Source: Candidatus Hydrogenedentota bacterium (GTDB lineage Bacteria > Hydrogenedentota > Hydrogenedentia > Hydrogenedentales > SLHB01). From it: 64,000 bases of DNA. A program made the position numbers and the translations under genes. The number at the start of each line of letters is the position of its first letter. Positions within the stretch are counted from its first letter, which is position 1. The notes under the pieces are model-generated. The model searched no databases and was not told the DNA's origin. It worked only from the letters and a program-made list of their open reading frames with translations. Shown here one piece after another: positions 1 to 64,000 of this stretch. The DNA is taken from the NCBI GenBank assembly GCA_963668025.2, contig CAXXTH010000017.1, forward strand, positions 192,001-256,000, read 5' to 3'.

Positions 1-638
1 CATCGTTACATGCGATATTTCTGCTAGTGTGGCAAGATAACCTTAAATATCTCGATAATGAGCAACCTCAATGCTTATGCAAGTGGGAAGACAGAGGAAA
101 TGAAAGTGATTTGTCGACGCCCCCATTCTGGAGTGAGGAATTCTATCGAAATGTGATTTGGTTAGCAGATAGTTATTCATACTTGAAGATGTTCTATGAA
201 AATGGAAGACATGATCTGCTTTCGGATAGCAACATACGAGGGAGCGGATTATATTCAAAGGTGAGTTTAAGCTGGTTTACATTCAAGGCAGCGCTGGGCT
301 CAATCAGCAATACTACTCACGAAACATCAGAAGTATTTTATAGGATTCAACAGGACTTTGAAGATGGCGTATTCCTGGTACTGCGAAAAATACAAAAGAA
401 GAAACCATATAAACCGTTCAAGTGGCGTGAACTTATTCAAAGCGAAACGCCAAAAAGCTTGATTGATCTTGATGAACTACCTGATATCAAACGTTTTTTG
501 CATCCTTTTGCATTGGCTGAAAAAGTTATCTATTCAAACAGAAGGCTATTTGTTTCTCAATCATGTAGAGTAATGAAACAATTACAAGAACTATCATTTG
601 CAGTCTCCTTCATTCTAAATGAAAGCAAAGTAGGAAAA

Positions 639-2008
639 GGGTGCTCCCTCAATATGATAACCTCAATTGACCCCGTGGCGGGCCACGTGTTGCCAGAACT
701 GGTCCCAACGGCCCTCGGTCATCTCCAGCGACCTGAGCGCGATCACCGCGCTCGCGCCCGCTTCCTTCCACCGCATCCCGGAGCATGCCAGGCGTTGCTT
801 GATCAGCGTCTTGCACGCCGCCTCCGTCACTCCGCTGCCGATGGGAAGGCGCTCCGCCGTGTGCCGCCAGTATTGCATCTTCGAGCGGTGATTGCCGAAG
901 TAGGTGATCGCCTTGCCGAGTTCCTCGCGGCAAGCCTGGGCGCGCACGCTTGGCAAGCTCGCCTTCATCTCCTCCAGCAAGCGTCCGGCTGCGCCCCTCG
1001 TGTGCTTCAGCCGGTGACTCCAGTCCGCCTCCCACTCCCGGCGGCGCGCGCCATGACCGTGAATCGCCTCCGCCGCCTTCCCCACGTATTCCCGCGCGTG
1101 ATAGAAATCCAGCATCTGCCGGTCCGTGCGCGGCGTCAAAAACTTCCAGTTGTCCGGCGCGCCGTCGGCCAGGCCGATATACAGCGCCGCCGGGTGCCTC
1201 GCCCTCACGCGCTCCACCTCGCGGCCGAAGCGCTCGAGGAAAGTCTGCTTGCCGTACTCGGGCGATGCGCCCGCGTAGATCGTGTGCAGCCGCTCCCCGT
1301 CCTTGTCGTACAGGCTGATGGACCCGCACATCGCCTGACGCCAGCCGTCCTCCCTGAGCAGCATGCAGGTGCCGTCCAGGCCCACGGCCACCGACGCGAC
1401 CGGCCTGTCCAATTCCGGCAGCTCGTACTCCCACGTCTCCTCCCTGGCCTGCGCCAGGGCGCCCACAAAATCGCCGATCTTCTTCACATAGTCGCGCGAG
1501 ATTGCGCGGCCTGTCGACTCGAGCAGGTCGCGGCGCATGACATCGGCGCCCATGCGGGAGTATTTGCCGCTGACGATCCGGGCGTAGCGCGGCGTGGCGT
1601 TCATGACCATTCGCGCGTCCCGCTCCAGCGGGCAGAAGGTGCGCCCGCCCGTGGCGGTGTTCTGGTAGACGTGCCGCTCGACGCGGACCGGGCCGTGGGG
1701 CGTCTCGTAGGTCTGGCCGAAGCGCCCCTTGGTTTTGAAGGTGGTGGCGCCGACGCGGATGGGCGAGCCGTCTGTGTCGAAACGGGCCAGGGCCTCGGCC
1801 ATGACTGCGCGCCCCACCCCGTTCAGGGCCTCCTGGACCGCCTCCTCCATATCGAGCATCGAACCACGCAGCCTCAGCGAGAAACTCACCTCGAACGTGT
1901 CGCCGTCGCGCCTTGTCACCATCGCTGCCATCGGTCTTCCTCCGTTAAGGGTCCGGCATACTTATCGACCCGACACGAGGATTTCTTTAGCATTCTGCGG
2001 GAACACCC
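639..2008 (-). mobile_element. Insertion sequence, ISKra4-like, 1370 bp
   Basis: Imperfect TIRs GGGTGCTCCCTCAATATGATAA / (rc) GGGTGTTCCCGCAGAATGCTAA; 8-bp TSD TAGGAAAA at 631-638 and 2009-2016. Confidence 0.92.
663..1931 (-). CDS. ISKra4-family DDE transposase
   Basis: 422 aa; motifs GLDGT, ADGA, LDFYHA and PIGSGVTEAACK; lies inside the TIRs. Confidence 0.9.
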   Translation of the reverse strand: MAAMVTRRDGDTFEVSFSLRLRGSMLDMEEAVQEALNGVGRAVMAEALARFDTDGSPIRVGATTFKTKGRFGQTYETPHGPVRVERHVYQNTATGGRTFCPLERDARMVMNATPRYARIVSGKYSRMGADVMRRDLLESTGRAISRDYVKKIGDFVGALAQAREETWEYELPELDRPVASVAVGLDGTCMLLREDGWRQAMCGSISLYDKDGERLHTIYAGASPEYGKQTFLERFGREVERVRARHPAALYIGLADGAPDNWKFLTPRTDRQMLDFYHAREYVGKAAEAIHGHGARRREWEADWSHRLKHTRGAAGRLLEEMKASLPSVRAQACREELGKAITYFGNHRSKMQYWRHTAERLPIGSGVTEAACKTLIKQRLACSGMRWKEAGASAVIALRSLEMTEGRWDQFWQHVARHGVN

Positions 2009-2266
2009 TAGGAAAATACGATTTACCCACATTCTATTCATTGATTGCATATCTGCATGGAATTGTAATAACACTTGAAAAAGAGTCAAATCTATTGCGG
2101 TATATTGTTGTTGGGATTTTCAATCTCTAGATATTCAGTAAAAACGATACGCGTATTCTCCCTGATGCGCGAAATTATTGCGCAACACCAGCGATAAGCT
2201 ATAGTGTCCTTGTGTCTTAGTGCCTTTGTGATGAAAAAACATACAGTATGTATTAGAGTGCATTGG

Positions 2267-3436
2267 ATGGTTGAAACCCATACGCCTGAATTTACCTTGC
2301 TGATGCCGTGTCTTGACGAGGCGGAAACCCTCGCCGCGTGCATCCGCAAAGCACAGTCGTGCGCGGAACGGCTCGGTCTCGACGCCGAGGTGCTGGTATC
2401 GGATAACGGCAGCGCCGACGGCTCGCCCGAGATCGCCCGGCAATGCGGCGCGCGGGTGGTGCGTGCCGAAGAACGGGGCTACGGGGCCGCGCTGATGGCG
2501 GGCATCGAGGCGGCGCGGGGACGCTATATCATCATGGCCGACGCGGACGAAAGCTACGATTGGTCGGCCCTTGATGGTTTCGTCGAGCAGCTCCGGGCGG
2601 GAGGCCAATTGGTCATGGGCTGCCGGTTTCCCCAAGGCGGCGGCGTGATCGAGCCGGGCGCCATGCCGAAATTACACCGCTTTCTCGGCACACCGCTCTT
2701 GAGCGGCATGGCGCGGCTGTTCTTCGGCTGCCCTGTGACGGACATCAACTGCGGCATGCGGGGTTTCGCGCGCGAGGCTATCCTTGGCCTCGAACTGCGC
2801 GCCACGGGCATGGAGTTCGCCTCGGAGATGATCGTCAAGGCGTCCCTCGCGGGCCTGCGCATCCGCGAGACGCCCATCACGCTTCACCCAGACCGCCGGA
2901 CGCGCCCGCCCCATTTGCGCACATTCCATGATGGCTGGCGGCACCTGCGATTCATGCTGTTATATAGTCCGCGTTGGCTGTTTCTCGTGCCGGGGCTGCT
3001 GCTCCTCGCTTTTGGCGTCCTTGGTTTCGCGCTGATACTGCCGGGCCGGCTGCGCATCGGGGGGATCGAGTTTGATGTAAACACCCTGCTCGTGTGCGCC
3101 CTCTCGATCCTTCTGGGTGCGCAATGCATCGCCTTCGGCATTTTTGCGAAGGTTTTCGCCATCTCCGAGCGCCTGCTGCCGGATGATCCCTTGCTGCGGC
3201 GCTTGTTCACGCGGATTAAGCTAGAAGCAGGCCTGCTGTTGGGTGCGGGTATCGGATGCCTTGGCTTTTTGCTATTGCTGGGAGGCGTGGGGTATTGGGC
3301 CTGGCACGATTTTGGCAAGATTCCGTATCCCGTGGGCTTGCGCATCGTGATCCCGGCCGTCACCTGCATCACGCTGGGCGCGCAGGTGGTGCTTTCGAGC
3401 CTGTTCCTCAGCATTCTAGGCATGAAACGGAAGTAG
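2267..3436 (+). CDS. GT2 glycosyltransferase (DPM-synthase-like) with C-terminal TM helices
   Basis: MPCLDE, DNGSADGS, GYGAAL and MADADESY motifs; hydrophobic C-terminus. Start placed at ATG 2267. Confidence 0.9.
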   Translation: MVETHTPEFTLLMPCLDEAETLAACIRKAQSCAERLGLDAEVLVSDNGSADGSPEIARQCGARVVRAEERGYGAALMAGIEAARGRYIIMADADESYDWSALDGFVEQLRAGGQLVMGCRFPQGGGVIEPGAMPKLHRFLGTPLLSGMARLFFGCPVTDINCGMRGFAREAILGLELRATGMEFASEMIVKASLAGLRIRETPITLHPDRRTRPPHLRTFHDGWRHLRFMLLYSPRWLFLVPGLLLLAFGVLGFALILPGRLRIGGIEFDVNTLLVCALSILLGAQCIAFGIFAKVFAISERLLPDDPLLRRLFTRIKLEAGLLLGAGIGCLGFLLLLGGVGYWAWHDFGKIPYPVGLRIVIPAVTCITLGAQVVLSSLFLSILGMKRK

Positions 3437-3460
3437 ACCACCGCCGGAACGGCTGGAGTA

Positions 3461-3609
3461 CAGGGTAATCGCATTAAAAACAGCCCAGATTTAGCCACAA
3501 AAGGCACAAGGGGCACAAGGAAGAATTATTTTTGTGTTTTGTGAGCCTCTTGCGGCTCATTTTCCGGCGATAGAGAAAAGAAATAAGACTTTTTGATGCG
3601 ATTGTCGTG
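3461..3609. repeat. MITE-like unit with ISAs1-like ends enclosing an inverted pair of 9-nt periodic repeats
   Basis: CAGGGTAATCGCATTAAAA ... TTTTGATGCGATTGTCGTG (15/19 inverted match); a related half copy is at 57150-57210. Confidence 0.55.
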
Positions 3610-3703
3610 GGTCCCTAAACCTCAGAAAGCATAAAAAAGTTTCGCACTTTCCATGCGTCTTTACATTGAGAGAGGTAAAGCAAGCCAAATGTACTAGCAC
3701 ATT

Positions 3704-3766
3704 GTCATTCCCGCGAAAGCAGGAATCCACAGAAACGCCCCGGATCCCCGCCTTCGCGAGGATGAC
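3704..3766. repeat. dRS3/RPE-like palindromic repeat (GTCATTCCCGCG...GGAATCCA pair)
   Basis: GTCATTCCCGCGAAAGCAGGAATCCA ... GGATCCCCGCCTTCGCGAGGATGAC; a second copy is at 40994-41059. Confidence 0.75.
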
Positions 3767-3836
3767 GTTGTTAGGTATATCTAGCCTTTACCGTGTTTTT
3801 TTGGTTGAGGCTGGGCCGCGATGAACTGGAGTATAC

Positions 3837-5534
3837 ATGAACATCCTTGGCGTTAACGCCTTCAACCATGAACCCAGCGCATGTCTTATTTCAGATGGCC
3901 GCGTCGCCGCCGCCATCGAGGAAGAAAAGGCGGTGCATCGCAAGTACGTCGTAGGTTTTCCCGAACGCGCTATCCGGGAATGCCTCGCACTTGCAGGCGT
4001 GAAGCCTTCACAAGTGAATGTGGTGGCTTTGCCCCGGCGGCACGGCTTCGAGCTTCGCGCGCATGCGATGCATATGCTCCGGAATTTCCCCCGCAGCCTA
4101 AATCTGTTGCGTTCCGGCAGCGCCGCCATCGGCGGCGATATCAAGCGGGAGCGCTACCTGCATCTGCGGGGGATGCTCCGCCATGTGCTGCATCCCGGCG
4201 TTAAGATCGTCGAAGTGGGCCACCACGAGGCCCATGCGGCGTCGGTCTGTTTTCAAAGCGAATGGGATGATCTCGCCATCGCCGTGGCCGATGGCATCGC
4301 GGAGTTTGACACTACATGGCTTGGCGCGGCGGAGGGCGGACAGCTCCGCTCCCGCGCCACGACGCCTTTTCCCCATTCCTTGGGCATGGCCTATGCCGCC
4401 GTGACACAGTTTCTCGGATTCGAACCTTTCAACGACGAATGGAAAGTCATGGGCATGGCCGCCTACGGCGCGCCGCGTTATTATGAGGAATTGCGTCCCT
4501 TGCTGGCCGCCACGCCGGATGGACACGTGCGCATTGACTGCAAGGCCTTCGACTTCCCGTGCTATGGCCGCAAACGCTGGTTTAGCGATGCCTTCCGCCT
4601 ACGCGGACTCGAGCGCGCGCCGGATGCGCCCATCTTGCAGGAGCATTACGATTTCGCCCGGTCGTTCCAGTCGGTTATCGAGGACACCCTGCTCGAACTG
4701 CTCCGCTATGTGCGGGAGGCCTATCCCGAAAAACGGCGGCTGGGCCTCAGTGGCGGCGTGTTTCTCAATTGCCTGTTCAATGGCCGCCTGGCGGAACAGG
4801 GGCTTTTCGATGAAATCTATGTAGACTGCAATCCCGGCGACGCAGGCACGGCCTTGGGCGCGGCCTGCCATGCCTGGCGGGCAAGCATGAGCCGCATGCC
4901 CAAGCCCATGGCCCACGACAACCGCCTGGGCCGGGCCTTCGGACCCGATGCCATACGTGAGGCCATCGAGCGCGCGGGGCTGTCCTGTACGGAATTGCAG
5001 AACCCGGCGGATGTAGCGCGCCTTATCGACGGCGAGCGCATCATCGGGCTCTTCGAGGGGCGCAACGAGTTCGGCCCCCGCGCATTGGGCGCGCGCAGCA
5101 TTCTGGCGGACCCGCGCCTGCCCCAGATCAAAGACATCATCAATAGCCGCGTAAAATACCGCGAACACTTCCGGCCTTTTGCGCCGTCCATCCTCGAAGC
5201 GCACCAAGAGGATTGTTTTGCGGCGAAGATGTTCTCGCCGTATATGTCCTTTGCACTTCGTGTAAAGAACGGCGTGGCCGCACGCATGCCCGCCGTCATC
5301 CACGCCGATGGCACGGCCCGCATCCAGACGGTGAGGCCCGGAAACAACCCCTTCTACCATGCCGTGATCGAGGCGTTTTACCAGCGCACCGGCGTCCCGG
5401 CGGTCCTCAACACCTCGTTCAACATTCGCGGCGAACCCATCGCCTACACGCCCCAGGACGCCATCGAGACATTCAAACGCGCCAATCTCTCCGCGCTGGT
5501 GCTATGGCCGTATGTGATCGAAGCGGCGAAGTGA
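3837..5534 (+). CDS. Carbamoyltransferase (NodU/CmcH/TobZ family)
   Basis: AAIEEE, HHEAHAAS, EWKVMGMAAYG, EFGPRALGARSIL, VKYREHFRPFAPS and LNTSFN motifs. Confidence 0.95.
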   Translation: MNILGVNAFNHEPSACLISDGRVAAAIEEEKAVHRKYVVGFPERAIRECLALAGVKPSQVNVVALPRRHGFELRAHAMHMLRNFPRSLNLLRSGSAAIGGDIKRERYLHLRGMLRHVLHPGVKIVEVGHHEAHAASVCFQSEWDDLAIAVADGIAEFDTTWLGAAEGGQLRSRATTPFPHSLGMAYAAVTQFLGFEPFNDEWKVMGMAAYGAPRYYEELRPLLAATPDGHVRIDCKAFDFPCYGRKRWFSDAFRLRGLERAPDAPILQEHYDFARSFQSVIEDTLLELLRYVREAYPEKRRLGLSGGVFLNCLFNGRLAEQGLFDEIYVDCNPGDAGTALGAACHAWRASMSRMPKPMAHDNRLGRAFGPDAIREAIERAGLSCTELQNPADVARLIDGERIIGLFEGRNEFGPRALGARSILADPRLPQIKDIINSRVKYREHFRPFAPSILEAHQEDCFAAKMFSPYMSFALRVKNGVAARMPAVIHADGTARIQTVRPGNNPFYHAVIEAFYQRTGVPAVLNTSFNIRGEPIAYTPQDAIETFKRANLSALVLWPYVIEAAK

Positions 5535-5769
5535 GCCACGGAAGGGTGCAAATATAGTTCATTCAGATAATTTACCACCAAGGCACAAAGACACAAGGAG
5601 GCTCATAGGAATTTTATTGTATTTATATATATGATATATTTGATTTCAGCACCCTTAAGAAATAAACAGGGCAGACTAACAAGCGTTTATAACTCCTTGT
5701 GTCTTCGTGTCTTTGTGTTGAAAAGATCCGGCGTCACTGCCCCGGCGTTGCGCCATGTATTCCTTCGAC

Positions 5770-6480
5770 CTAAGATTCCCGCATCCGCCGGGTGTATTCC
5801 GTCCATTCCGTCTGGGCGTTGCGTTCCCGGATGCGGTCCGCGATGCCCGGTTCCGCCAGGGCGATGGCTTCAAACACCTTGTTCGCGATGAGCATGTTGC
5901 CAAGTTTGTTCGGATGCACCGTATCCTGATGCACCAAGTGGTCTTTGCATCCTTCGGCGCTCCAGACGTCGGCATAGATGCAATCCGTCGACTCCGCCAA
6001 ACGGCGCAGCATGGCATTGTATTGCTGGGTGGCCTCGACGCTGCCCCGGTCGAAAGGCGGATAGTACCGAAATGACGCGATGTGGTAGACGTTGACGATG
6101 ACGATCGCCGCGTCCAGGGCGTCACGCAACCGGGTGAGGATGGCTTTGATTTCCACTTCAAACGCTTCGGGGGCCATGCCCGCCCGCATATCGTTGAGTC
6201 CGTATGCGATGACCACCAAGTCCGGCCGATGGGCGATGACCTCGCTATCGAGCCGTTCCGACGCGCTCGGTTTGGTGGATTCGGCGTACCCAGGGCTTTG
6301 CGGTGATATCACGCTGGCGCCGACGCCGGCATTGTGATACATGATCGAGCTTTCTTGGGCCGTCTCGAGCAAATGCCACAATAAGTCGGCCCATCGTTCG
6401 CTGGCCTGCGCCAGCCATCCGCCCCCCTCGACCACGCTGTCTCCCAACACCACCAGCGATTTGAACGGACCTTTTGCCAT
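5770..6480 (-). CDS. SGNH/GDSL hydrolase
   Basis: Blocks GDS, NAGVG, YGLND and DTVHPN. Start placed at MAKGPF. Confidence 0.9.
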   Translation of the reverse strand: MAKGPFKSLVVLGDSVVEGGGWLAQASERWADLLWHLLETAQESSIMYHNAGVGASVISPQSPGYAESTKPSASERLDSEVIAHRPDLVVIAYGLNDMRAGMAPEAFEVEIKAILTRLRDALDAAIVIVNVYHIASFRYYPPFDRGSVEATQQYNAMLRRLAESTDCIYADVWSAEGCKDHLVHQDTVHPNKLGNMLIANKVFEAIALAEPGIADRIRERNAQTEWTEYTRRMRES

Positions 6481-6707
6481 GTCCCGCCTCTTTCTTCTGG
6501 GTCTTTCCAAGATTTCAATATTTCCGGCATTTCAGTTCTAAACAGTAGAGCCCGATGATAATCATTATCTTCAATGCTGGGCAATGTTGATGCCCGCTAC
6601 ACATTCAGTGCATAAACCGGCGCTTAAAAGTATGCCATTTACACCGTATGGTTAATCGAGGAATTTTTCGGACAATATCGCTCCACAGATGAACGCGGAT
6701 GGACTTA

Positions 6708-6829
6708 AGAGGCGCGTCAAAATAACTTGACTATTTTTTCGCATTCAACGCAATTTTCATGGCGATAGGAATTACCGCTTCCTTTCCGAGTGGTGGGAGA
6801 AAATCGGTAAGTTATTTTGACGCGACTCC
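6708..6829. mobile_element. 122-bp MITE, copy 1
   Basis: TIRs GAGGCGCGTCAAAATAACTT / AAGTTATTTTGACGCGACTC; TTA on both sides; near-identical copy at 48705-48826. Confidence 0.9.
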
Positions 6830-7078
6830 TTAGCGCAGCGTAGACGCGGCCAGATATCCTTTACCTCACCATGAATGAACGCCAATGAATCATTAGGAAG
6901 CGCTTTAGCCCCCCTCGCATGTATGCATACTATATGTAGTCATTAAAATATATTTCAGCATGATTATATCCATTATATGTATCAATCAAACCAAGTATTG
7001 CTCACTTCATGCAACAAAAAGGCCGTATGGCATGAAATCCATACGGCTTTTCTGCGCAGTATCCATTTTGTGCTGGCG

Positions 7079-7918
7079 CTATATCTTCCACTGGCCGGTG
7101 TAGACTTCCGTGGCGGGGCCTTCCTGGTAGACATAGCCGTCTTCGGCCCATTCGATGGCCAGGACGCCATAGACAAGATGCACCGACACGCGCCGTTCGA
7201 CGCGGTGGGTGAGCATGGAGGCAAGAGCCGAACCGCAGGAACCGCTGCCGCTGGCCATGGTGATGCCGCTGCCCCGCTCCCATATGCGCATGACGATGTT
7301 CTGGCGGTCGATGACCTGTACGAATTCGACGTTCGTACGTTTAGGGAACGCTGGATGGTGCTCGATCTTCGGCCCGATTTCCGCCAGGGGCGCCGCCGTG
7401 GCGTCGGGCACGAAGATGACCGCGTGGGGATTCCCCACGTTCACGCAGGTGACGCGGAACGATTCGCCGCCGGGAATCTGGAGTTCCTCTTCGATGACCT
7501 GTCCCGGTGCGCCAAGCATGGGGATCTCGGAACGCTCGAAGCGGGGTTTGCCCATGTTCGAGCGGACGGTTGCGACCTTGCCCGCCTGCACATCGAGCCG
7601 CACGCGGTTGGGGCCGCCGCCGGTCTGGATGGTGAATTCGGTTTTATCGGTCATGCCCCGTTCGTAGACATACTTGGCGAAACACCGAATGCCATTGCCG
7701 CAGGTCTCCGCTTCGCTGCCGTCGGCATTGAAGATGCGCATGGTGAAATCCGCACCCTCCACGCCGGGCTGGATCAGAATAATGCCGTCGGAACCCGCTC
7801 CAAGATGGCGGTGGCTCATCTGGCGCGAAAGCTCGGCGGGATCCTCAATCGGAAACCGTGAGCAGTCAATGAAAAAATAGTCATTCCCGAGCCCGTGCAT
7901 TTTCGTGAATTCGATCAT
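7079..7918 (-). CDS. dapF: Diaminopimelate epimerase
   Basis: FTKMHGLGNDY, AETCGNGIRC, VGNPHAV, TNVEF and WERGSG motifs. Confidence 0.97.
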   Translation of the reverse strand: MIEFTKMHGLGNDYFFIDCSRFPIEDPAELSRQMSHRHLGAGSDGIILIQPGVEGADFTMRIFNADGSEAETCGNGIRCFAKYVYERGMTDKTEFTIQTGGGPNRVRLDVQAGKVATVRSNMGKPRFERSEIPMLGAPGQVIEEELQIPGGESFRVTCVNVGNPHAVIFVPDATAAPLAEIGPKIEHHPAFPKRTNVEFVQVIDRQNIVMRIWERGSGITMASGSGSCGSALASMLTHRVERRVSVHLVYGVLAIEWAEDGYVYQEGPATEVYTGQWKI

Positions 7919-8000
7919 ATCGGCTGGCCTTTCCCTGTCGTTCCTATTTCATCAAGTAAATAGTTATTGGGCCACAAGAGGCTCAAGAAACGCAAGATAG

Positions 8001-8999
8001 TTATTTGCGCGGCCGTATGACGGCGCCAATGAGCATGCCCACCAGTTGTTTGTACGATATCCCGGCGGATGCGGCGGCCTGGGGCAACAAGGAAGTCTCC
8101 GTCATGCCGGGAATAGTGTTTGCTTCCAGCCAAACCGGTTCGCCTTCGACGATGATCATATCGCTCCGGCTCATGCCTTCACAGCCAATGGCGCGATGCG
8201 CCGCCACGGCCATCTCCTGCACGATACGGGTTTCTTCGGGGGTAATGCGCGCCGGGGTGATCTCGCGGCATGCGCCCGGGGTGTATTTGGCGTAGTAGTC
8301 GAAAAATTCGGATGTGACCGGGACAATCTCGGTGACTGGCAGCGCGCGGGGCGGCTGGCCCGGTTCGATATCGAGCACGCTGCACGTCACTTCCACGCCT
8401 TTGAGGTATTCCTCCGCCATTACGACATGGTCCAGCTCGAACAATTCCGGCAGCACGGCTTCCAATGCGGCGCGGTCTTTGGGGATGGCCATGCCCAGGC
8501 TCGAACCTTGGCAGGGGCTCTTCACCACGCAGGGATATCCGAGCGCTTGTTCGATGCGGGCCACGGCGGACAGCGGTTCGCGCAGCCATTCGTCTTTCCC
8601 GACGACCAAATCCCGGGCGACCCGAATACCGGCCTGGGCGAGGATGCGTTTGCTGCGGACTTTATCCATGGCCAGCCCGCTGGCCATGCATCCCGAGCCC
8701 ACATAGGGAACGCCCAGCAGGTCGAGCATGCCCTGCACGCGCCCGTCTTCGCCAAAAGAGCCATGCAACGCCAGAAATGCGCAATCGAGATGCAATCCAT
8801 GCAGCAGCGGGATCGCTTCGTGCAGCGGAAGCGGGCCGCCTTCGGGGAATTTCCAAGCGCCATCCAGGCCGATGGTGATTGGGAACACCTCGAAAGCTTC
8901 CGCGTCGATTTGCTCTAGGATTTTGCCGCCGCTTTTAAGGGAAATCTCATGTTCAGAACTTATGCCGCCCATAATGACAGCCACCCGGGACTTGCTCAT
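8001..8999 (-). CDS. ddl: D-alanine--D-alanine ligase
   Basis: GGISSEHEISLKSG, LHGSFGEDG, GSSLG, FFDYYAKY and LEANTIPGMT motifs. Start is uncertain (8999-9038). Confidence 0.96.
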   Translation of the reverse strand: MSKSRVAVIMGGISSEHEISLKSGGKILEQIDAEAFEVFPITIGLDGAWKFPEGGPLPLHEAIPLLHGLHLDCAFLALHGSFGEDGRVQGMLDLLGVPYVGSGCMASGLAMDKVRSKRILAQAGIRVARDLVVGKDEWLREPLSAVARIEQALGYPCVVKSPCQGSSLGMAIPKDRAALEAVLPELFELDHVVMAEEYLKGVEVTCSVLDIEPGQPPRALPVTEIVPVTSEFFDYYAKYTPGACREITPARITPEETRIVQEMAVAAHRAIGCEGMSRSDMIIVEGEPVWLEANTIPGMTETSLLPQAAASAGISYKQLVGMLIGAVIRPRK

Positions 9000-9228
9000 C
9001 TCCATCTCCTGACCGATGTGTTCCACGACGGCTTTCATAGCCGCCCTGGTGTAAAATACCTTTGCCTATTGCATAGTTCCGCCGCCGAAACGCCAGCGAA
9101 AACGGAGAAGAATCATAGCACGGCGCGCCTATAAGATGGGAATTGATTGAAAAGGTGCGGGCAAAATGGCGGCGCTTTTGCTATGCTGTGCGGAAATGGG
9201 CCGGGGGATAATCCAAGGAAACCGTTTC

Positions 9229-9957
9229 ATGATGGAATTGCTAACGATAGACAGCCTGACGGCGTTGCTGACGTTGACGGCGCTCGAATTGGTGCTCGGC
9301 ATTGATAACATAGTCGTACTTGCGATCATCACCGGCCGGCTTGAAGCCCGCGTGCAGCGCAAGGCGCAGCGGATTGGGCTTTTCCTGGCCATGGGCGCGC
9401 GCATCGCCTTGTTATGCACGATCAGTTGGATTGCCTCAATGACCGCGCCACTTATGCATGTAGTCGGGCATGGCGTATCCGGGCGCGATTTGGTGCTACT
9501 CGGCGGCGGGCTCTTTCTGATTTGGAAAGCCGTACGCGAGATACACGAGAAGACCGAGGGGGCCATCGAATCCGCCATTCATCCGCACAGCGCCCCATCC
9601 ATGGGAAGCGCGCTGGTGCAGATCGTGCTGCTCGATATCGTTTTTTCGCTCGATAGCGTGATCACGGCCATTGGCCTGGCGCAGCAATTGCCGATCATGA
9701 TCGCGGCCATCGTGCTGGCCGTGCTGGGCATGATGGTGTTCGCCGGGCCGGTCAGCGGATTCATCCACCGCCACCCGTCGGTCAAGGTCCTGGCTTTGGC
9801 TTTTCTGCTGCTGATCGGCGTCATGCTCGTGGCGGAGGCTTGCGGGAAGCACATCGAGCGCGGGTATATATATTTCGCCATGTGCTTCTCCCTTGCCGTC
9901 GAGATGCTCAACATCCGCATGCGGAAAGCAGAGGAGCGCCGGGCCAAAGCCAGGTGA
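9229..9957 (+). CDS. TerC family membrane protein
   Basis: LELVLGIDN, DIVFSLDSVITA and GYIYFAM motifs. Confidence 0.93.
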   Translation: MMELLTIDSLTALLTLTALELVLGIDNIVVLAIITGRLEARVQRKAQRIGLFLAMGARIALLCTISWIASMTAPLMHVVGHGVSGRDLVLLGGGLFLIWKAVREIHEKTEGAIESAIHPHSAPSMGSALVQIVLLDIVFSLDSVITAIGLAQQLPIMIAAIVLAVLGMMVFAGPVSGFIHRHPSVKVLALAFLLLIGVMLVAEACGKHIERGYIYFAMCFSLAVEMLNIRMRKAEERRAKAR

Positions 9958-9964
9958 TGAAACC

Positions 9965-11305
9965 ATGGAAAGCGGGCATAGTAGCCGCAACCAGCAAGTG
10001 CTGCTCGACATCATTTCCGACGGCCTGTTCACCGTCGATGCGCAGTGCCGCATCACTGCGTTTAACCAGGCGGCCGAGCGAATAACCGGCGTCGCCCGTG
10101 AAGACGCCATAGGCCGTTTATGCCAAGAGGTGTTCCGTTCGGAATACTGCGGCGAAGAATGCATCCTGCGAAGCCGTTTTGAAGCAGGCGACACGGAGCC
10201 TGCGCATATACGGCTCCATGCCGTTTTCCGGGATGGCCGCCATGCGCAGCTCGATGTCTGTGCGGCGGCTTTTTCCGATGAAAATGGCGCGTTCGCGGGA
10301 GGCGTCATCGCCTTTCACGAATATATGGCGCATGCGCCGGGGCGGCGGAGGGTGCGCCGTGAAGCCGCGGCTGTCCATGGAATCATCAGTAAAAATACGG
10401 AAATGCTGCGCCTGCTGGCGTTGCTGCCCGATTTGGCCCGCTGCGGCAGCACGGTGGTTATTGAAGGCCCCAGCGGTTCAGGCAAGGAGCTTTTCGCGCG
10501 CGCTATTCATAATTTAAGCCCCCGCCAGAGCGGGCGGTACGTCGCCGTGAATTGCGGAGCGCTGCCCGATGCGCTTTTGGAATCGGAACTATTCGGATAT
10601 AAGCGAGGCGCATTCACCGATGCGCGCCAAGACAAGCTGGGCCGGTTCGCCCTGGCGGAAGGCGGCACGCTGTTTCTCGATGAAGTGGGCGAGCTGCCCC
10701 GGACGCTCCAAGTGAAACTGCTCCGCGTATTGCAGGAAAAAGAATACGAACCGGTCGGCGGCGTGGAAACCCTGCGCACGGACGTGCGCGTGATCGCCGC
10801 CACAAACCGGCCGTTGCTCGAACTGGTCGAGCAGGGCCGGTTTCGGTCGGATCTCTTCTACCGGCTCAATGTAGTGCGGCTGGCGCTGCCTCCGCTGTCC
10901 CAGCGGCGCGAAGATATCCCGCTGCTGGTGGAGCATTTCATCGAACACTTCTGCAAGGAAAAGGGGAAAAACATCGTAGGCGTTAACCGGGAAGCGCTCG
11001 GCCTGCTCGTTCATCACGCCTTTCCGGGAAATGTGCGGGAACTCGAAAATGCCATCGAACACGCCTTCGTGCTCTGCCATGGAGCGGAGATCCTGCCGGA
11101 GCATCTTCCTGTTGAATTGCGGGGTAAGATTACAGCACCAAGTGCGGACGCCCCGTCGAGCGGCCGCCCGCTCGAACGCTCGGAAGCGGCGGCTATCGAA
11201 GAGGCCTTGCGGCGTCATGAAGGCAATCGCGCGCAAACCGCCCGCGCCTTGCATATTCACAACACCACGCTGTGGCGCAAAATGCGGAAATACGGCATAC
11301 AGTAG
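9965..11305 (+). CDS. PAS-domain sigma-54 enhancer-binding protein with Fis-type HTH
   Basis: N-terminal PAS; GPSGSGKE, ESELFG, GAFTDA, LFLDEV and FPGNVRELEN motifs; C-terminal HTH. Confidence 0.95.
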   Translation: MESGHSSRNQQVLLDIISDGLFTVDAQCRITAFNQAAERITGVAREDAIGRLCQEVFRSEYCGEECILRSRFEAGDTEPAHIRLHAVFRDGRHAQLDVCAAAFSDENGAFAGGVIAFHEYMAHAPGRRRVRREAAAVHGIISKNTEMLRLLALLPDLARCGSTVVIEGPSGSGKELFARAIHNLSPRQSGRYVAVNCGALPDALLESELFGYKRGAFTDARQDKLGRFALAEGGTLFLDEVGELPRTLQVKLLRVLQEKEYEPVGGVETLRTDVRVIAATNRPLLELVEQGRFRSDLFYRLNVVRLALPPLSQRREDIPLLVEHFIEHFCKEKGKNIVGVNREALGLLVHHAFPGNVRELENAIEHAFVLCHGAEILPEHLPVELRGKITAPSADAPSSGRPLERSEAAAIEEALRRHEGNRAQTARALHIHNTTLWRKMRKYGIQ

Positions 11306-11335
11306 CTGCCGGGGCGGGAAGCTAAACTCAGGAGA

Positions 11336-12382
11336 TTACCGTATAATTGGGTTGGTGGAATCACGGATGATCAAGCGCGGCTCCACCAATTCCTGGATGA
11401 TGAATCCGTCGTTTTTCTTTGAACTCAACCGGTCCAAAAGCGCCTTGGTGGCCATCGCGGCGATTTCCTGGTCCGGATGGCGGAAAGTCGTCAATAAAGG
11501 TGTTACCGCTGACGCAAAGGGAAAGTCATCATACCCCATAATACTGATATCGGCAGGCACTTCATATCCAAGTTCACGCGCGGCTTGCAGCGCGCCCACC
11601 GCCAGAAAGTCCGTAAACGCAAAGATGCTATCTGGACGATCCTTCAAGGCGAACATGGCCAGCGCCGCATCGCGCCCGCCTTCGATTTTCATGGGAACGC
11701 TGCTGATCCATCTGGGATTCAACGGCAAATGCTGGCGTTTAAGCTCATCTTGAAAACCACGCAGCATGACCAGCGAATCCAGCCGGGGAGTATTGTTTTC
11801 CGAACCGCCGATAAAGGCGATTTTTTTGCGCCCGATTTGTGCGAGATGCTGCACGGCGAGGCGTCCCGCTATATCGTTATCGGCATCGACATAATTACAA
11901 TCCGAGTACACGGACGAACCGATCAGAACGAAAGGGACAGAGCCTTGGCGCAAGATTTCCACAATCCGGTCGTTCTCACGAGGCGCAATATGGAGCACGC
12001 CGGCGAGAGGTATGCCCGCGAAAACATGCAAGCCCGGATCTTCGGACGCATCATCGATCTCGAGTATCACATGGTATCCGCGGCTGCGCGTCACCGATTT
12101 GATGCCATCGAAAATGCGGGCGATATTATGCGCCGCGCCGGGGTCCATGCTCAGCGGAACACTCGTCGAGACGCCAATGATATTGGTTTGCCCGGCAAGG
12201 CCCTTTCCAAACACATTCGAGGTATAGTTTTTCCTTTTGATGACCTCTTCAACGCGTTTGCGGGTATCGGGATCAATAGGGTGGTCCACCTTGTTGACGA
12301 CACGCGAAACCGTCGCCACGGAGACGCCGGCCTCTTGAGCGATTTCCGCGATAGTCACCCGTTTTCCTGGTTTTGAAAACAT
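11336..12382 (-). CDS. LacI-family transcriptional regulator
   Basis: TIAEIAQEAGVSVATVSRVVN HTH followed by a sugar-binding domain (SIMGYDD, PLLTT). Confidence 0.95.
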   Translation of the reverse strand: MFSKPGKRVTIAEIAQEAGVSVATVSRVVNKVDHPIDPDTRKRVEEVIKRKNYTSNVFGKGLAGQTNIIGVSTSVPLSMDPGAAHNIARIFDGIKSVTRSRGYHVILEIDDASEDPGLHVFAGIPLAGVLHIAPRENDRIVEILRQGSVPFVLIGSSVYSDCNYVDADNDIAGRLAVQHLAQIGRKKIAFIGGSENNTPRLDSLVMLRGFQDELKRQHLPLNPRWISSVPMKIEGGRDAALAMFALKDRPDSIFAFTDFLAVGALQAARELGYEVPADISIMGYDDFPFASAVTPLLTTFRHPDQEIAAMATKALLDRLSSKKNDGFIIQELVEPRLIIRDSTNPIIR

Positions 12383-13087
12383 TATGCGCCTGCTTTCATA
12401 AAGAGATGATGCATGGGATTCGTCTGGCGTTCTTCATGCGCCAAGCATGCTCCGCAGGTGGAACCTATTGCGGTGCAACGCCGTATGCACACAGCCAATC
12501 CCCCATTACCTTCCATAGCATAATAACGCTTAGCCTGCCTGAATGCAATGAATACCGCCGACATGTTGCCATCGGAATGTGCCATTCTCATCCACTTCTT
12601 GCCGCATAATGCGTTATGAACCGCCATTGCCCAGCCCAGCACCCTGCATCCATTTTCTGGCGCTTGATGCTGGGATACATGTGCATTTCACCTTTCGCGC
12701 AGCCCATGCCGCCGGGAAGCGCTTTCTTATAGTATAGCATCTTTAGCTCTAGGCGAATCAAGAAATGTGCTCCCTGTTTATTCTAATCCATTCTAAGCCA
12801 GCATGTTGAACAGTACAAAGCGCATGGCCCCATTCACGCAACGGAATAGCTTGCCTATCCAGAAATGTATACGTTTACTATCTGGCGGGCGGATTCCTGC
12901 TTTGTAACGCGGAGCCATGCGGCATGCGTCGCCATCTTGGGCTTCTTGTGCGGTAACGAGGGGCATTCTGGCTGGAAGCCCGTTCCTGCGTGTACAATAC
13001 CCCTATCGTGTTTCGCGGGATAGTCATTGCGAAGCGCGGGGCATGTTTGCGCGGGTGCCGTAAGTTGCCGGGCAAGGAGGAATGCGC

Positions 13088-15571
13088 ATGGCGGCGGATG
13101 AGGCAAGGACACTGCGAATTTATTGCATCTGCGGCCAGAAGATGAAAGTGACGTCCGCCATGTCCGGGCGTCCTGGCAAATGCATTGCATGCCGCCAGAA
13201 ACTGCGCATTCCTGAGTTTGACACCCTGCCAGAAGAGATCCAGTCGATCTCGCTCCATGATCACCCGGAATACTTGCGGGCGACCGTCGCGCTCCGTGCG
13301 CGGCAATCCCGTAAAATCACGGGCAAGCCTGCCGCACACCCGGCGGTGGAGCAAGTGGAGTATGAGCCCATTGAAATGGAGCTTCCGCAGGGGCGCGAGC
13401 AGGAACGCCGCATACCGCTGGATGTGCTCGAGCCGCTCCGGCTGCTGGTGAGCCTTGAACACCGCCTCAAGCATAAACTCAGCCTGGCGGCGGAAACCGA
13501 GGAAGGCCGGGCGAACGGGTTTTCCAGGAACGAACTCGAAGAGCGGTTTAGCGCGGTGCGAGACGCCCGGGAGGCGTTTGATGAATCCTTGCGCCAGCGC
13601 TTGACGGAGACCGTGCTTGAACTGGAATCCATATCGGCGCGTGTTAAAAAAATGCGGCAGTCCGCCTCAAAAAGCGAGGTGGGCTTTTCGGAGTACTTGG
13701 GACACATGGCCCGGCTGCGGTGCCGCCGCGACACCCTTGAACGCCGTAAAGCCAATCTGCGGGGATGGCTGGCCGTGGAAACTCCATACGAAGCGGGCGG
13801 CTATATCCGGCTGGCGCTGGATCGCCTTCCTGAAGAGGGGAGCATCGAATTCCATCATGAGCCCAATGGCGATATTCCGGCTGTTGCTTGGTGGATGCAG
13901 GCGTTGCGGGCCGCACTCGAGTCGCATGGGGATGCGGACGACTCCGGCGGCAACGGTTCCGAAGACCAGCATGAACGGGCCGCCCAGCGCTGCGCTTTTG
14001 AGCGGAAAGAAGCGGAGATTGCATTTTGCCGGGGGCGGATTGGACGCTGCGCCGTGGATTGCGGCGAAGACCTCGATGTGCTCGAACGGCAATTGGGCGC
14101 GTTGCGGGCGCAGGTAAGCAAGGGCCGGATAGGCGTCAAAGCATATGATGTCCGGGAGAAGCAGTATCGAAAACACCATGACGCACTCGAACAAATCCGG
14201 GAAACGGCTGAACAGGCGCTTGCCGCTAATACGCCCAATAGCCTGCCGCCCGCGCTCCACGCGGAAGCCATCGAAGCGCCGGATAGTGCGCCTCAGATGC
14301 CGCCTCGCGCCAACACCCACTTGATGCGGCTAGGCAGCTTGCTGCTTTTTCTCAGCTTATATACGCCGTTGTTTGGCGCTCCGATGCTGGCGCCCATATG
14401 GATGTCACCTGGCCCAGCCCAGAATACTGGCCTGATTATGTTGGTGGCTGGAATCGCCATGCTGCCCATGTTGGGAAGCTTTATCTTGGCGGGCAAGCCT
14501 GCGGTTCGGGGAATGCTTGCGCTGGGATGTGCGGCCACATTGGCGGCCGGGGCGGGCGTGTACGCCCTATGGCTAGGCGTGCGCCAGGAATCACCGCAGG
14601 CGGCCCAAGCCGCCTCGGATGTGCTCGCCGCATGGCCTGGCCTGGCGGCATACGGCTTGGCGGTGTTAGTTTTGCTGGGCAGCGGGGCCGCCACGGTGCT
14701 GGGTAGGCATGTGCGGCGGCTCTCGATAGCCGCAACGGTGGCGCTTGCGCTGACGGGAATGGGCCTTGCAGCCGCTGGAAAAATAGATGCCCATTTCGGG
14801 CCAGCAATGGAAGTCCATATCGAAACTCCTGATAACAGCGGAGCCTATCCGGTGCAGCTCGATATGCTGCCCCGGGGATTTGGCATTCCTTCGCTTGGCC
14901 AGGATGGCTCCACCGCCCATTTCATGCTCGAACGGGCGGAAGCGGCGGGTGAATGGTCTTTCGCGGGGCCGCCCCTTTCCATTATACGGCTCGACTCCAA
15001 AGATTCACGGCCGGATGAAACGGATAGCTTGATACAACCTGGTTTTTCCCAGCCTGCTAGATTCAGCTACCGGTTGCCGGCGGGTTCATACCGCGCGGCA
15101 TTAGCCGGTAACGTTTTAGCGTCGTTCGAACTGGAAGCCATTGCCGCGCCATCCCCGCCGCCTCCCGTGCAGGCGGCGCTTCCGAACGAACCTGCCCCGG
15201 CCAGCGAACAGGGCCTTATTCCTGCGCTTGAAGAAGCCCAAATCCCAAGCGAACCAGGAGGGGAGCCCGCTGACGGTTCTGCCCCTTCTGCCCCGGCGGT
15301 TTCCGCGAATGGCATTGAAGTGGAGCTGCGGGGAGTCATGGCGGCGCAGGGCCGCGAACCGCAATTCACCTTGGACATCTACTATCCCGATGGGCGAGTG
15401 CAAGATCGGATCGTTTCACTTGGGGATACCATCGACGAGCCATGGTTTGTAGCCGAATACAATCCATCCTTGCAGACCTTAACCTTATCAAATGAAGAGC
15501 GCTTTTTGATCTTGAGGAATGGCCAAAGAGTATCACTTGAGGAGATCCCGGAAGGATATGATTCTCCTTAA
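13088..15571 (+). CDS. Hypothetical membrane protein: N-terminal Zn ribbon, coiled coil, about 5 TM helices, extracytoplasmic C-terminal domain
   Basis: CICG...CIAC motif, charged helical region, hydrophobic segments at about aa 415-565 and a Pro-rich linker. Confidence 0.8.
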   Translation: MAADEARTLRIYCICGQKMKVTSAMSGRPGKCIACRQKLRIPEFDTLPEEIQSISLHDHPEYLRATVALRARQSRKITGKPAAHPAVEQVEYEPIEMELPQGREQERRIPLDVLEPLRLLVSLEHRLKHKLSLAAETEEGRANGFSRNELEERFSAVRDAREAFDESLRQRLTETVLELESISARVKKMRQSASKSEVGFSEYLGHMARLRCRRDTLERRKANLRGWLAVETPYEAGGYIRLALDRLPEEGSIEFHHEPNGDIPAVAWWMQALRAALESHGDADDSGGNGSEDQHERAAQRCAFERKEAEIAFCRGRIGRCAVDCGEDLDVLERQLGALRAQVSKGRIGVKAYDVREKQYRKHHDALEQIRETAEQALAANTPNSLPPALHAEAIEAPDSAPQMPPRANTHLMRLGSLLLFLSLYTPLFGAPMLAPIWMSPGPAQNTGLIMLVAGIAMLPMLGSFILAGKPAVRGMLALGCAATLAAGAGVYALWLGVRQESPQAAQAASDVLAAWPGLAAYGLAVLVLLGSGAATVLGRHVRRLSIAATVALALTGMGLAAAGKIDAHFGPAMEVHIETPDNSGAYPVQLDMLPRGFGIPSLGQDGSTAHFMLERAEAAGEWSFAGPPLSIIRLDSKDSRPDETDSLIQPGFSQPARFSYRLPAGSYRAALAGNVLASFELEAIAAPSPPPPVQAALPNEPAPASEQGLIPALEEAQIPSEPGGEPADGSAPSAPAVSANGIEVELRGVMAAQGREPQFTLDIYYPDGRVQDRIVSLGDTIDEPWFVAEYNPSLQTLTLSNEERFLILRNGQRVSLEEIPEGYDSP

Positions 15572-15721
15572 GAAGGTGGGTGAGGCGCGGCGGAGCGTTC
15601 CATAATGAACCACTTGAAAAACATCGAAAACTAGATTGTTGACAATCCTGCACCTAACTGTGAGGGGTGCAATCAAAAAGACGCGAAACCAGGCGGAAGC
15701 AAAAATTCATGAACGAAAGGG

Positions 15722-15750
15722 TTGCGTTCTACGCGAGAGCGTGTTAAACT
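15722..15750 (+). promoter_or_regulatory. Sigma70-like promoter for a candidate RNA
   Basis: TTGCGT-17 bp-TAAACT with an extended -10 TG. Confidence 0.5.
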
Positions 15751-15756
15751 CTAATT

Positions 15757-15903
15757 GGTCAGCGCCACATGTGGCGTTTCTCCTTCCGCGGAGGCCCTGG
15801 CGATTACGTCCTGGGCCTCTAAAATAACTCGCGGTCGGAACAGCGTTCCTGGATTGCGAGAGAGTATATGGACCGCGAGTGTAACGCTCGCGGTTCTCTT
15901 TTT
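15757..15903 (+). ncRNA. Candidate structured sRNA or attenuator-like RNA ending in an intrinsic terminator
   Basis: Several hairpins; mutually exclusive pairings 15827-15836/15871-15880 versus terminator 15870-15896 followed by a U-rich tail. Confidence 0.55.
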
Positions 15904-16009
15904 CTGGCAAGCATTGCGACGGCCTCCGTTGCTCTTCCCCTCCTCCAAAAAAATCAGGCCTGCCTGGAGCTTGTTACGTGTTGCCGGTGTAATAGAAATC
16001 CCCGCAATT

Positions 16010-16038
16010 TTGACATTGAAGGGGATCTCGACTAGAAT
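16010..16038 (+). promoter_or_regulatory. Sigma70 promoter upstream of the acyl-CoA dehydrogenase gene
   Basis: TTGACA-17 bp-TAGAAT. Confidence 0.7.
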
Positions 16039-16104
16039 TAGCCGCTCAGGCATATCTTCCTAAAATCAGGCGCGTTGCGGCAGCAGGGACGCTGGGGACG
16101 GCGA

Positions 16105-18084
16105 ATGAGAGTCACGCAAAATCAGGAAAAACTCCTTTCCAACAACCTTGCCGAAGAGGCGCAAGAACGCGGAGAAAACACTCCGAGTTTTGTTGCGGCC
16201 CTGTTCAATGGTGAGCTGCGTTGGGACTTGATTCATCCCTTTCCCGAGCAGGATGCCGCGGAAAAGAAAATTGGTGATGAATTCATCGATAAGATCCACG
16301 CGGTGTTGGAAGAGTACATCGATCCGAATGAAGTGGATCGCCTCGGTGAAATCCCGGAAGAAGCGCTGCTCACCTTATCGGAATTAGGCTGCTTCGGCAT
16401 GCGCATTCCGAAAGAATATGGGGGCTTGGGATTCTCAGAAACGAATTACCACCGGGTCATCGGATTTGTGTCCAGCTATTGCAGTTCCACGGCGGTATGG
16501 CTCGCCGCGCACCAAAGCGCGGGGGCGGTTGAACCGCTATTGCTGTTCGGCACGGAAACCCAAAAACGCACCTATCTGCCCCGTTTGGCGCGCGGAGCCT
16601 TGTCCGCTTTCGCTTTGACTGAACCTAGCGTCGGCAGTGACCCCGCCATGATGAAGACGTTGGCTACTCCCAGCGCGGACGGCGCTTCATACCGCTTGAA
16701 TGGGGAAAAACTGTGGTGTACGAATGGCCCCAGCGCGGAGCTTATGCTCGTGGTGGCGCTTGCGCCGCCGAGAAAAGGTTCTGGACAAGATAAGCCCCAG
16801 CCCACGGCATTCCTCGTGGAAACCAGCCAGCCCGGCTTCGAAGTGCGGCATATATCTTCGCTCATGGGCATTCGCGGCGTTTCGACCGGCCTTTTGCGTT
16901 TCAGGAATTTTGAAGTTCCCGCATCGAATATGGTGGGCGAATTGGGCCAAGGCCTCAAAATCGCCATGACCACGCTCAACACGGCCCGCCTCACCTTGCC
17001 TGCGGCGTTAGGCGCGCTCGGGAAACTCAGCGTTCATTACGCGCGCGATTGGTGCCGCAAGCGCGTGCAATGGGGCGTCCCTATCGGCCGGCATCAAGCG
17101 GTGGCGGTGCGGACGGCCCATATGGCGGCTTGCGCGTTCGCCATGGACAGCATCAGCACGCAGGTGAACGCCATGGTGGACAAGGGCGGAGCTGATTTCC
17201 GCGTGGAATCCGCTATGGCAAAATACTACTGCTGTGAAAATGCGTGGCGGATTTGTGATGGCTTGGTGCAAGTGCGCGGGGGCCGCGGCGTCGAGACCGC
17301 CGAATCACTGGCCAGCCTCGGAGAAGATCCCGTACCCGCCGAACGCATGCTGCGCGACGCCTTGGTGGCCCGGCTGCTTGGCGGCACCAGCGATATTATG
17401 CGCCTCTTTATCGCCCGCGAAGTGATGGACATCCATGTAAAACGCTTCGCCCCCATTGTCGAGGCGGGGAAAAACCACGGGCCGCTGTTTTGGGAGGCCG
17501 CCCGGTATTACGCCAAGTGGTATGCGAAACAATGGATTCCAGCCTTCGCACCGGGCGGCGCGCGCCATTTATCCCGGCGGAATCGCGCCCATCTGCGCTT
17601 CATCGCCCACACCAGCAGGCGCCTTTCCCGCGCCCTTTTCCATACGATGCTCCGGTATCGCCAGCGTTTGGAACATGAGCAAGTCGCGATTCGCGCACTT
17701 GTGGATATAGGCGCACAGCTTTTCGCCATGTCCTCCGTGCTTTCCCGGACAGAACACCTTGCGGCAAAAGGAGCGGTGGATGTGCGGGCGCTTCAGGAAC
17801 TGGCCGATTTATTCTGCACGGAAGCGCGCACCCAGGTGGCGCAAAGCTTCTCTTTGTTGCACCACCGTAAAACGGAACTCGCGCATGCCGTGGCGGAATC
17901 GTTTCTATCGGGAAGCTATGCCTGGCTGTCCAGTGATATCCATGAAGAATTCCCGCCCCAATTTCAATCCAAGGCAGGCGGACGCCTGGAACTGTATTGT
18001 GAAGAGGAAGGCGAATTGTCTTCGCCGGAACCCGCAATCGAATCCCGTTCGCCTCGCGCCAAGAGCAGATTCCGTCGCTCCTAG
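16105..18084 (+). CDS. Acyl-CoA dehydrogenase family protein (VLCAD/ACAD9-like length)
   Basis: IPKEYGGLG, AFALTEPSVGSD, LNGEKLWCTNG and RVQWGVPIG motifs; LLGGTSDI in place of IFEGT. Confidence 0.92.
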   Translation: MRVTQNQEKLLSNNLAEEAQERGENTPSFVAALFNGELRWDLIHPFPEQDAAEKKIGDEFIDKIHAVLEEYIDPNEVDRLGEIPEEALLTLSELGCFGMRIPKEYGGLGFSETNYHRVIGFVSSYCSSTAVWLAAHQSAGAVEPLLLFGTETQKRTYLPRLARGALSAFALTEPSVGSDPAMMKTLATPSADGASYRLNGEKLWCTNGPSAELMLVVALAPPRKGSGQDKPQPTAFLVETSQPGFEVRHISSLMGIRGVSTGLLRFRNFEVPASNMVGELGQGLKIAMTTLNTARLTLPAALGALGKLSVHYARDWCRKRVQWGVPIGRHQAVAVRTAHMAACAFAMDSISTQVNAMVDKGGADFRVESAMAKYYCCENAWRICDGLVQVRGGRGVETAESLASLGEDPVPAERMLRDALVARLLGGTSDIMRLFIAREVMDIHVKRFAPIVEAGKNHGPLFWEAARYYAKWYAKQWIPAFAPGGARHLSRRNRAHLRFIAHTSRRLSRALFHTMLRYRQRLEHEQVAIRALVDIGAQLFAMSSVLSRTEHLAAKGAVDVRALQELADLFCTEARTQVAQSFSLLHHRKTELAHAVAESFLSGSYAWLSSDIHEEFPPQFQSKAGGRLELYCEEEGELSSPEPAIESRSPRAKSRFRRS

Positions 18085-18106
18085 CGCATTGCGGCATGGA
18101 AATCCC

Positions 18107-18223
18107 GTGACACTTTGGCCGACTGAAGCAGCCTCTTATATTTGGCAGCCTTGTTTATTCTCTTTCGACGGTATTGATACCTCATTTTGCATCTGACGAC
18201 CGGCGAGGGCGTCGGTCCCACAC
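18107..18223. repeat. Degenerate copy of the GTAACACTTTAGCC-ended MITE
   Basis: About 115 bp colinear with 34511-34627. Confidence 0.75.
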
Positions 18224-18589
18224 ATTGCTTTCTAGAAAAAAGTGGGAGGCCGAAGGGGCATCCCAAGAGTCATTCTTTTCACACCGTCAATGTGTTGTAG
18301 ATTATCGCGCTGAGGACGCGGAGTCTCGCGGAGGAGATGTCTGCTCCGCGAAACTCCGCGCCCTTGGCGTTCTCTGCGTTAAAGCTTATTCCCATGGACG
18401 CCCTTGCCCTTCGGGCGTCGGTTTTCTGTTGCCAGCGGCTCGGCCTATGTAGGGCATGCGGCCTAGTGTATCGATACGGACAGGGATATGCGGGATATGC
18501 GCTTTTTAAGTGAAAATCCGGCTAATTCGGAATGAATGGGAAGCCATCGCTCTAAAACCTTTAATGGCAAAGGCATGTGTGCGCTTCGC

Positions 18590-18618
18590 TTGACATAAAT
18601 GGGGGGCGGCGCTAGTAT
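18590..18618 (+). promoter_or_regulatory. Sigma70 promoter
   Basis: TTGACA-17 bp-TAGTAT upstream of the CDS at 18682. Confidence 0.65.
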
Positions 18619-18681
18619 ATCTAAATTGAGCAGTGCGCAGTTTGCGGCGCATAAGCCGCGGAATTATAGAAAGGCGCCGGA

Positions 18682-19287
18682 ATGGGCGGTGTAAAAGATC
18701 AAGTCTTTACGAGTGGTGAAGTCGCACGCATATGTGGAGTTTCGCCCGACACGGTTTCCCGATGGTTTGACTTAGGCCAATTATCCGGTTATCGCTTAGG
18801 CCCTGGCGGCGACCGCCGCATCCCGTACGATAATTTGCGCCAATTTATGTTGAATCATGGCATCCCGTTGGATCGGCTCGAAGAAGATGAACGCCGTATC
18901 CTGGTAGTGGATGATGATCCGTATTATCTGGATACGATTCCAACCGCGTTGTCTCGAGTGGGGGATTATACGGTCTTTACGGCCTCCACTGGCTTTGACG
19001 CAGGGGCCATGGTCGCTGAACACAATCCCCAGCTCATCATACTCGATATTCATTTGTCGGATATGGACGGCCGCATGGTGTCCGAGCGCGTACGCACGCG
19101 GCCCGACACGAAAAATACCCGCATTTTAGCCATTTCGGGCTATATCGATGATGCGGAAGCCCAAGGCCTATCCCAATTCGGCTTCGATGATTTCCTCAAG
19201 AAACCGTTCAGTTTGGCGGAATTGACGGAGAAAGTCCAACTCCTGCTCGGGCAAGGCCCCACCAAACGGCGCTCGAAACGCGCCTGA
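18682..19287 (+). CDS. Response regulator with N-terminal excisionase-type HTH and C-terminal receiver domain
   Basis: FTSGEVARICGVSPDTVSRW...GGDRRI; LVVDDD, ILDIHL and KPF motifs. Confidence 0.93.
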   Translation: MGGVKDQVFTSGEVARICGVSPDTVSRWFDLGQLSGYRLGPGGDRRIPYDNLRQFMLNHGIPLDRLEEDERRILVVDDDPYYLDTIPTALSRVGDYTVFTASTGFDAGAMVAEHNPQLIILDIHLSDMDGRMVSERVRTRPDTKNTRILAISGYIDDAEAQGLSQFGFDDFLKKPFSLAELTEKVQLLLGQGPTKRRSKRA

Positions 19288-19511
19288 TCCCTTCTGTGGT
19301 TTGCCTGCGGAACAGCCGTGTGGCGAGCTGTGCGCACACCCCATCCGGAACAATATCTTGTGTCTACGAAAAGACTTGCATAGATATTGCGCTTGTGTTA
19401 TCCTCCCTTTCAAGATATAGCGTTGCAGTCTGGACACCTGCTGATGTTATACCACCCGTTGGGGTATATGGGGTGCTAAGCCGGGAGTAAATGGCCCGGT
19501 AGGGAGCAGCC

Positions 19512-21194
19512 GTGAACACGCGCAGTGTGCTTGTCCGGATTCCAGGATATCCATTCCATCCGGCCGCGCTTCAGCCAGATCGCCGTCTTGCTGAGGCCGC
19601 CGCATCCCTGTTCAGCGCTGGCCACGACACCCAAATCCGGGATTTCGGCACGGTAGGCTTAGTGGCGTGCATGTTTCCCGATGAATGGCGCGAGCAAGCC
19701 CGGCAACTGGTGAGCCGTTTTCTACACGAGCGCAGCCAAAATCCCCTGGTGACGTTGCACACCTTGTGGCGGGTCCGTTCACTCGATAAAGTGTTTTGTA
19801 CGCGCCGGATTCAAGTGGCCGTACGCCTGGCGGACGAATTAGCTCTAGAAGGCTCGCCGGATTTTATTTGCTTGTCACTATCGACGCCAGATGATATGGA
19901 GAGCGCGGAGCCCTTTATGAGGCGGTACCGCCAGATTCGCCCTCGAGTGCGCTCCGCGGCGCTTGGCGCTTTGGTGGATACGCACGGCGAGTTGCTGGCG
20001 CGCATGCCGGGGCTATTTGATTGCCTTTTTACGGCGGGCGGCGAATCAAGCCTCCCGGGCTGGGCCGCGCATCTGGATGAACCCGCCATATGGGCAGGCC
20101 TGCCTAATCTCATTTATAACGACAATGGGGCCATCCGCCGCACGCGACACCAAGCGCCAGACTCATCTGGGCCTTTTCCGGCGTATGGCGAGGCGATCTA
20201 TCCGTCATTACATGGCGGCGGGGAGATGAACGCGCTCAAGCTCCGGCTGTTCGAGCTTGAGGAGAGCCGGGGATGCCCGAGGCGCTGTTACGCGTGCCTG
20301 CACGACGCCAGCGAAGATGGGCTGCACGCCAAATCGGCGGCGCGGATCTCGGCGGAAATTCGCACACTTGCCGCGCTGTACGGTGCGCGGGCGTTTCATA
20401 TGCTTCCTTCTCCGCTTGGAGCCGCGCAGGCGGGCGATACCGCTGCGGCCATGCTGCGCCAAGGCCTTGATGCGTCTTATAGCCGGTCTGATCATTTGTG
20501 TTATGCATCCCCGGGGGCGCTTCCCCTGGTTCGCGCCTCGGGCTGCGCCGTAGCCTCCTTTCTCGTGGACACGGGCAGCCAGCGGCTTCAAGAGGATTTA
20601 TATGGGCGTTCGATCACGGTGACGCGCATCGAGGAGCTTCTCAGCCGTTCCGTCGCGGAAGGGCTCTATACCATCGCCCACCTCACGTTTCCCAGTCCGG
20701 CGGATGACGAGCATACCCGCGAGGAGACCTTGCGCCTCCTTGCGCGGACGCGCCCGCATGCCGCAACGGTCGCGCTGCCCCAGTTGTCCCCCCATTCGAC
20801 TTGGCGCAAACAAGCGGTTTCATTTGGTTTTGGTGTGCTCAAGGCCGCGGGCGGCTCCGAATGGGATGGGATGCGCACCCGGTTCCCCTTGCCCCAGGAT
20901 CGCTGGAATCAAACCGCATACCGTATTGGCGGGCTATCCGCAGGGCAGGCGCTGAAGGCCCAGGAAGACATGCTGGAGAGCATTGAAAAGCTGGGCATCC
21001 AAACCACGGTCACGGAACATACCGCGCTCATGGCTTTCATGCTGGGCCATGAAGAAGAAACCGGCTCATTCGCCCAGCATGTCATGCGCGCCTTCTTTAC
21101 GGGAGAAATTGACACCTTGGCCAGTTTGATTCAGGATTTCAATACTGCCGCCACTCATGCCGCATCGGCGTCTGACCCCAAAACCGCCGCGTAA
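19512..21194 (+). CDS. Radical SAM protein with a B12-binding-like N-terminal domain
   Basis: SRGCPRRCYAC (CxxxCxxC), GGE...PNLIY and DTGSQRL motifs. Confidence 0.8.
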   Translation: MNTRSVLVRIPGYPFHPAALQPDRRLAEAAASLFSAGHDTQIRDFGTVGLVACMFPDEWREQARQLVSRFLHERSQNPLVTLHTLWRVRSLDKVFCTRRIQVAVRLADELALEGSPDFICLSLSTPDDMESAEPFMRRYRQIRPRVRSAALGALVDTHGELLARMPGLFDCLFTAGGESSLPGWAAHLDEPAIWAGLPNLIYNDNGAIRRTRHQAPDSSGPFPAYGEAIYPSLHGGGEMNALKLRLFELEESRGCPRRCYACLHDASEDGLHAKSAARISAEIRTLAALYGARAFHMLPSPLGAAQAGDTAAAMLRQGLDASYSRSDHLCYASPGALPLVRASGCAVASFLVDTGSQRLQEDLYGRSITVTRIEELLSRSVAEGLYTIAHLTFPSPADDEHTREETLRLLARTRPHAATVALPQLSPHSTWRKQAVSFGFGVLKAAGGSEWDGMRTRFPLPQDRWNQTAYRIGGLSAGQALKAQEDMLESIEKLGIQTTVTEHTALMAFMLGHEEETGSFAQHVMRAFFTGEIDTLASLIQDFNTAATHAASASDPKTAA

Positions 21195-21477
21195 CCGCTA
21201 TTATGCCGCCCGCTTTACGGTTCCTCCACGGCGGGCATGCCCAGACAGCGATTCCGCAAGGTGGGGCCACGGACCGCATTTTGCTGGGGCAAAGGGCGTT
21301 TTTGAGTACGGAGCAGTTTCGGAAAGACGCCAAGGGCGTTTTTGCCAGGCAGTGGGGCCGCGCCAGAGGGGTCGTATCAGGGGCGGGGGAGTGAAAAGTG
21401 GGCGTAGGAGCAATAGTAGGGCGGTCCGGGTGTTGGCCGGTCGGCTGGGAACGGAGCGGTTGTGGGCTGAGAAGCCG

Positions 21478-22725
21478 CTATGTGGGCGGGCGCAACTGGC
21501 TGTAGAACTCAGCGGCGATGAGTCTAGCGAAGTATAGAGCCGTATGTCCCTGACGAAGTTCGGGTTTGATGTCACGAGTGAGCCAGGCATGGAACAGATT
21601 GTAGGCCAGCATGAGTAGGAGGAGTATCGCCACGATGGCGTTTGGGTCGTGGTGGTAGACGTGGTCGGCGTGCCAAAGTCCGGCCAGTTCGTTGAAGGCG
21701 TGATTTTCGATGTCCCATCGGCCGTGGCCGATAAGCACAATCGCAGTGGTAGTGGCCTTTTGAGCACTCAAACTGGCGGCCCAAAGCCATTCACTGGTGA
21801 GGGTTTGATCTCGCTCTTCCTTTTTGCCTCGTTGACGGCGCACGGTCCATGTCTCGAAGGAGCGCACGACCCGTACCTTGCGTCCGAGCTGGGTCCAGGA
21901 GTCAAAACCCTTTATGTCGTGGCATACGCACTGTCTTTTGCCATAGCTGAAGGGTACAGGATCCGTCTTTCCGGCTTCGAGTAGGGCTCGGAAGTCTTGA
22001 ATCAGGCCGCGGTTCTCATTCTTCAGGACGGCGATGAAATCCTTTTTGTGGTTCAGAATGAGCGTGCATAGGTGGGGATCGAGATACAGCGCGTCGCCCG
22101 CAACCACGTTGAACGCGCGCGGACAAACCTGCAACAGCCGTTTGAGCAGTCGCATGGCGGCGGCGATTTCGCCTTCTCCTTTCTGCTGTAGTTCCAAGTC
22201 CAGCAGCATGCGCCCGCCGTCGCACAAAAGATAGGCCATGACATAGCGGTGGTAGTATTGAGTCCGTTTTTCCCTGCCCTTGCCATAGGTTACTTCGCGT
22301 TCCGAACATTCAGGGCAAGAGCGCAGATAACTGGCGCACATCTCGTGGCCGTCCAAGATGAGCACCTGCAGGTTGCCGGGTAAAGGGCGCAACGTCTTTT
22401 TCCGCTTGCGCTGACGGTAGTGTTCGTATAGCAGCCCGCGCACGGTGTCCAAATCCATCAGGGCCGACACCTCACCCAGACGATCGGCGCTGGGCAGGTT
22501 TCCGTCCATCCAGCCATGCCACCGGCTGCGTTTGGATTCTATGTTCCCAAACGCCTCCTCGACGCCGTTGAAGCTGCCCAGGCGCACGCACAACGTGAAA
22601 AACACCTCCATGACTACCCGCATCGTAGGGATTTCCGGGGCCTTACGCCGGTCCGTAATCCGCCTGAGTTGATTGCGCAGATCGTAGACCTTTTCCCCAT
22701 ATTTAAGAAGGCGACTAAGAATCAG
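21478..22725 (-). CDS. DDE transposase (DDE_Tnp_1-like, ISAs1/IS4-related)
   Basis: LDGH, GEIAAA, AGDALY and RWDIEN motifs. First ATG is 22623, but the frame extends to an SD-preceded CTG at 22725. Confidence 0.88.
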   Translation of the reverse strand: MILSRLLKYGEKVYDLRNQLRRITDRRKAPEIPTMRVVMEVFFTLCVRLGSFNGVEEAFGNIESKRSRWHGWMDGNLPSADRLGEVSALMDLDTVRGLLYEHYRQRKRKKTLRPLPGNLQVLILDGHEMCASYLRSCPECSEREVTYGKGREKRTQYYHRYVMAYLLCDGGRMLLDLELQQKGEGEIAAAMRLLKRLLQVCPRAFNVVAGDALYLDPHLCTLILNHKKDFIAVLKNENRGLIQDFRALLEAGKTDPVPFSYGKRQCVCHDIKGFDSWTQLGRKVRVVRSFETWTVRRQRGKKEERDQTLTSEWLWAASLSAQKATTTAIVLIGHGRWDIENHAFNELAGLWHADHVYHHDPNAIVAILLLLMLAYNLFHAWLTRDIKPELRQGHTALYFARLIAAEFYSQLRPPT

Positions 22726-23050
22726 GCTGTTCCTTAAGCTCCTTGAGCTTCTGCCACGCGTCCTCCGACAGCTTCTCCAGCAATTCCTGCACGGCCTGGT
22801 AGTTCTTCACCCACGCGCGGACCTCTTCCTCCAACGACGGGGGTACAAACATCTGCCGCCGTTTCCCCTTCACCGTACACACCAGATACAGGGCCTGATG
22901 TCTTTCCCCTTTGGCGCAGCGGCACCCTGCTTTACCGCAGGTGACCGAGCGCGGATTGAGCGTGGCTCGAATCAGGGGGCGTTCGTGAACCAACTGCGCC
23001 AAACGGGACTGAAATTGGCGCTCTTGGGTGGACATTTGTATACGCGACAT
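22715..23050 (-). CDS. IS accessory protein, DUF6788-like, with putative Zn-binding motif
   Basis: CGKAGCRCAKGERH; GGAGG SD before the ATG (MSRIQM). Confidence 0.82.
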   Translation of the reverse strand: MSRIQMSTQERQFQSRLAQLVHERPLIRATLNPRSVTCGKAGCRCAKGERHQALYLVCTVKGKRRQMFVPPSLEEEVRAWVKNYQAVQELLEKLSEDAWQKLKELKEQPDS

Positions 23051-23161
23051 GCGACCTCCATCTTGTACCCTTATAATATACAAGACATAAGCCAAAAGTC
23101 AAGGTCAAAGATGAATGCGAATCTGATCGGGAAAAGGTGAGCCCGCCTAAGCCCGCCGCTC

Positions 23162-24604
23162 CTAAGAACTTACCCCCTCACACAAACCCTCGCTTGCGGA
23201 ATCGCTGATGCCCAGGCGGCAAACGGCCTCGGGCGTGATGAGGGCGTCAAAGGCGTCTTCAGCAAGGATTCCCTCTTCCAATACCAGTTGCCGGATGCTT
23301 CGATTTGAAGCCGCGGCGCGTTCAGCGATACTGCCTGCGGCGGCGTAGCCCAGGACGGGCACGAGGGCCGTGGCGGTAGCGGTCGAGGCCTCGACATGGG
23401 CGCGGCATCGGGTTTCATTGGCTTCCATGCCTTCGATGCAATACCGGCGCAAGATATTGCACGCTCCCGCGAGTAGCTGGCAACTATCGAGCAGGCACAT
23501 GGCCACCAGCGGCAGAAATGCGTTCAATTCGAGATTGCCCTGAGAACAGGCGAAGGCGATGGTTTGGTTATGGCCCATGACGAGCATGGCGGCTTGGCTG
23601 GCCGCCTCGGGTATGACGGGGTTCACCTTGCCCGGCATGATCGAGGAGCCCGCCTGGCGCGCGGGCAGCCGCAGCTCGCCAAAACCCGCTTCCGGCCCCG
23701 AGGAAAGCAGGCGCAGGTCCGTACAGACTTTTAGGAGTGTGGCGGCGCACGCGTTGAGAATGCCCGAAACCTCGACGAACACATCCGCATTCTGCGTCGC
23801 TTCGACAAGGTTCTCCGCGCGGGCGAAACCAATGCCCGTGCAATCGCGCAAAGCGTCCACGACCCGGAAAATATACTGCCGGGGCGCGGCGAGGCCCGTC
23901 CCGATAGCCGTGCCGCCCAGGTTGACGACGCGCAGGCGTTCTTCGCACTTATAAATGCGCCACCGGTCGCGGCTGAAGGCTTCGGCATAAGCGCCCATCT
24001 CGCGCCCGAGCGTGGTCAGCACCGCATCTTGCAGTTGCGTGCGGCCTACTTTGACAATATGGGCGAATGCCTTTTCCTTGGTTTGGAATGCTTCCTGCAA
24101 GGCCACAACACGCTCTTCGAGGATATACAGGAGCCGGATCGCCGCGAGTTTGAGGGCGGTGGGATAGGTATCGTTGGTGGATTGATGGCGGTTCACATCG
24201 CCAATAGGGGAAACGCAGCCATACGCTCCATGCGGTTCGCCCAGCATTTCCAGCGCACGATTGGCGATGACTTCGTTCACGTTCATATTGAGGCTAGTGC
24301 CCGCGCCGCCTTGGAGGGGATCCACGGCAATGTCCTCATCGAGCAAACCATCGGCCATTTCCTGGCAAGCCCGCAGCAGGGCATCCGCTTTGGCCGTATC
24401 CTCACGCCATACGCCGAGTCCATGGTTAGTTCGGGCGCACGCCAGTTTTACGAACCCATACGCCCGAATGAGTTCGGGATGTACGCGGCGGCCCGTGAGC
24501 GGGAAATTATCGAGCGCCCGCGCGGTATGCACCCCATATCGTTTCGCCTTCGGCACGCTCACTTCGCCCAAGGCGTCTCGTTCGACTCGGAATCCACCTA
24601 TCAT
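23162..24604 (-). CDS. aspA: Aspartate ammonia-lyase (fumarase class II superfamily); last 15 aa derive from the IS
   Basis: QGGAGTSLNMNVNE, QSTND, GRTQLQDA and GSSIMPGKVNPV motifs. Confidence 0.92.
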   Translation of the reverse strand: MIGGFRVERDALGEVSVPKAKRYGVHTARALDNFPLTGRRVHPELIRAYGFVKLACARTNHGLGVWREDTAKADALLRACQEMADGLLDEDIAVDPLQGGAGTSLNMNVNEVIANRALEMLGEPHGAYGCVSPIGDVNRHQSTNDTYPTALKLAAIRLLYILEERVVALQEAFQTKEKAFAHIVKVGRTQLQDAVLTTLGREMGAYAEAFSRDRWRIYKCEERLRVVNLGGTAIGTGLAAPRQYIFRVVDALRDCTGIGFARAENLVEATQNADVFVEVSGILNACAATLLKVCTDLRLLSSGPEAGFGELRLPARQAGSSIMPGKVNPVIPEAASQAAMLVMGHNQTIAFACSQGNLELNAFLPLVAMCLLDSCQLLAGACNILRRYCIEGMEANETRCRAHVEASTATATALVPVLGYAAAGSIAERAAASNRSIRQLVLEEGILAEDAFDALITPEAVCRLGISDSASEGLCEGVSS

Positions 24605-24845
24605 AGCTGCTCCCATTGGCGCACTCCGTGCGCATGGGCTTGATTATGGCACAGAGGCATGCCTGTTTTCGCACCGCATGCTCGGCATATGGCCGCCACA
24701 TGACCGAATACAATAAGAAACCTTGTATATGCGGCCAATGTCAAGGGAACAATCCAGGAAACCGGGACAACTCAGGGACGCACGCCAATGCCGGCCCGAA
24801 ATGCTCCGCACAGAGTGCCAGCGGCTTCCCCACATAGCATAAAGA

Positions 24846-24884
24846 AAAAGCCCCAAGGACCGTATTTTATAAGTCCTTGGGGCT
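24846..24884 (-). terminator. Intrinsic terminator following the displaced tRNA 3' end
   Basis: AGCCCCAAGGAC...GTCCTTGGGGCT hairpin with a flanking A-run (U-tail on the minus strand). Confidence 0.7.
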
Positions 24885-24891
24885 ATTGACA

Positions 24892-24945
24892 TTATATGGT
24901 GCCGGTGCACGGATTCGAACCGCGGACACGTGGATTATGATTCCA
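24892..24945 (-). repeat. att site: duplicated 3' end of tRNA-Met
   Basis: 54 bp identical to 30867-30920. Confidence 0.96.
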
Positions 24946-25073
24946 TATTTGCCGGTAATTTCGAGAAACATTAGGCTATATTAATACATGCGGTAAGCGC
25001 TAATATTATTGGTGTTTTTGCGTTTTTTACATTCCTTGTTGACTCTATGAATTTCCCGTGATATATTTCCGTT

Positions 25074-25094
25074 GGATCCCCGGTGGATCCCCAG
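25074..25094 (+). repeat. Putative integrase arm-type site (GGATCCCC x2)
   Basis: GGATCCCCGGTGGATCCCCAG is repeated exactly at 30786-30806 near the other att. Confidence 0.7.
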
Positions 25095-25109
25095 AAAGGA
25101 AGGCATGTC

Positions 25110-26399
25110 ATGGCGCGCGTAAAATTGACGGCAAAGGTAGTCGATGCCACCAAGCCTAAAAGCAGGGAATACAGCATACCGGATACAGAACAAAAAGGGC
25201 TTGTGCTTCGTGTTCGGCCATCCGGGGAGAAAACCTATTGCTTGCTCTATCGAAATGGGCAAGGACAGCGAAAGCGCTACACTATCGGCAATGTGGACAA
25301 ATACACTTTGACTCAGGCCCGCGCCGCCGCCACCCAGCAACTAGGCAAGATTGCATTAGGTACGGATGTACAGGAAGAACGAAAAGAAGCCCGCCAAGAG
25401 CGCCACACGCTAGAAAGCTTCATCACCCAAGTATACGCCCCATGGGCAAGCGCGAACCGGAAAGCAGGTGCGCACACCGCCCGCCGTGTGCTTCGAGCGT
25501 TCAAGTCCTTGCTTGATCTCGAACTGGCAACGATCACCCCGTGGCATATCGAGAAATGGCGGAGCGCCCGGACCCAGGACAGTGGCCGCCGTTCGCATGG
25601 CAACCGGGATATTGCCTGTCTGAAATCTGTTTTCAGCAAGGCCAAAGAATGGGGCTGTATCAGCGAGAGCCCGATCCGGGATGTGCGCCTTGCCCGGCAA
25701 GATAAGAGCATAGCCGTCAAGATCCGCATTCTTAGCCCAGAGGAAGAGGCCCGCCTTTGGGATGTCCTATTCGAGCGGGAAAAGCAGATACGCCACCACC
25801 GCGCCTCACATAACTTGTGGCTCCGTTCCCGAAAACTTGAAGAGCGCCAAGACCTAGATAAGTGCATGTTCGCGGACTGGCTCCGCCCTATGCTGACGAT
25901 CATGCTTCATTGCGGATTGCGCCGAAGCGAAGCCTTTCTCATTCAATGGGGCGATGTGGATTTTCAGACAGGTATGCTAATCATCCGGGGCGAGATCGCC
26001 AAGAGTGGACAGACCCGCGTGATTCCATTGAATGCCGCCGCCTTAGAATGTTTCAAGGCATGGCGTGCCCAGAGTCCCGGAGCGGATGGCTCCGTTGTGT
26101 TCCCAAACCCAGAAACGAGGCTTCCCTTCACCACGATCACCAAGACGTGGCATGAAGTACGCAAGGCCGCCGGACTGCCCGCCCTACGGCTTCATGATTT
26201 GCGGCATACGTTTTGTAGCCGCCTCTTGGCCGCCGGTGCGGACTTGCAGACCGTTCGAGAGCTTGCAGGACACACAAGCATATCCACGACGGCAATATAT
26301 TTGCACAGCACCCAGGACAGGAAGCGCGCCGCCGTGGAACTGCTAGGCCGCCCCTCGAACGTGATATCCCTCGATACCCACCGGGAAGGCTGTGCATGA
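25110..26399 (+). CDS. Tyrosine integrase with P4-like arm-binding domain
   Basis: N-terminal GLVLRVRPSGEKTY; catalytic GLRRSE, HDLRH and GH...TTAIY intact. Confidence 0.96.
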   Translation: MARVKLTAKVVDATKPKSREYSIPDTEQKGLVLRVRPSGEKTYCLLYRNGQGQRKRYTIGNVDKYTLTQARAAATQQLGKIALGTDVQEERKEARQERHTLESFITQVYAPWASANRKAGAHTARRVLRAFKSLLDLELATITPWHIEKWRSARTQDSGRRSHGNRDIACLKSVFSKAKEWGCISESPIRDVRLARQDKSIAVKIRILSPEEEARLWDVLFEREKQIRHHRASHNLWLRSRKLEERQDLDKCMFADWLRPMLTIMLHCGLRRSEAFLIQWGDVDFQTGMLIIRGEIAKSGQTRVIPLNAAALECFKAWRAQSPGADGSVVFPNPETRLPFTTITKTWHEVRKAAGLPALRLHDLRHTFCSRLLAAGADLQTVRELAGHTSISTTAIYLHSTQDRKRAAVELLGRPSNVISLDTHREGCA

Positions 26400-26516
26400 G
26401 CGCCAACACCCCGCATGAGGCCGCGCTAAGCGCCGCGAACGCCCCGCAAGCCGATAATCATACACGAAACGCCCTTGCTTCGATTGCGGGGCATCCTAGG
26501 CCGCCTCTTGGCCATC

Positions 26517-26545
26517 TTGACACGTGAGTAACAATAGGATATTAT
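26517..26545 (+). promoter_or_regulatory. Sigma70 promoter within the integrative element
   Basis: TTGACA-17 bp-TATTAT. Confidence 0.7.
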
Positions 26546-26658
26546 TAGTATGACTTTAGGGTAGCCGAAGCCGATTGCAACGGCCCGGCGCACGTGGGAG
26601 CTTTCGTGGTTCTGTCCTTCTGCGAGGCTTCTCACGGCCCTAAAAAAAGGACACAATC

Positions 26659-27339
26659 ATGAAGCAATGGGTTCAGTTCTTCCCTGACGGTAAGTTTATT
26701 GGTCTGCGCGTTGACGGCGATGAGCGGACCGTCACTATACAGCGGGATTTAGAGAGGAAACTTCGTGCTGCGTTTGATTCGTTGGATTACTCAATAATTC
26801 TCAGTCTAGCCCAGAAAGAATACCCCATTTTCGGCATCGGCGATTTACCAGATCCTACACCAATCGATCACGCAATTGCCTGGCTATCTCTTTTTGCACC
26901 CCCAGATCAACGCGCCGCATCTATTCCTGTACTTTGCAATGCGTTTAAAGATGCGGTTTTTGATTTTCGAATCACTCTTTTGCCCAAAGAAGACAAGTTT
27001 TTCGTCCGACTTGCTCTTTTACGTGATGCAAAAGATATGCTTATCGCAAGACTAAAAGAGGAAAGCATCCAAGCCCTTGCCCCGGCGCGCCCGTGGAAAC
27101 CTGGCGATGAATATACACCGGATGGCCGCCTTCTGAATGATCGGGAGCTTGCAGTCATGAAGATTATTGCAAGACATAAAGGTATCAAAATGGATTCCTT
27201 GCTTGAGGAACTGAGCGAGCTTATCGATTGGCAACCGGACGCCAGCACGGTTAAGGCTGCAATCAAGCGCCTTCGAGCGGACGGGATCCCGATTCGCAAT
27301 GATGGCGGAAAGCATTCGGCAGGTTACTACCTAAGCTGA
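26659..27339 (+). CDS. Hypothetical protein with C-terminal winged HTH
   Basis: C-terminus DASTVKAAIKRLRADGIPI...GYYL; SD AAGGA. Confidence 0.8.
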   Translation: MKQWVQFFPDGKFIGLRVDGDERTVTIQRDLERKLRAAFDSLDYSIILSLAQKEYPIFGIGDLPDPTPIDHAIAWLSLFAPPDQRAASIPVLCNAFKDAVFDFRITLLPKEDKFFVRLALLRDAKDMLIARLKEESIQALAPARPWKPGDEYTPDGRLLNDRELAVMKIIARHKGIKMDSLLEELSELIDWQPDASTVKAAIKRLRADGIPIRNDGGKHSAGYYLS

Positions 27340-27446
27340 CTTTTACACTACTTTTAACATGCCTGATAAAGCAGTAATGGCGTGTAAGCTATCTCTATAG
27401 TCAATCCGCGATGGTGCGGAACAAACGAATGGAGATAGCCAAAAAA

Positions 27447-27653
27447 ATGGACAACAACACCCCCCGCCTAGTAAACGAACAAGACGCCGCCCAGATCCTT
27501 GGACTCAGCCCCCGAACGCTCCGCAAGGCCCGGTGTACCGGAGCACTTCCGAACGGAATCCCGGAACTGCCGTTCTACAAAATCGGGAAGGCCATCCGCT
27601 ACGATGTGAACGAGCTTGCCGCCATCGTGGCCGCGTGCCGGGTGTGTCGATAG
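27447..27653 (+). CDS. Excisionase/AlpA-like small HTH protein
   Basis: LVNEQDAAQILGLSPRTLR...PFYKIGKAIRY. Start could be 27411 or 27429. Confidence 0.88.
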   Translation: MDNNTPRLVNEQDAAQILGLSPRTLRKARCTGALPNGIPELPFYKIGKAIRYDVNELAAIVAACRVCR

Positions 27654-28154
27654 ATGCGCGCCCGAAACCTCAAGCCAGCACTATTTGTGAATGAGGATCT
27701 AGTGCAATGCTCGATACCCGCTAGATACCTTTTCACTGGTTTGTGGTGTATGGCGGACAATCGCGGATACCTCGAAGATAGACCGCTTAGAATTGCAGCC
27801 ACGATATATCCCTATGACCGCGATGTAAACGTTGATCAGCTATTGACGGAATTAGCGGATCATGGCTTCGTGGAACGGTTTGAATTCGACGGAATTAAGA
27901 TAATTTGGATTCCCAAATTCCACAAGCATCAGCGACCGCATGCGAATGAAAAAAGCTACGGCCTTGCGCTCAGTCCAAACGATTCGGAAAAAAGTCCGAA
28001 CCACTCGGGAAAAAGTCCGGACCATTCGGATATGTATGATGAAAGATTAGATCATGTCCCATGTCCCCCCCTTTCTGGATCTGGAAGGCAAGGGGAGCCT
28101 ATGCCGCGCCTCTTGAAGAAACCGCTGGACTTGGGAGCATTCGCGGATGAATAG
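27654..28154 (+). CDS. Phage replication-initiator-like protein (N-terminal wHTH) with internal iteron-like repeats
   Basis: MRARNLKPALF...ARYLFTGLWCMADNRG...FHKHQRPH resembles phage replisome-organiser N-termini. Confidence 0.72.
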   Translation: MRARNLKPALFVNEDLVQCSIPARYLFTGLWCMADNRGYLEDRPLRIAATIYPYDRDVNVDQLLTELADHGFVERFEFDGIKIIWIPKFHKHQRPHANEKSYGLALSPNDSEKSPNHSGKSPDHSDMYDERLDHVPCPPLSGSGRQGEPMPRLLKKPLDLGAFADE

Positions 28155-28641
28155 CACAGCCCCCATAGGCCAAAGCTTTCAGCGAGCACTTGATCGCCTC
28201 GAAGCCGCTATGCAGGCCCGAAGCAGCGAAGAGCGAACCCAGGCCGAAGAATCATATCGTCAATGGGAAGCGGAGCACGAAGCCAGCCTGAAGCATTTTG
28301 AGCAATGGTATGCAAGCCGCACGCCCGAAGATACCGCCGAAACCAAACCCAAACACGCCCCACGCAAGGAGCCCGAACATATCAGCGAATTCCGCGCCGA
28401 AGTGAAAGCCGCTGGCGTTTCTGAGCAAGCGCTTGTAACGGCCATTGTGAAAGCCGTACGAAGCTATTACATGCTCCCAAACGGCGATTACCATACAAAG
28501 AAGGTCGAACGATGTGTACAGAGGCAAGGTATAGAAGAAACACTCGAAGCCACATTGAGCCTCTTGAGAATTCAGGATATCAATAGCGTTCATGACGTTT
28601 GGAGCCTACTTGAATTCAAGGCTAAAGCATTAAGTGACTAG
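28147..28641 (+). CDS. Hypothetical protein
   Basis: 164 aa; overlaps both neighbours, consistent with translational coupling. Confidence 0.65.
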   Translation: MNSTAPIGQSFQRALDRLEAAMQARSSEERTQAEESYRQWEAEHEASLKHFEQWYASRTPEDTAETKPKHAPRKEPEHISEFRAEVKAAGVSEQALVTAIVKAVRSYYMLPNGDYHTKKVERCVQRQGIEETLEATLSLLRIQDINSVHDVWSLLEFKAKALSD

Positions 28642-29254
28642 CACGCCGGTTATCGGAATTGATGCCGATTCATGCGCGCTCGCATGGAGCTTGTGGCGCA
28701 ACGGCAAGATTGAATCCGCCGGGACAATTCGACGCGCAGATGCAAAAGGTAAAATCTATCCCGCGTATGATTCAGCCCTTGCCACCTTCATGGAGCGCGC
28801 CCAGGCCATACGCGCCACCGTATACGCTGAAGGAATCTTTCTTGCCGAAACCAAAGGCCGCGCTACACCGCGAAATGTGCAAGCCTTCCTGAAACTGGCG
28901 CATGTCCAAGCGGAGCTATTGCAGGCCGCCCGCGTTCATAGGGTGCGTATCGAGTGTGTATCTCCCAACACATGGCATGCCGCCATACTGAGCTTCACTA
29001 CAGACAGGCCGCGCCTTAAAACAGCCGCCCGCGACTTGGCCGAAATGCACTTGCCTAATCGCGAGATAAGCCAGCATGAAGCTGATGCACTGTGCATCTG
29101 TCTTTACGGAGTTTCGCAACACACAAACCACTTTACACCCGGAGCAATCCGGATAGCACCCCCGTGTTCCGCGCCGCCCCCCCAAAACAAAAGGTACTGT
29201 ACTAGCGGGAAGATACCAGGCAGGTCAGGCATCGACCAAGAAGCTGCACATTGA
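28634..29254 (+). CDS. RuvC-like (RNase H fold) nuclease/resolvase
   Basis: VIGID, VYAEG, VSPNTW and HEADA match the RuvC catalytic layout. Confidence 0.8.
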   Translation: MTSTPVIGIDADSCALAWSLWRNGKIESAGTIRRADAKGKIYPAYDSALATFMERAQAIRATVYAEGIFLAETKGRATPRNVQAFLKLAHVQAELLQAARVHRVRIECVSPNTWHAAILSFTTDRPRLKTAARDLAEMHLPNREISQHEADALCICLYGVSQHTNHFTPGAIRIAPPCSAPPPQNKRYCTSGKIPGRSGIDQEAAH

Positions 29255-29550
29255 CACCCCATAAATCAGACCGGATTACTCAAGTATACCAAGCCTGCCA
29301 TCCAGGCCGCCGCCACCCAAGCCCGCCGCGCCGCGCCACAGATCGAAGCGCCCATGCAAATTGTTGAAACTGCCGCAATGATCGTGTGCTGTACCAAAGG
29401 CCCAGACCCTTTAGAATGAGTTTGCCAAGCCGTTGTCAATTATGGTCTTTTGTGCTACATTGATCGAAAGACTAAGAGAGTTTGCATAATAGGTATCAAG
29501 ACTTCTCGGGTCCATTTGGACAGATGAGCGGATTGTTCAAGGGGGGAAGT

Positions 29551-30441
29551 ATGAGAAAGCCTATCATCTTGGCAACAACACTGGGGATACTGTCGTTTAT
29601 ATTACTATCCTGTATAGATACAACAAATTACAATTCACTTGATGAAACCTTACTGGCAGCGCAAAGAGGTAATACAAAGGCCCAGTTTATCATTGCGATG
29701 TATTACTATGACAACAAAGACTATGCGGAAGCAATAAAATGGCATCTCAAAGTAGCTGAAAAGGGGTTTCCTCATTCGCAATGCATTGTTGGGCAAATGT
29801 ACGAAATGGGCTTGGGCGCATCACAAGACTACGCAGAAGCAATGAAATGGTATCTCAAGGCAGCTGAGCAGGAAATTCCTAGAGAAAATGCGGAGGAAAT
29901 GAATTGGTATCGCAAAGCCGCTGCATTCGGAGTTCACAAGAACAATGTGCACGAGATGAAATCGTATCTAGAAGGAGCTGAAGCGGGAGTCTATAATGCT
30001 CAGTGTTGTATCGGCAGTATGTATGAACAAGGCAAGGGCGTTCCCCAAGACTACGCAGAAGCAATGAAATGGTATCTCAAGGCAGCTCAGAATGGACTGA
30101 GTAGTGCACAGGACAGCATCGGAAGTATATATGAGCAAGGTATAGGCGTTAATCAAGACTACTTAAGGGCCGCACAGTGGTATTTCTTAGCAGCTGAACA
30201 GGGGGATACTGAAGCACAGGTAAAACTTGGCGTGATCTACGAAATGGGTAATGGTGTTCCTCAAGACTATGTCAGAGCCCACATGCTTTATAACCTTGCC
30301 AGTGCATCGGGTAATCAAGATGCTCCGATACATATGAGTATCGTTTCAAGTTTTATGACTCCGCAGCAAATAGCCGAAGCCCAAGCTTTGGCTACTAAAT
30401 GGACGGTTGAATTCAAGAAACGATCTGGGAAAACCGAATAG
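29551..30441 (+). CDS. Sel1-repeat protein, putative lipoprotein (cargo)
   Basis: Signal peptide ending LLSC; repeated GVPQDYAEAMKWYLKAA units; lower GC. Confidence 0.92.
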   Translation: MRKPIILATTLGILSFILLSCIDTTNYNSLDETLLAAQRGNTKAQFIIAMYYYDNKDYAEAIKWHLKVAEKGFPHSQCIVGQMYEMGLGASQDYAEAMKWYLKAAEQEIPRENAEEMNWYRKAAAFGVHKNNVHEMKSYLEGAEAGVYNAQCCIGSMYEQGKGVPQDYAEAMKWYLKAAQNGLSSAQDSIGSIYEQGIGVNQDYLRAAQWYFLAAEQGDTEAQVKLGVIYEMGNGVPQDYVRAHMLYNLASASGNQDAPIHMSIVSSFMTPQQIAEAQALATKWTVEFKKRSGKTE

Positions 30442-30871
30442 TGCTAAGAACGCCATTGTGATAAGCCGCCAGGTATGCCCCCTGGAAACGCTCGACAGGA
30501 AACCGAACCGGAACCGAGCTAGGTTCTCTCCAAAGCACCCGAAATGCCGCCCAGCGGGATACAGGCGGGATACAGAGCAAGCCAAAAGAAAACGCCCCAT
30601 AGGCCATAGCACCATAAAAGCCTATACAATAATGCCTTACAAAGAATTGCCAAGCTGGCTTGAACTAACAACCCTCTGCCTACTAGGCAGGTAAAAGCCC
30701 GAACCGCGCCATTTCGACCGCCCCCGGCATGCATCCTAGAGGCCGCCCCACGGGAACCGCTCAAAGCCTCCTTTTTTTGTCTGCCGGATCCCCGGTGGAT
30801 CCCCAGCCCAAACACAAGAGAAAAGCCCCGAGGACCGTCTTTTATAAGTCCTTGGGGCTTAATGCTTTATA

Positions 30872-30948
30872 TGGTGCCGGTGCACGGATTCGAACCGCGG
30901 ACACGTGGATTATGATTCCACTGCTCTAACCGACTGAGCTACACCGGC
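30872..30948 (-). tRNA. tRNA-Met (CAT), probably elongator
   Basis: GCCGGTGTAGCTCAGTCGGTTAGAGCAGTGGAATCATAATCCACGTGTCCGCGGTTCGAATCCGTGCACCGGCACCA; cloverleaf with encoded CCA. Confidence 0.96.
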
Positions 30949-31022
30949 GTTATGGCCTTTTAGAGGCCAGAATTTAGCATATACGCATCCGAAAATCCAG
31001 TTTTTTACGGCGCGCGTTTGAT

Positions 31023-32396
31023 TCAGTTTCTCAAGCTCTGGAGGGGCGCGGGAATGCGGCCTCCAAAGGAGATGAATTGGCTTGATGCGCAGCGGTTGCG
31101 CACGTCAATCACGTAGCCTTCTCCAAATAGGCCGCCAAAGACGGCCAAGTCGCCCACGCCTTTTCCTGGCGCGGGGATGAGGCGCGCGGCGGTGGTCTTT
31201 TGATTGACGACGCCTATGGCCATTTCGTCGGCGATGATCGCGGCAAGGGTGGTGGCGTCGGTGTCGCCGGGTACGACGACCATGTCCAAACCCACGCTGC
31301 ATACGCTGGTCATGGCTTCGAGTTTCTCGAGAGTAAGGGAGCCATTCCGGACTGCTTCCGAAAGGGCTTGGTCTTCCGACACGGGGATAAATGCCCCGGA
31401 GAGGCCGCCGACGCTGGAAGAGGCGAAGAGACCGCCTTTTTTGACGGCGTCGTTGAGCATGGCGATGGCGGCGGTGCTGCCGGGGGCGCCGATGGCGCTA
31501 ATGCCCATGGCTTGCAGGATCTCGCCGACGCTGTCGCCAACGTGTGGCGTAGGCGCTAGGGATAGGTCTACGACGCCGAAGACGACGCCGAGACGTTCGG
31601 CGACTTCACGGCCCATGAGTTCGCCCACGCGGGTGACGCGGAAGCTGGTGCGCTTGATCTCCTCGGCGATGCGGCCAAGGTCTACGTGTTCGGGGCCCGC
31701 GATGAGGCGCTCGAGGGCGCGCTTGATGACGCCCGGCCCGCTGACGCCGATGTTGACCACGGTTCCGGGTTCGCCGGGGCCTAAGAATGCGCCCGCCATG
31801 AAGGGATTGTCTTCGGGGATATTTGCAAATATGCAGAGTTTCGCGGCTCCGAAGCCGTCTTTATCGCGGGTGCGTTCAGCGGTGGCTTTGACCTGTTCGC
31901 CCATGAGCCGCACGGCGTCCATGTTAATGCCGGCCTTGGTGGTGGCGACGTTGACGGAGGCGCACACGCGGGTAGTGGAGGAGAGCACGTCGGGAATGGA
32001 TTCCACGAGGAGCTTGTCGCCGTCGCTGAATCCTTTTTGCACGAGGGCGGTGTAGCCGCCGATCACGTCCACGCCCACTTCCGCCGCTGCTTCATCAAGC
32101 GTGCGCGCGAGTGGAAGGCATACGCTGGATGTATGCCCCTCGAGCAGGTCACTGATTTTTGAGACCGCCATGCGCTTGTTTACGATGGGAATGCCGTATT
32201 TGCCGGAGACGGCATCACAGGCGCTGACGAGATTGCCCGCGGCCGCATGGATGCGGGAGCGTATCTTGCGCAGCATTTTCCCCGAATCGCTATCGGCGCA
32301 GCCTAGCAAGTTAATGCCCAGCGTGACGGCGCGCACATCCAGATGCTCGGTCTGTATCATGTCGATGGTATTTAAAATATCTTCCGTGGGAATCAT
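31023..32396 (-). CDS. UPF0210/DUF711 (PFL-family) protein
   Basis: LDVRAVTLGI, PEDNPFMAGA, GVSGPGV, LEAMTSVCSVGLDM and GGRIPAP motifs. Confidence 0.95.
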   Translation of the reverse strand: MIPTEDILNTIDMIQTEHLDVRAVTLGINLLGCADSDSGKMLRKIRSRIHAAAGNLVSACDAVSGKYGIPIVNKRMAVSKISDLLEGHTSSVCLPLARTLDEAAAEVGVDVIGGYTALVQKGFSDGDKLLVESIPDVLSSTTRVCASVNVATTKAGINMDAVRLMGEQVKATAERTRDKDGFGAAKLCIFANIPEDNPFMAGAFLGPGEPGTVVNIGVSGPGVIKRALERLIAGPEHVDLGRIAEEIKRTSFRVTRVGELMGREVAERLGVVFGVVDLSLAPTPHVGDSVGEILQAMGISAIGAPGSTAAIAMLNDAVKKGGLFASSSVGGLSGAFIPVSEDQALSEAVRNGSLTLEKLEAMTSVCSVGLDMVVVPGDTDATTLAAIIADEMAIGVVNQKTTAARLIPAPGKGVGDLAVFGGLFGEGYVIDVRNRCASSQFISFGGRIPAPLQSLRN

Positions 32397-32416
32397 CACA
32401 ACACTCCTTGCAGCGC

Positions 32417-32989
32417 TTAGGATTGAAGGCAAGCCCGTGGGGCATGGACGGATAAGGAATTGGTGGCGATAAAGACATCTTGGTGCTGCATGGTCAGTGT
32501 CATGCCAAGCGCTTCTGCTACTTGTTCGAGTTCATACCGCACATCTCCGGCGTCGGCGTGGGGCGGCAGCGTGATGCGGAATATGACGATGAACAGCCCA
32601 TCGCGCACTTCGTTCCACACATCATCCAGATTAATGCCTTTTGTGGCGAAACAGCGCGTGAGGGCGCGCACGATGCCAGGCTTGTCCTCACCGGAAACCG
32701 TCGCGACATAGGGTTCGCCCGCAGATGGCGGCAGTAAGGCCCCACCATTAAAAGGCAGCACGGTCGCTTGAAAATCCCCGGCTTCTTCCACGGTTTTTTT
32801 GATGTCCGCAGCCGCTACTTTCTCGGGAAAGGCGGCGCAGATGATCATGGTGAACCATCCCCAGACGACGGTTTGGCTGAGGGCCTCGAGATTCGCGCCA
32901 AGCCCATATAGGGCCTCGCTCACATCGGCGATGATGCCCACCCGGTCACGGGCAAGCACATTAATGGTGAATCGGTTGGGCAATTTCAC
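32417..32989 (-). CDS. Tandem ACT-domain protein (GcvR-like)
   Basis: ARDRVGIIA and GEDKPGIV; AAGGAGG SD with GTG start; usual partner of DUF711. Confidence 0.9.
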   Translation of the reverse strand: MKLPNRFTINVLARDRVGIIADVSEALYGLGANLEALSQTVVWGWFTMIICAAFPEKVAAADIKKTVEEAGDFQATVLPFNGGALLPPSAGEPYVATVSGEDKPGIVRALTRCFATKGINLDDVWNEVRDGLFIVIFRITLPPHADAGDVRYELEQVAEALGMTLTMQHQDVFIATNSLSVHAPRACLQS

Positions 32990-33400
32990 GGCATCGGCCT
33001 CCTTTTGCGGGCAGTGTATCATAGACGGGGCAGTCCACACATCGGATTCACCGCCTCGCGTTTCCATGCATGCGGGCCATATGCTTATACGAAAAGCATG
33101 CATATTTCGTTACACTTTAGCCCAATGGTGAAGAACGACCGGCGGACGATCATCTCAACCAAGAAGTTGAGCCTGCGCATTCCATGTTACACGATTATGA
33201 GGACTGCTTTTTTGAGCAAATGCGCCTGTTTATCAGAAAATAATAGGTCTTACCCGGCGATTAGGGATTTTCTTGTTTAACGATGCATCGGGCTAATGCT
33301 GTAGCTCCGAAATCAACGGGCGATGACGTGTGTTACAATGGAGAATAAAGTACGCACGAGCGCACCGCTTCGGCGGTGATATCGAGAGGAGGGCGGCGGC

Positions 33401-33847
33401 ATGGGCCCCATGAGGACCATCGATATTCTGCGGAAGGCGGAGCAATTTCACCAGCAGCTTAGCGCCTACTATGCTAGCCTTGGCCGTGCGGCCCATCGTG
33501 AGGAAGTCAAGCAGCTTCTTGATTATATGAGCCGGCACGAACTGTATCTTGGCCATTGCATACAGGAATATGAGCGTGGCGGGTCGAAATCGGTCATGGA
33601 AGCCTGGTTCAAAATCTCACCGCAGTTTCCCATGGATAAATGGCTCAGCACGGTTGCTTTTACTCCTGAAATGACTACGGAGGAGGTGGCCGGCATTGCC
33701 ATGCAGCTTGATGCGTACTTGCTCCAGATATATGAAATGCTCATCAACAGGGCTACTTCGCAAGAATTGCGCGCTTCGCTGGCCAATTTATTGGAGATGG
33801 AGAAACGGGAAGAGATCAAAATCATGCGGAGCGCATTGACCAACTAA
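33401..33847 (+). CDS. Ferritin/rubrerythrin-like four-helix protein
   Basis: Helical pattern with FHQQL..YY, MSRHE..L and LLEMEKREE; strong SD. Confidence 0.7.
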   Translation: MGPMRTIDILRKAEQFHQQLSAYYASLGRAAHREEVKQLLDYMSRHELYLGHCIQEYERGGSKSVMEAWFKISPQFPMDKWLSTVAFTPEMTTEEVAGIAMQLDAYLLQIYEMLINRATSQELRASLANLLEMEKREEIKIMRSALTN

Positions 33848-34115
33848 AGTTTCCGTAACACTTTAGCCATCTGGAGCAAAAGCAGTGGGCCGATTTTTGA
33901 ACCGCGAATGGACGCGATAAAGTAAATCGTGTTCTCTCTAAGTCCTTTCTCCCCAATATCTTACGCAACATCTCCCATTTACCTAAAATATTTTTGGGCA
34001 ATTCGTAGACAACTCCATTTTACATGATATTGCGCGATATCTCCATTTCCTCCTTCCAGCGTTTCCAGACAAATGAATATGCACGCATCTTACCGGAAAA
34101 AAAGGAGTCCAAGAA

Positions 34116-34514
34116 ATGAGCTATGATATCACAGCTAACATAAAGAAAAACGGCCAAACCACTTACACTGCAAGAGTGCGAAAGAATGGTGTTGCCAAAA
34201 CGGCAACTTTCAAACGGAAATCAGATTGTAATGAATGGGCGATTATGACAGAACAAAAAATACTGGAATCGATTCATCTTCCACACCGGATGATTGAAGA
34301 AGAAAAGCCAATTGAAAACCATACGCTCATTGAAGCTATCGAACGCTATAAAAAGACGGTCCTTATTCACAAAGCAAAAGCAACACAAATCGCAGCAACA
34401 CAAATCGGGGAAACTTGCCACTTGAACCATTGGATAAACTCCCTTGGAAAAGATCTCGATATTTCAAAAATCACCCCGGCACATTTGAACCAAAAACGCG
34501 ATCAAATTCTGTAA
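34116..34514 (+). pseudogene. Truncated tyrosine integrase (N-terminal part only)
   Basis: YTARVRKNG..KTATFKRKSD..EWA and TLIEAIERY resemble integrase N-termini; the stop codon is supplied by the MITE end at 34511. Confidence 0.75.
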
Positions 34515-34698
34515 CACTTTAGCCGGCTGAAGTAGCATCTGATATTTGGCAGCCTTGTTTATTGCCTTGCGCCGGTACTGATACATTATTTTGCATCTGA
34601 AGACCGACGAGGGCGTCGGTCCCACACTTTTTAATGTAATCAAATTGTGGGACCGGAGCCCTCGCCGGTCATTCTTCACCACTTGGCTAAAGTATTAC
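34511..34698. mobile_element. 188-bp MITE with an internal REP-like doublet
   Basis: TIRs GTAACACTTTAGCC / GGCTAAAGTATTAC; related ends at 18107, 33109, 33855 and 49454. Confidence 0.8.
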
Positions 34699-34743
34699 AA
34701 AAATAGAATCCGTCAGATAGCATAAGGCCGCAAAGACAACGTT

Positions 34744-35832
34744 TCACCTCAAGTTCGTTGGCAGGGGAAGCGGGAACGCGGCTTCGTCCTTGTGCTTGCG
34801 AAAATCAGCAGGAGTGACGCCCGTGGCGCGCTTGAAGCTATGGATGAAATGGGCCGTATCGGAAAAACCTAGATTATGCGCGATCTCCGTAACGCTCTGC
34901 CCTTCTTCCGCCAGCAAGCGCTTGGCGTGTTGGATGCGCCGCCGCTGGTAATAGTCCGTCATGCTTGCCCCTGTCGCGGCCTTGAATGCCTTCGAGATAG
35001 TTTTATAGCACATTCCAGACTCATGCACTAGCAAGTCCATTTTAAGCGCGTTCCCGCTCTCGATGGCTTGTTCAATGATAGACGCGATTTTCCACACTTC
35101 CTTCGGCAGAAATGAGTCCGCCCTTCCATGCCCGTGTATGAAGTTCTGGTTGGCCACAACAATCATCTTGAGAAAGCAAGCAAATAGATAGGTGAGAGAT
35201 GGCTCCCTGTTCAAGGATTCTTTAACCATCGAATCGAATTCATGTTCACATTGTTGGGTTTCAGGCTCATTTAAATGTAAAGTCCATATTCCTTTATCCG
35301 CAGGCAATCCAAAAAGCGAAGAAGACAATAACTGGGTAATCAAACCCTTTTCATTCCATAATGCTTTGAGTGCATACGTGAACCATTGCGGCTGCACAAG
35401 CGCCTCGGTAAGGTAGAGCCCGTAGACGGGACGATAAGCATGCGCCATGCCCGGCGCAAGAATCAGCATGTCTCCGCGCCTTAACGGCGTCTCGCCGTAA
35501 AGCGTGACATGAAGGTTGTCGCTCGATTTGTGAATCAGCACAAATTCGTAGAACTCGTGCGAGTGAAGCGGAACTTCTCTCGCTCTCCCTGTTGAATTCA
35601 GAAACCAGACTAACACCCGCCATCCATCATCAAGCACCGGATCATCACCGGCGGCGATGGTCTGGCCTGTAGTGTCCCAATGCATGGATTTCACTCGAAA
35701 CGGCCGGCTTGTTCGAAGCTGAACATCAGCATTCGACGTGCAAACGATATCCTGAGAGTAATGGGCTTTTTCTTCCAACGATTCTTCCCTCTCAATACAA
35801 TACGCTTTAATCCTTTTTATCATAATATACAT
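34744..35832 (-). CDS. AraC-family regulator (cupin plus HTH)
   Basis: LHSHEFYE; RIQHAKRLL...VTEIAHNLGFSDTAHF..SFKRATGVTP. Start is uncertain. Confidence 0.93.
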   Translation of the reverse strand: MYIMIKRIKAYCIEREESLEEKAHYSQDIVCTSNADVQLRTSRPFRVKSMHWDTTGQTIAAGDDPVLDDGWRVLVWFLNSTGRAREVPLHSHEFYEFVLIHKSSDNLHVTLYGETPLRRGDMLILAPGMAHAYRPVYGLYLTEALVQPQWFTYALKALWNEKGLITQLLSSSLFGLPADKGIWTLHLNEPETQQCEHEFDSMVKESLNREPSLTYLFACFLKMIVVANQNFIHGHGRADSFLPKEVWKIASIIEQAIESGNALKMDLLVHESGMCYKTISKAFKAATGASMTDYYQRRRIQHAKRLLAEEGQSVTEIAHNLGFSDTAHFIHSFKRATGVTPADFRKHKDEAAFPLPLPTNLR

Positions 35833-35952
35833 TTACACACACGGCCCCGCAAGGGATTTTGCGGCAAAATCAACCCCATTAACAAGGCTCAGGAGGATCG
35901 CGGCCCGCGTAACAAACGTCTACTATTACAGCCAACTTTGGAGGATGAACTA

Positions 35953-38079
35953 ATGAACAATGCACAAAATGTTAAATGGCGCTCTGGATGGGCAATGGCA
36001 GTAGTGGCGGCAGCCATAACGTGGTGTGGTCTGGGGCATACGCTGACGCTTAGTGAATATGCGGTTTCAAGCCAGTATACCGGCTGGGAAGGTTCGAAGG
36101 TCAAAGATGGGCTGACTGGCTGGGGCAATTGCTGGTCAAGCGGCCTGCACGGAGGGGAAAACTACACGGAGTGGGTAGTCGTTAAAGTGGCGAACACTGC
36201 CTCGGGTGAAAATCATGCCGTCTCCAGTATTACGCTCACGCCGCGGCCCGATGGCCACTGCTTCCCGAAAGATTTTCGGATTGATTACACGACCGATCTG
36301 GGAAACACTTGGTACACGATTCCATCCATGCAATTCACCAATTACACCACTCCCACCAGCGACACGCCGATCACGTTCTCGTTTGACACCATAAGCGCGT
36401 ACTTCATCCGCATCTACGCCACGAAAATAACGACGGACGGCGTCGGCAATTGGGCGTTCCAACTGGGGGAAATCGCGGTGAATGGCCAGGACAAAATGTG
36501 GCCGTTCCACACCTCCCTTTCGGATAGCCCGAATTCAACGTATGACTACTCGCATTATATGGACGCCGACGTAAACAACATGTTCAGTGTTTATGGCATT
36601 GCCTACAATGAAACGGGGAGCACATTCGATGCATGGACCCCAAACACATGCGGCGTCTTCTACTGGGGCGAAGCCGTGGCGTCGGCCAACCATGTCCTTG
36701 CGGACAAAGCGGCTTGGCTGGATCATTGGTGGACATCGGGCATTGTACAAGACCATGTCCGCGATATGATCAATTTCCGCGACACCGATGGTTATGTCTG
36801 GATGTCTGAGAGCCAGGCGGACTATATGGGCGAAGGGTATCACTTCGACCAAAACGACAAAGCCTTAATGGGCGTCTCGGCGTTAAATTGTTGGGACGGA
36901 AATCTGACGTGGCTCAATACCAATATCGGAACGCTGCGCACGATCATGAACTACCAGCTCAACCAGTTGCAGGGCGCAAATGGGCTGCTCATCATTAATG
37001 ATCCCTACCGTCCATCCGCCAGCGAACCGGATAACAACGGGCGGTTTTTCAACCCCAGTAATCAGATCTTGGGCGGCGAGGCAAGCAATTACTGGGACGG
37101 CTGGCCTTTTGGCTACTTGAGTGCGCTCGATAATGTGTATTTCTACGCCTCGTTGCTGGCCATGGAAAAGCTGGAGCTCCAGCTCGGTAACACCGCGAAC
37201 GCTGCTTACTATGCCAATCTTGCCGCTACCGTGAAAACCAACTTCAATAACACCTTTTGGGATACCACGAAATTGCGGTACATCGGCTGCATTGACATTG
37301 ATGGCGTATCACATGACTATGGCTTTACATTCTTGAATCTCGAAGCCTTGTATTACGGCCTAGGCGACCAAACGAAAGCGGATTATATCTTTAGCTGGCT
37401 GGATGGCTCCCGCACGATCTCGGGCGACACTTCGACTGGCTCGGATATCTATACCCATGTGTGGGCGCCGCGCAGCAACACCAAATCCGCCGAATCCGTC
37501 TCGTTAGGCGGCAATTATTGGTGGTATTCCAACGACAACGCCTATAACACCTGCGCCGGTACAAACGCTCCATGCACATGGGGAAATTACCATGAGAACG
37601 GCGGGGCCATTTTCTATGTGTCGTTCTATGACATCATGTCCCGCATCAAGTACAAAGGCGCGGACAACGCATACAGCCGCCTCCGGGCGATTACCGATCA
37701 GTTCCACACCGACCAGCTCCGGCGCGACCCGGACAACAACGTAGGCTTGAACTGGAAATATGGCATTTCCGGCGAATATCCCGAATCCGGACTGGTGCCC
37801 TGCGTCTATCTGTACGGCTTCATCGGCGTATCAGTGGATGCAACCCAAATGACCGTGAAACCGGCCTTGCCCACGGGCTACACCTATATGATGGCGCAAA
37901 GCATCAAGTATCGAGGCACGGTCTTGGAGATCACGTCCTATAGCAACCAGGTGCGCATTCGCTGCACGAGCAACACCGTCGGACGCACCTTTGACTTCGA
38001 AGGCGAATCCGTCAGCGGTGCGTTTGACAAAACCAAATCGCTTTCAGGCGGCGATGTCAATCTGATTCCGACCAACTGA
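35953..38079 (+). CDS. Secreted glycoside hydrolase-like protein: discoidin/F5-8 (CBM32-like) domain plus (alpha/alpha)6-barrel catalytic domain
   Basis: Signal peptide; ITLTPR..CFPKDFRIDY; ASNYWD, AxDNVYFYASL and FNNTFWD motifs; GGAGG SD. Confidence 0.82.
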   Translation: MNNAQNVKWRSGWAMAVVAAAITWCGLGHTLTLSEYAVSSQYTGWEGSKVKDGLTGWGNCWSSGLHGGENYTEWVVVKVANTASGENHAVSSITLTPRPDGHCFPKDFRIDYTTDLGNTWYTIPSMQFTNYTTPTSDTPITFSFDTISAYFIRIYATKITTDGVGNWAFQLGEIAVNGQDKMWPFHTSLSDSPNSTYDYSHYMDADVNNMFSVYGIAYNETGSTFDAWTPNTCGVFYWGEAVASANHVLADKAAWLDHWWTSGIVQDHVRDMINFRDTDGYVWMSESQADYMGEGYHFDQNDKALMGVSALNCWDGNLTWLNTNIGTLRTIMNYQLNQLQGANGLLIINDPYRPSASEPDNNGRFFNPSNQILGGEASNYWDGWPFGYLSALDNVYFYASLLAMEKLELQLGNTANAAYYANLAATVKTNFNNTFWDTTKLRYIGCIDIDGVSHDYGFTFLNLEALYYGLGDQTKADYIFSWLDGSRTISGDTSTGSDIYTHVWAPRSNTKSAESVSLGGNYWWYSNDNAYNTCAGTNAPCTWGNYHENGGAIFYVSFYDIMSRIKYKGADNAYSRLRAITDQFHTDQLRRDPDNNVGLNWKYGISGEYPESGLVPCVYLYGFIGVSVDATQMTVKPALPTGYTYMMAQSIKYRGTVLEITSYSNQVRIRCTSNTVGRTFDFEGESVSGAFDKTKSLSGGDVNLIPTN

Positions 38080-38166
38080 GAGACATTCCTATGCGTAATG
38101 CCCTGGCCCAATCCTGCTTGGGCCAGGGCAGGCATTATGGGCAAGCACGGAGCCATCGCTCTCAAC

Positions 38167-39258
38167 TCAATCCACCAGCGCCAGGCCAATCTCGTTATTC
38201 AGCTCGAAGCCTTTCCTTGTGGGCTTCATATAATCCCCATCCTCGATTAGCAGGCCGCGTTGGCATAAGACATCCAGCTTCGCGCCAAACTCCTGTTCCG
38301 GCAGTGCGCCAAAGCGTTTGGAAAAATCGGCCTTGGATATCCCCGCCGCCAGGCGAAAATGCTGGATGAGCGTCTCGACTTGAATCTCCTTCGGTGTAAG
38401 CGCCAGGGATTCTGCTTTAGCGCCAGGCTGCGCAAGATAGGCCTCAATATCCGGCGCGTTGCGCATACGCGCGCCGCCGATGAATGCATACGCCCCCGGG
38501 CCAAATCCCGCATATTCGCCGTTATGCCAATAAATGAGGTTATGCGCGCAGGCATAGCCAGGCTGCGTGAAATTAGATATTTCATAATGTGCGTACCCAT
38601 CCAGCAAGGCGTCCGCTAGGCGGTACATATCGAGCGAAACATCGTCATCCGCCGCCTCATGTTTCCGCATCGCGAAGCGAGTGCCCTCCTCATACGTAAG
38701 TGAATACGCCGACACATGGCGCGGGGCGCGCGCGGCGGCTTCGGCCAGTGTGTGCTCCCACGCCTCGATGGGAGGCGCGCCGTAGATCATATCCATGCTC
38801 CAATTATCGAAACGCGACGCAATAATGTCGCAAGCGCGCCGTGCGCCATCCGCATCATGCCGCCTGCCCAGGTAACGCAGCACGCCATCATCAAAACTCT
38901 GGACGCCCAGGCTTACGCGGTTGATCCCAAGAGCGCGCCACGCGTCCGCCAATGCGGGCGTGACATCATCGGGATTCGCTTCAAGCGTGGTCTCGGGATG
39001 CGCCGTAGCGAAACGGAAACGCCGATGCAGCGCCGCCAAAATCTGTTCCAAGGCGCTTGGCCGCAGCAGCGAGGGCGTGCCGCCGCCGAAGAAGATCGTT
39101 TGGGCGGCACCCGGCCCTTCGCATCCGGAGATTTCACGGCATAAGACATCTACGAACGTTTGCGGGACATCGCCGTCAATGGGACAGCTTACAAAGTCGC
39201 AATACGGGCATCGCGTGCGGCAATAGGGAATGTGGATATATAAGCCTAACGATTCCAT
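38167..39258 (-). CDS. hemW: Radical SAM heme chaperone HemW
   Basis: LYIHIPYCRTRCPYCDF, GGGTPS, YEISNF and HNLIYW motifs; lepA neighbourhood. Confidence 0.92.
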   Translation of the reverse strand: MESLGLYIHIPYCRTRCPYCDFVSCPIDGDVPQTFVDVLCREISGCEGPGAAQTIFFGGGTPSLLRPSALEQILAALHRRFRFATAHPETTLEANPDDVTPALADAWRALGINRVSLGVQSFDDGVLRYLGRRHDADGARRACDIIASRFDNWSMDMIYGAPPIEAWEHTLAEAAARAPRHVSAYSLTYEEGTRFAMRKHEAADDDVSLDMYRLADALLDGYAHYEISNFTQPGYACAHNLIYWHNGEYAGFGPGAYAFIGGARMRNAPDIEAYLAQPGAKAESLALTPKEIQVETLIQHFRLAAGISKADFSKRFGALPEQEFGAKLDVLCQRGLLIEDGDYMKPTRKGFELNNEIGLALVD

Positions 39259-39286
39259 GATGATCTCGCATCGAGATACGGATTTT

Positions 39287-39546
39287 GGACCACTAAATAC
39301 ACCAAATACACTAAAATTTGTAGGGTGGGGCTTGCCCCACCGATCAGGGCGGTGCGCCCCCACAACGGCACACGAAAAACGAATACCGTATATAGTGGCA
39401 TATCTAGGCTCGTTACATGGCGTTTTGCTTGAGCCTTACTCATCGCATGTGCGAGAAGCCCATGCTACGGGAGTTAAAAACTATTGGCGTTCATTCGCGT
39501 CCATTCGCGGTCAAAAAAGCAGGCCATTTGATTGCGGCCATGCCGC
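39287..39546. repeat. Stack of REP-like and periodic repeats between hemW and lepB
   Basis: CCACTAAATACACCAAATACACTAAA; GTAGGGTGGGGCTTGCCCCACC; GCCCATGCTACG; TTCATTCGCGTCCATTCGCGGT. Confidence 0.65.
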
Positions 39547-39570
39547 ATTGTGTATGTCGTGGTCGTAAAT

Positions 39571-40905
39571 CTACCGCAGCCAGCGCGGGATGGGCCACCA
39601 TGCGCCTTGCACGGGACCGATTAGGTTCTGTTTCGGCGTCCAGCCCAGGGCGCGGCCATCGGGGCCTGCTTCGAGCGTATCGGCCAGGATGAAATAACAC
39701 CCTTCCGGCGCCTCGCTGTATTCACGGCTCTTCGAGCGGGCGTAGGGGCCTGCCTCGTTGGAGGCGGGATACACACGCCCAGCCAGCGGCGCATCCTTCA
39801 CCGGCTCGCCATTGATGGTTAAGCGGCCTTCGTCGAGAAACACCTTCTCGCCTGGCAGCCCCGCGATGCGGCCCAACAGAAAGGCCCTTTCTTTCTCATC
39901 CTTGTCTTCCGCCAGATATAGGACCAATTCGCCCCGGCGCGGCGGACGGCCCGCCGTGAAGCGCCGTCCCGTGAAGGGAATCGGAATTCCATACGCGGCG
40001 CGATGGATGAAGAGATGCTCTTTCGAGCGCAGCGCGGCATCAGGCGAAGGACTTGGCACACGCCAGGAACGCCCGAAAAACAAGCGCCAAATGGTGAGCG
40101 CCGCCGCCATGGCCACAATCACACGCCACCACCAGGTATCCGAAAAACCCGTAAAATCGCGCCAGCGTGTGGGCGGCCACCAGATGCTGAATACCCGGCC
40201 GACAATATGATCGCCCGGCAGCCAGCCCCATACCCGGCCATCGCGGCTGCGTGCGCTGTTATCGCCCAGAACCAAATAGTGGTCCGGCGGCACGATGGAA
40301 TACATATCACTGTCGATGACGCCGTACCGCATATCCGTGAAGCCCGGCATCGGGGAAGTATATTGAACGGGCGGCATGCCGGGCGGCAATTCCAGGGGCT
40401 CGCCATTTACATACACTTTGCCATTCGCGATATGGATGCGCTCGCCGGGCATGCCAACGATGCGTTTGACGAGCGTGTCGGCTTTAGTGTCCTTTTCCAC
40501 CGTTTTGAACACCACGATATCCCATCGCTGCGGCGCTTTCAGCCGGAAAATACGGTTCTCCGTGTAATGGATGGTATAATGGGTGAATGGGATGCGGAAG
40601 TCGTTGAGAGGCCAGCGCAGGCCGTAAATCCATTTGTTGACGAACACGCGGTCGCCCTGCCCCAAGCCTGGCGCGCCATGCAGCGTCGGCTCCATCGAGC
40701 CGGAGGGGATTTTGTACGGTTCAGCGATAGCCCAGCGGATCACGAGCGCCAGGCCGCCCGCGATGAGCAGCGTGCGCCCCCACTCGAGCAGCGAGGCCTT
40801 GCCCAGGCCTATGGCTTCGGCGAATCCCCAAAAACCGCCCATTTCCGTAGGCATCGGGGCGGATTTTCGGTTGTTTTTCTTTGATGGTTTGTTGGTCTGG
40901 GCCAT
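39571..40905 (-). CDS. lepB: Signal peptidase I with a second, degenerate S26 domain
   Basis: Domain 1: SGSMEPTL, LVKRIVG, GDNS..SRDGR. Domain 2: PSPSPD, LLGRIAGLPGE, ADT...PDGR. Confidence 0.92.
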   Translation of the reverse strand: MAQTNKPSKKNNRKSAPMPTEMGGFWGFAEAIGLGKASLLEWGRTLLIAGGLALVIRWAIAEPYKIPSGSMEPTLHGAPGLGQGDRVFVNKWIYGLRWPLNDFRIPFTHYTIHYTENRIFRLKAPQRWDIVVFKTVEKDTKADTLVKRIVGMPGERIHIANGKVYVNGEPLELPPGMPPVQYTSPMPGFTDMRYGVIDSDMYSIVPPDHYLVLGDNSARSRDGRVWGWLPGDHIVGRVFSIWWPPTRWRDFTGFSDTWWWRVIVAMAAALTIWRLFFGRSWRVPSPSPDAALRSKEHLFIHRAAYGIPIPFTGRRFTAGRPPRRGELVLYLAEDKDEKERAFLLGRIAGLPGEKVFLDEGRLTINGEPVKDAPLAGRVYPASNEAGPYARSKSREYSEAPEGCYFILADTLEAGPDGRALGWTPKQNLIGPVQGAWWPIPRWLR

Positions 40906-40993
40906 AGTAAACCTCATCTGGAGTTTGCACCTTGCGAAAGACACCGCGTATACAACCTGCCCTCCGCTTATTGTTCATCCAGCCCGGCTTCCA

Positions 40994-41059
40994 CGTCATC
41001 TCCCCGAAAGTGGAGTTCCAGAGGAAACGCCCTGGATTCCCGCGTTCGCGGGAATGACG
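40994..41059. repeat. dRS3/RPE-like palindromic repeat, copy 2
   Basis: Contains a perfect ATTCCC-N8-GGGAAT and shares the GAAACGCCC spacer with 3704-3766. Confidence 0.75.
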
Positions 41060-41082
41060 CAGCGATAGTCGCAACTGTTCTT

Positions 41083-42168
41083 TCAACTCGAGGCGGAGCG
41101 CTTGAGTCTGCGCAGCAAGTGCTTGCTCGGTTCGTACAAGAAAAAAGCAACAGGAATGCCATACAACAGCAGCATGCCCCACCAGGTATCCGAGAAGCCT
41201 GTAAAATCCCGCCAGCGCGGAATGGGCCACCATATGGCGAAAGCCCGGCCCAAAATATTTGCATTTGGCACCCAGCCGAACGCACGCCCATCGCGGCTTT
41301 CCTCGCTGTTATCTCCGAGCAGCAAATAATGGTCCAGCGGCACGAGGCTGTATTCGTCGTCCGTCCGGACGCCATACCGCATGAGCCCCATCCGCGCATA
41401 TTCCTCATCCACCAGAAGCCGCATGACATCCATGGATGACGCCGCAAAGGTGCTGGTGAGAGTCTGGGCTTCCGCATCGGAGATGCTGGCGAGTTCCCGT
41501 CCGAGGATTTTTTCCCGCAACGCGGCAAGCTCCTCCATCAGGCGTCGCTGCGCTAGGTCCCGGGAATTGAGTACCTTCGTGTAGCGCCCCGATTGGGCCA
41601 ATTGCAGAATAGCCGTGCGGACGACCTTGTCCGTAGGCACCGTGGTGTAGTGGAGGATGCCGCGCAATTCCTCCGGCGGCTCCACGGGCGCGCCGTTAAT
41701 GAAGATCTTTCCATCTTCGATATGCACCCGTTCGCCAGGCAAGCCCACGACGCGTTTGATTAATGTTTCACCGGCATTATCGTCTTCCGTGGAGCGAAAG
41801 ACGACGATGTCCCAGCGTTGAGGTTCCGCGCCACGGAAGATGCGCGCACCCGCATACCGGATCACATGCTTTGTGAATGGAACGCGCATCTCGTCAAACG
41901 GGAACCGCAAGCCATATATCCACTTATTGACGGACACCCGGTCGCCGCGAAAGAACCCCGGATCGCCATGAAGCGTAGGCTCCATCGAGCCGGAAGGAAT
42001 GACGAATTGATCGATGCCCGCCCAGCGGATGGCAAACACGAGAATAAGAATAAACGCCCAACTGCGTGCGTTGGCCCATGTCGCGGGGCCTAAAAAAAAA
42101 TACGCCAGCCTGCGCAGTGCACCTGCTGTTTTTTGGGGCGCACGTTCTTCATTCGGCTGGCTGTTCAA
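41083..42168 (-). CDS. lepB: Signal peptidase I
   Basis: SGSMEPTL, LIKRVVG and GDNSEESRDGR; directly follows lepA. Confidence 0.94.
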   Translation of the reverse strand: MNSQPNEERAPQKTAGALRRLAYFFLGPATWANARSWAFILILVFAIRWAGIDQFVIPSGSMEPTLHGDPGFFRGDRVSVNKWIYGLRFPFDEMRVPFTKHVIRYAGARIFRGAEPQRWDIVVFRSTEDDNAGETLIKRVVGLPGERVHIEDGKIFINGAPVEPPEELRGILHYTTVPTDKVVRTAILQLAQSGRYTKVLNSRDLAQRRLMEELAALREKILGRELASISDAEAQTLTSTFAASSMDVMRLLVDEEYARMGLMRYGVRTDDEYSLVPLDHYLLLGDNSEESRDGRAFGWVPNANILGRAFAIWWPIPRWRDFTGFSDTWWGMLLLYGIPVAFFLYEPSKHLLRRLKRSASS

Positions 42169-42171
42169 AAT

Positions 42172-43986
42172 TTAGCGTTCCTCTTCGTTGACGCTCAAGA
42201 GGGCCATGAACGCCTCCTGGGGCACCTCGACGTTGCCGACCTGCTTCATGCGGCGCTTGCCTTCCTTCTGTTTTTCGAGCAATTTGCGCTTGCGCGTGAT
42301 GTCGCCGCCGTAGCATTTCGCCGTAACGTTCTTGCGCACGGCCTTGACCGTTTCGCGCACGAGAATGCGGCTGCCGATGGCGGCTTGGATAGCCACCTCG
42401 AATTGCTGGCGCGGGATCAGCTTGCGCAGGCGCGTAGCCAGCGTCCGGCCCACCCATTCGGCCCGCTCGCGGTGTACGATGCACGACAGCGCGTCCACGG
42501 GATCGCCGTTCAACAAGATATCGAGCTTTACCAGGTGGCCCGGACGGTTGCCGATAATATGGTATTCGAGCGAGCCGTAGCCCCGCGTCAAGGTCTTCAA
42601 CTTGTCGTAAAAATCCAGCACGATCTCCGCCAGCGGCATTTGGTAAACCGCCATGCAGCGCTTGTTGTCGATATAATCCACCCGGACGTGAATGCCGCGT
42701 TTTTTCTTGCACAAGTCGATGACGGAACTCAGATATTCCGTGGGGCAGATGATCTCCGCCTCGATATACGGCTCCTCGATGCGCTCGATCTCGCCCGCGG
42801 GCGGCATCTTCGAGGCGTTCTCGATGACCCGTTCTTCTCCATCCGCCGTATACACCCGGTACGCCACATTCGGAACTGTGGTCACGAGCGTCAAGTTAAA
42901 TTCGCGTTCGAGGCGCTCCTGGATGATCTCCATGTGGAGCAATCCAAGGAAACCCAGGCGGAATCCCAGGCCCAATGCGTCCGAACTGTCGGCCTGGAAG
43001 ATGAATGAAGCATCGTTGAGCTGGAGCCGCTCGAGGGCGTCGCGCAATTCCTGGAAATCCGTCTCGACGGCGGGATACAGCCCGCAGAACACCACCGGCT
43101 GGACTTCCTTATATCCGGAAAGGCGGTCCATGGCGGGCTTGAGGGCGTCCGTGACCGTGTCGCCAACTTTCACGCTTTGAAGTGTGCGGATGCTGCAAAT
43201 CAAATAGCCCACTTCCCCCGCATCGAGCGCGTCCATGGGCCGCGCATCCGGGGTGAACGCCCCCAGCTCGGTCACTTCATATTTATCGCCCGTGGACATG
43301 AACAACACTTTCTGCCCGCGCACGGCGCGCCCTTCGACCACGCGTATATACACCACTACGCCCCGGTACGAGTCATATTTGGCGTCGAAAATGAGCGCGC
43401 GCAGCGGCGCTTCGCGCTCGCCCTTCGGTGGCGGAATGCGCTGCACGATGGCCTCGAGAATGTCTTGCGTGCCAATGCCTTCCTTGGCGCTGGTGAGAAT
43501 GGCGTGTTCGCTATCGAGGCCAATGACATCCTCGATCTGCTGCCGCGCCGAATCAATATCCGCGCCCGGCAGATCGATCTTGTTGATAACCGGAATGATC
43601 TCGAGGTTCTGCTCGATAGCCTTATAGGCATTGGCGAGGGTTTGAGCCTCGACGCCTTGCGCCGCATCCACTAGGAGCAGCGCGCCTTCGCACGCCGCCA
43701 GGCTGCGCGACACCTCGTAAGAGAAATCCACATGGCCGGGCGTATCGATCAAATTCAAGACATATTGCTGGCCATCGCTGGCGGTATAATCAAGGCGTAC
43801 GGCCACCGACTTTATGGTGATGCCGCGCTCGCGCTCGATATCCATGGTATCGAGCGTTTGCTCTTTCATATTCCGCTTGTCCACCGCGCCCGTACATTCC
43901 AGGAGCCGGTCCGCCAGCGTCGACTTGCCATGGTCGATATGGGCGATGATGCAGAAATTACGAATGTGATCTTGGGGCGTTGTCAT
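42172..43986 (-). CDS. lepA: Elongation factor 4
   Basis: [20 protein letters not shown] and [21 protein letters not shown] motifs. Confidence 0.99.
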
Positions 43987-44001
43987 ATTTATGTTGTTCT
44001 C

Positions 44002-44709
44002 TCAGCCGAATATTTGGTCAATGACGCGAAGGCTCCGAAATTCCGTATCAAGCTGGCGCGCGGCGAATCTCCGCACCATGGCGAACACGCGCCCAATATC
44101 GCCCGTATCGAGCGTGGGGCAGCCCCCACGGGCTTGCGCCAGCGCGCGCAGCGCCTCGTATTCACCGGGCCGGAACCGCACATCGCATGGCTCGCCTGCC
44201 GCCGTGGAGCCGTGGCTATACGCGAATCCGGCTGGCTCGCCGCCACATTCCATGGACGGCTCATATCCCGCCGTGGACAGAACCTGAAGGGCCATCCAGG
44301 CCGCATGGATTTGGACGCAACCGGTCCAGTTTTCCATGCCTTCCAAACCCGACGCCACGGCTTCATACAGTTCGTAGGCCGGTTCATTCTCCTGGGCCGC
44401 CTTATACGCCAGCTCCAGCGGAAACGCGGCGTACACCGCCTTCGCCAGCTCGCGCTTGACGCCCGGATACCCATCCAGCAGCGACGCCTCGCCAAGCTTT
44501 TGCACATTCCGCCCATCTTTCCAATAATAGATGATTTCCAGGCGGTTGAACGTGTCCAGCAGTGCAGCCATCGGGCTTTTCGGCTGCCGCGCGCCGAGGG
44601 CCATGCATGCCAATTTGCCGCGATCCGGGCAAAGAAACGTGACAATGCGGCTCGTTTCACTAAAATCCACGCCGCGCAGCACTACGGCCTCGGTCCGTTC
44701 TTGCGACAA
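44002..44709 (-). CDS. recO: DNA repair protein RecO
   Basis: TEAVVLRGVDFSETSRIVT...GKLACMALGAR; start placed at TTG after AGGAGG. Confidence 0.9.
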   Translation of the reverse strand: MSQERTEAVVLRGVDFSETSRIVTFLCPDRGKLACMALGARQPKSPMAALLDTFNRLEIIYYWKDGRNVQKLGEASLLDGYPGVKRELAKAVYAAFPLELAYKAAQENEPAYELYEAVASGLEGMENWTGCVQIHAAWMALQVLSTAGYEPSMECGGEPAGFAYSHGSTAAGEPCDVRFRPGEYEALRALAQARGGCPTLDTGDIGRVFAMVRRFAARQLDTEFRSLRVIDQIFG

Positions 44710-44854
44710 TCCTGCCTCCTGCCGCTGGCGGCTGCTAAAAGCCGCTAAAGCATACCATTCCACGGCATATCAAGCAAGCGGAGCATCCAAGCAGGGCTTA
44801 CGCATCTAATAGTGCTCAAGAGTCGATTTATCCTGTTGTGCATGATTTTTTCTG

Positions 44855-45154
44855 TCAACGTGGCCTGGGATTTTTCGCTTGGGGGAAGGTCTTTGCGCGC
44901 TCACGGCGGGTTTGCTTGACGACTTCGTCCACGTAGCGTTCAGCCAGCTTCATGAAAGCCTGGTAGCCATTGATGGCCTCTTTTAGGAACTCGGTTTCGC
45001 GCGCCGGCACATAGCGAACCACGTTCTTCTCGTTCTCCCAGCTCTGGTGGTTAAAGTGGGGACGCCCGCCCATTTGACAGAGCTTTCCGCGCTCCATCCG
45101 CTCAATCTGCGCCATGCGCTCCAGCAATGCTTGCATCTTTTTGGTGTGCTTCAT
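44855..45154 (-). CDS. IS accessory protein, DUF6788-like, lacking the Cys cluster
   Basis: MERGKL...SWENEKNVVRYVP...AINGYQAF parallels the small ORFs of elements A and B; conserved in both IS copies. Confidence 0.75.
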   Translation of the reverse strand: MKHTKKMQALLERMAQIERMERGKLCQMGGRPHFNHQSWENEKNVVRYVPARETEFLKEAINGYQAFMKLAERYVDEVVKQTRRERAKTFPQAKNPRPR

Positions 45155-45225
45155 GGATTTTAATATATAGAATTCTATATACTAGAGTCAACAGTGCTTC
45201 GGCGCATGAATGAAAGGAGCACCCC

Positions 45226-46383
45226 ATGACCGCTGAAAAGAAATCCCTGCCCAAGCCCAAGCCTATTATCGAGTGTTTCGCGGGCCTGCCTGATCCCCGC
45301 ATGGACCGGACCCGCAGGCACAACTTCATTGACATCTTGGTGATTGGGCTATGCTCAGCCCTCGTGGGCGGAGAGAGCTTTTCGGATATGGAGCGCTTCG
45401 GCCGGCTCCGGGAGGATTGGCTGAAGGGCTTCCTGGAATTGCCCGGCGGCATCCCCTCGCACGACACCTTCAACCGGGTCTTTTCCGCCCTCGACCCCCA
45501 TGCCTTTCTGGAATGCTTCGGCCAATGGGTGCAGGGCATTTGCCCCAATCTGAGCGATGAGGTCGCCGCCATTGACGGCAAAGCCCTGCGGCGCGCCTTG
45601 AATCAGGGGGAGGCCATCCCCTACATCGTCAGCGCATGGGCTTGCGAGCACGGCCTGGCGCTGGGGCAGGTCAAGGTGGACGAGAAATCCAACGAAATCA
45701 CCGCCGTCCCCAAACTCCTCAACGCCTTAAAGCTCAAGGGAGCCATCGTCACCCTGGACGCCATGGGCTGCCAGAAGGATATCGCCTCCCACATTATCCA
45801 ACGGCAGGCCGACTACGTGCTGGCCCTCAAAGGCAACCACGCCACCGCCCTAGAAGAAGTGAAGGCCTTTTTCAAGGACGCCGTTCCCCCTTGCGCCACC
45901 CAGTGCGCGCCAACAGCCGACGCCACACGGATGGATTTCCACCAGACCATCGACAAGGGGCATGGCCGCATCGAAACCCGCCGATACTGGCAATCCACCG
46001 ACTTGGGCTGGTTCGAGGACAAAGGACTTTGGAAGGGCCTCAAGAGTTTCGGCATGGTCGAGTCCATCCGCAAGGAAAAAGGGAAGAACACCATCGAGCG
46101 GCGCTACTACTTGAGCAGCCTGCTCCTCGACGCACGACGATTCGCCCACGCCGTGCGTGGACACTGGGGCGTGGAAAACAATTTGCACTGGTGCCTAGAC
46201 ATTATCTTTCGCGAAGACGACAACCGCGCCCGAACAAGAAACGCCGCCCAGAATCTCGCCTCCTTGAGGAGAATTACACTCAACCTCCTCAAGAAAGACA
46301 AGACCAACAAAGATTTCCTCAGGGGCAAGCGCTTCGCTGCTGCACTCGACCCCGAATACCTTCTACGTTTACTGGGAATTTAG
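45226..46383 (+). CDS. ISAs1-family transposase
   Basis: GIPSHDTFNRVF, AIDGK, KSNEITA, DAMGCQ, LKGN and HWGVENNLHW motifs. Confidence 0.97.
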   Translation: MTAEKKSLPKPKPIIECFAGLPDPRMDRTRRHNFIDILVIGLCSALVGGESFSDMERFGRLREDWLKGFLELPGGIPSHDTFNRVFSALDPHAFLECFGQWVQGICPNLSDEVAAIDGKALRRALNQGEAIPYIVSAWACEHGLALGQVKVDEKSNEITAVPKLLNALKLKGAIVTLDAMGCQKDIASHIIQRQADYVLALKGNHATALEEVKAFFKDAVPPCATQCAPTADATRMDFHQTIDKGHGRIETRRYWQSTDLGWFEDKGLWKGLKSFGMVESIRKEKGKNTIERRYYLSSLLLDARRFAHAVRGHWGVENNLHWCLDIIFREDDNRARTRNAAQNLASLRRITLNLLKKDKTNKDFLRGKRFAAALDPEYLLRLLGI

Positions 46384-46579
46384 ATGCGTAAGCCCTGAGC
46401 ATCCAAGGTGCAGCGGTGAAGAATAGCGGCGCCCCAGGGTCAGGCGTTGAGGTGATGCGGGTTAGACGGGGGGTGGCGAGGCCGACAGGCGACAGGAGGG
46501 GCAGCGGCTGTGCGTAAAGCCGGTGAATGGATGGGCGAGACGTGTAGGGCGGCGGCGCAACCGGGAACGCGCGGGCGCC

Positions 46580-48016
46580 CTATGCGGAACTGAAGCGGAT
46601 CTGGATGGCCTCGGTGCAGAGGGCGTCATATTGTTCGCGGGACAGGGTGGCGTTGCGCAGGGCTTCGAGGAGGCGATGGGCAAGGTTTCTGGCGGAGCCA
46701 AAGCCTTTTGGAAAGTGGGCGGCCAGAAGGCTGCCATCCTCCAGGAGTTGCATGAGCAGATGGGCTATCTGCATCAAGAGGTAGTAGATCTTGCTGGCCT
46801 GTTCGTTTTGGGTATAGGCGTGTTCGAGGTTGTAGCCGCCGTTTTTCTGCACGTTGAATGCTTCATTTTCAATCTTCCAGCGTAAGCGTCCTCCTTCATT
46901 GGCCAAGGCGGCCGCATTGTGCGCGGATACGGATACGTTGGTCACCCATTTGAACTTGGTTTTCTTTATCATGCCTTCCGCGTCCGGGCGGGTGTCCACG
47001 CATTCGAGCACGGACAGGATGTGTTCACGCCGCTCGGAATCGCGGTAGGGGATGTCGTTGACCCAGCGAAACTGCTGGTGGATTTCCTTCTTGTTGCCGC
47101 AACGCCACGTAAGCTGGTTTTCGGGCGTCGCGGCCGCGAGGCTCTCGAATTCTTCGTTCACGGTGGCCAATTGGCCGTCCGTGAGCGTAATCATGAACTT
47201 CCAGCCATATTGCTGGCACAGCCGAAACACCGGTCCCGTGGCGTACAGGCCGTCCATCGCCAACAGCAGCGGCAAGCGGGGGAATCGGGCATGCAGGCGT
47301 GGGGCCAGCCGGTAGAAGGCTTTGGTCTCGCAATCCTGCTTGCGTTGTTGCTCGCTTTTCGCCAGGTCTTTCTCTGGATTCTCAATGAACTCCGTCATGA
47401 GCGAAAAGACCCACCCGTTTGGCGTGACGATCTTGGACTCCAGCACGGGATGGTAGTAGGTGATCTTGCCGCTCTTGTGCTTGCGCGTGAGGCAATGGGC
47501 GCAGTGGCGATGATCATAACTGCGTGTCCCCGTGGCGTCGATGGCCGCCACGTAGTAGCGCCCGAACAGGCGGTGGGGGTACAACACCTTCTTGTCGATG
47601 AGCGTCTGCGTCATGCCGGAAACGAGTTCCTGGACCGCCTCGAACGGCAAACCGCGAAATACCCCGTTCATCGTATCGCCATGCGGCACGCTGTCCACGT
47701 CAAACAAGACCTTGTACAGATGGACCATGAACGTCGTGTACAACTGCAGGCGGACTTGCCGGCGCGCCCCGAGCCGGCATGCGAACATCAGCACTCCCAA
47801 GAACACCAGCGACGCGACACTGTAGTCCACGTCGCCGGCTTGCTCGGGTTTGCGGGGATCGGGCAAGCCCGCAAAGCGCTTGCGCACCGGGCCAAAGAAG
47901 TGGGTGAACGTCCTCAAGAAGGCCCGGATGATTTCCGGATGCTCTTCTTGCGGGTTTGCAGGAACTGCCGTTGGGCCGCGCCCATGGCCTCGACGAGCTT
48001 CTTGAGCTTTTTCCAT
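46580..48016 (-). CDS. DDE transposase (DDE_Tnp_1-like, ISAs1/IS4-related)
   Basis: PHGDT, AIDAT, KQDCE, MDGLY and RWKIENEAFN motifs. Confidence 0.9.
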   Translation of the reverse strand: MEKAQEARRGHGRGPTAVPANPQEEHPEIIRAFLRTFTHFFGPVRKRFAGLPDPRKPEQAGDVDYSVASLVFLGVLMFACRLGARRQVRLQLYTTFMVHLYKVLFDVDSVPHGDTMNGVFRGLPFEAVQELVSGMTQTLIDKKVLYPHRLFGRYYVAAIDATGTRSYDHRHCAHCLTRKHKSGKITYYHPVLESKIVTPNGWVFSLMTEFIENPEKDLAKSEQQRKQDCETKAFYRLAPRLHARFPRLPLLLAMDGLYATGPVFRLCQQYGWKFMITLTDGQLATVNEEFESLAAATPENQLTWRCGNKKEIHQQFRWVNDIPYRDSERREHILSVLECVDTRPDAEGMIKKTKFKWVTNVSVSAHNAAALANEGGRLRWKIENEAFNVQKNGGYNLEHAYTQNEQASKIYYLLMQIAHLLMQLLEDGSLLAAHFPKGFGSARNLAHRLLEALRNATLSREQYDALCTEAIQIRFSSA

Positions 48017-48261
48017 TCCTCAATCCATTGCGCCACTTCGCGGCGCAATTCACGGGGCACGTGGAGGGTGCGGGTCTTCCCGCCCTCCTTCCACGTCAGC
48101 AGGGCCGTTTCATGGATCGGCCCTTCCTGGACGCACCGGCAGCGCGGGTTCCCGCAGCGGCTGCGGGTGATGGTGAGCGTGGCGGGAAGAAAGGGCCCCA
48201 GACGCGCCAGGCGCGCCTGGACCTTGCGTCCCGCCGAGTTCGTGACAGGTTTCCCTTCCAT
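47914..48261 (-). CDS. IS accessory protein, DUF6788-like
   Basis: CGNPRCRCVQEGPIH...LTWKEGGKTRTLHVP; ATG lies 7 nt after the -10 box. Confidence 0.82.
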   Translation of the reverse strand: MEGKPVTNSAGRKVQARLARLGPFLPATLTITRSRCGNPRCRCVQEGPIHETALLTWKEGGKTRTLHVPRELRREVAQWIEEWKKLKKLVEAMGAAQRQFLQTRKKSIRKSSGPS

Positions 48262-48551
48262 GTACGGAAGTATATATACTTCCGTACCAGAAGTCAACAA
48301 AAAAAAGCGCCGATGCGAAGAAAAAACTCCCCGCACCGGCGCATCCTCAACTCATTCAACTGCTTCTACGCGAAAAAAAAGCGGTTCTTCACCGCTGTCC
48401 AAGGTGGGGGAACCGCAGCAACTATTTTGGGCATGGTTCGTGGATGCGCCCATTCGAGATAGTGGTTAGGATATCTGGTTAGGATATAATCATTAGCCAT
48501 GTCATGCGCGTTTATTGATGATTTTCGGCCGAACTTGCTTTGCTGAAGCTC

Positions 48552-48627
48552 TCTCTGTGGTCCTCCGTGGCCTCTGTGGTGAAGAATCCGGAATTTTCAC
48601 CACAGAGGCCACAGAGGACCACGGAGA
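48552..48627. repeat. Near-perfect inverted pair of 9-nt periodic repeats
   Basis: TCTCTGTGGTCCTCCGTGGCCTCTGTGGTGAA ... TTCACCACAGAGGCCACAGAGGACCACGGAGA. Confidence 0.85.
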
Positions 48628-48704
48628 AATCCGTACCAACGTTTTTCCGTTCCTCAAAACATGCTGTACCGAAGTGGCAAATCATCTGGTTTTTCCACCA
48701 CTAA

Positions 48705-48826
48705 GGAGGCGCGTCAAAATAACTTGACTATTTTTTCGCATTCAACGCAATTTTCATGGCGATAGGAATTACCGCTTCCTTTCCGAGTGGTGGGAGAAAA
48801 TCGGTAAGTTATTTTGACGCGACTCC
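48705..48826. mobile_element. 122-bp MITE, copy 2
   Basis: Same sequence as 6708-6829 except the first base; TAA on both sides. Confidence 0.9.
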
Positions 48827-48967
48827 TAAGACACAAGGGGTGAACTGCGCGTTGCTCGCTTCCACCTTCAGATTACCCTATACAATGAATTCCCGTGAGC
48901 TTCTTCGCGCCCTCGCGCCTTCGCGTGAATAATTGCTTAACCTCATGGGCCGCTTCAGACGGAGTTC

Positions 48968-49438
48968 TTACGTTTGCCGCTGACGCTCACGTAGCGCGTT
49001 CTGATGTTCGATATACCGCGCCCCGGGGCGCAGGAGGCCTTCCGCCAATACAATCGCATAGAGCACGGTCAGGATGTCGCACGCTATGCCCGCACGGACC
49101 GAGGACAGGTCTTTCAGCGTCGCCAGCATCTGCATCATTCCAATGATGGTTCCCAGCGCGCCCGCCGCGTAAGCCGGCGGAATGAGGCCGCGCAAAACCC
49201 GGGCCTGCCTGCCGCCGAGGGTCTCATCCGGCACACGCACCACGAAAACCCGGAGCGCCCACAGTCCGTCCCAGAGATCCTTGAAACCGAAGGCCATCAA
49301 TCCCGCGCCGAGGGTCAGCCCGGCGACGATGATGGCGGAAGGCATATCGACGAATGTATCGGGCGCCCCTCCCATGATCGCCGCAAGAACGAGAAGGCCA
49401 AAGAAACACCCCAAACCGATAATTCCGGAAATGTTCAT
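48968..49438 (-). CDS. Short MotA/TolQ/ExbB-like membrane protein
   Basis: FVDMPSAIIV, AGALGTIIGMMQML and LTVLYA motifs; 156 aa. Confidence 0.78.
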   Translation of the reverse strand: MNISGIIGLGCFFGLLVLAAIMGGAPDTFVDMPSAIIVAGLTLGAGLMAFGFKDLWDGLWALRVFVVRVPDETLGGRQARVLRGLIPPAYAAGALGTIIGMMQMLATLKDLSSVRAGIACDILTVLYAIVLAEGLLRPGARYIEHQNALRERQRQT

Positions 49439-49664
49439 CGCTTTCCCCTTTCTGTAACACTTTAGCCATCTGGAGCAAAAACATTGGGCAGATTTTTTAA
49501 ACCGCGCATACGCATAGATGTGAATCAAAAAAAACAGCCGGGCGAGCATTTGCTCAGCGGAGCGCGTCGGCAGTTCTCCCAAGCGCACCTATATAGTGCC
49601 ATAAAATGGCCAGCTCATTAATTGATGCCGTCATCCGCACTAAACACGCATGTGCCAGGCGAAC

Positions 49665-50081
49665 TCAATCGCATCGCGGACAGGGGCCGCAGGGCTGAAT
49701 ATGCCCGGGAGTGATTTGGATTGAGATATGGCCTTCGATGCGGGTCGCATCGCCCTCTAGCGCGATGCTGGCGGCGAGGCAAGGGTCATCCGGGCCTCCC
49801 GGCTCGCGCCCCATATACACGCGCAACGCGGACTGGACCGCCGCGAAGTGTTTCTGGACCAGGAATTCTTCGAGAGGCGAACACGGGGAATGGGCCTCGA
49901 TATACGCATCCGGGCGCATGCCGAGAATGTCTTCGAGGGTGCGCCCGGCAAGGTGCGCCTGCAACAGGGAAGGCTCTCCCACGCTGCGCCCGCATGTTTG
50001 TTTATGCAAGGCATACCGCATGAGCCGTTCTTCCGCGTCGAGCCAGATTTCAACTATTTCTGTAACATCCATGCAAGGCAT
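49665..50081 (-). CDS. Cys-containing hypothetical protein
   Basis: GAGG SD; MPCMDVTE...KQTCG...CGPCPRC. Confidence 0.7.
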   Translation of the reverse strand: MPCMDVTEIVEIWLDAEERLMRYALHKQTCGRSVGEPSLLQAHLAGRTLEDILGMRPDAYIEAHSPCSPLEEFLVQKHFAAVQSALRVYMGREPGGPDDPCLAASIALEGDATRIEGHISIQITPGHIQPCGPCPRCD

Positions 50082-50457
50082 GGCCACCTCTTGCGTGTGA
50101 GGATTTTGCCCAGTAAAAAAACTTGCCCACTTCGATGGCCGCCCCGCTTCGCTCCCTATCATGGCGGCAACCACATCCCGATACTACTAGCTGTTGTGAT
50201 GCCCAAGCAAATGAAAATCAATCCAATGAGGTAATGCGTACATATCATAAAATGCGCGCACAGCGTATACGTGATGAACAATAATTAAAATGCGATGTAT
50301 TCTATTTTAGCCAAATACGCGAATAAAGGCAAAATGGGATTACTCCGCTAAATATCCTGTTTTTATAATTTAATGATGGATATTTTGCGGTCTCTTCGGA
50401 TATAATTAATATGAGAAGTTAACGAGCGCCGTATAATACGGAGCAAGAGACAGAACC

Positions 50458-50829
50458 GTGAACGCGAAACAGAAGCCAAAAATCCTCGTGGTGGATGATG
50501 AAGAAAACATCCGTACCGCCGTCAGCCGCTGGTTTGACACAAATGGATTTGAGGTGGATGCCGCCGAAGATGGCTTGGCCGCGCTGGAGAAATGCCAGCA
50601 TGCCGACTACGATATGTTGCTCATGGACCTCGAGATGCCGCGAATGGGCGGCAAAGACGCCCTCAAGGCCATTCGAAACAAAAAGCCCAGCCAGCGATTC
50701 ATTGTGGTGACAGGTTTTTCGAGCGAAGTGGATGATCCAGTCATGCGGGATGCTTCTGTCGTGCTTCTCAAGCCGATAAGCCTTGCATTGCTGGAAAAAG
50801 AAGTCCGAAAAGCCTTGAGCTTGCGGTAG
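50458..50829 (+). CDS. Single-domain response regulator
   Basis: LVVDDE, MDLEMPRMGG, VTG and KPI motifs. Confidence 0.93.
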   Translation: MNAKQKPKILVVDDEENIRTAVSRWFDTNGFEVDAAEDGLAALEKCQHADYDMLLMDLEMPRMGGKDALKAIRNKKPSQRFIVVTGFSSEVDDPVMRDASVVLLKPISLALLEKEVRKALSLR

Positions 50830-50938
50830 CCTCCATTAATAACGTGTGTATGATACGGCCAATCGCACGCGCGCAGCAGCCAGGGGCAATTACGTGAGAT
50901 CAGCAGGCGCTCCCCAAACAAAGGATACCCCTGCCGTA

Positions 50939-52846
50939 ATGGCCCGCCTGTTTTATATCCCCAGGTGGGTGTGGGCCGCCGCCCTTGGCCTGGCCGCTCT
51001 TGAACCCGCAGCCTATCTGTGCTTCGAATACGCCATCCCACAAGGCAGCGCCCCGACGGGCATGCGCATCCAAGATGACGCCCTATTCCGAGTGTCCATG
51101 CGCATGGCCGAATCGGGATTTTATTCGCCCTATGCCCCTCCAGATGCGCCGTTGGGCCCTCATTCCATTCACTATTTTCGCACCCCCTATTATTGGCTGT
51201 ATGGAGCCGTGGGCCTTGCGCGCTGGGCGCTTGGACTGGATGAGTTCATTGCACTGGGCATCGCCAATGGCATCGGCGCGCTGCTTTATTTATTGGCGGT
51301 ATTTATCTTTTTTCGAGAAGCCGCGCCTCGCCTAGCGAACTCCGCGTTCTTGCTGTTTATCCTGGCGGGCGGATGCGGCGGCGTCCTGTATGGCCTTTCC
51401 CTGGCCATGGGCTGGACCAGCGCGCCAGGCTTCGAAGACGCATTCCGCCGGTTCGCGGTCTACCAGCTTATCGAAGGAGCCTATATCTATCCCTACCTGC
51501 AAATATCTAGGCTCTATTACACCATTCCCCTTGCCATGGGATTCCTGGGATTAACACTTTTCTGGCGCTGGCTTAAAGGAAACGGCTCCCAGCGCGGCCT
51601 ATGGGCGTCTGGCCTCCTGCTGTTCGCCGCATGCTGGATCAACCAGCGATTAGGCCCGCTGTTTTGGGCGGCGGCAATATGCTACTCCCTCAGCCGCAAT
51701 GGACGGCCTTGGCGGCAGGCGTGGACCGGCCATGCGGCCTGGGGAATGGCCATAGGAGCCTCGAGCCTGGCGAGCTGGGCCATGATGACGCCCCAATTCA
51801 AGGCCTCCACTGAGCATTCGAACGCCGCTACGATTTGGCTGACTCCATTTGTTTGCGCGGCATGCCTGCATCTCCTGCTGATTCCCCGCGCCATCCAGCG
51901 CGGCATAGCCGCCATACCCCTGCCTGCGCGATTATGCGCGGGAGCCGGCCTCGGCTATATCACCGCTTACACGGCCCTGTTTGCCTGCTACCAGCTCTAT
52001 TACGGAAATCTAACCATTTTGAGAGACGCCCCAGCGGCGGTGGCCGTGTCGGATTGGGCGCTCCTCGGGGCCTTGGCGGGAGGTATTCTCCTGTACTTCC
52101 GGCGGCGTGCTCCCGCGCTTCCATCAGATTCCATCGATGGCGAAGACTGGGCCAGCCTATGGTTTCTGGCATTCCTGGCGGGCGGCCTTGGCGCGTTCAT
52201 CGGCGGATGGACCCTTCGCTTCTCGCCATATAAACTGTTGGTGTTAATGGGTGCGCCGCTATGCCTGTTAGCGGCGTCCACATTGACGGATATACGCCGC
52301 GGCCATCCCCGGGGGGCCTATGCGTTGTGGACCGCATTGCTCACCTCAGGCGTCCTATCCATCCTGATGGCGTGGCTGTTTTTCCAGGGGCCTTTCGGGT
52401 GGCGCACGGGCGAAGGGGCCTTCGCTCCGCTTCATGTAGGCGCGATGACGGAAGCGGATGCCCGCGTGCTCGAGCAGCTTCCGGAAGGCCGCGTGCTCGC
52501 TCCCGCCACCATGCCGCTATTCGGCGATATCGCCGTGGTGCGGTATAATCGCCGGGCCGTCTTTGGCGAGGGCATGCTTGGAATCCCATGGCCCGCGCTC
52601 GATGAAATCCGCCGCGATGTAGACCGGTTTTTCGCTCCGGATACGCCCGATGCCGAGAGGCAGGCAATCGCCATGCAATGGCATGTGGGCAGTGTGTTTT
52701 GTCCCGATTCGACGCCCGTGGACGCGCGCACCATGGCCGCATTGCGCGCCGCGCCATGGCTTCATGAAACGGCCCATGCGGAACGGGCGGCGTTGTTTGT
52801 TGTGCATCCATACACACCGGCAGAAACAGAAAGGACATCCCCGTGA
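50939..52846 (+). CDS. Polytopic membrane protein, possible GT-C glycosyltransferase (paralog 1)
   Basis: About 12 TM segments plus a soluble C-terminal domain; shares APTG, ALGIANG, RLYYT, YYGN, DWALLGA and FQGP with the next gene. Confidence 0.75.
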   Translation: MARLFYIPRWVWAAALGLAALEPAAYLCFEYAIPQGSAPTGMRIQDDALFRVSMRMAESGFYSPYAPPDAPLGPHSIHYFRTPYYWLYGAVGLARWALGLDEFIALGIANGIGALLYLLAVFIFFREAAPRLANSAFLLFILAGGCGGVLYGLSLAMGWTSAPGFEDAFRRFAVYQLIEGAYIYPYLQISRLYYTIPLAMGFLGLTLFWRWLKGNGSQRGLWASGLLLFAACWINQRLGPLFWAAAICYSLSRNGRPWRQAWTGHAAWGMAIGASSLASWAMMTPQFKASTEHSNAATIWLTPFVCAACLHLLLIPRAIQRGIAAIPLPARLCAGAGLGYITAYTALFACYQLYYGNLTILRDAPAAVAVSDWALLGALAGGILLYFRRRAPALPSDSIDGEDWASLWFLAFLAGGLGAFIGGWTLRFSPYKLLVLMGAPLCLLAASTLTDIRRGHPRGAYALWTALLTSGVLSILMAWLFFQGPFGWRTGEGAFAPLHVGAMTEADARVLEQLPEGRVLAPATMPLFGDIAVVRYNRRAVFGEGMLGIPWPALDEIRRDVDRFFAPDTPDAERQAIAMQWHVGSVFCPDSTPVDARTMAALRAAPWLHETAHAERAALFVVHPYTPAETERTSP

Positions 52847-54720
52847 TTCGTGCGCATGCCGCGCGGCGGCATCGGACCCCGTTCCGGATATGGGCCATCA
52901 TCGCCGCCCTCGCCGCCATCACACCGGCGCAACACATCTGGCTCGCCTATTTCCCGCCAGCGGGAACAGCGCCCACGGGGCTTCATATCCTCGATTCGCT
53001 TTTTTTCTTGCAGACCATGCGCACGGTCGAAAACGGCTTCTTTTCGGCCTACGCCACATGCCAATCCACCTACGGCAGCCAAAGCTTTCATTTCTATAAT
53101 CTACCGAGTACGTGGTTATACTACGCAATCGGAGCAGCGGCGCGCGCTACAGGCATAAGCGACTTCATGGCTTTGGGCATTGCAAACGGCCTGGGCCTGT
53201 TCGCGTATCTGTGGGCGTCTTACAGGCTGTTTTTATGCATTGTCCCGCGTTTCGCTGGACTCGCCTTCACGTTTTTCAGCCTGGGCGGCGGACCCGGCGG
53301 GATACTCTACCTGCTCACCGGCGCACTGGGCCTTCATCAATCCCCGCAGTTTGACGCCTATTTCTTGCGTTACGCCATGTATGGCTTGATGGAAGGGCCG
53401 TTTTTATCCCCTATTCTCATGGCGCCCCGGCTCTACTATACCGTGACGCTTGCGCTGGGTTTTGCCAGCTTCACGCTGATCATTCGATATGTCCGGGGAG
53501 CGTCCTATGGCGCATTGCTCGGTTCCGCATGCTGCCTGGTTTTAGGCGCGTTTTTGTACGTACGCCACGGGCCCATGTTTTGGATGGTGATCATAGGCTA
53601 TGTGTTATCCGGAAAATTGTCCCGCCGCAGAATACATGCCGCAGCTACGGCGACGGCAGCCGTCGCCCTCGGCACGCTCCTGGTCTTTTTCCATATGCGC
53701 CTGGGTTCCGTGGACGCCCATCTCGCTTTTGACCGCACCGCCATGTGGTGGTCCCCGTTTCTGGGCGCGGCCATATTCCTGCTAATCCCCGCCATTCCCG
53801 CCGCCATCGCCTCCGCGAAGCCTCTTCCCCTTCTGCCTCGCTTGGCGTCGTTCGCATGTATGGGGTACATCGGGCTGTATGCGATTTTATATGTGCTCTA
53901 CCAAGTCTATTATGGTAATTTCTGGCTTTGCCTTGACGCCACGGTGGCTATCCGGATGTGCGATTGGGCGCTGTTGGGCGCGCCCATCGGCGCGGCGTAT
54001 GGATGGCGATGCAAGCCCAGCGCGTTGAAACCGGCCATGCCCGGCTGGGTGGCGCTGTGGTTTGTCCTGTTTTGCAGCGCCGCGTTTTCCGCTCTCGGCC
54101 AAGGCTGGACCTTGATATTTTTACCCCAGCGCGCCATGGCCATGTTGGGCGCGCCCCTCGCATTGCTCGCGGCGGCGGGTGTGTATCGCTGGCGTACGGC
54201 ACACCCTGGCTGGGTGAAAATGGCTGCCTTCTGCATTGTTGGCTGCGGCATATGCTCGATAGCCGTAGGGGCCCTTTGCTTTCAAGGCCCCCTGGGCCAC
54301 CGGCCCGGCCAGGGGCCATACGCGCGCATTCATCACGAACTGATGACGCCCATTGATGCGGAAATGCTGGCCCGCCTCGAGCCTGGCTATGTGCTGATAC
54401 CCCCCGAAGGCGCGCCCCGCTTGGGTGACATCGCCGCCCTCCGGCCTGGAATCCAAACCGTAGTCGGCGTCGGCACGTGGGGTTTGTCCGATCAGCCCAT
54501 TTTCAAGATGCTCGAACGGACGCAAGAATTCTTTACGCCCGGCCAACAAGCGGAAAATAGAGCCACATTCCTGCGCGAGTGGTGTGTGAACCATGTGTAT
54601 TGCCCCGAAGTTCCCGCCGTGAATCCAGAAGTCGTGGAAGAATTGCGCGCACTCCCGATGCTGGAAGTCCTCGCGGAATCCGGCCATGCCGTGCTGTTCC
54701 GCGTCCGCCATGAAGAGTAA
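52843..54720 (+). CDS. Polytopic membrane protein, possible GT-C glycosyltransferase (paralog 2)
   Basis: GTGA overlap with paralog 1; colinear conserved motifs. Confidence 0.75.
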   Translation: MIRAHAARRHRTPFRIWAIIAALAAITPAQHIWLAYFPPAGTAPTGLHILDSLFFLQTMRTVENGFFSAYATCQSTYGSQSFHFYNLPSTWLYYAIGAAARATGISDFMALGIANGLGLFAYLWASYRLFLCIVPRFAGLAFTFFSLGGGPGGILYLLTGALGLHQSPQFDAYFLRYAMYGLMEGPFLSPILMAPRLYYTVTLALGFASFTLIIRYVRGASYGALLGSACCLVLGAFLYVRHGPMFWMVIIGYVLSGKLSRRRIHAAATATAAVALGTLLVFFHMRLGSVDAHLAFDRTAMWWSPFLGAAIFLLIPAIPAAIASAKPLPLLPRLASFACMGYIGLYAILYVLYQVYYGNFWLCLDATVAIRMCDWALLGAPIGAAYGWRCKPSALKPAMPGWVALWFVLFCSAAFSALGQGWTLIFLPQRAMAMLGAPLALLAAAGVYRWRTAHPGWVKMAAFCIVGCGICSIAVGALCFQGPLGHRPGQGPYARIHHELMTPIDAEMLARLEPGYVLIPPEGAPRLGDIAALRPGIQTVVGVGTWGLSDQPIFKMLERTQEFFTPGQQAENRATFLREWCVNHVYCPEVPAVNPEVVEELRALPMLEVLAESGHAVLFRVRHEE

Positions 54721-54730
54721 TGGGCTTCGG

Positions 54731-55843
54731 CTATATAGTTCGATTAGTACAGTTAAGCCTTCGAATATGCTGTATTCCCCACCACGAGAGCGCCGCCAGC
54801 AATCCGTAATATTTCAGGCCAAGCCGGGCTGGATGATCCGCTGGATCATTGGGATCATATCCTTGCAAGGCCTCCTCGCCATCGCCCCAGCCGTCCCCGT
54901 CGCTATCCCATCGCATGGGATCGGTGCCGGTATGCGATATGCCTTGAAAAACGCCATCATTCGATTCCACATGATTATAGAGTCCATCGCCATCGCTGTC
55001 GGTGGCAATCCCCGCTTCGGACCAATAGTCCGTTTTCCAATAGGGCGTATTCTGTATGCCCCGGTTGTCCACGGCGGGAACAGCAGGCCAAATGGCGGCA
55101 GGCTCCGAGCCCCACCAGCCTAACTGGAAAACCGTGAGGCTGCCTGGATCAAAATCGTTGAACGCAAGGCAGAACCGGAATGACTCGTGGCCGCCGTCCG
55201 TGAGCGCCAATCCCGGGGCGATCCCTCGTAGGCGTATTTCATAAAAGGTCCGCTGTAGCATCTCATCGCGGAGATAGGCGAAAGCGGCATGTGATTCGGG
55301 AATGGGCTCGCGTGTGCCATATTGTCCGAGCGCCACCGTATGTCCGGTGGCCTTATCAAGCACATTGCCCACGAAACGCGCCTGGATAGGCCCGGCCGAT
55401 TCAGTCCAAAACTGGACTTGGCTTGGGCTGGAAATCCCCAATTCAACGTTTTCCCGGCCCGAGAGATCGACAAAAACCTCGATGCCGTCTTCAGCGGCCA
55501 AATCGGCCATTGGATTCGCCGTCACATCGTCAACGGGGGGATGAGTCTGGAAATCATCGTATGCTTCCGCCAGAAAATACAGATCATTTCCATGGCAGGC
55601 GGCTTTAAAACGGCCCGCCCAGTCCGCTGTCGAGCCGGGTGGCGTAGCGCCCCACATAAGGTCATTGCAAGCCACCCACTCGATTGCCGCCCAGCAGGGA
55701 TCCTCGGCGCCGTCGATAACGGGAGCGGCCTCGAGCGGCAAGAACCACACTTTATACTGGCCATTGTGGGGCCACGAGGCGCAAGCGTCCATCGCGGCCC
55801 ACACGGTCCATATCGCAACGAACCATCCGCTCATAGCGCGCAT
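54731..55843 (-). CDS. Secreted/anchored protein with CBM9/DOMON-like domain and Ca-binding DxDxDG repeats
   Basis: Signal peptide; APVIDG, LYFLAEAYDD and DGIEVFVD; DSDGDG x2; hydrophobic then basic C-terminus. Confidence 0.75.
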   Translation of the reverse strand: MRAMSGWFVAIWTVWAAMDACASWPHNGQYKVWFLPLEAAPVIDGAEDPCWAAIEWVACNDLMWGATPPGSTADWAGRFKAACHGNDLYFLAEAYDDFQTHPPVDDVTANPMADLAAEDGIEVFVDLSGRENVELGISSPSQVQFWTESAGPIQARFVGNVLDKATGHTVALGQYGTREPIPESHAAFAYLRDEMLQRTFYEIRLRGIAPGLALTDGGHESFRFCLAFNDFDPGSLTVFQLGWWGSEPAAIWPAVPAVDNRGIQNTPYWKTDYWSEAGIATDSDGDGLYNHVESNDGVFQGISHTGTDPMRWDSDGDGWGDGEEALQGYDPNDPADHPARLGLKYYGLLAALSWWGIQHIRRLNCTNRTI

Positions 55844-55858
55844 GGCGTGTCCTTCCGG

Positions 55859-56989
55859 CTATTTGGGCTTTTGCACGAAATCGAGGTAACTGGACACCAT
55901 CTTCGTTTTGGCCTTATCCCGCGCGGCCTTAAGGGCGGCGGCCTCGTCCGCACCCGTCACGGGGCCGAATTCGAGGTGGAATGTTCTGCTCTCGCCGGGC
56001 TTGAGCGAGTGCAACAGGCCATGCTGTTTATCCACGGCCCATCCTTGGACGCCGCAGGTGCAAGGCTCGAAACCAGTTACATATGCCTGTTCGCCCATCT
56101 GCTTCCAATGCGTGAAACGGGGCAGTTCATTCTTGTTGAACTTCACATACACGCCAAAGCCATTACCCTCTTCGAAACCATTATTGAGAATGGCGCAGGT
56201 GACGGAGCCGTCTTTGGCTGCCTGCATATCATGATAATACACCTTTTCGGCGTAGTTTGAAGTGGGCGCATCACATTTCCACCAGTTCTCCTGGCCATTA
56301 ACAGCCTCGCCGTCGCGCGGTGCAATCGAGGCGCTCGGCGACGCCATCTCGGAGCCTTCATCGAGCGCGGGCCATCCGATATTGCAATGATAGAGAAGCT
56401 GGAATGGCTGGGGCGCGAAACTGTCATTCGTCAACACGTCTTCGATGGAAAAGCTGCGGCTGCCCAGTTTTGTGGAGACCGTGCGAGTAAGCACTAAATT
56501 CTCGCCGAAAAGCCGTGTTTCACGCATCGAGCCAGATACGCTCAACACATAGTCATTGCCTTGCCATTCTTGCGTAACCTTGATATTGCGCGCCGGGATA
56601 TTGCCGATCCGGCCATGAAGGCCATTCCCGTTTAGCTCACTGCCTTCGGCGGGAGAGCCCACATTGATCAGCCCGCACGTGGTTACAAGCCCTCCCGTAA
56701 AAGAGCGCAGCGGCCTCAAGCCTTCCGTTTCAAAATACTGCGGAGCCACATCGCCCGTCGAGGAGCGCCAGCCCATCGCTTTGCCTTGGAACGACGCGGC
56801 GGCGATATCCAGGCAGCGGTCCAGCATCACCGTGAATTCCAGCCCGCTCCCCGTGTGGAATAGGGCGGCGCGCACGGGCCGCTCATTGCCATCGTCAAAC
56901 TGGACCAGCCGAATCCCCGCGATTTGGTCCATATTCCCTACGCGCTTGCGCAAGGCATTCGTAGTCGCTTTTTTACCATAGAGTTCCAT
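55859..56989 (-). CDS. Aldose 1-epimerase family protein (DUF4432-like)
   Basis: DRCLDI, GGLVTTCGL, LHGRI, LYHCNIG and GFEP motifs. Confidence 0.9.
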   Translation of the reverse strand: MELYGKKATTNALRKRVGNMDQIAGIRLVQFDDGNERPVRAALFHTGSGLEFTVMLDRCLDIAAASFQGKAMGWRSSTGDVAPQYFETEGLRPLRSFTGGLVTTCGLINVGSPAEGSELNGNGLHGRIGNIPARNIKVTQEWQGNDYVLSVSGSMRETRLFGENLVLTRTVSTKLGSRSFSIEDVLTNDSFAPQPFQLLYHCNIGWPALDEGSEMASPSASIAPRDGEAVNGQENWWKCDAPTSNYAEKVYYHDMQAAKDGSVTCAILNNGFEEGNGFGVYVKFNKNELPRFTHWKQMGEQAYVTGFEPCTCGVQGWAVDKQHGLLHSLKPGESRTFHLEFGPVTGADEAAALKAARDKAKTKMVSSYLDFVQKPK

Positions 56990-57313
56990 GACTGTATCTC
57001 CTTCCGCTTACAGAACAAGAGCCTATCATTTCAGAATAGGCGGGCTGTTGCAAGGCTGCGCCAAATCCAGAGAAAACCCGTGAAAAATATCCCCGGCGCC
57101 GCACAATAACACAACTGTCCGCAGCCTTGCCAACAAAGGCACATGCAGATAGGGCGGTCGCATTTAAAATAATCCCAAATTGGCCTCAAGAAGCACAAGG
57201 GACACAAAAATAAACGAGGGTGCCTCTGCGCGGCGGGGGGACCACGCAGAGGCTGGGGGTAGGAGGAAGAGCAGGGGTAGAAACGCCGCTGGGTGTCAGC
57301 GGCGGAATCAGCA

Positions 57314-57748
57314 TTAATTAAACTGGATCGCGATATGCTTCGGCTTATCTTCTTCTTGCTTAGGCACTTCGAGCGTCAGCACGCCATCCGCATACGTGGC
57401 GCGCACTTCACCGCCGCCTACGCCTTTCGGAAACGCCAACGTCCGCTTGAAGAGGCCTTTGCGCCGTTCGGAGCGGAGCATTTTAGCGCCGCCTTCTTCC
57501 TGTTTCCGCTCGGCGCTTATCGTAAGGGTGTCTTGTTCGAGCGCCACTGCAATCTCGTCTTTCTTAACGCCGGGCAGATCGATTTGGATGACATAGCCGG
57601 ATTCTGTTTCTCGCGCATCCATCGGGGGAATCCATTCTTGTTTCGTGGCGGCGCTTTCTCCGAAAGCCCGATTAAAGGCCTCTTGCATGCCTTGCCATGC
57701 CGTAGCCGAGGGTGAACACGTTGCGTTGTGGCAGTCCATATATCGCAT
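57314..57748 (-). CDS. Small heat-shock protein (Hsp20)
   Basis: DLPGVKKDEI, ERRKGLFKRTL and ATYADGVLTLEVPK motifs. Confidence 0.95.
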   Translation of the reverse strand: MRYMDCHNATCSPSATAWQGMQEAFNRAFGESAATKQEWIPPMDARETESGYVIQIDLPGVKKDEIAVALEQDTLTISAERKQEEGGAKMLRSERRKGLFKRTLAFPKGVGGGEVRATYADGVLTLEVPKQEEDKPKHIAIQFN

Positions 57749-57821
57749 TGCTTGCTCCTTTTCTAGCTCGTTGCACCGGTGTATCCCCGGCTCCGAGTGT
57801 TTTACCGTTCGGCATGGCAAG

Positions 57822-57837
57822 AGCAATGGGTGTGCCA
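57822..57837 (-). promoter_or_regulatory. Sigma-54 (-24/-12) promoter of hsp20
   Basis: Minus strand TGGCAC-ACCCA-TTGCT, consensus spacing, about 75 bp upstream of the ATG. Confidence 0.75.
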
Positions 57838-57985
57838 AGAAAAGAAAAGGCGCAAAAAGGCCCGTTTTTCAACGAAATGGGGCGGAAAAGAGGAAAGGGG
57901 CTTTTTGTGGACGTTTCAATTTGCCATACCAGTGTTTCAGGATGAAGCGTCCCCGGGGCAGGCATGTCGCCATTCATAAATAACA

Positions 57986-58013
57986 CGGGCGCTCCCACCG
58001 AGGGGAGCGCCCG
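57986..58013 (-). terminator. Terminator after rpsI
   Basis: CGGGCGCTCCC...GGGAGCGCCCG hairpin followed by TGTTATTT on the minus strand. Confidence 0.7.
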
Positions 58014-58041
58014 CGAAATGGCACAAGTAAAAAATCGTGTT

Positions 58042-58440
58042 CTAGCGCTTGGAAAACTGGAAGCGTTTGCGTGCGCCCGGCTGGCCGTACTTTTTACGCT
58101 CCACTTCACGCGCATCACGCGTAAGCAGGCCTGCACGCCTTAACACGGGGTGCATGCCCTCATCCGTTTCCGCCAAGGCCCGGGCGATGCCCAGCCGAAG
58201 CGCTCCCGCTTGGCCGGATAAGCCGCCGCCAGCACAACGGGCGCGGACATCAAATTTATCCACCGTATCCGTTGCCAGGAACGGCTGCTTGGCCAGCATG
58301 ACCAACACCTCGCGCGCCAAATACTGCTCGACGGGCCGCCCATTGACGATAAGCTTCCCCGTGCCTGGGCTGAGGCGCACACGCGCACTTGCGGCCTTGC
58401 GGCGTCCGATAGTTACGACTTCCTTAATGGGTGCTGCCAC
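58042..58440 (-). CDS. rpsI: 30S ribosomal protein S9
   Basis: GRRK, GGGLSGQAGA and ERKKYGQPGARKRFQFSKR motifs. Confidence 0.99.
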   Translation of the reverse strand: MAAPIKEVVTIGRRKAASARVRLSPGTGKLIVNGRPVEQYLAREVLVMLAKQPFLATDTVDKFDVRARCAGGGLSGQAGALRLGIARALAETDEGMHPVLRRAGLLTRDAREVERKKYGQPGARKRFQFSKR

Positions 58441-58465
58441 GGTCTACATTCTCCTTGCTGTGCGT

Positions 58466-58900
58466 CTATTTGCCCATGGGGTGGATGTTGGGGAGCTGCG
58501 CGTCATGGGGGTGGTCCGCCCCTGCATAAACTCGTACGCCCCGAAGGAGTTTCCGGCCCATGCGGTTATGGGGCAACATGCCCTTCACCGCCAACATCAT
58601 GGCCCGAGTTGGATGCTTTTCCATAAGGCCGCTATACGTCCATTCCCGCATGCCGCCTTTATACCCCGAGTGGGAGTAATACTTTTTCTGCTCTTCTTTA
58701 GCGCCCGTAACACGCGCTTTCGCGGCATTAATAATAATGACGTGGTCGCCGCAATCGAGATAGGGCGTAAACTGAGGTTTGTGTTTGCCGCGCAGCAATT
58801 TCGCCGCTTCAGCAGCAACGCGCCCGAGCACTAAGCCTTCCGCATCCAGGATCAACCACTTTTTTGTTATATCTCCCTCTTTGGGGACGTATGTCTTCAC
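58466..58900 (-). CDS. rplM: 50S ribosomal protein L13
   Basis: LRGKHKPQFTP..DCGD, HSGYKGG and VKGMLP motifs. Confidence 0.99.
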   Translation of the reverse strand: MKTYVPKEGDITKKWLILDAEGLVLGRVAAEAAKLLRGKHKPQFTPYLDCGDHVIIINAAKARVTGAKEEQKKYYSHSGYKGGMREWTYSGLMEKHPTRAMMLAVKGMLPHNRMGRKLLRGVRVYAGADHPHDAQLPNIHPMGK

Positions 58901-58968
58901 CGTTTCCTACCTCCGGCACGCAGTTTCGCGGGCGCAATAAACACTTCTTCCTAGAGATGAGCCGCGAA

Positions 58969-58997
58969 AGGATACCAAACGCCTGCAAGAATGTCAA
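58969..58997 (-). promoter_or_regulatory. Sigma70 promoter of rplM-rpsI
   Basis: Minus strand TTGACA-17 bp-TATCCT. Confidence 0.7.
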
Positions 58998-59191
58998 GCG
59001 CGCTAGATTCATAAAAACTAGCCTGTCTTTTCCCTCAAACCGCCCAAAAGATAACAACTACGGAAATTATACATCCAAATGAGGCATAATAAAAACCATG
59101 AGGCCGGAGCCATGCCTCCCGGATTGTAGCGCATGGGTGCAACAGCCCTTTGAGCATGGCTGCCCGAGCCGATGAGGAATGCGGGCGTTTC

Positions 59192-60397
59192 ATGGATGCC
59201 GTTCAGGGAAAACAAGCGCCAATGCCGTCAAACGCGCATGGGTTGCCAGATAGGATTGCCGTCGCTGGCGGTTGGGGCTACATTGGCCGGAAAGTAGTGA
59301 ATGCCGCTCTCGAGCTGGGCATCGAAGTCTGCGTGCTGGACCCTGCCCCTTTTCCCGAGGAATTGCATGGCGTATATGGCTTGCGCATATACAAAGACCC
59401 AGAAGCCTTCTATGCGCTTCCCGCTGGATTTTTTCATCTGGCCTTGCATCCGCACATGCGCGCGGCCGCTCTCGAGCATCTATTCAAGCGGGCTGCTCGA
59501 GGCGAGGCGGTTTATGTACTCAACGAAAAACCAATGACGGCCCCAGAGACGCCGTGGGAATGCCATGAACTCATCAAGCTGGCCGAAGCGTCCCGCATAT
59601 ACATGGCGTTTGATTTTCTCGAACTCTTTGATCCGATGACGCAACACATCATGGATTACTTGTCCGGCTTTAATCAGGTGCAGTTTACCCGCATCTCGCT
59701 GCACCGCTCGAAAGACCGGGAGAATCCAGATAATCCCCGAAATTATAAAGTCATCACCCCCATCCCATATCAAGAAACGGTCCACGACTTTGCATTCCTA
59801 TTGGCCATTCTGGGCCATACGCATCCAGGCGGCCTCCCGGCGGTGCTTGAGCAGCCGCTCTCGCTGCAAGGAAAATCCGAACCGTACATCCCGCCTAATC
59901 CCGCTGATTATCCCTACATGGTGGATGGGCGCACGGAGGGATGCATGGCCCTGGGCAAGGCCAAGGCCCATTTCTACACCGATTTTAAGGCGGGCGCTCC
60001 GTTCCAAAAAACAAAAATACTCGAAGGCATGGCCGACAACACGCCGTTCCGCATCGAAGCGAATTATCTAGAAGGCGCCAAATACCTTCGCATCAACAGC
60101 GAAGACCAAGGCTTCGCCCCGGATAGCAATACATACCAAGCCATCATTCGCCAGCTCTGGCGCTGGCGGAACCGGCTCCAGTGGGAAACATTCACCCATG
60201 GGCTATATCCCAATATGGCTTTCGCGCGCTGGACTTATCTGCTCTCCGCCGCACTTTGGGACGCCTGCCATTCGCATCAAACCGTGCTGATACCTGGCAA
60301 AAACGCACTCTTGTCTTATGCGCCGTCCTTTCCCGCCGCTGTACGGAAACTGCCCGCCTACGCCGCAAGAACGCGCCAGGAGATGCCCGCGGGCTGA
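59192..60397 (+). CDS. Gfo/Idh/MocA-like NAD(P)-dependent oxidoreductase
   Basis: IAVAGGWGYIG Rossmann motif, NEKP and ETVHD. Start is uncertain. Confidence 0.72.
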   Translation: MDAVQGKQAPMPSNAHGLPDRIAVAGGWGYIGRKVVNAALELGIEVCVLDPAPFPEELHGVYGLRIYKDPEAFYALPAGFFHLALHPHMRAAALEHLFKRAARGEAVYVLNEKPMTAPETPWECHELIKLAEASRIYMAFDFLELFDPMTQHIMDYLSGFNQVQFTRISLHRSKDRENPDNPRNYKVITPIPYQETVHDFAFLLAILGHTHPGGLPAVLEQPLSLQGKSEPYIPPNPADYPYMVDGRTEGCMALGKAKAHFYTDFKAGAPFQKTKILEGMADNTPFRIEANYLEGAKYLRINSEDQGFAPDSNTYQAIIRQLWRWRNRLQWETFTHGLYPNMAFARWTYLLSAALWDACHSHQTVLIPGKNALLSYAPSFPAAVRKLPAYAARTRQEMPAG

Positions 60398-60406
60398 AAG
60401 CGCCCG

Positions 60407-61357
60407 TTATGCCTTGCGCTTATCCCGCCGATCAGCAGGCGCGCCGCCTTCCCCCCGCACGCCAGCCAGAAAATCCCATATCCCGCGGATAAATGCCTTG
60501 TGGGCGGGCCAATTGGCGAATCCATATGCGCGCACTTGCCAGTACAGCGTGCGCATGTAATGCAGCGAATGCCGGAGAATGCCTAGCGGTTTTCCATAAC
60601 GGAAAAGGCAGATCAAACGGTTGCGGGTGAAAAAATAAGTGATGAAGGGGGAAATATGCCCTGTGGTCTGGCCGTGGGCATGAATGACCTCGGCTTGCCC
60701 CACCGTGAGCAATTTATAACCCTTCCGCAAGAACCGGCAGCATAAGTCGTAGTCCTCCCAATTCGTGAACAGGCGTTCGTCAAAAAGCCCCACTTCCCGA
60801 AGCGCCTCGGGCCGGAACATCACCGCGCACGCGGGGGCGAAACCCGTTTCTACCGTGGCCCGGTATTCCTCCGTGAGCAGTTCGCCTTCGTGCAAGTGGG
60901 AATGATAGGCGCAATCCGGGACGATCACGCCCGAGTGGAAATCCATGCGCTTTTCCTCACCCGGACGCAACAGCACGGCGGAGGCCATCGCGGCATCGGG
61001 CCTTTGTTCCATGGCATCCGTGAGATGCTGGATGGCGTCCGCATGCACGATGGTGTCGTTATTCAGCAGGAAGACATAATCCGCTCCCATATCGAGGGCG
61101 CGCTCGATGCCGCGATTGCATCCGCCGGTAAAGCCATAATTGCGGTCGAGCTGGACCGTCTCGATATGCGGAAACCGTTTTTTAAGCATTTGGCAAGAAG
61201 GCGGATTGGTGCCATTGTCCACCACCACGATATCGGCGGCGGGATAATTGCCGGATTCGATGGATTCTATACAGCGGGATGTCATTTCCGTATCATTCCA
61301 GGTGAGAATCACCGCAATGACATAAGGCGCTGTATGGGAAGCCGTATTATCGCGCAT
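60407..61357 (-). CDS. GT2 glycosyltransferase (rhamnosyltransferase-like)
   Basis: ILTWN, VDNG, NYGFTGGCN, LLNND and WEDYDLC motifs. Confidence 0.93.
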   Translation of the reverse strand: MRDNTASHTAPYVIAVILTWNDTEMTSRCIESIESGNYPAADIVVVDNGTNPPSCQMLKKRFPHIETVQLDRNYGFTGGCNRGIERALDMGADYVFLLNNDTIVHADAIQHLTDAMEQRPDAAMASAVLLRPGEEKRMDFHSGVIVPDCAYHSHLHEGELLTEEYRATVETGFAPACAVMFRPEALREVGLFDERLFTNWEDYDLCCRFLRKGYKLLTVGQAEVIHAHGQTTGHISPFITYFFTRNRLICLFRYGKPLGILRHSLHYMRTLYWQVRAYGFANWPAHKAFIRGIWDFLAGVRGEGGAPADRRDKRKA

Positions 61358-61456
61358 GTGGCGAACTCCTACGAGTAATCCTTGCGTAAATGGAAAACCG
61401 CACCAGACATCGCCATAATACCGGCCTCGGCGAAGGCCTGCAAATCCGCCCCGTTT

Positions 61457-61506
61457 CGTAGCATGGGCGTCTCGTCCATGCGCATGGCCGGGACGGCCAT
61501 GCTACG
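61457..61506. repeat. REP-like doublet (CGTAG-type)
   Basis: CGTAGCATGGGCGTCTCGTCCATG CG CATGGCCGGGACGGCCATGCTACG. Confidence 0.7.
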
Positions 61507-61530
61507 GGATCACCCCCAGGGCTTACGCAT

Positions 61531-62688
61531 CTAAATTCCCAGTAAACGTAGAAGGTATTCGGGGTCGAGTGCAGCAGCGAAGCGCTTGCCCCTGAGGAAA
61601 TCTTTGTTGGTCTTGTCTTTCTTGAGGAGGTTGAGTGTAATTCTCCTCAAGGAGGCGAGATTCTGGGCGGCGTTTCTTGTTCGGGCGCGGTTGTCGTCTT
61701 CGCGAAAGATAATGTCTAGGCACCAGTGCAAATTGTTTTCCACGCCCCAGTGTCCACGCACGGCGTGGGCGAATCGTCGTGCGTCGAGGGGCAGGCTGCT
61801 CAAGTAGTAGCGCCGCTCGATGGTGTTCTTCCCTTTTTCCTTGCGGATGGACTCGACCATGCCGAAACTCTTGAGGCCCTTCCAAAGTCCTTTGTCCTCG
61901 AACCAGCCCAAGTCGGTGGATTGCCAGTATCGGCGGGTTTCGATGCGGCCATGCCCCTTGTCGATGGTCTGGTGGAAATCCATCCGTGTGGCGTCGGCTG
62001 TTGGCGCGCACTGGGTGGCGCAAGGGGGAACGGCGTCCTTGAAAAAGGCCTTCACTTCTTCTAGGGCGGTGGCGTGGTTGCCTTTGAGGGCCAGCACGTA
62101 GTCGGCCTGCCGTTGGATAATGTGGGAGGCGATATCCTTCTGGCAGCCCATGGCGTCCAGGGTGACGATGGCTCCCTTGAGCTTTAAGGCGTTGAGGAGT
62201 TTGGGGACGGCGGTGATTTCGTTGGATTTCTCGTCCACCTTGACCTGCCCCAGCGCCAGGCCGTGCTCGCAAGCCCATGCGCTGACGATGTAGGGGATGG
62301 CCTCCCCCTGATTCAAGGCGCGCCGCAGGGCTTTGCCGTCAATGGCGGCGACCTCATCGCTTAGATTGGGGCAAATGCCCTGCACCCATTGGCCGAAGCA
62401 TTCCAGAAAGGCATGGGGGTCGAGGGCGGAAAAGACCCGGTTGAAGGTGTCGTGCGAGGGGATGCCGCCGGGCAATTCCAGGAAGCCCTTCAGCCAATCC
62501 TCCCGGAGCCAGCCGAAGCGCTCCATATCCGAAAAGCTCTCTCCGCCCACGAGGGCTGAGCATAGCCCAATCACCAAGATGTCAATGAAGTTGTGCCTGC
62601 GGGTTCGGTCCATGCGGGGATCGGGCAGGCCCGCGAAACACTCGATGATAGGCTTGGGCTTGGGCAGGGATTTCTTTTCAGCGGTCAT
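61531..62688 (-). CDS. ISAs1-family transposase
   Basis: 385 aa; differs from copy 1 at two residues (R/W, L/P). Confidence 0.97.
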   Translation of the reverse strand: MTAEKKSLPKPKPIIECFAGLPDPRMDRTRRHNFIDILVIGLCSALVGGESFSDMERFGWLREDWLKGFLELPGGIPSHDTFNRVFSALDPHAFLECFGQWVQGICPNLSDEVAAIDGKALRRALNQGEAIPYIVSAWACEHGLALGQVKVDEKSNEITAVPKLLNALKLKGAIVTLDAMGCQKDIASHIIQRQADYVLALKGNHATALEEVKAFFKDAVPPCATQCAPTADATRMDFHQTIDKGHGRIETRRYWQSTDLGWFEDKGLWKGLKSFGMVESIRKEKGKNTIERRYYLSSLPLDARRFAHAVRGHWGVENNLHWCLDIIFREDDNRARTRNAAQNLASLRRITLNLLKKDKTNKDFLRGKRFAAALDPEYLLRLLGI

Positions 62689-62759
62689 GGGGTGCTCCTT
62701 TCATTCATGCGCCGAAGCACTGTTGACTCTAGTATATAGAATTCTATATATTAAAATCC

Positions 62760-63059
62760 ATGAAGCACACCAAAAAGATGCAAGCATTGCTGGAGCGCAT
62801 GGCGCAGATTGAGCGGATGGAGCGCGGAAAGCTCTGTCAAATGGGCGGGCGTCCCCACTTTAACCACCAGAGCTGGGAGAACGAGAAGAACGTGGTTCGC
62901 TATGTGCCGGCGCGCGAAACCGAGTTCCTAAAAGAGGCCATCAATGGCTACCAGGCTTTCATGAAGCTGGCTGAACGCTACGTGGACGAAGTCGTCAAGC
63001 AAACCCGCCGTGAGCGCGCAAAGACCTTCCCCCAAGCGAAAAATCCCAGGCCACGTTGA
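62760..63059 (+). CDS. IS accessory protein, DUF6788-like
   Basis: Protein identical to 44855-45154. Confidence 0.75.
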   Translation: MKHTKKMQALLERMAQIERMERGKLCQMGGRPHFNHQSWENEKNVVRYVPARETEFLKEAINGYQAFMKLAERYVDEVVKQTRRERAKTFPQAKNPRPR

Positions 63060-63175
63060 CAGAAAAAATCATGCACAACAGGATAAATCGACTCTTGAGC
63101 ACTATTAGATGCGTAAGCCCTGGGATTCAAGAGATGATGCTTCACTTTGCTTCGTTTATTGCTTATACTGCACGT

Positions 63176-64000
63176 ATGGATACTTTGCAAATACTACGCC
63201 AAACGCTTGCCGCGGAGCGGGAAGCCATAGAAATCATCGAGCAAAAAGTAGGCGGGGAGGCGGTTCGCGCCGTCGAGTTGTTTTTGCAATGCCAAGGCCA
63301 TGTGGTCATCACCGGCATTGGGAAAACGGGCTTGATAGGCCGCAAAATCGCCGCCACGCTAACGAGCACCGGAACGCCAGCCGTTTTTCTGCATGCGGCG
63401 GAAGCGATTCACGGCGACCTGGGCGTTATCGGCGAGCGGGACGTCATAGTCGTGTTATCCAATAGCGGCGAGTCCGGTGAAATCGTTGCATTACTTCCGC
63501 ATTTACGGAGTTTTGGCGTGCCGATTATCGCCATGACGGGGCACACCGAGTCGACGCTGGCGCGCCAGAGCGATGTGGTGCTGGATGTGGGCGTGCCGAG
63601 CGAGGCGGGGCCTTTGGGCATGGCGCCGACCACCAGCACTACGGCAGCCCTTGCCATGGGTGACGCCCTTGCCATGGCGGCCAAGATCCTCCGGGGATTT
63701 AGCAAAGCCGCCTATGGCCGGTTTCATCCTGGCGGCAGCCTGGGCCGGGCGCTGTTGCGTGTCCGCGATCTCATGCATTCAGGCGGGGCGGTTCCTTTGG
63801 TGCAGCCGGATATGCCATTGCGGGAAGCCATTGTCGTTATGTCAGCCAAACGGCTTGGAGCCGTTTTTGTTGCGGACGACGGCGGGCCTCTGCTAGGGAT
63901 TATCACCGACGGCGATCTGCGCCGGATTTTGCAGCGTGAGGCCGACCCCTTAAACCAATGCGTCTCGGAAGTTATGGTAAGCCAGCCGCAAACCGTTCTA
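63176..64000 (+). CDS. kdsD: KpsF/GutQ arabinose-5-phosphate isomerase (SIS plus CBS), truncated by the window end
   Basis: Read manually: TGIGKTGLIGRKIAAT..STGTP, AIHGDLG, SNSGES, APTTST, FHPGGSLG and GIITDGDLRR. Confidence 0.92.
   Translation, partial: MDTLQILRQTLAAEREAIEIIEQKVGGEAVRAVELFLQCQGHVVITGIGKTGLIGRKIAATLTSTGTPAVFLHAAEAIHGDLGVIGERDVIVVLSNSGESGEIVALLPHLRSFGVPIIAMTGHTESTLARQSDVVLDVGVPSEAGPLGMAPTTSTTAALAMGDALAMAAKILRGFSKAAYGRFHPGGSLGRALLRVRDLMHSGGAVPLVQPDMPLREAIVVMSAKRLGAVFVADDGGPLLGIITDGDLRRILQREADPLNQCVSEVMVSQPQTVL

Follow-up and report, generated by a model that had tools for sequence, protein, structure and literature searches.

The window, a 64,000-nucleotide stretch of the genome of a Candidatus Hydrogenedentota bacterium, contains four insertions belonging to three types of insertion sequence (IS), namely elements A and B and two copies of an ISAs1 element. 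Element A (21246-23207, minus strand) is a 1,962-bp IS with an unclassified DDE transposase, ends CAGCGATTCCGCAAG and terminal inverted repeats of 15 bp; blastn against its own genome returned three full-length copies (1-1962), two of which are flanked by a 9-bp target duplication, and the window copy matches at eight of nine positions. Its small ORF (22715-23050, minus strand) encodes 111 aa with a C-x4-C-x-C...H motif, scores 52.3 bits against the cut-off of 27.2 for Pfam PF20586, and has GGAGG 5 nt ahead of its ATG. A promoter-like site (23073-23102, minus strand; TTGACT-16/18-TATATT/TATTAT) is the best in a consensus scan, with 10 of 12 matches and two sites found against 0.7 expected in shuffles, and around its -10 box lies the dyad TCTTGTA-N11-TACAAGA, with 7-bp arms and an 11-nt spacer (23061-23085, minus strand). 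The transposase frame (21478-22722, minus strand; DDE_Tnp_1, 38.6 bits in Pfam) has its first ATG at 22623, but it is open and conserved upstream of that codon, where GATTCTTAG is invariant in A and its relatives L059 and L061 and where the L064 transposase has its ATG aligned to an ATT codon. This ATT, at 22722-22720, is the probable start, which would give an 8-nt overlap with the stop of the small ORF, in the +1 frame relative to it. The initial annotation had the two genes of A co-oriented and overlapping; counted from the annotated ATG the transposase gene does not overlap the small ORF, and only the open frame upstream of that ATG does.

Element B (46411-48397, minus strand) is 1,987 bp long, has ends CAGCGGTGAAGAA with inverted repeats of 13 bp, and is flanked by a duplicated 9-bp target (46402-46410 and 48398-48406). 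About 16 full copies (1-1987) were found by blastn in the same genome, and the duplication is present at nine of 15 copies, that in the window among them. The small ORF (47914-48261, minus strand; 115 aa, with the Cys/His motif) scores 55.5 bits for PF20586, and the 478-aa transposase (46580-48016, minus strand) lies in the -1 frame and overlaps it by 103 nt. A perfect 26-bp palindrome (48262-48287, minus strand) spans the -10 box and abuts the ATG; all 13 of its pairs match, which none of 200 shuffles equalled, its outer arms are non-promoter sequence, and its core is also present in the relative L057. The promoter-like site (48269-48297, minus strand; TTGACT-17-TATACT) is again the best of its scan, at 10 of 12 matches with four sites against 0.9 expected in shuffles. 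Between the end of the element and this promoter (48307-48396, minus strand) are two terminator-like hairpins (48380-48396 and 48307-48342), the second of which is kept in L057; they may serve to block read-through transcription from outside.

The ISAs1 element is present as copy 1 (44792-46397, plus strand), which has 1,606 bp, 18-bp inverted repeats and a 10-bp target duplication, and as copy 2 (61517-63122, minus strand), which is 100% identical, inverted relative to the first and without a target duplication. Its ends are CAGGGCTTACGCATCTAA, the repeats beginning CAGGGC, and blastn found about 18 full copies (1-1606), with duplications of 10 bp at ten of 18 copies and of 9 bp at one more. 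The 385-aa transposase (45226-46383, plus strand) reaches 397.1 bits for the NCBIfam model transpos_ISAs1 (cut-off 70). ISAs1-family elements have terminal inverted repeats starting CAGGG and target duplications of 8-10 bp (ISfinder feature list), which the 1,606-bp element fits in its ends and duplication length. The family is usually described with a single ORF, and here the element departs from the description, as it contains a second, divergent ORF of 99 aa (44855-45154, minus strand) that resembles DUF6788 without the Cys loop. Between the divergent genes and over the -10 box of the small ORF is a perfect 18-bp palindrome (45164-45181), extending to 24 bp with one mismatch, and the promoter-like site (45162-45191; TTGACT-18-TATATT) has 10 of 12 matches. 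In copy 2, mapped as the mirror image of copy 1, the small ORF falls at 62760-63059 (plus strand) and the dyad to 62733-62750.

Nearly everything that the initial annotation had described at these insertions was found again: full-length genome copies end exactly at the element boundaries it had drawn, three of the four insertions in the window have target duplications (allowing for the 8/9 match of A), ORFs within its range of 99-115 aa lie inside each element, and the TTGACT promoters and the three dyads stand at the positions it gave. It had also placed the ATG of the B and ISAs1 small ORFs about 7 nt past the -10 box; the distance is exactly 7 nt in both, with no Shine-Dalgarno sequence, a layout that suggests leaderless mRNA. 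In relatives of the ISAs1-type ORF this layout is kept, with 12 of 19 upstream regions fitting the -35/-10/start arrangement and 18 of 19 lacking a Shine-Dalgarno sequence.

A small gene family shared by many transposases

The alignment shows the protein pattern that had been proposed as common to the three small ORFs, and it also shows that the ISAs1 form has lost the Cys cluster. Taken alone, the ISAs1 ORF stays under the PF20586 cut-off (14.8 bits, E 0.033, C-terminal half only), but it matches the DUF6788 profile by hhalign (98.5%, E 2.7e-15, 81 columns) and is 58% identical to an E-type ORF that is itself above the cut-off (28.0 bits). Other classes of small ORF score 50.7 (C), 36.2 (S1) and 33.0 (D). 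Judged by these sequence comparisons, all three small ORFs of the window truly belong to a single family, Pfam DUF6788 (PF20586). The term "DUF6788 family protein" is an NCBI product name used in RefSeq plasmid records, and no paper containing DUF6788 was found in the literature searched. When 1.84 billion representative proteins were searched with a profile, 2,940 clusters matched at E<=1e-3; among the 150 best matches, lengths run from 90 to 223 aa.

In the genome of the window DUF6788 is matched 49 times, across at least seven IS types, and seven element types with a small ORF, about 65 copies in all, are found side by side in it. The partners there are two ISAs1 types, three ISKra4 types and the DDE transposases of A and B; a third ISAs1 type of the same genome is without the small ORF. 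In the E, C and D types, as in A, B and ISAs1, the ORF lies within the repeat boundaries. Classes C and D belong to the ISKra4 family by NCBIfam, with GGG ends and 8-9 bp duplications; against transpos_ISKra4 (cut-off 205) the class C transposase scores 213.2 bits in a fused copy and S1 212.7. Across the phylum, DUF6788 occurs in 44 of 135 genomes versus none of 14 control genomes. At 17 of 28 distinct loci in other genomes of the phylum the ORF adjoins a transposase gene (IS4 five times, IS5 and ISKra4 twice each, IS1634 and IS1182 once each, A-like five times and B-like once), eight times divergently and nine times in the same orientation. DUF6788 is a widespread IS accessory gene and not a feature of one IS group. 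The portable module proposed at the outset, a small ORF inside mobile units with different transposases, is what these loci contain, but the "two-gene ISAs1-related IS group" that was to hold it is too narrow, since IS4, IS5, IS1634, IS1182 and ISKra4 elements also carry DUF6788. Membership of A and B in the ISAs1 family was considered and rejected, with 19.3 bits for A and no match for B against transpos_ISAs1 (cut-off 70). By BLASTP the ISAs1 transposase matches A at E 7e-4 and B at E 1e-3, and A matches B at 1.6e-10; on sequence grounds the two are only remote relatives of ISAs1.

The gene does not always have a visible transposase beside it. None was seen at 11 of the 28 phylum loci, at least four of which are cut by contig ends and two of which have ordinary neighbours (a protease and a dehydrogenase). 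Examples of the ORF with no transposase detected are L044 and L051, and four of 16 ISAs1-type loci. In both Burkholderiaceae plasmids examined, the DUF6788 gene is flanked by a Y4bD/Y4pK gene and by the gene of a large recombinase, with which it forms an operon; no obvious dyad was seen in the one plasmid upstream region inspected. Such cases count against the regulatory reading favoured below, and they would suit a passenger gene with a role outside transposition, for example in the control of host genes or of other mobile elements, that merely hitch-hikes in IS elements. We regard this as very improbable: the solo ORFs may be IS remnants or lie on cut contigs, whereas elsewhere the gene always occupies the end of the element nearest the promoter, shows translational coupling with the transposase gene, and recurs in the same arrangement across many IS families.

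Dyads, half-sites and the predicted protein

A dyad of at least nine pairs lies within 90 nt upstream of 17 of 34 small ORFs, compared with 184 of 2,500 control upstream regions (7.4%) and 58 of 832 AT-rich ones; in 60-nt windows the figures are 13 of 34 and 3.5% of controls, counts that overstate independence because the loci are related to one another. The other 17 small ORFs, for example L036, L039, L049 and the E type, have no such dyad within 90 nt. The dyads sit 100-130 bp inside the element. It had been suggested that dyads should co-vary with protein clade, and in homologous elements the upstream dyads have half-sites that follow well-supported protein clades while the spacers vary: TCTTGTA...TACAAGA in A with L059 and L061, CTGATA...TATCAG in L056, L063 and L064, GAAGTATATATACTTC in B and L057, and TGTAGTA...TACTACA in C and S1. 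The half-sites of A, B and ISAs1 were not found elsewhere in their own elements, ends included. Among 18 loci with ISAs1-type ORFs, drawn from named metagenome-assembled genomes of several phyla, 16 have upstream sequence; 11 of these show a divergent ISAs1 transposase and 13 a dyad of at least seven pairs.

Part of this symmetry may have a simpler origin. In several dyads -10 boxes account in part for the AT-rich centre, and where ISAs1-type genes diverge, a pair of opposed promoters might by itself produce the symmetry: the extended palindromes of L065, L068 and L074 hold -35 and -10 boxes on both strands. These palindromes would suit a small protein that acts as a transposition cofactor without any transcriptional role, binding the transposase and aiding transpososome assembly, target choice or host-factor recruitment, while the dyads would be nothing more than promoters that are symmetric or act in both directions, or else hairpins for the silencing of transcripts reading through. 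IS elements are known to use hairpins to hide translation starts on transcripts that enter from outside, and a protein partner of the transposase would be expected to track transposase family, as the protein clade does. Yet in A, L059 and L061 the 7-bp arms are identical while the 11-nt spacer, including the -10 box, changes, and a weak hairpin or a promoter motif is not sufficient to account for this; B has the non-promoter outer arms and already two terminator-like hairpins upstream; and co-oriented elements have no second promoter to explain the symmetry. A predicted symmetric dimer, moreover, suits a symmetric site. We therefore consider the cofactor explanation unlikely.

The protein itself is a basic polypeptide of about 100-125 aa in which an N-terminal helix and a three-stranded sheet are predicted, followed by a long C-terminal helix. 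The pI exceeds 9 in all 34 small proteins (median 10.3), and the AlphaFold2 model of the B protein has a pLDDT of 92.5. A Cys3-His zinc knuckle, which presumably binds zinc, is predicted in some forms and absent from others. The long C-terminal helix is predicted to pair two chains antiparallel, consistent with a symmetric homodimer: the predicted homodimer scores 0.80 versus 0.00 for the best of three controls, at least 95% of contacts agree between runs, and partner pLDDT is at least 83. In a benchmark, 20 of 30 proteins with a solved structure of two identical chains attained this mark, as did one of 23 solved as single chains, counts that hold only roughly because our own alignment was used. 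For neither the whole model nor the N-terminal domain was a clear structural relative found among solved structures.

Coupling to the transposase and a proposed control circuit

The small ORF and the transposase gene are joined in several ways. IS5-type elements have ATGA stop/start overlaps, the overlap is conserved in A-type elements, and in ISKra4-type class C an A9 run is present in nine of 11 copies and links the small ORF to the transposase, through a -1 shift or through transcriptional slippage; one copy with A10 encodes a 524-aa in-frame fusion. A single 559-aa fusion of DUF6788 with UPF0236 exists elsewhere. These fusions, together with the -1 frame and 103-nt overlap in element B, would suit a detached transposase subunit of the OrfA type, the DNA-binding or end-recognition part. 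Like IS1 InsA/InsAB' and IS3 OrfA/OrfAB, it would work on the terminal inverted repeats, by itself or as a product of recoding fused to the transposase, and would not be a promoter repressor. Within the ISKra4 family, two-ORF, -1 frameshift transposases are described for the ISMich2 group (PMC3942029). A frameshift fusion is, however, seen only in the ISKra4-type element, at the A9 run. The OrfA/OrfAB combination of a -1 frame and a conserved slippery run holds for class C but not for B, whose relative L057 keeps the internal transposase ATG without the AAAAAG run, nor for A, with its +1 frame and probable start of its own. Fusion is impossible in the eight divergent arrangements or the ISAs1 types, the best 150 family representatives are all short, and the absence of the half-sites of A, B and ISAs1 from the element ends is not what an end-binding subunit would leave. 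A general role as transposase subunit thus seems to us improbable.

We favour, with a probability of roughly 60%, the reading that the DUF6788 small protein is an IS-borne dimeric autorepressor with element-specific operators. The dimer would bind the dyad that lies on or beside the promoter from which it is itself expressed, and in A, B and ISAs1 the dyad overlaps or adjoins that promoter, as expected of an autorepressor with a palindromic operator. Where both genes point the same way and are coupled in translation (A, B, IS5-type and ISKra4-type), the same promoter would also drive the transposase; where they are divergent (ISAs1, IS4, IS1634 and IS1182 types), the promoter would share a short control region with the transposase gene. 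With the dimer on the dyad, transposase expression would therefore be expected to fall as copy number rises.

A broader reading, which we hold tentatively and at somewhat less than even odds, is that DUF6788 represents a previously unrecognised cross-family control module of bacterial mobile DNA, a protein that binds DNA as a dimer and whose fold is without a relative among solved structures, recruited by at least eight transposase lineages (ISAs1, IS4, IS5, IS1634, IS1182, ISKra4 and two unclassified DDE groups) with co-evolved operators; serine-recombinase elements would then probably have recruited it as well. ISAs1, IS4, IS1634 and IS1182 elements are usually described as single-gene elements. 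If the broader reading is true, one small family with private operators would be a common and testable answer to how the activity of such elements is restrained, each IS family having its own copy-number sensor because the protein would act in trans on its own element type only. It would also assign a function to a family of about 2,900 representative clusters, improve IS annotation, because small ORF and dyad mark the promoter-proximal end, and provide a source of short, orthogonal repressor-operator pairs. The genome of the window, with its seven element types in some 65 copies, is well suited to such tests.

Comparison with known systems

Among known systems, IS1 offers a close likeness. 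Its InsA, the first protein encoded, is small, basic and Cys-containing, and it keeps transposase low by repressing the promoter of the element; insA and the transposase gene overlap, and a -1 shift at an A-run yields the fusion InsAB'. DUF6788 proteins are likewise small, basic and first-encoded, and the A-run fusion of class C resembles InsAB'. In IS1 the promoter is part of the terminal repeats, and it is there that InsA acts, whereas the DUF6788 dyad lies inside the element and not at its ends, and most DUF6788 genes are never fused; nor did the small ORFs match any IS1 family in Pfam at E<=1. A second likeness is with the divergent control region of Tn3-family transposons, where TnpR binds between the divergent tnpA and tnpR genes and represses both, as the ISAs1, IS4, IS1634 and IS1182 arrangements recall. 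Unlike DUF6788, a 100-aa protein without a catalytic domain, TnpR is a serine recombinase and has the resolution of cointegrates as a further task.

The two ORFs and -1 recoding of class C are also reminiscent of IS3-family OrfA/OrfAB and of the ISMich2 group, for which two ORFs with programmed -1 recoding have been described (Guerillot et al. 2014, PMC3942029), in passages that make no mention of the upstream ORF family. DUF6788 differs from these in also standing divergent from an ISKra4 transposase (L037), and from ISKra4 in that the NCBIfam model covers the fusion only from residue 128, past its DUF6788 portion. Overall, our best reading is that DUF6788 would work in the manner of IS1 InsA or IS3 OrfA, with repression of transposase expression as its predicted effect.

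The three insertion sequences and the kinship of their small ORFs

The initial annotation described three insertion sequence types in the window, namely element A (21246-23207), element B (46411-48397) and ISAs1 copies. The transposases of A and B are unclassified DDE enzymes, and the ISAs1 element is present twice (copy 1, 44792-46397, plus strand; copy 2, 61517-63122, minus strand). All three types proved to be real when each was compared by blastn with the genome that holds the window, 6.1 Mb in 24 contigs: A (1,962 bp) is present there in 3 full-length copies, B (1,987 bp) in about 16 and ISAs1 (1,606 bp) in about 18, their alignments start and stop exactly at the proposed coordinates, and nearly all are 99.4–100% identical, with one B copy at 98.6%. 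The terminal repeats start with CAGCG in A and B and with CAGGG in ISAs1. Target duplications of 9 bp flank two of the three A copies (in the window copy, 8 of 9 positions match) and 9 of 15 B copies, while those of ISAs1 measure 10 bp in 10 of 18 copies and 9 bp in one more; none was found at the second window copy of ISAs1. ISAs1 copy 1 and element B lie only 4 nt apart in the same 13-bp target, with overlapping target duplications (44782-44791, 46398-46410 and 48398-48406), directly past a 253-aa ORF (44002-44763). A 484-aa ORF (23162-24616), which by eye resembles fumarase/aspartase, extends 45 nt into the end of A (23162-23207) and draws its final 15 codons and stop codon from that element. 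Elsewhere in the window, a 100-nt direct repeat, 92% identical between 24846-24945 and 30821-30920, resembles the 3′ portion of a tRNA gene with a hairpin.

The small ORFs of these elements, their TTGACT -35 boxes and the three dyads (operator-like inverted repeats) were all found where they had been placed, and a promoter scan ranked the TTGACT sites first in both regions scanned. Against the Pfam DUF6788 model (cut-off 27.2 bits) the ORF of A scores 52 bits, that of B 55 bits and that of the window ISAs1 element only 14.8 bits. The ISAs1 ORF shares 58% identity with its counterpart in type E, the second ISAs1 type of this genome, and that counterpart lies above the cut-off at 28.0 bits; a three-sequence ISAs1-type profile matches the DUF6788 profile over 81 columns with 98.5% probability (E 2.7e-15). 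Judged by sequence comparison, the small ORFs of A, B and ISAs1 are related, as had been proposed, A and B through Pfam directly and ISAs1 by way of the profile-profile match and type E. The alignment of the two profiles is gapped at the position of the Cys loop, and the ISAs1 form does lack the Cys cluster attributed to the others; however, the Cys3-His motif occurs in only 20 of the 34 family members compared, and its loss is thus common rather than peculiar to ISAs1.

Distribution and partner transposases

The window's genome (G000) holds 49 DUF6788 matches, the further carriers being type E of the ISAs1 family and types C, D and S1, whose transposases belong to the ISKra4 family; in C, D and E the small ORF is enclosed by the repeat boundaries. 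A third ISAs1-family type, with two copies (G000:C21:1120-2061 and G000:C10:554105-555046; 428 bits), is without the small ORF, so that the gene is optional within this family. In that type about 215 nt lie between the CAGGGC end and the transposase start, with no small ORF there, and a different 7-bp dyad stands upstream of the transposase gene.

Across the phylum, the family was found in 44 of 135 genomes versus 0 of 14 control genomes. Among 29 loci examined from other genomes, 28 of them distinct, a transposase adjoins the small ORF in 17, where it belongs to IS4 (five), an A-like DDE type (five), IS5 (two), ISKra4 (two), IS1634, IS1182 or a B-like type (one each), and where the two genes are divergent in 8 and co-oriented in 9. 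The original claim of a module shared by three IS types therefore holds for those three but was far too narrow, since the pattern extends to IS4, IS5, IS1634, IS1182 and ISKra4. No adjacent transposase was found in the other 11 loci; contig ends truncate at least four of these, two stand among ordinary genes, and three adjoin large ORFs of no known family. In one of the main rival explanations, the small ORF would be a passenger gene acting outside transposition.

A scan of species-representative genomes for ISAs1-type ORFs gave 18 loci, labelled as Hydrogenedentota (11), Nitrospirota-like (3), and Bacteroidales, Anaerolineales, Lentisphaerae and Victivallales (1 each), and a divergent ISAs1 transposase is present in 11 of the 16 ISAs1-type loci that have upstream sequence. 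The ISAs1-type control regions of L061, whose source falls in the family of the window's genome, and of L065, from a MAG labelled Nitrospiraceae, are identical over the 45 nt compared despite the different phyla assigned, which suggests either recent transfer or an error in binning. On the two RefSeq plasmids examined, a gene annotated as "DUF6788 family protein" (3079-3333 in L083, Paraburkholderia; 3001-3333 in L084, Burkholderia) has a Y4bD/Y4pK gene on one side and the gene of a large recombinase on the other, so the family is not confined to DDE elements; the recombinase has 690 aa and a group II intron reverse transcriptase adjoins. A profile search of 1.84 billion representative proteins returned 2,940 clusters at E ≤ 1e-3, and the best 150 of these all measure 90–223 aa. 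In the ESM Atlas 30 of 30 matches were DUF6788 clusters, with nothing further, and looking up the clusters of the window's proteins brought no informative names.

Dyads, promoters and coupling to the transposase gene

Dyads were scored as at least nine matched pairs with no more than one mismatch and a spacer of up to 14 nt, within 90 nt upstream of the start codon. They occur at 17 of 34 small ORFs versus 184 of 2,500 control genes from this genome, or 58 of 832 where the upstream region is AT-rich, and, in 60-nt windows, at 13 of 34 versus 3.5% of controls, although the small-ORF loci are interrelated and these counts are non-independent trials. More telling than the enrichment is the clade pattern of the half-sites. 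A and its relatives L059 and L061, loci from other records, have TCTTGTA / TACAAGA with identical arms and a varying 11-nt spacer; their sister clade (L056, L063 and L064) has CTGATA / TATCAG; B and L057 have the core GAAGTATATATACTTC in common; C and S1 have TGTAGTA / TACTACA; and four of seven IS4-linked ORFs have ACAAGTATA.ATACTTGT. Dyads in homologues had been expected to track protein clade, and in the tree the half-sites are indeed grouped in this way.

Among the ISAs1-type relatives, a dyad of at least seven pairs lies upstream in 13 of 16 loci; 12 of 19 upstream regions fit a -35 box, a -10 box and a start codon 5–9 nt further on, and a Shine-Dalgarno sequence is absent in 18 of 19. 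Another main rival takes the small protein to be a transposase-binding cofactor and the dyads to be mere promoter symmetry or hairpins. In the divergent ISAs1 elements the dyad may indeed derive in part from the promoters, but those of the A and B types are not promoter-derived, and B already has two terminator-like hairpins upstream that would block read-through. A 131-nt MITE-like repeat with 40-nt inverted ends (6703-6833 and 48700-48830 in the window) has 12 genomic copies of at least 110 nt, three of which are found some 135 nt away from E-type DUF6788 matches, apparently in the control region that separates the small ORF from the ISAs1 transposase gene; this may account for the 1,700-bp length of E and for its merely weak dyad.

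The half-sites of A, B and ISAs1 were looked for elsewhere in their own elements, terminal repeats included, and none was found. The remaining main rival, that the small protein is an end-binding subunit of the OrfA type, draws support only from class C. There an A9 run marks the junction of the small-ORF and transposase frames in 9 of 11 copies, while one A10 copy encodes a 524-aa fusion and one copy has A11. This arrangement fits the -1 recoding that PMC3942029 reports within the ISKra4 family for its ISMich2 group; alternatively, the A10 copy could be the sole active one, mobilising the others. A word-index search for longer fused relatives found one protein, which is weak evidence on the rarity of fusion. 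In class D (11 copies; L031, G000:C3:111300-117584) the transposase, of ISKra4 type, is divided between two overlapping ORFs (211 and 263 aa) that match the two halves of the family model, which could reflect either a further site of recoding or decay. At G000:C20:11826-15630 and G000:C18:332578-335486, just 8 nt separate a class C element from the end of a B element, and the junction is identical at the two loci, either a duplicated composite or repeated insertion at the same spot.

Other types join the two genes differently. In IS5-type relatives the small-ORF stop and transposase start overlap as ATGA. The transposase frame of A-type elements stays open, and is conserved, ahead of its first ATG, and GATTCTTAG is invariant in three diverged elements, its ATT aligning with the ATG of the L064 transposase; from this we infer that the transposase begins at the ATT and that its start is coupled to small-ORF termination. 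In B an internal ATG, conserved and in the -1 frame, is where the transposase begins; fusion through a -1 frameshift at TGG AAA AAG was considered and dropped, since L057 has AAG AAG and the B copies are invariant in length there.

The small protein and its putative role

All 34 small proteins are basic (median pI 10.3). The confident AlphaFold2 model of B's protein (pLDDT 92.5) opens with a helix, continues with three strands, the first two of which are joined by the Cys/His loop, and closes with a helix of 40 residues. A sequence profile search of the PDB matched no solved protein, giving coiled-coil noise only; the whole model had no Foldseek match at E ≤ 0.001, and its best VIA-align Z, 6.8, came from coiled-coil look-alikes. 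The N-terminal domain alone (pLDDT 82.5) reached a best Z of 2.5, and its Foldseek rows (E ≥ 0.26) include several dsRNA-binding domains of the same alpha-beta3-alpha order, a likeness that we take as a lead only. As a homodimer, the protein is predicted to pair through antiparallel long helices with a score of 0.80, versus 0.00 for the best of three controls, contact agreement between runs of at least 95% and pLDDT of at least 83. Of proteins with a known state, 20 of 30 homodimers and 1 of 23 monomers attain that mark; these counts are rough, given that our own alignment was used, and the prediction supports pairing without showing it.

The small protein, basic and predicted to pair symmetrically, is encoded beside a symmetric site at the promoter of its own gene, and the transposase gene either follows it or diverges from it. 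This layout is that of a transposon autorepressor, and we regard the protein as a putative repressor. The searched literature contains neither "DUF6788" nor the pairing of "ISAs1 family" with "second ORF", and the IS papers searched more broadly, PMC3281130 among them, had nothing on a DUF6788 gene; the supplementary tables of PMC3942029 list extra ISKra4 ORFs, among which this gene may already figure. The closest parallels are IS1 InsA and IS3 OrfA, which resemble the DUF6788 small protein in the mode of working proposed for it, although it is a member of neither family.
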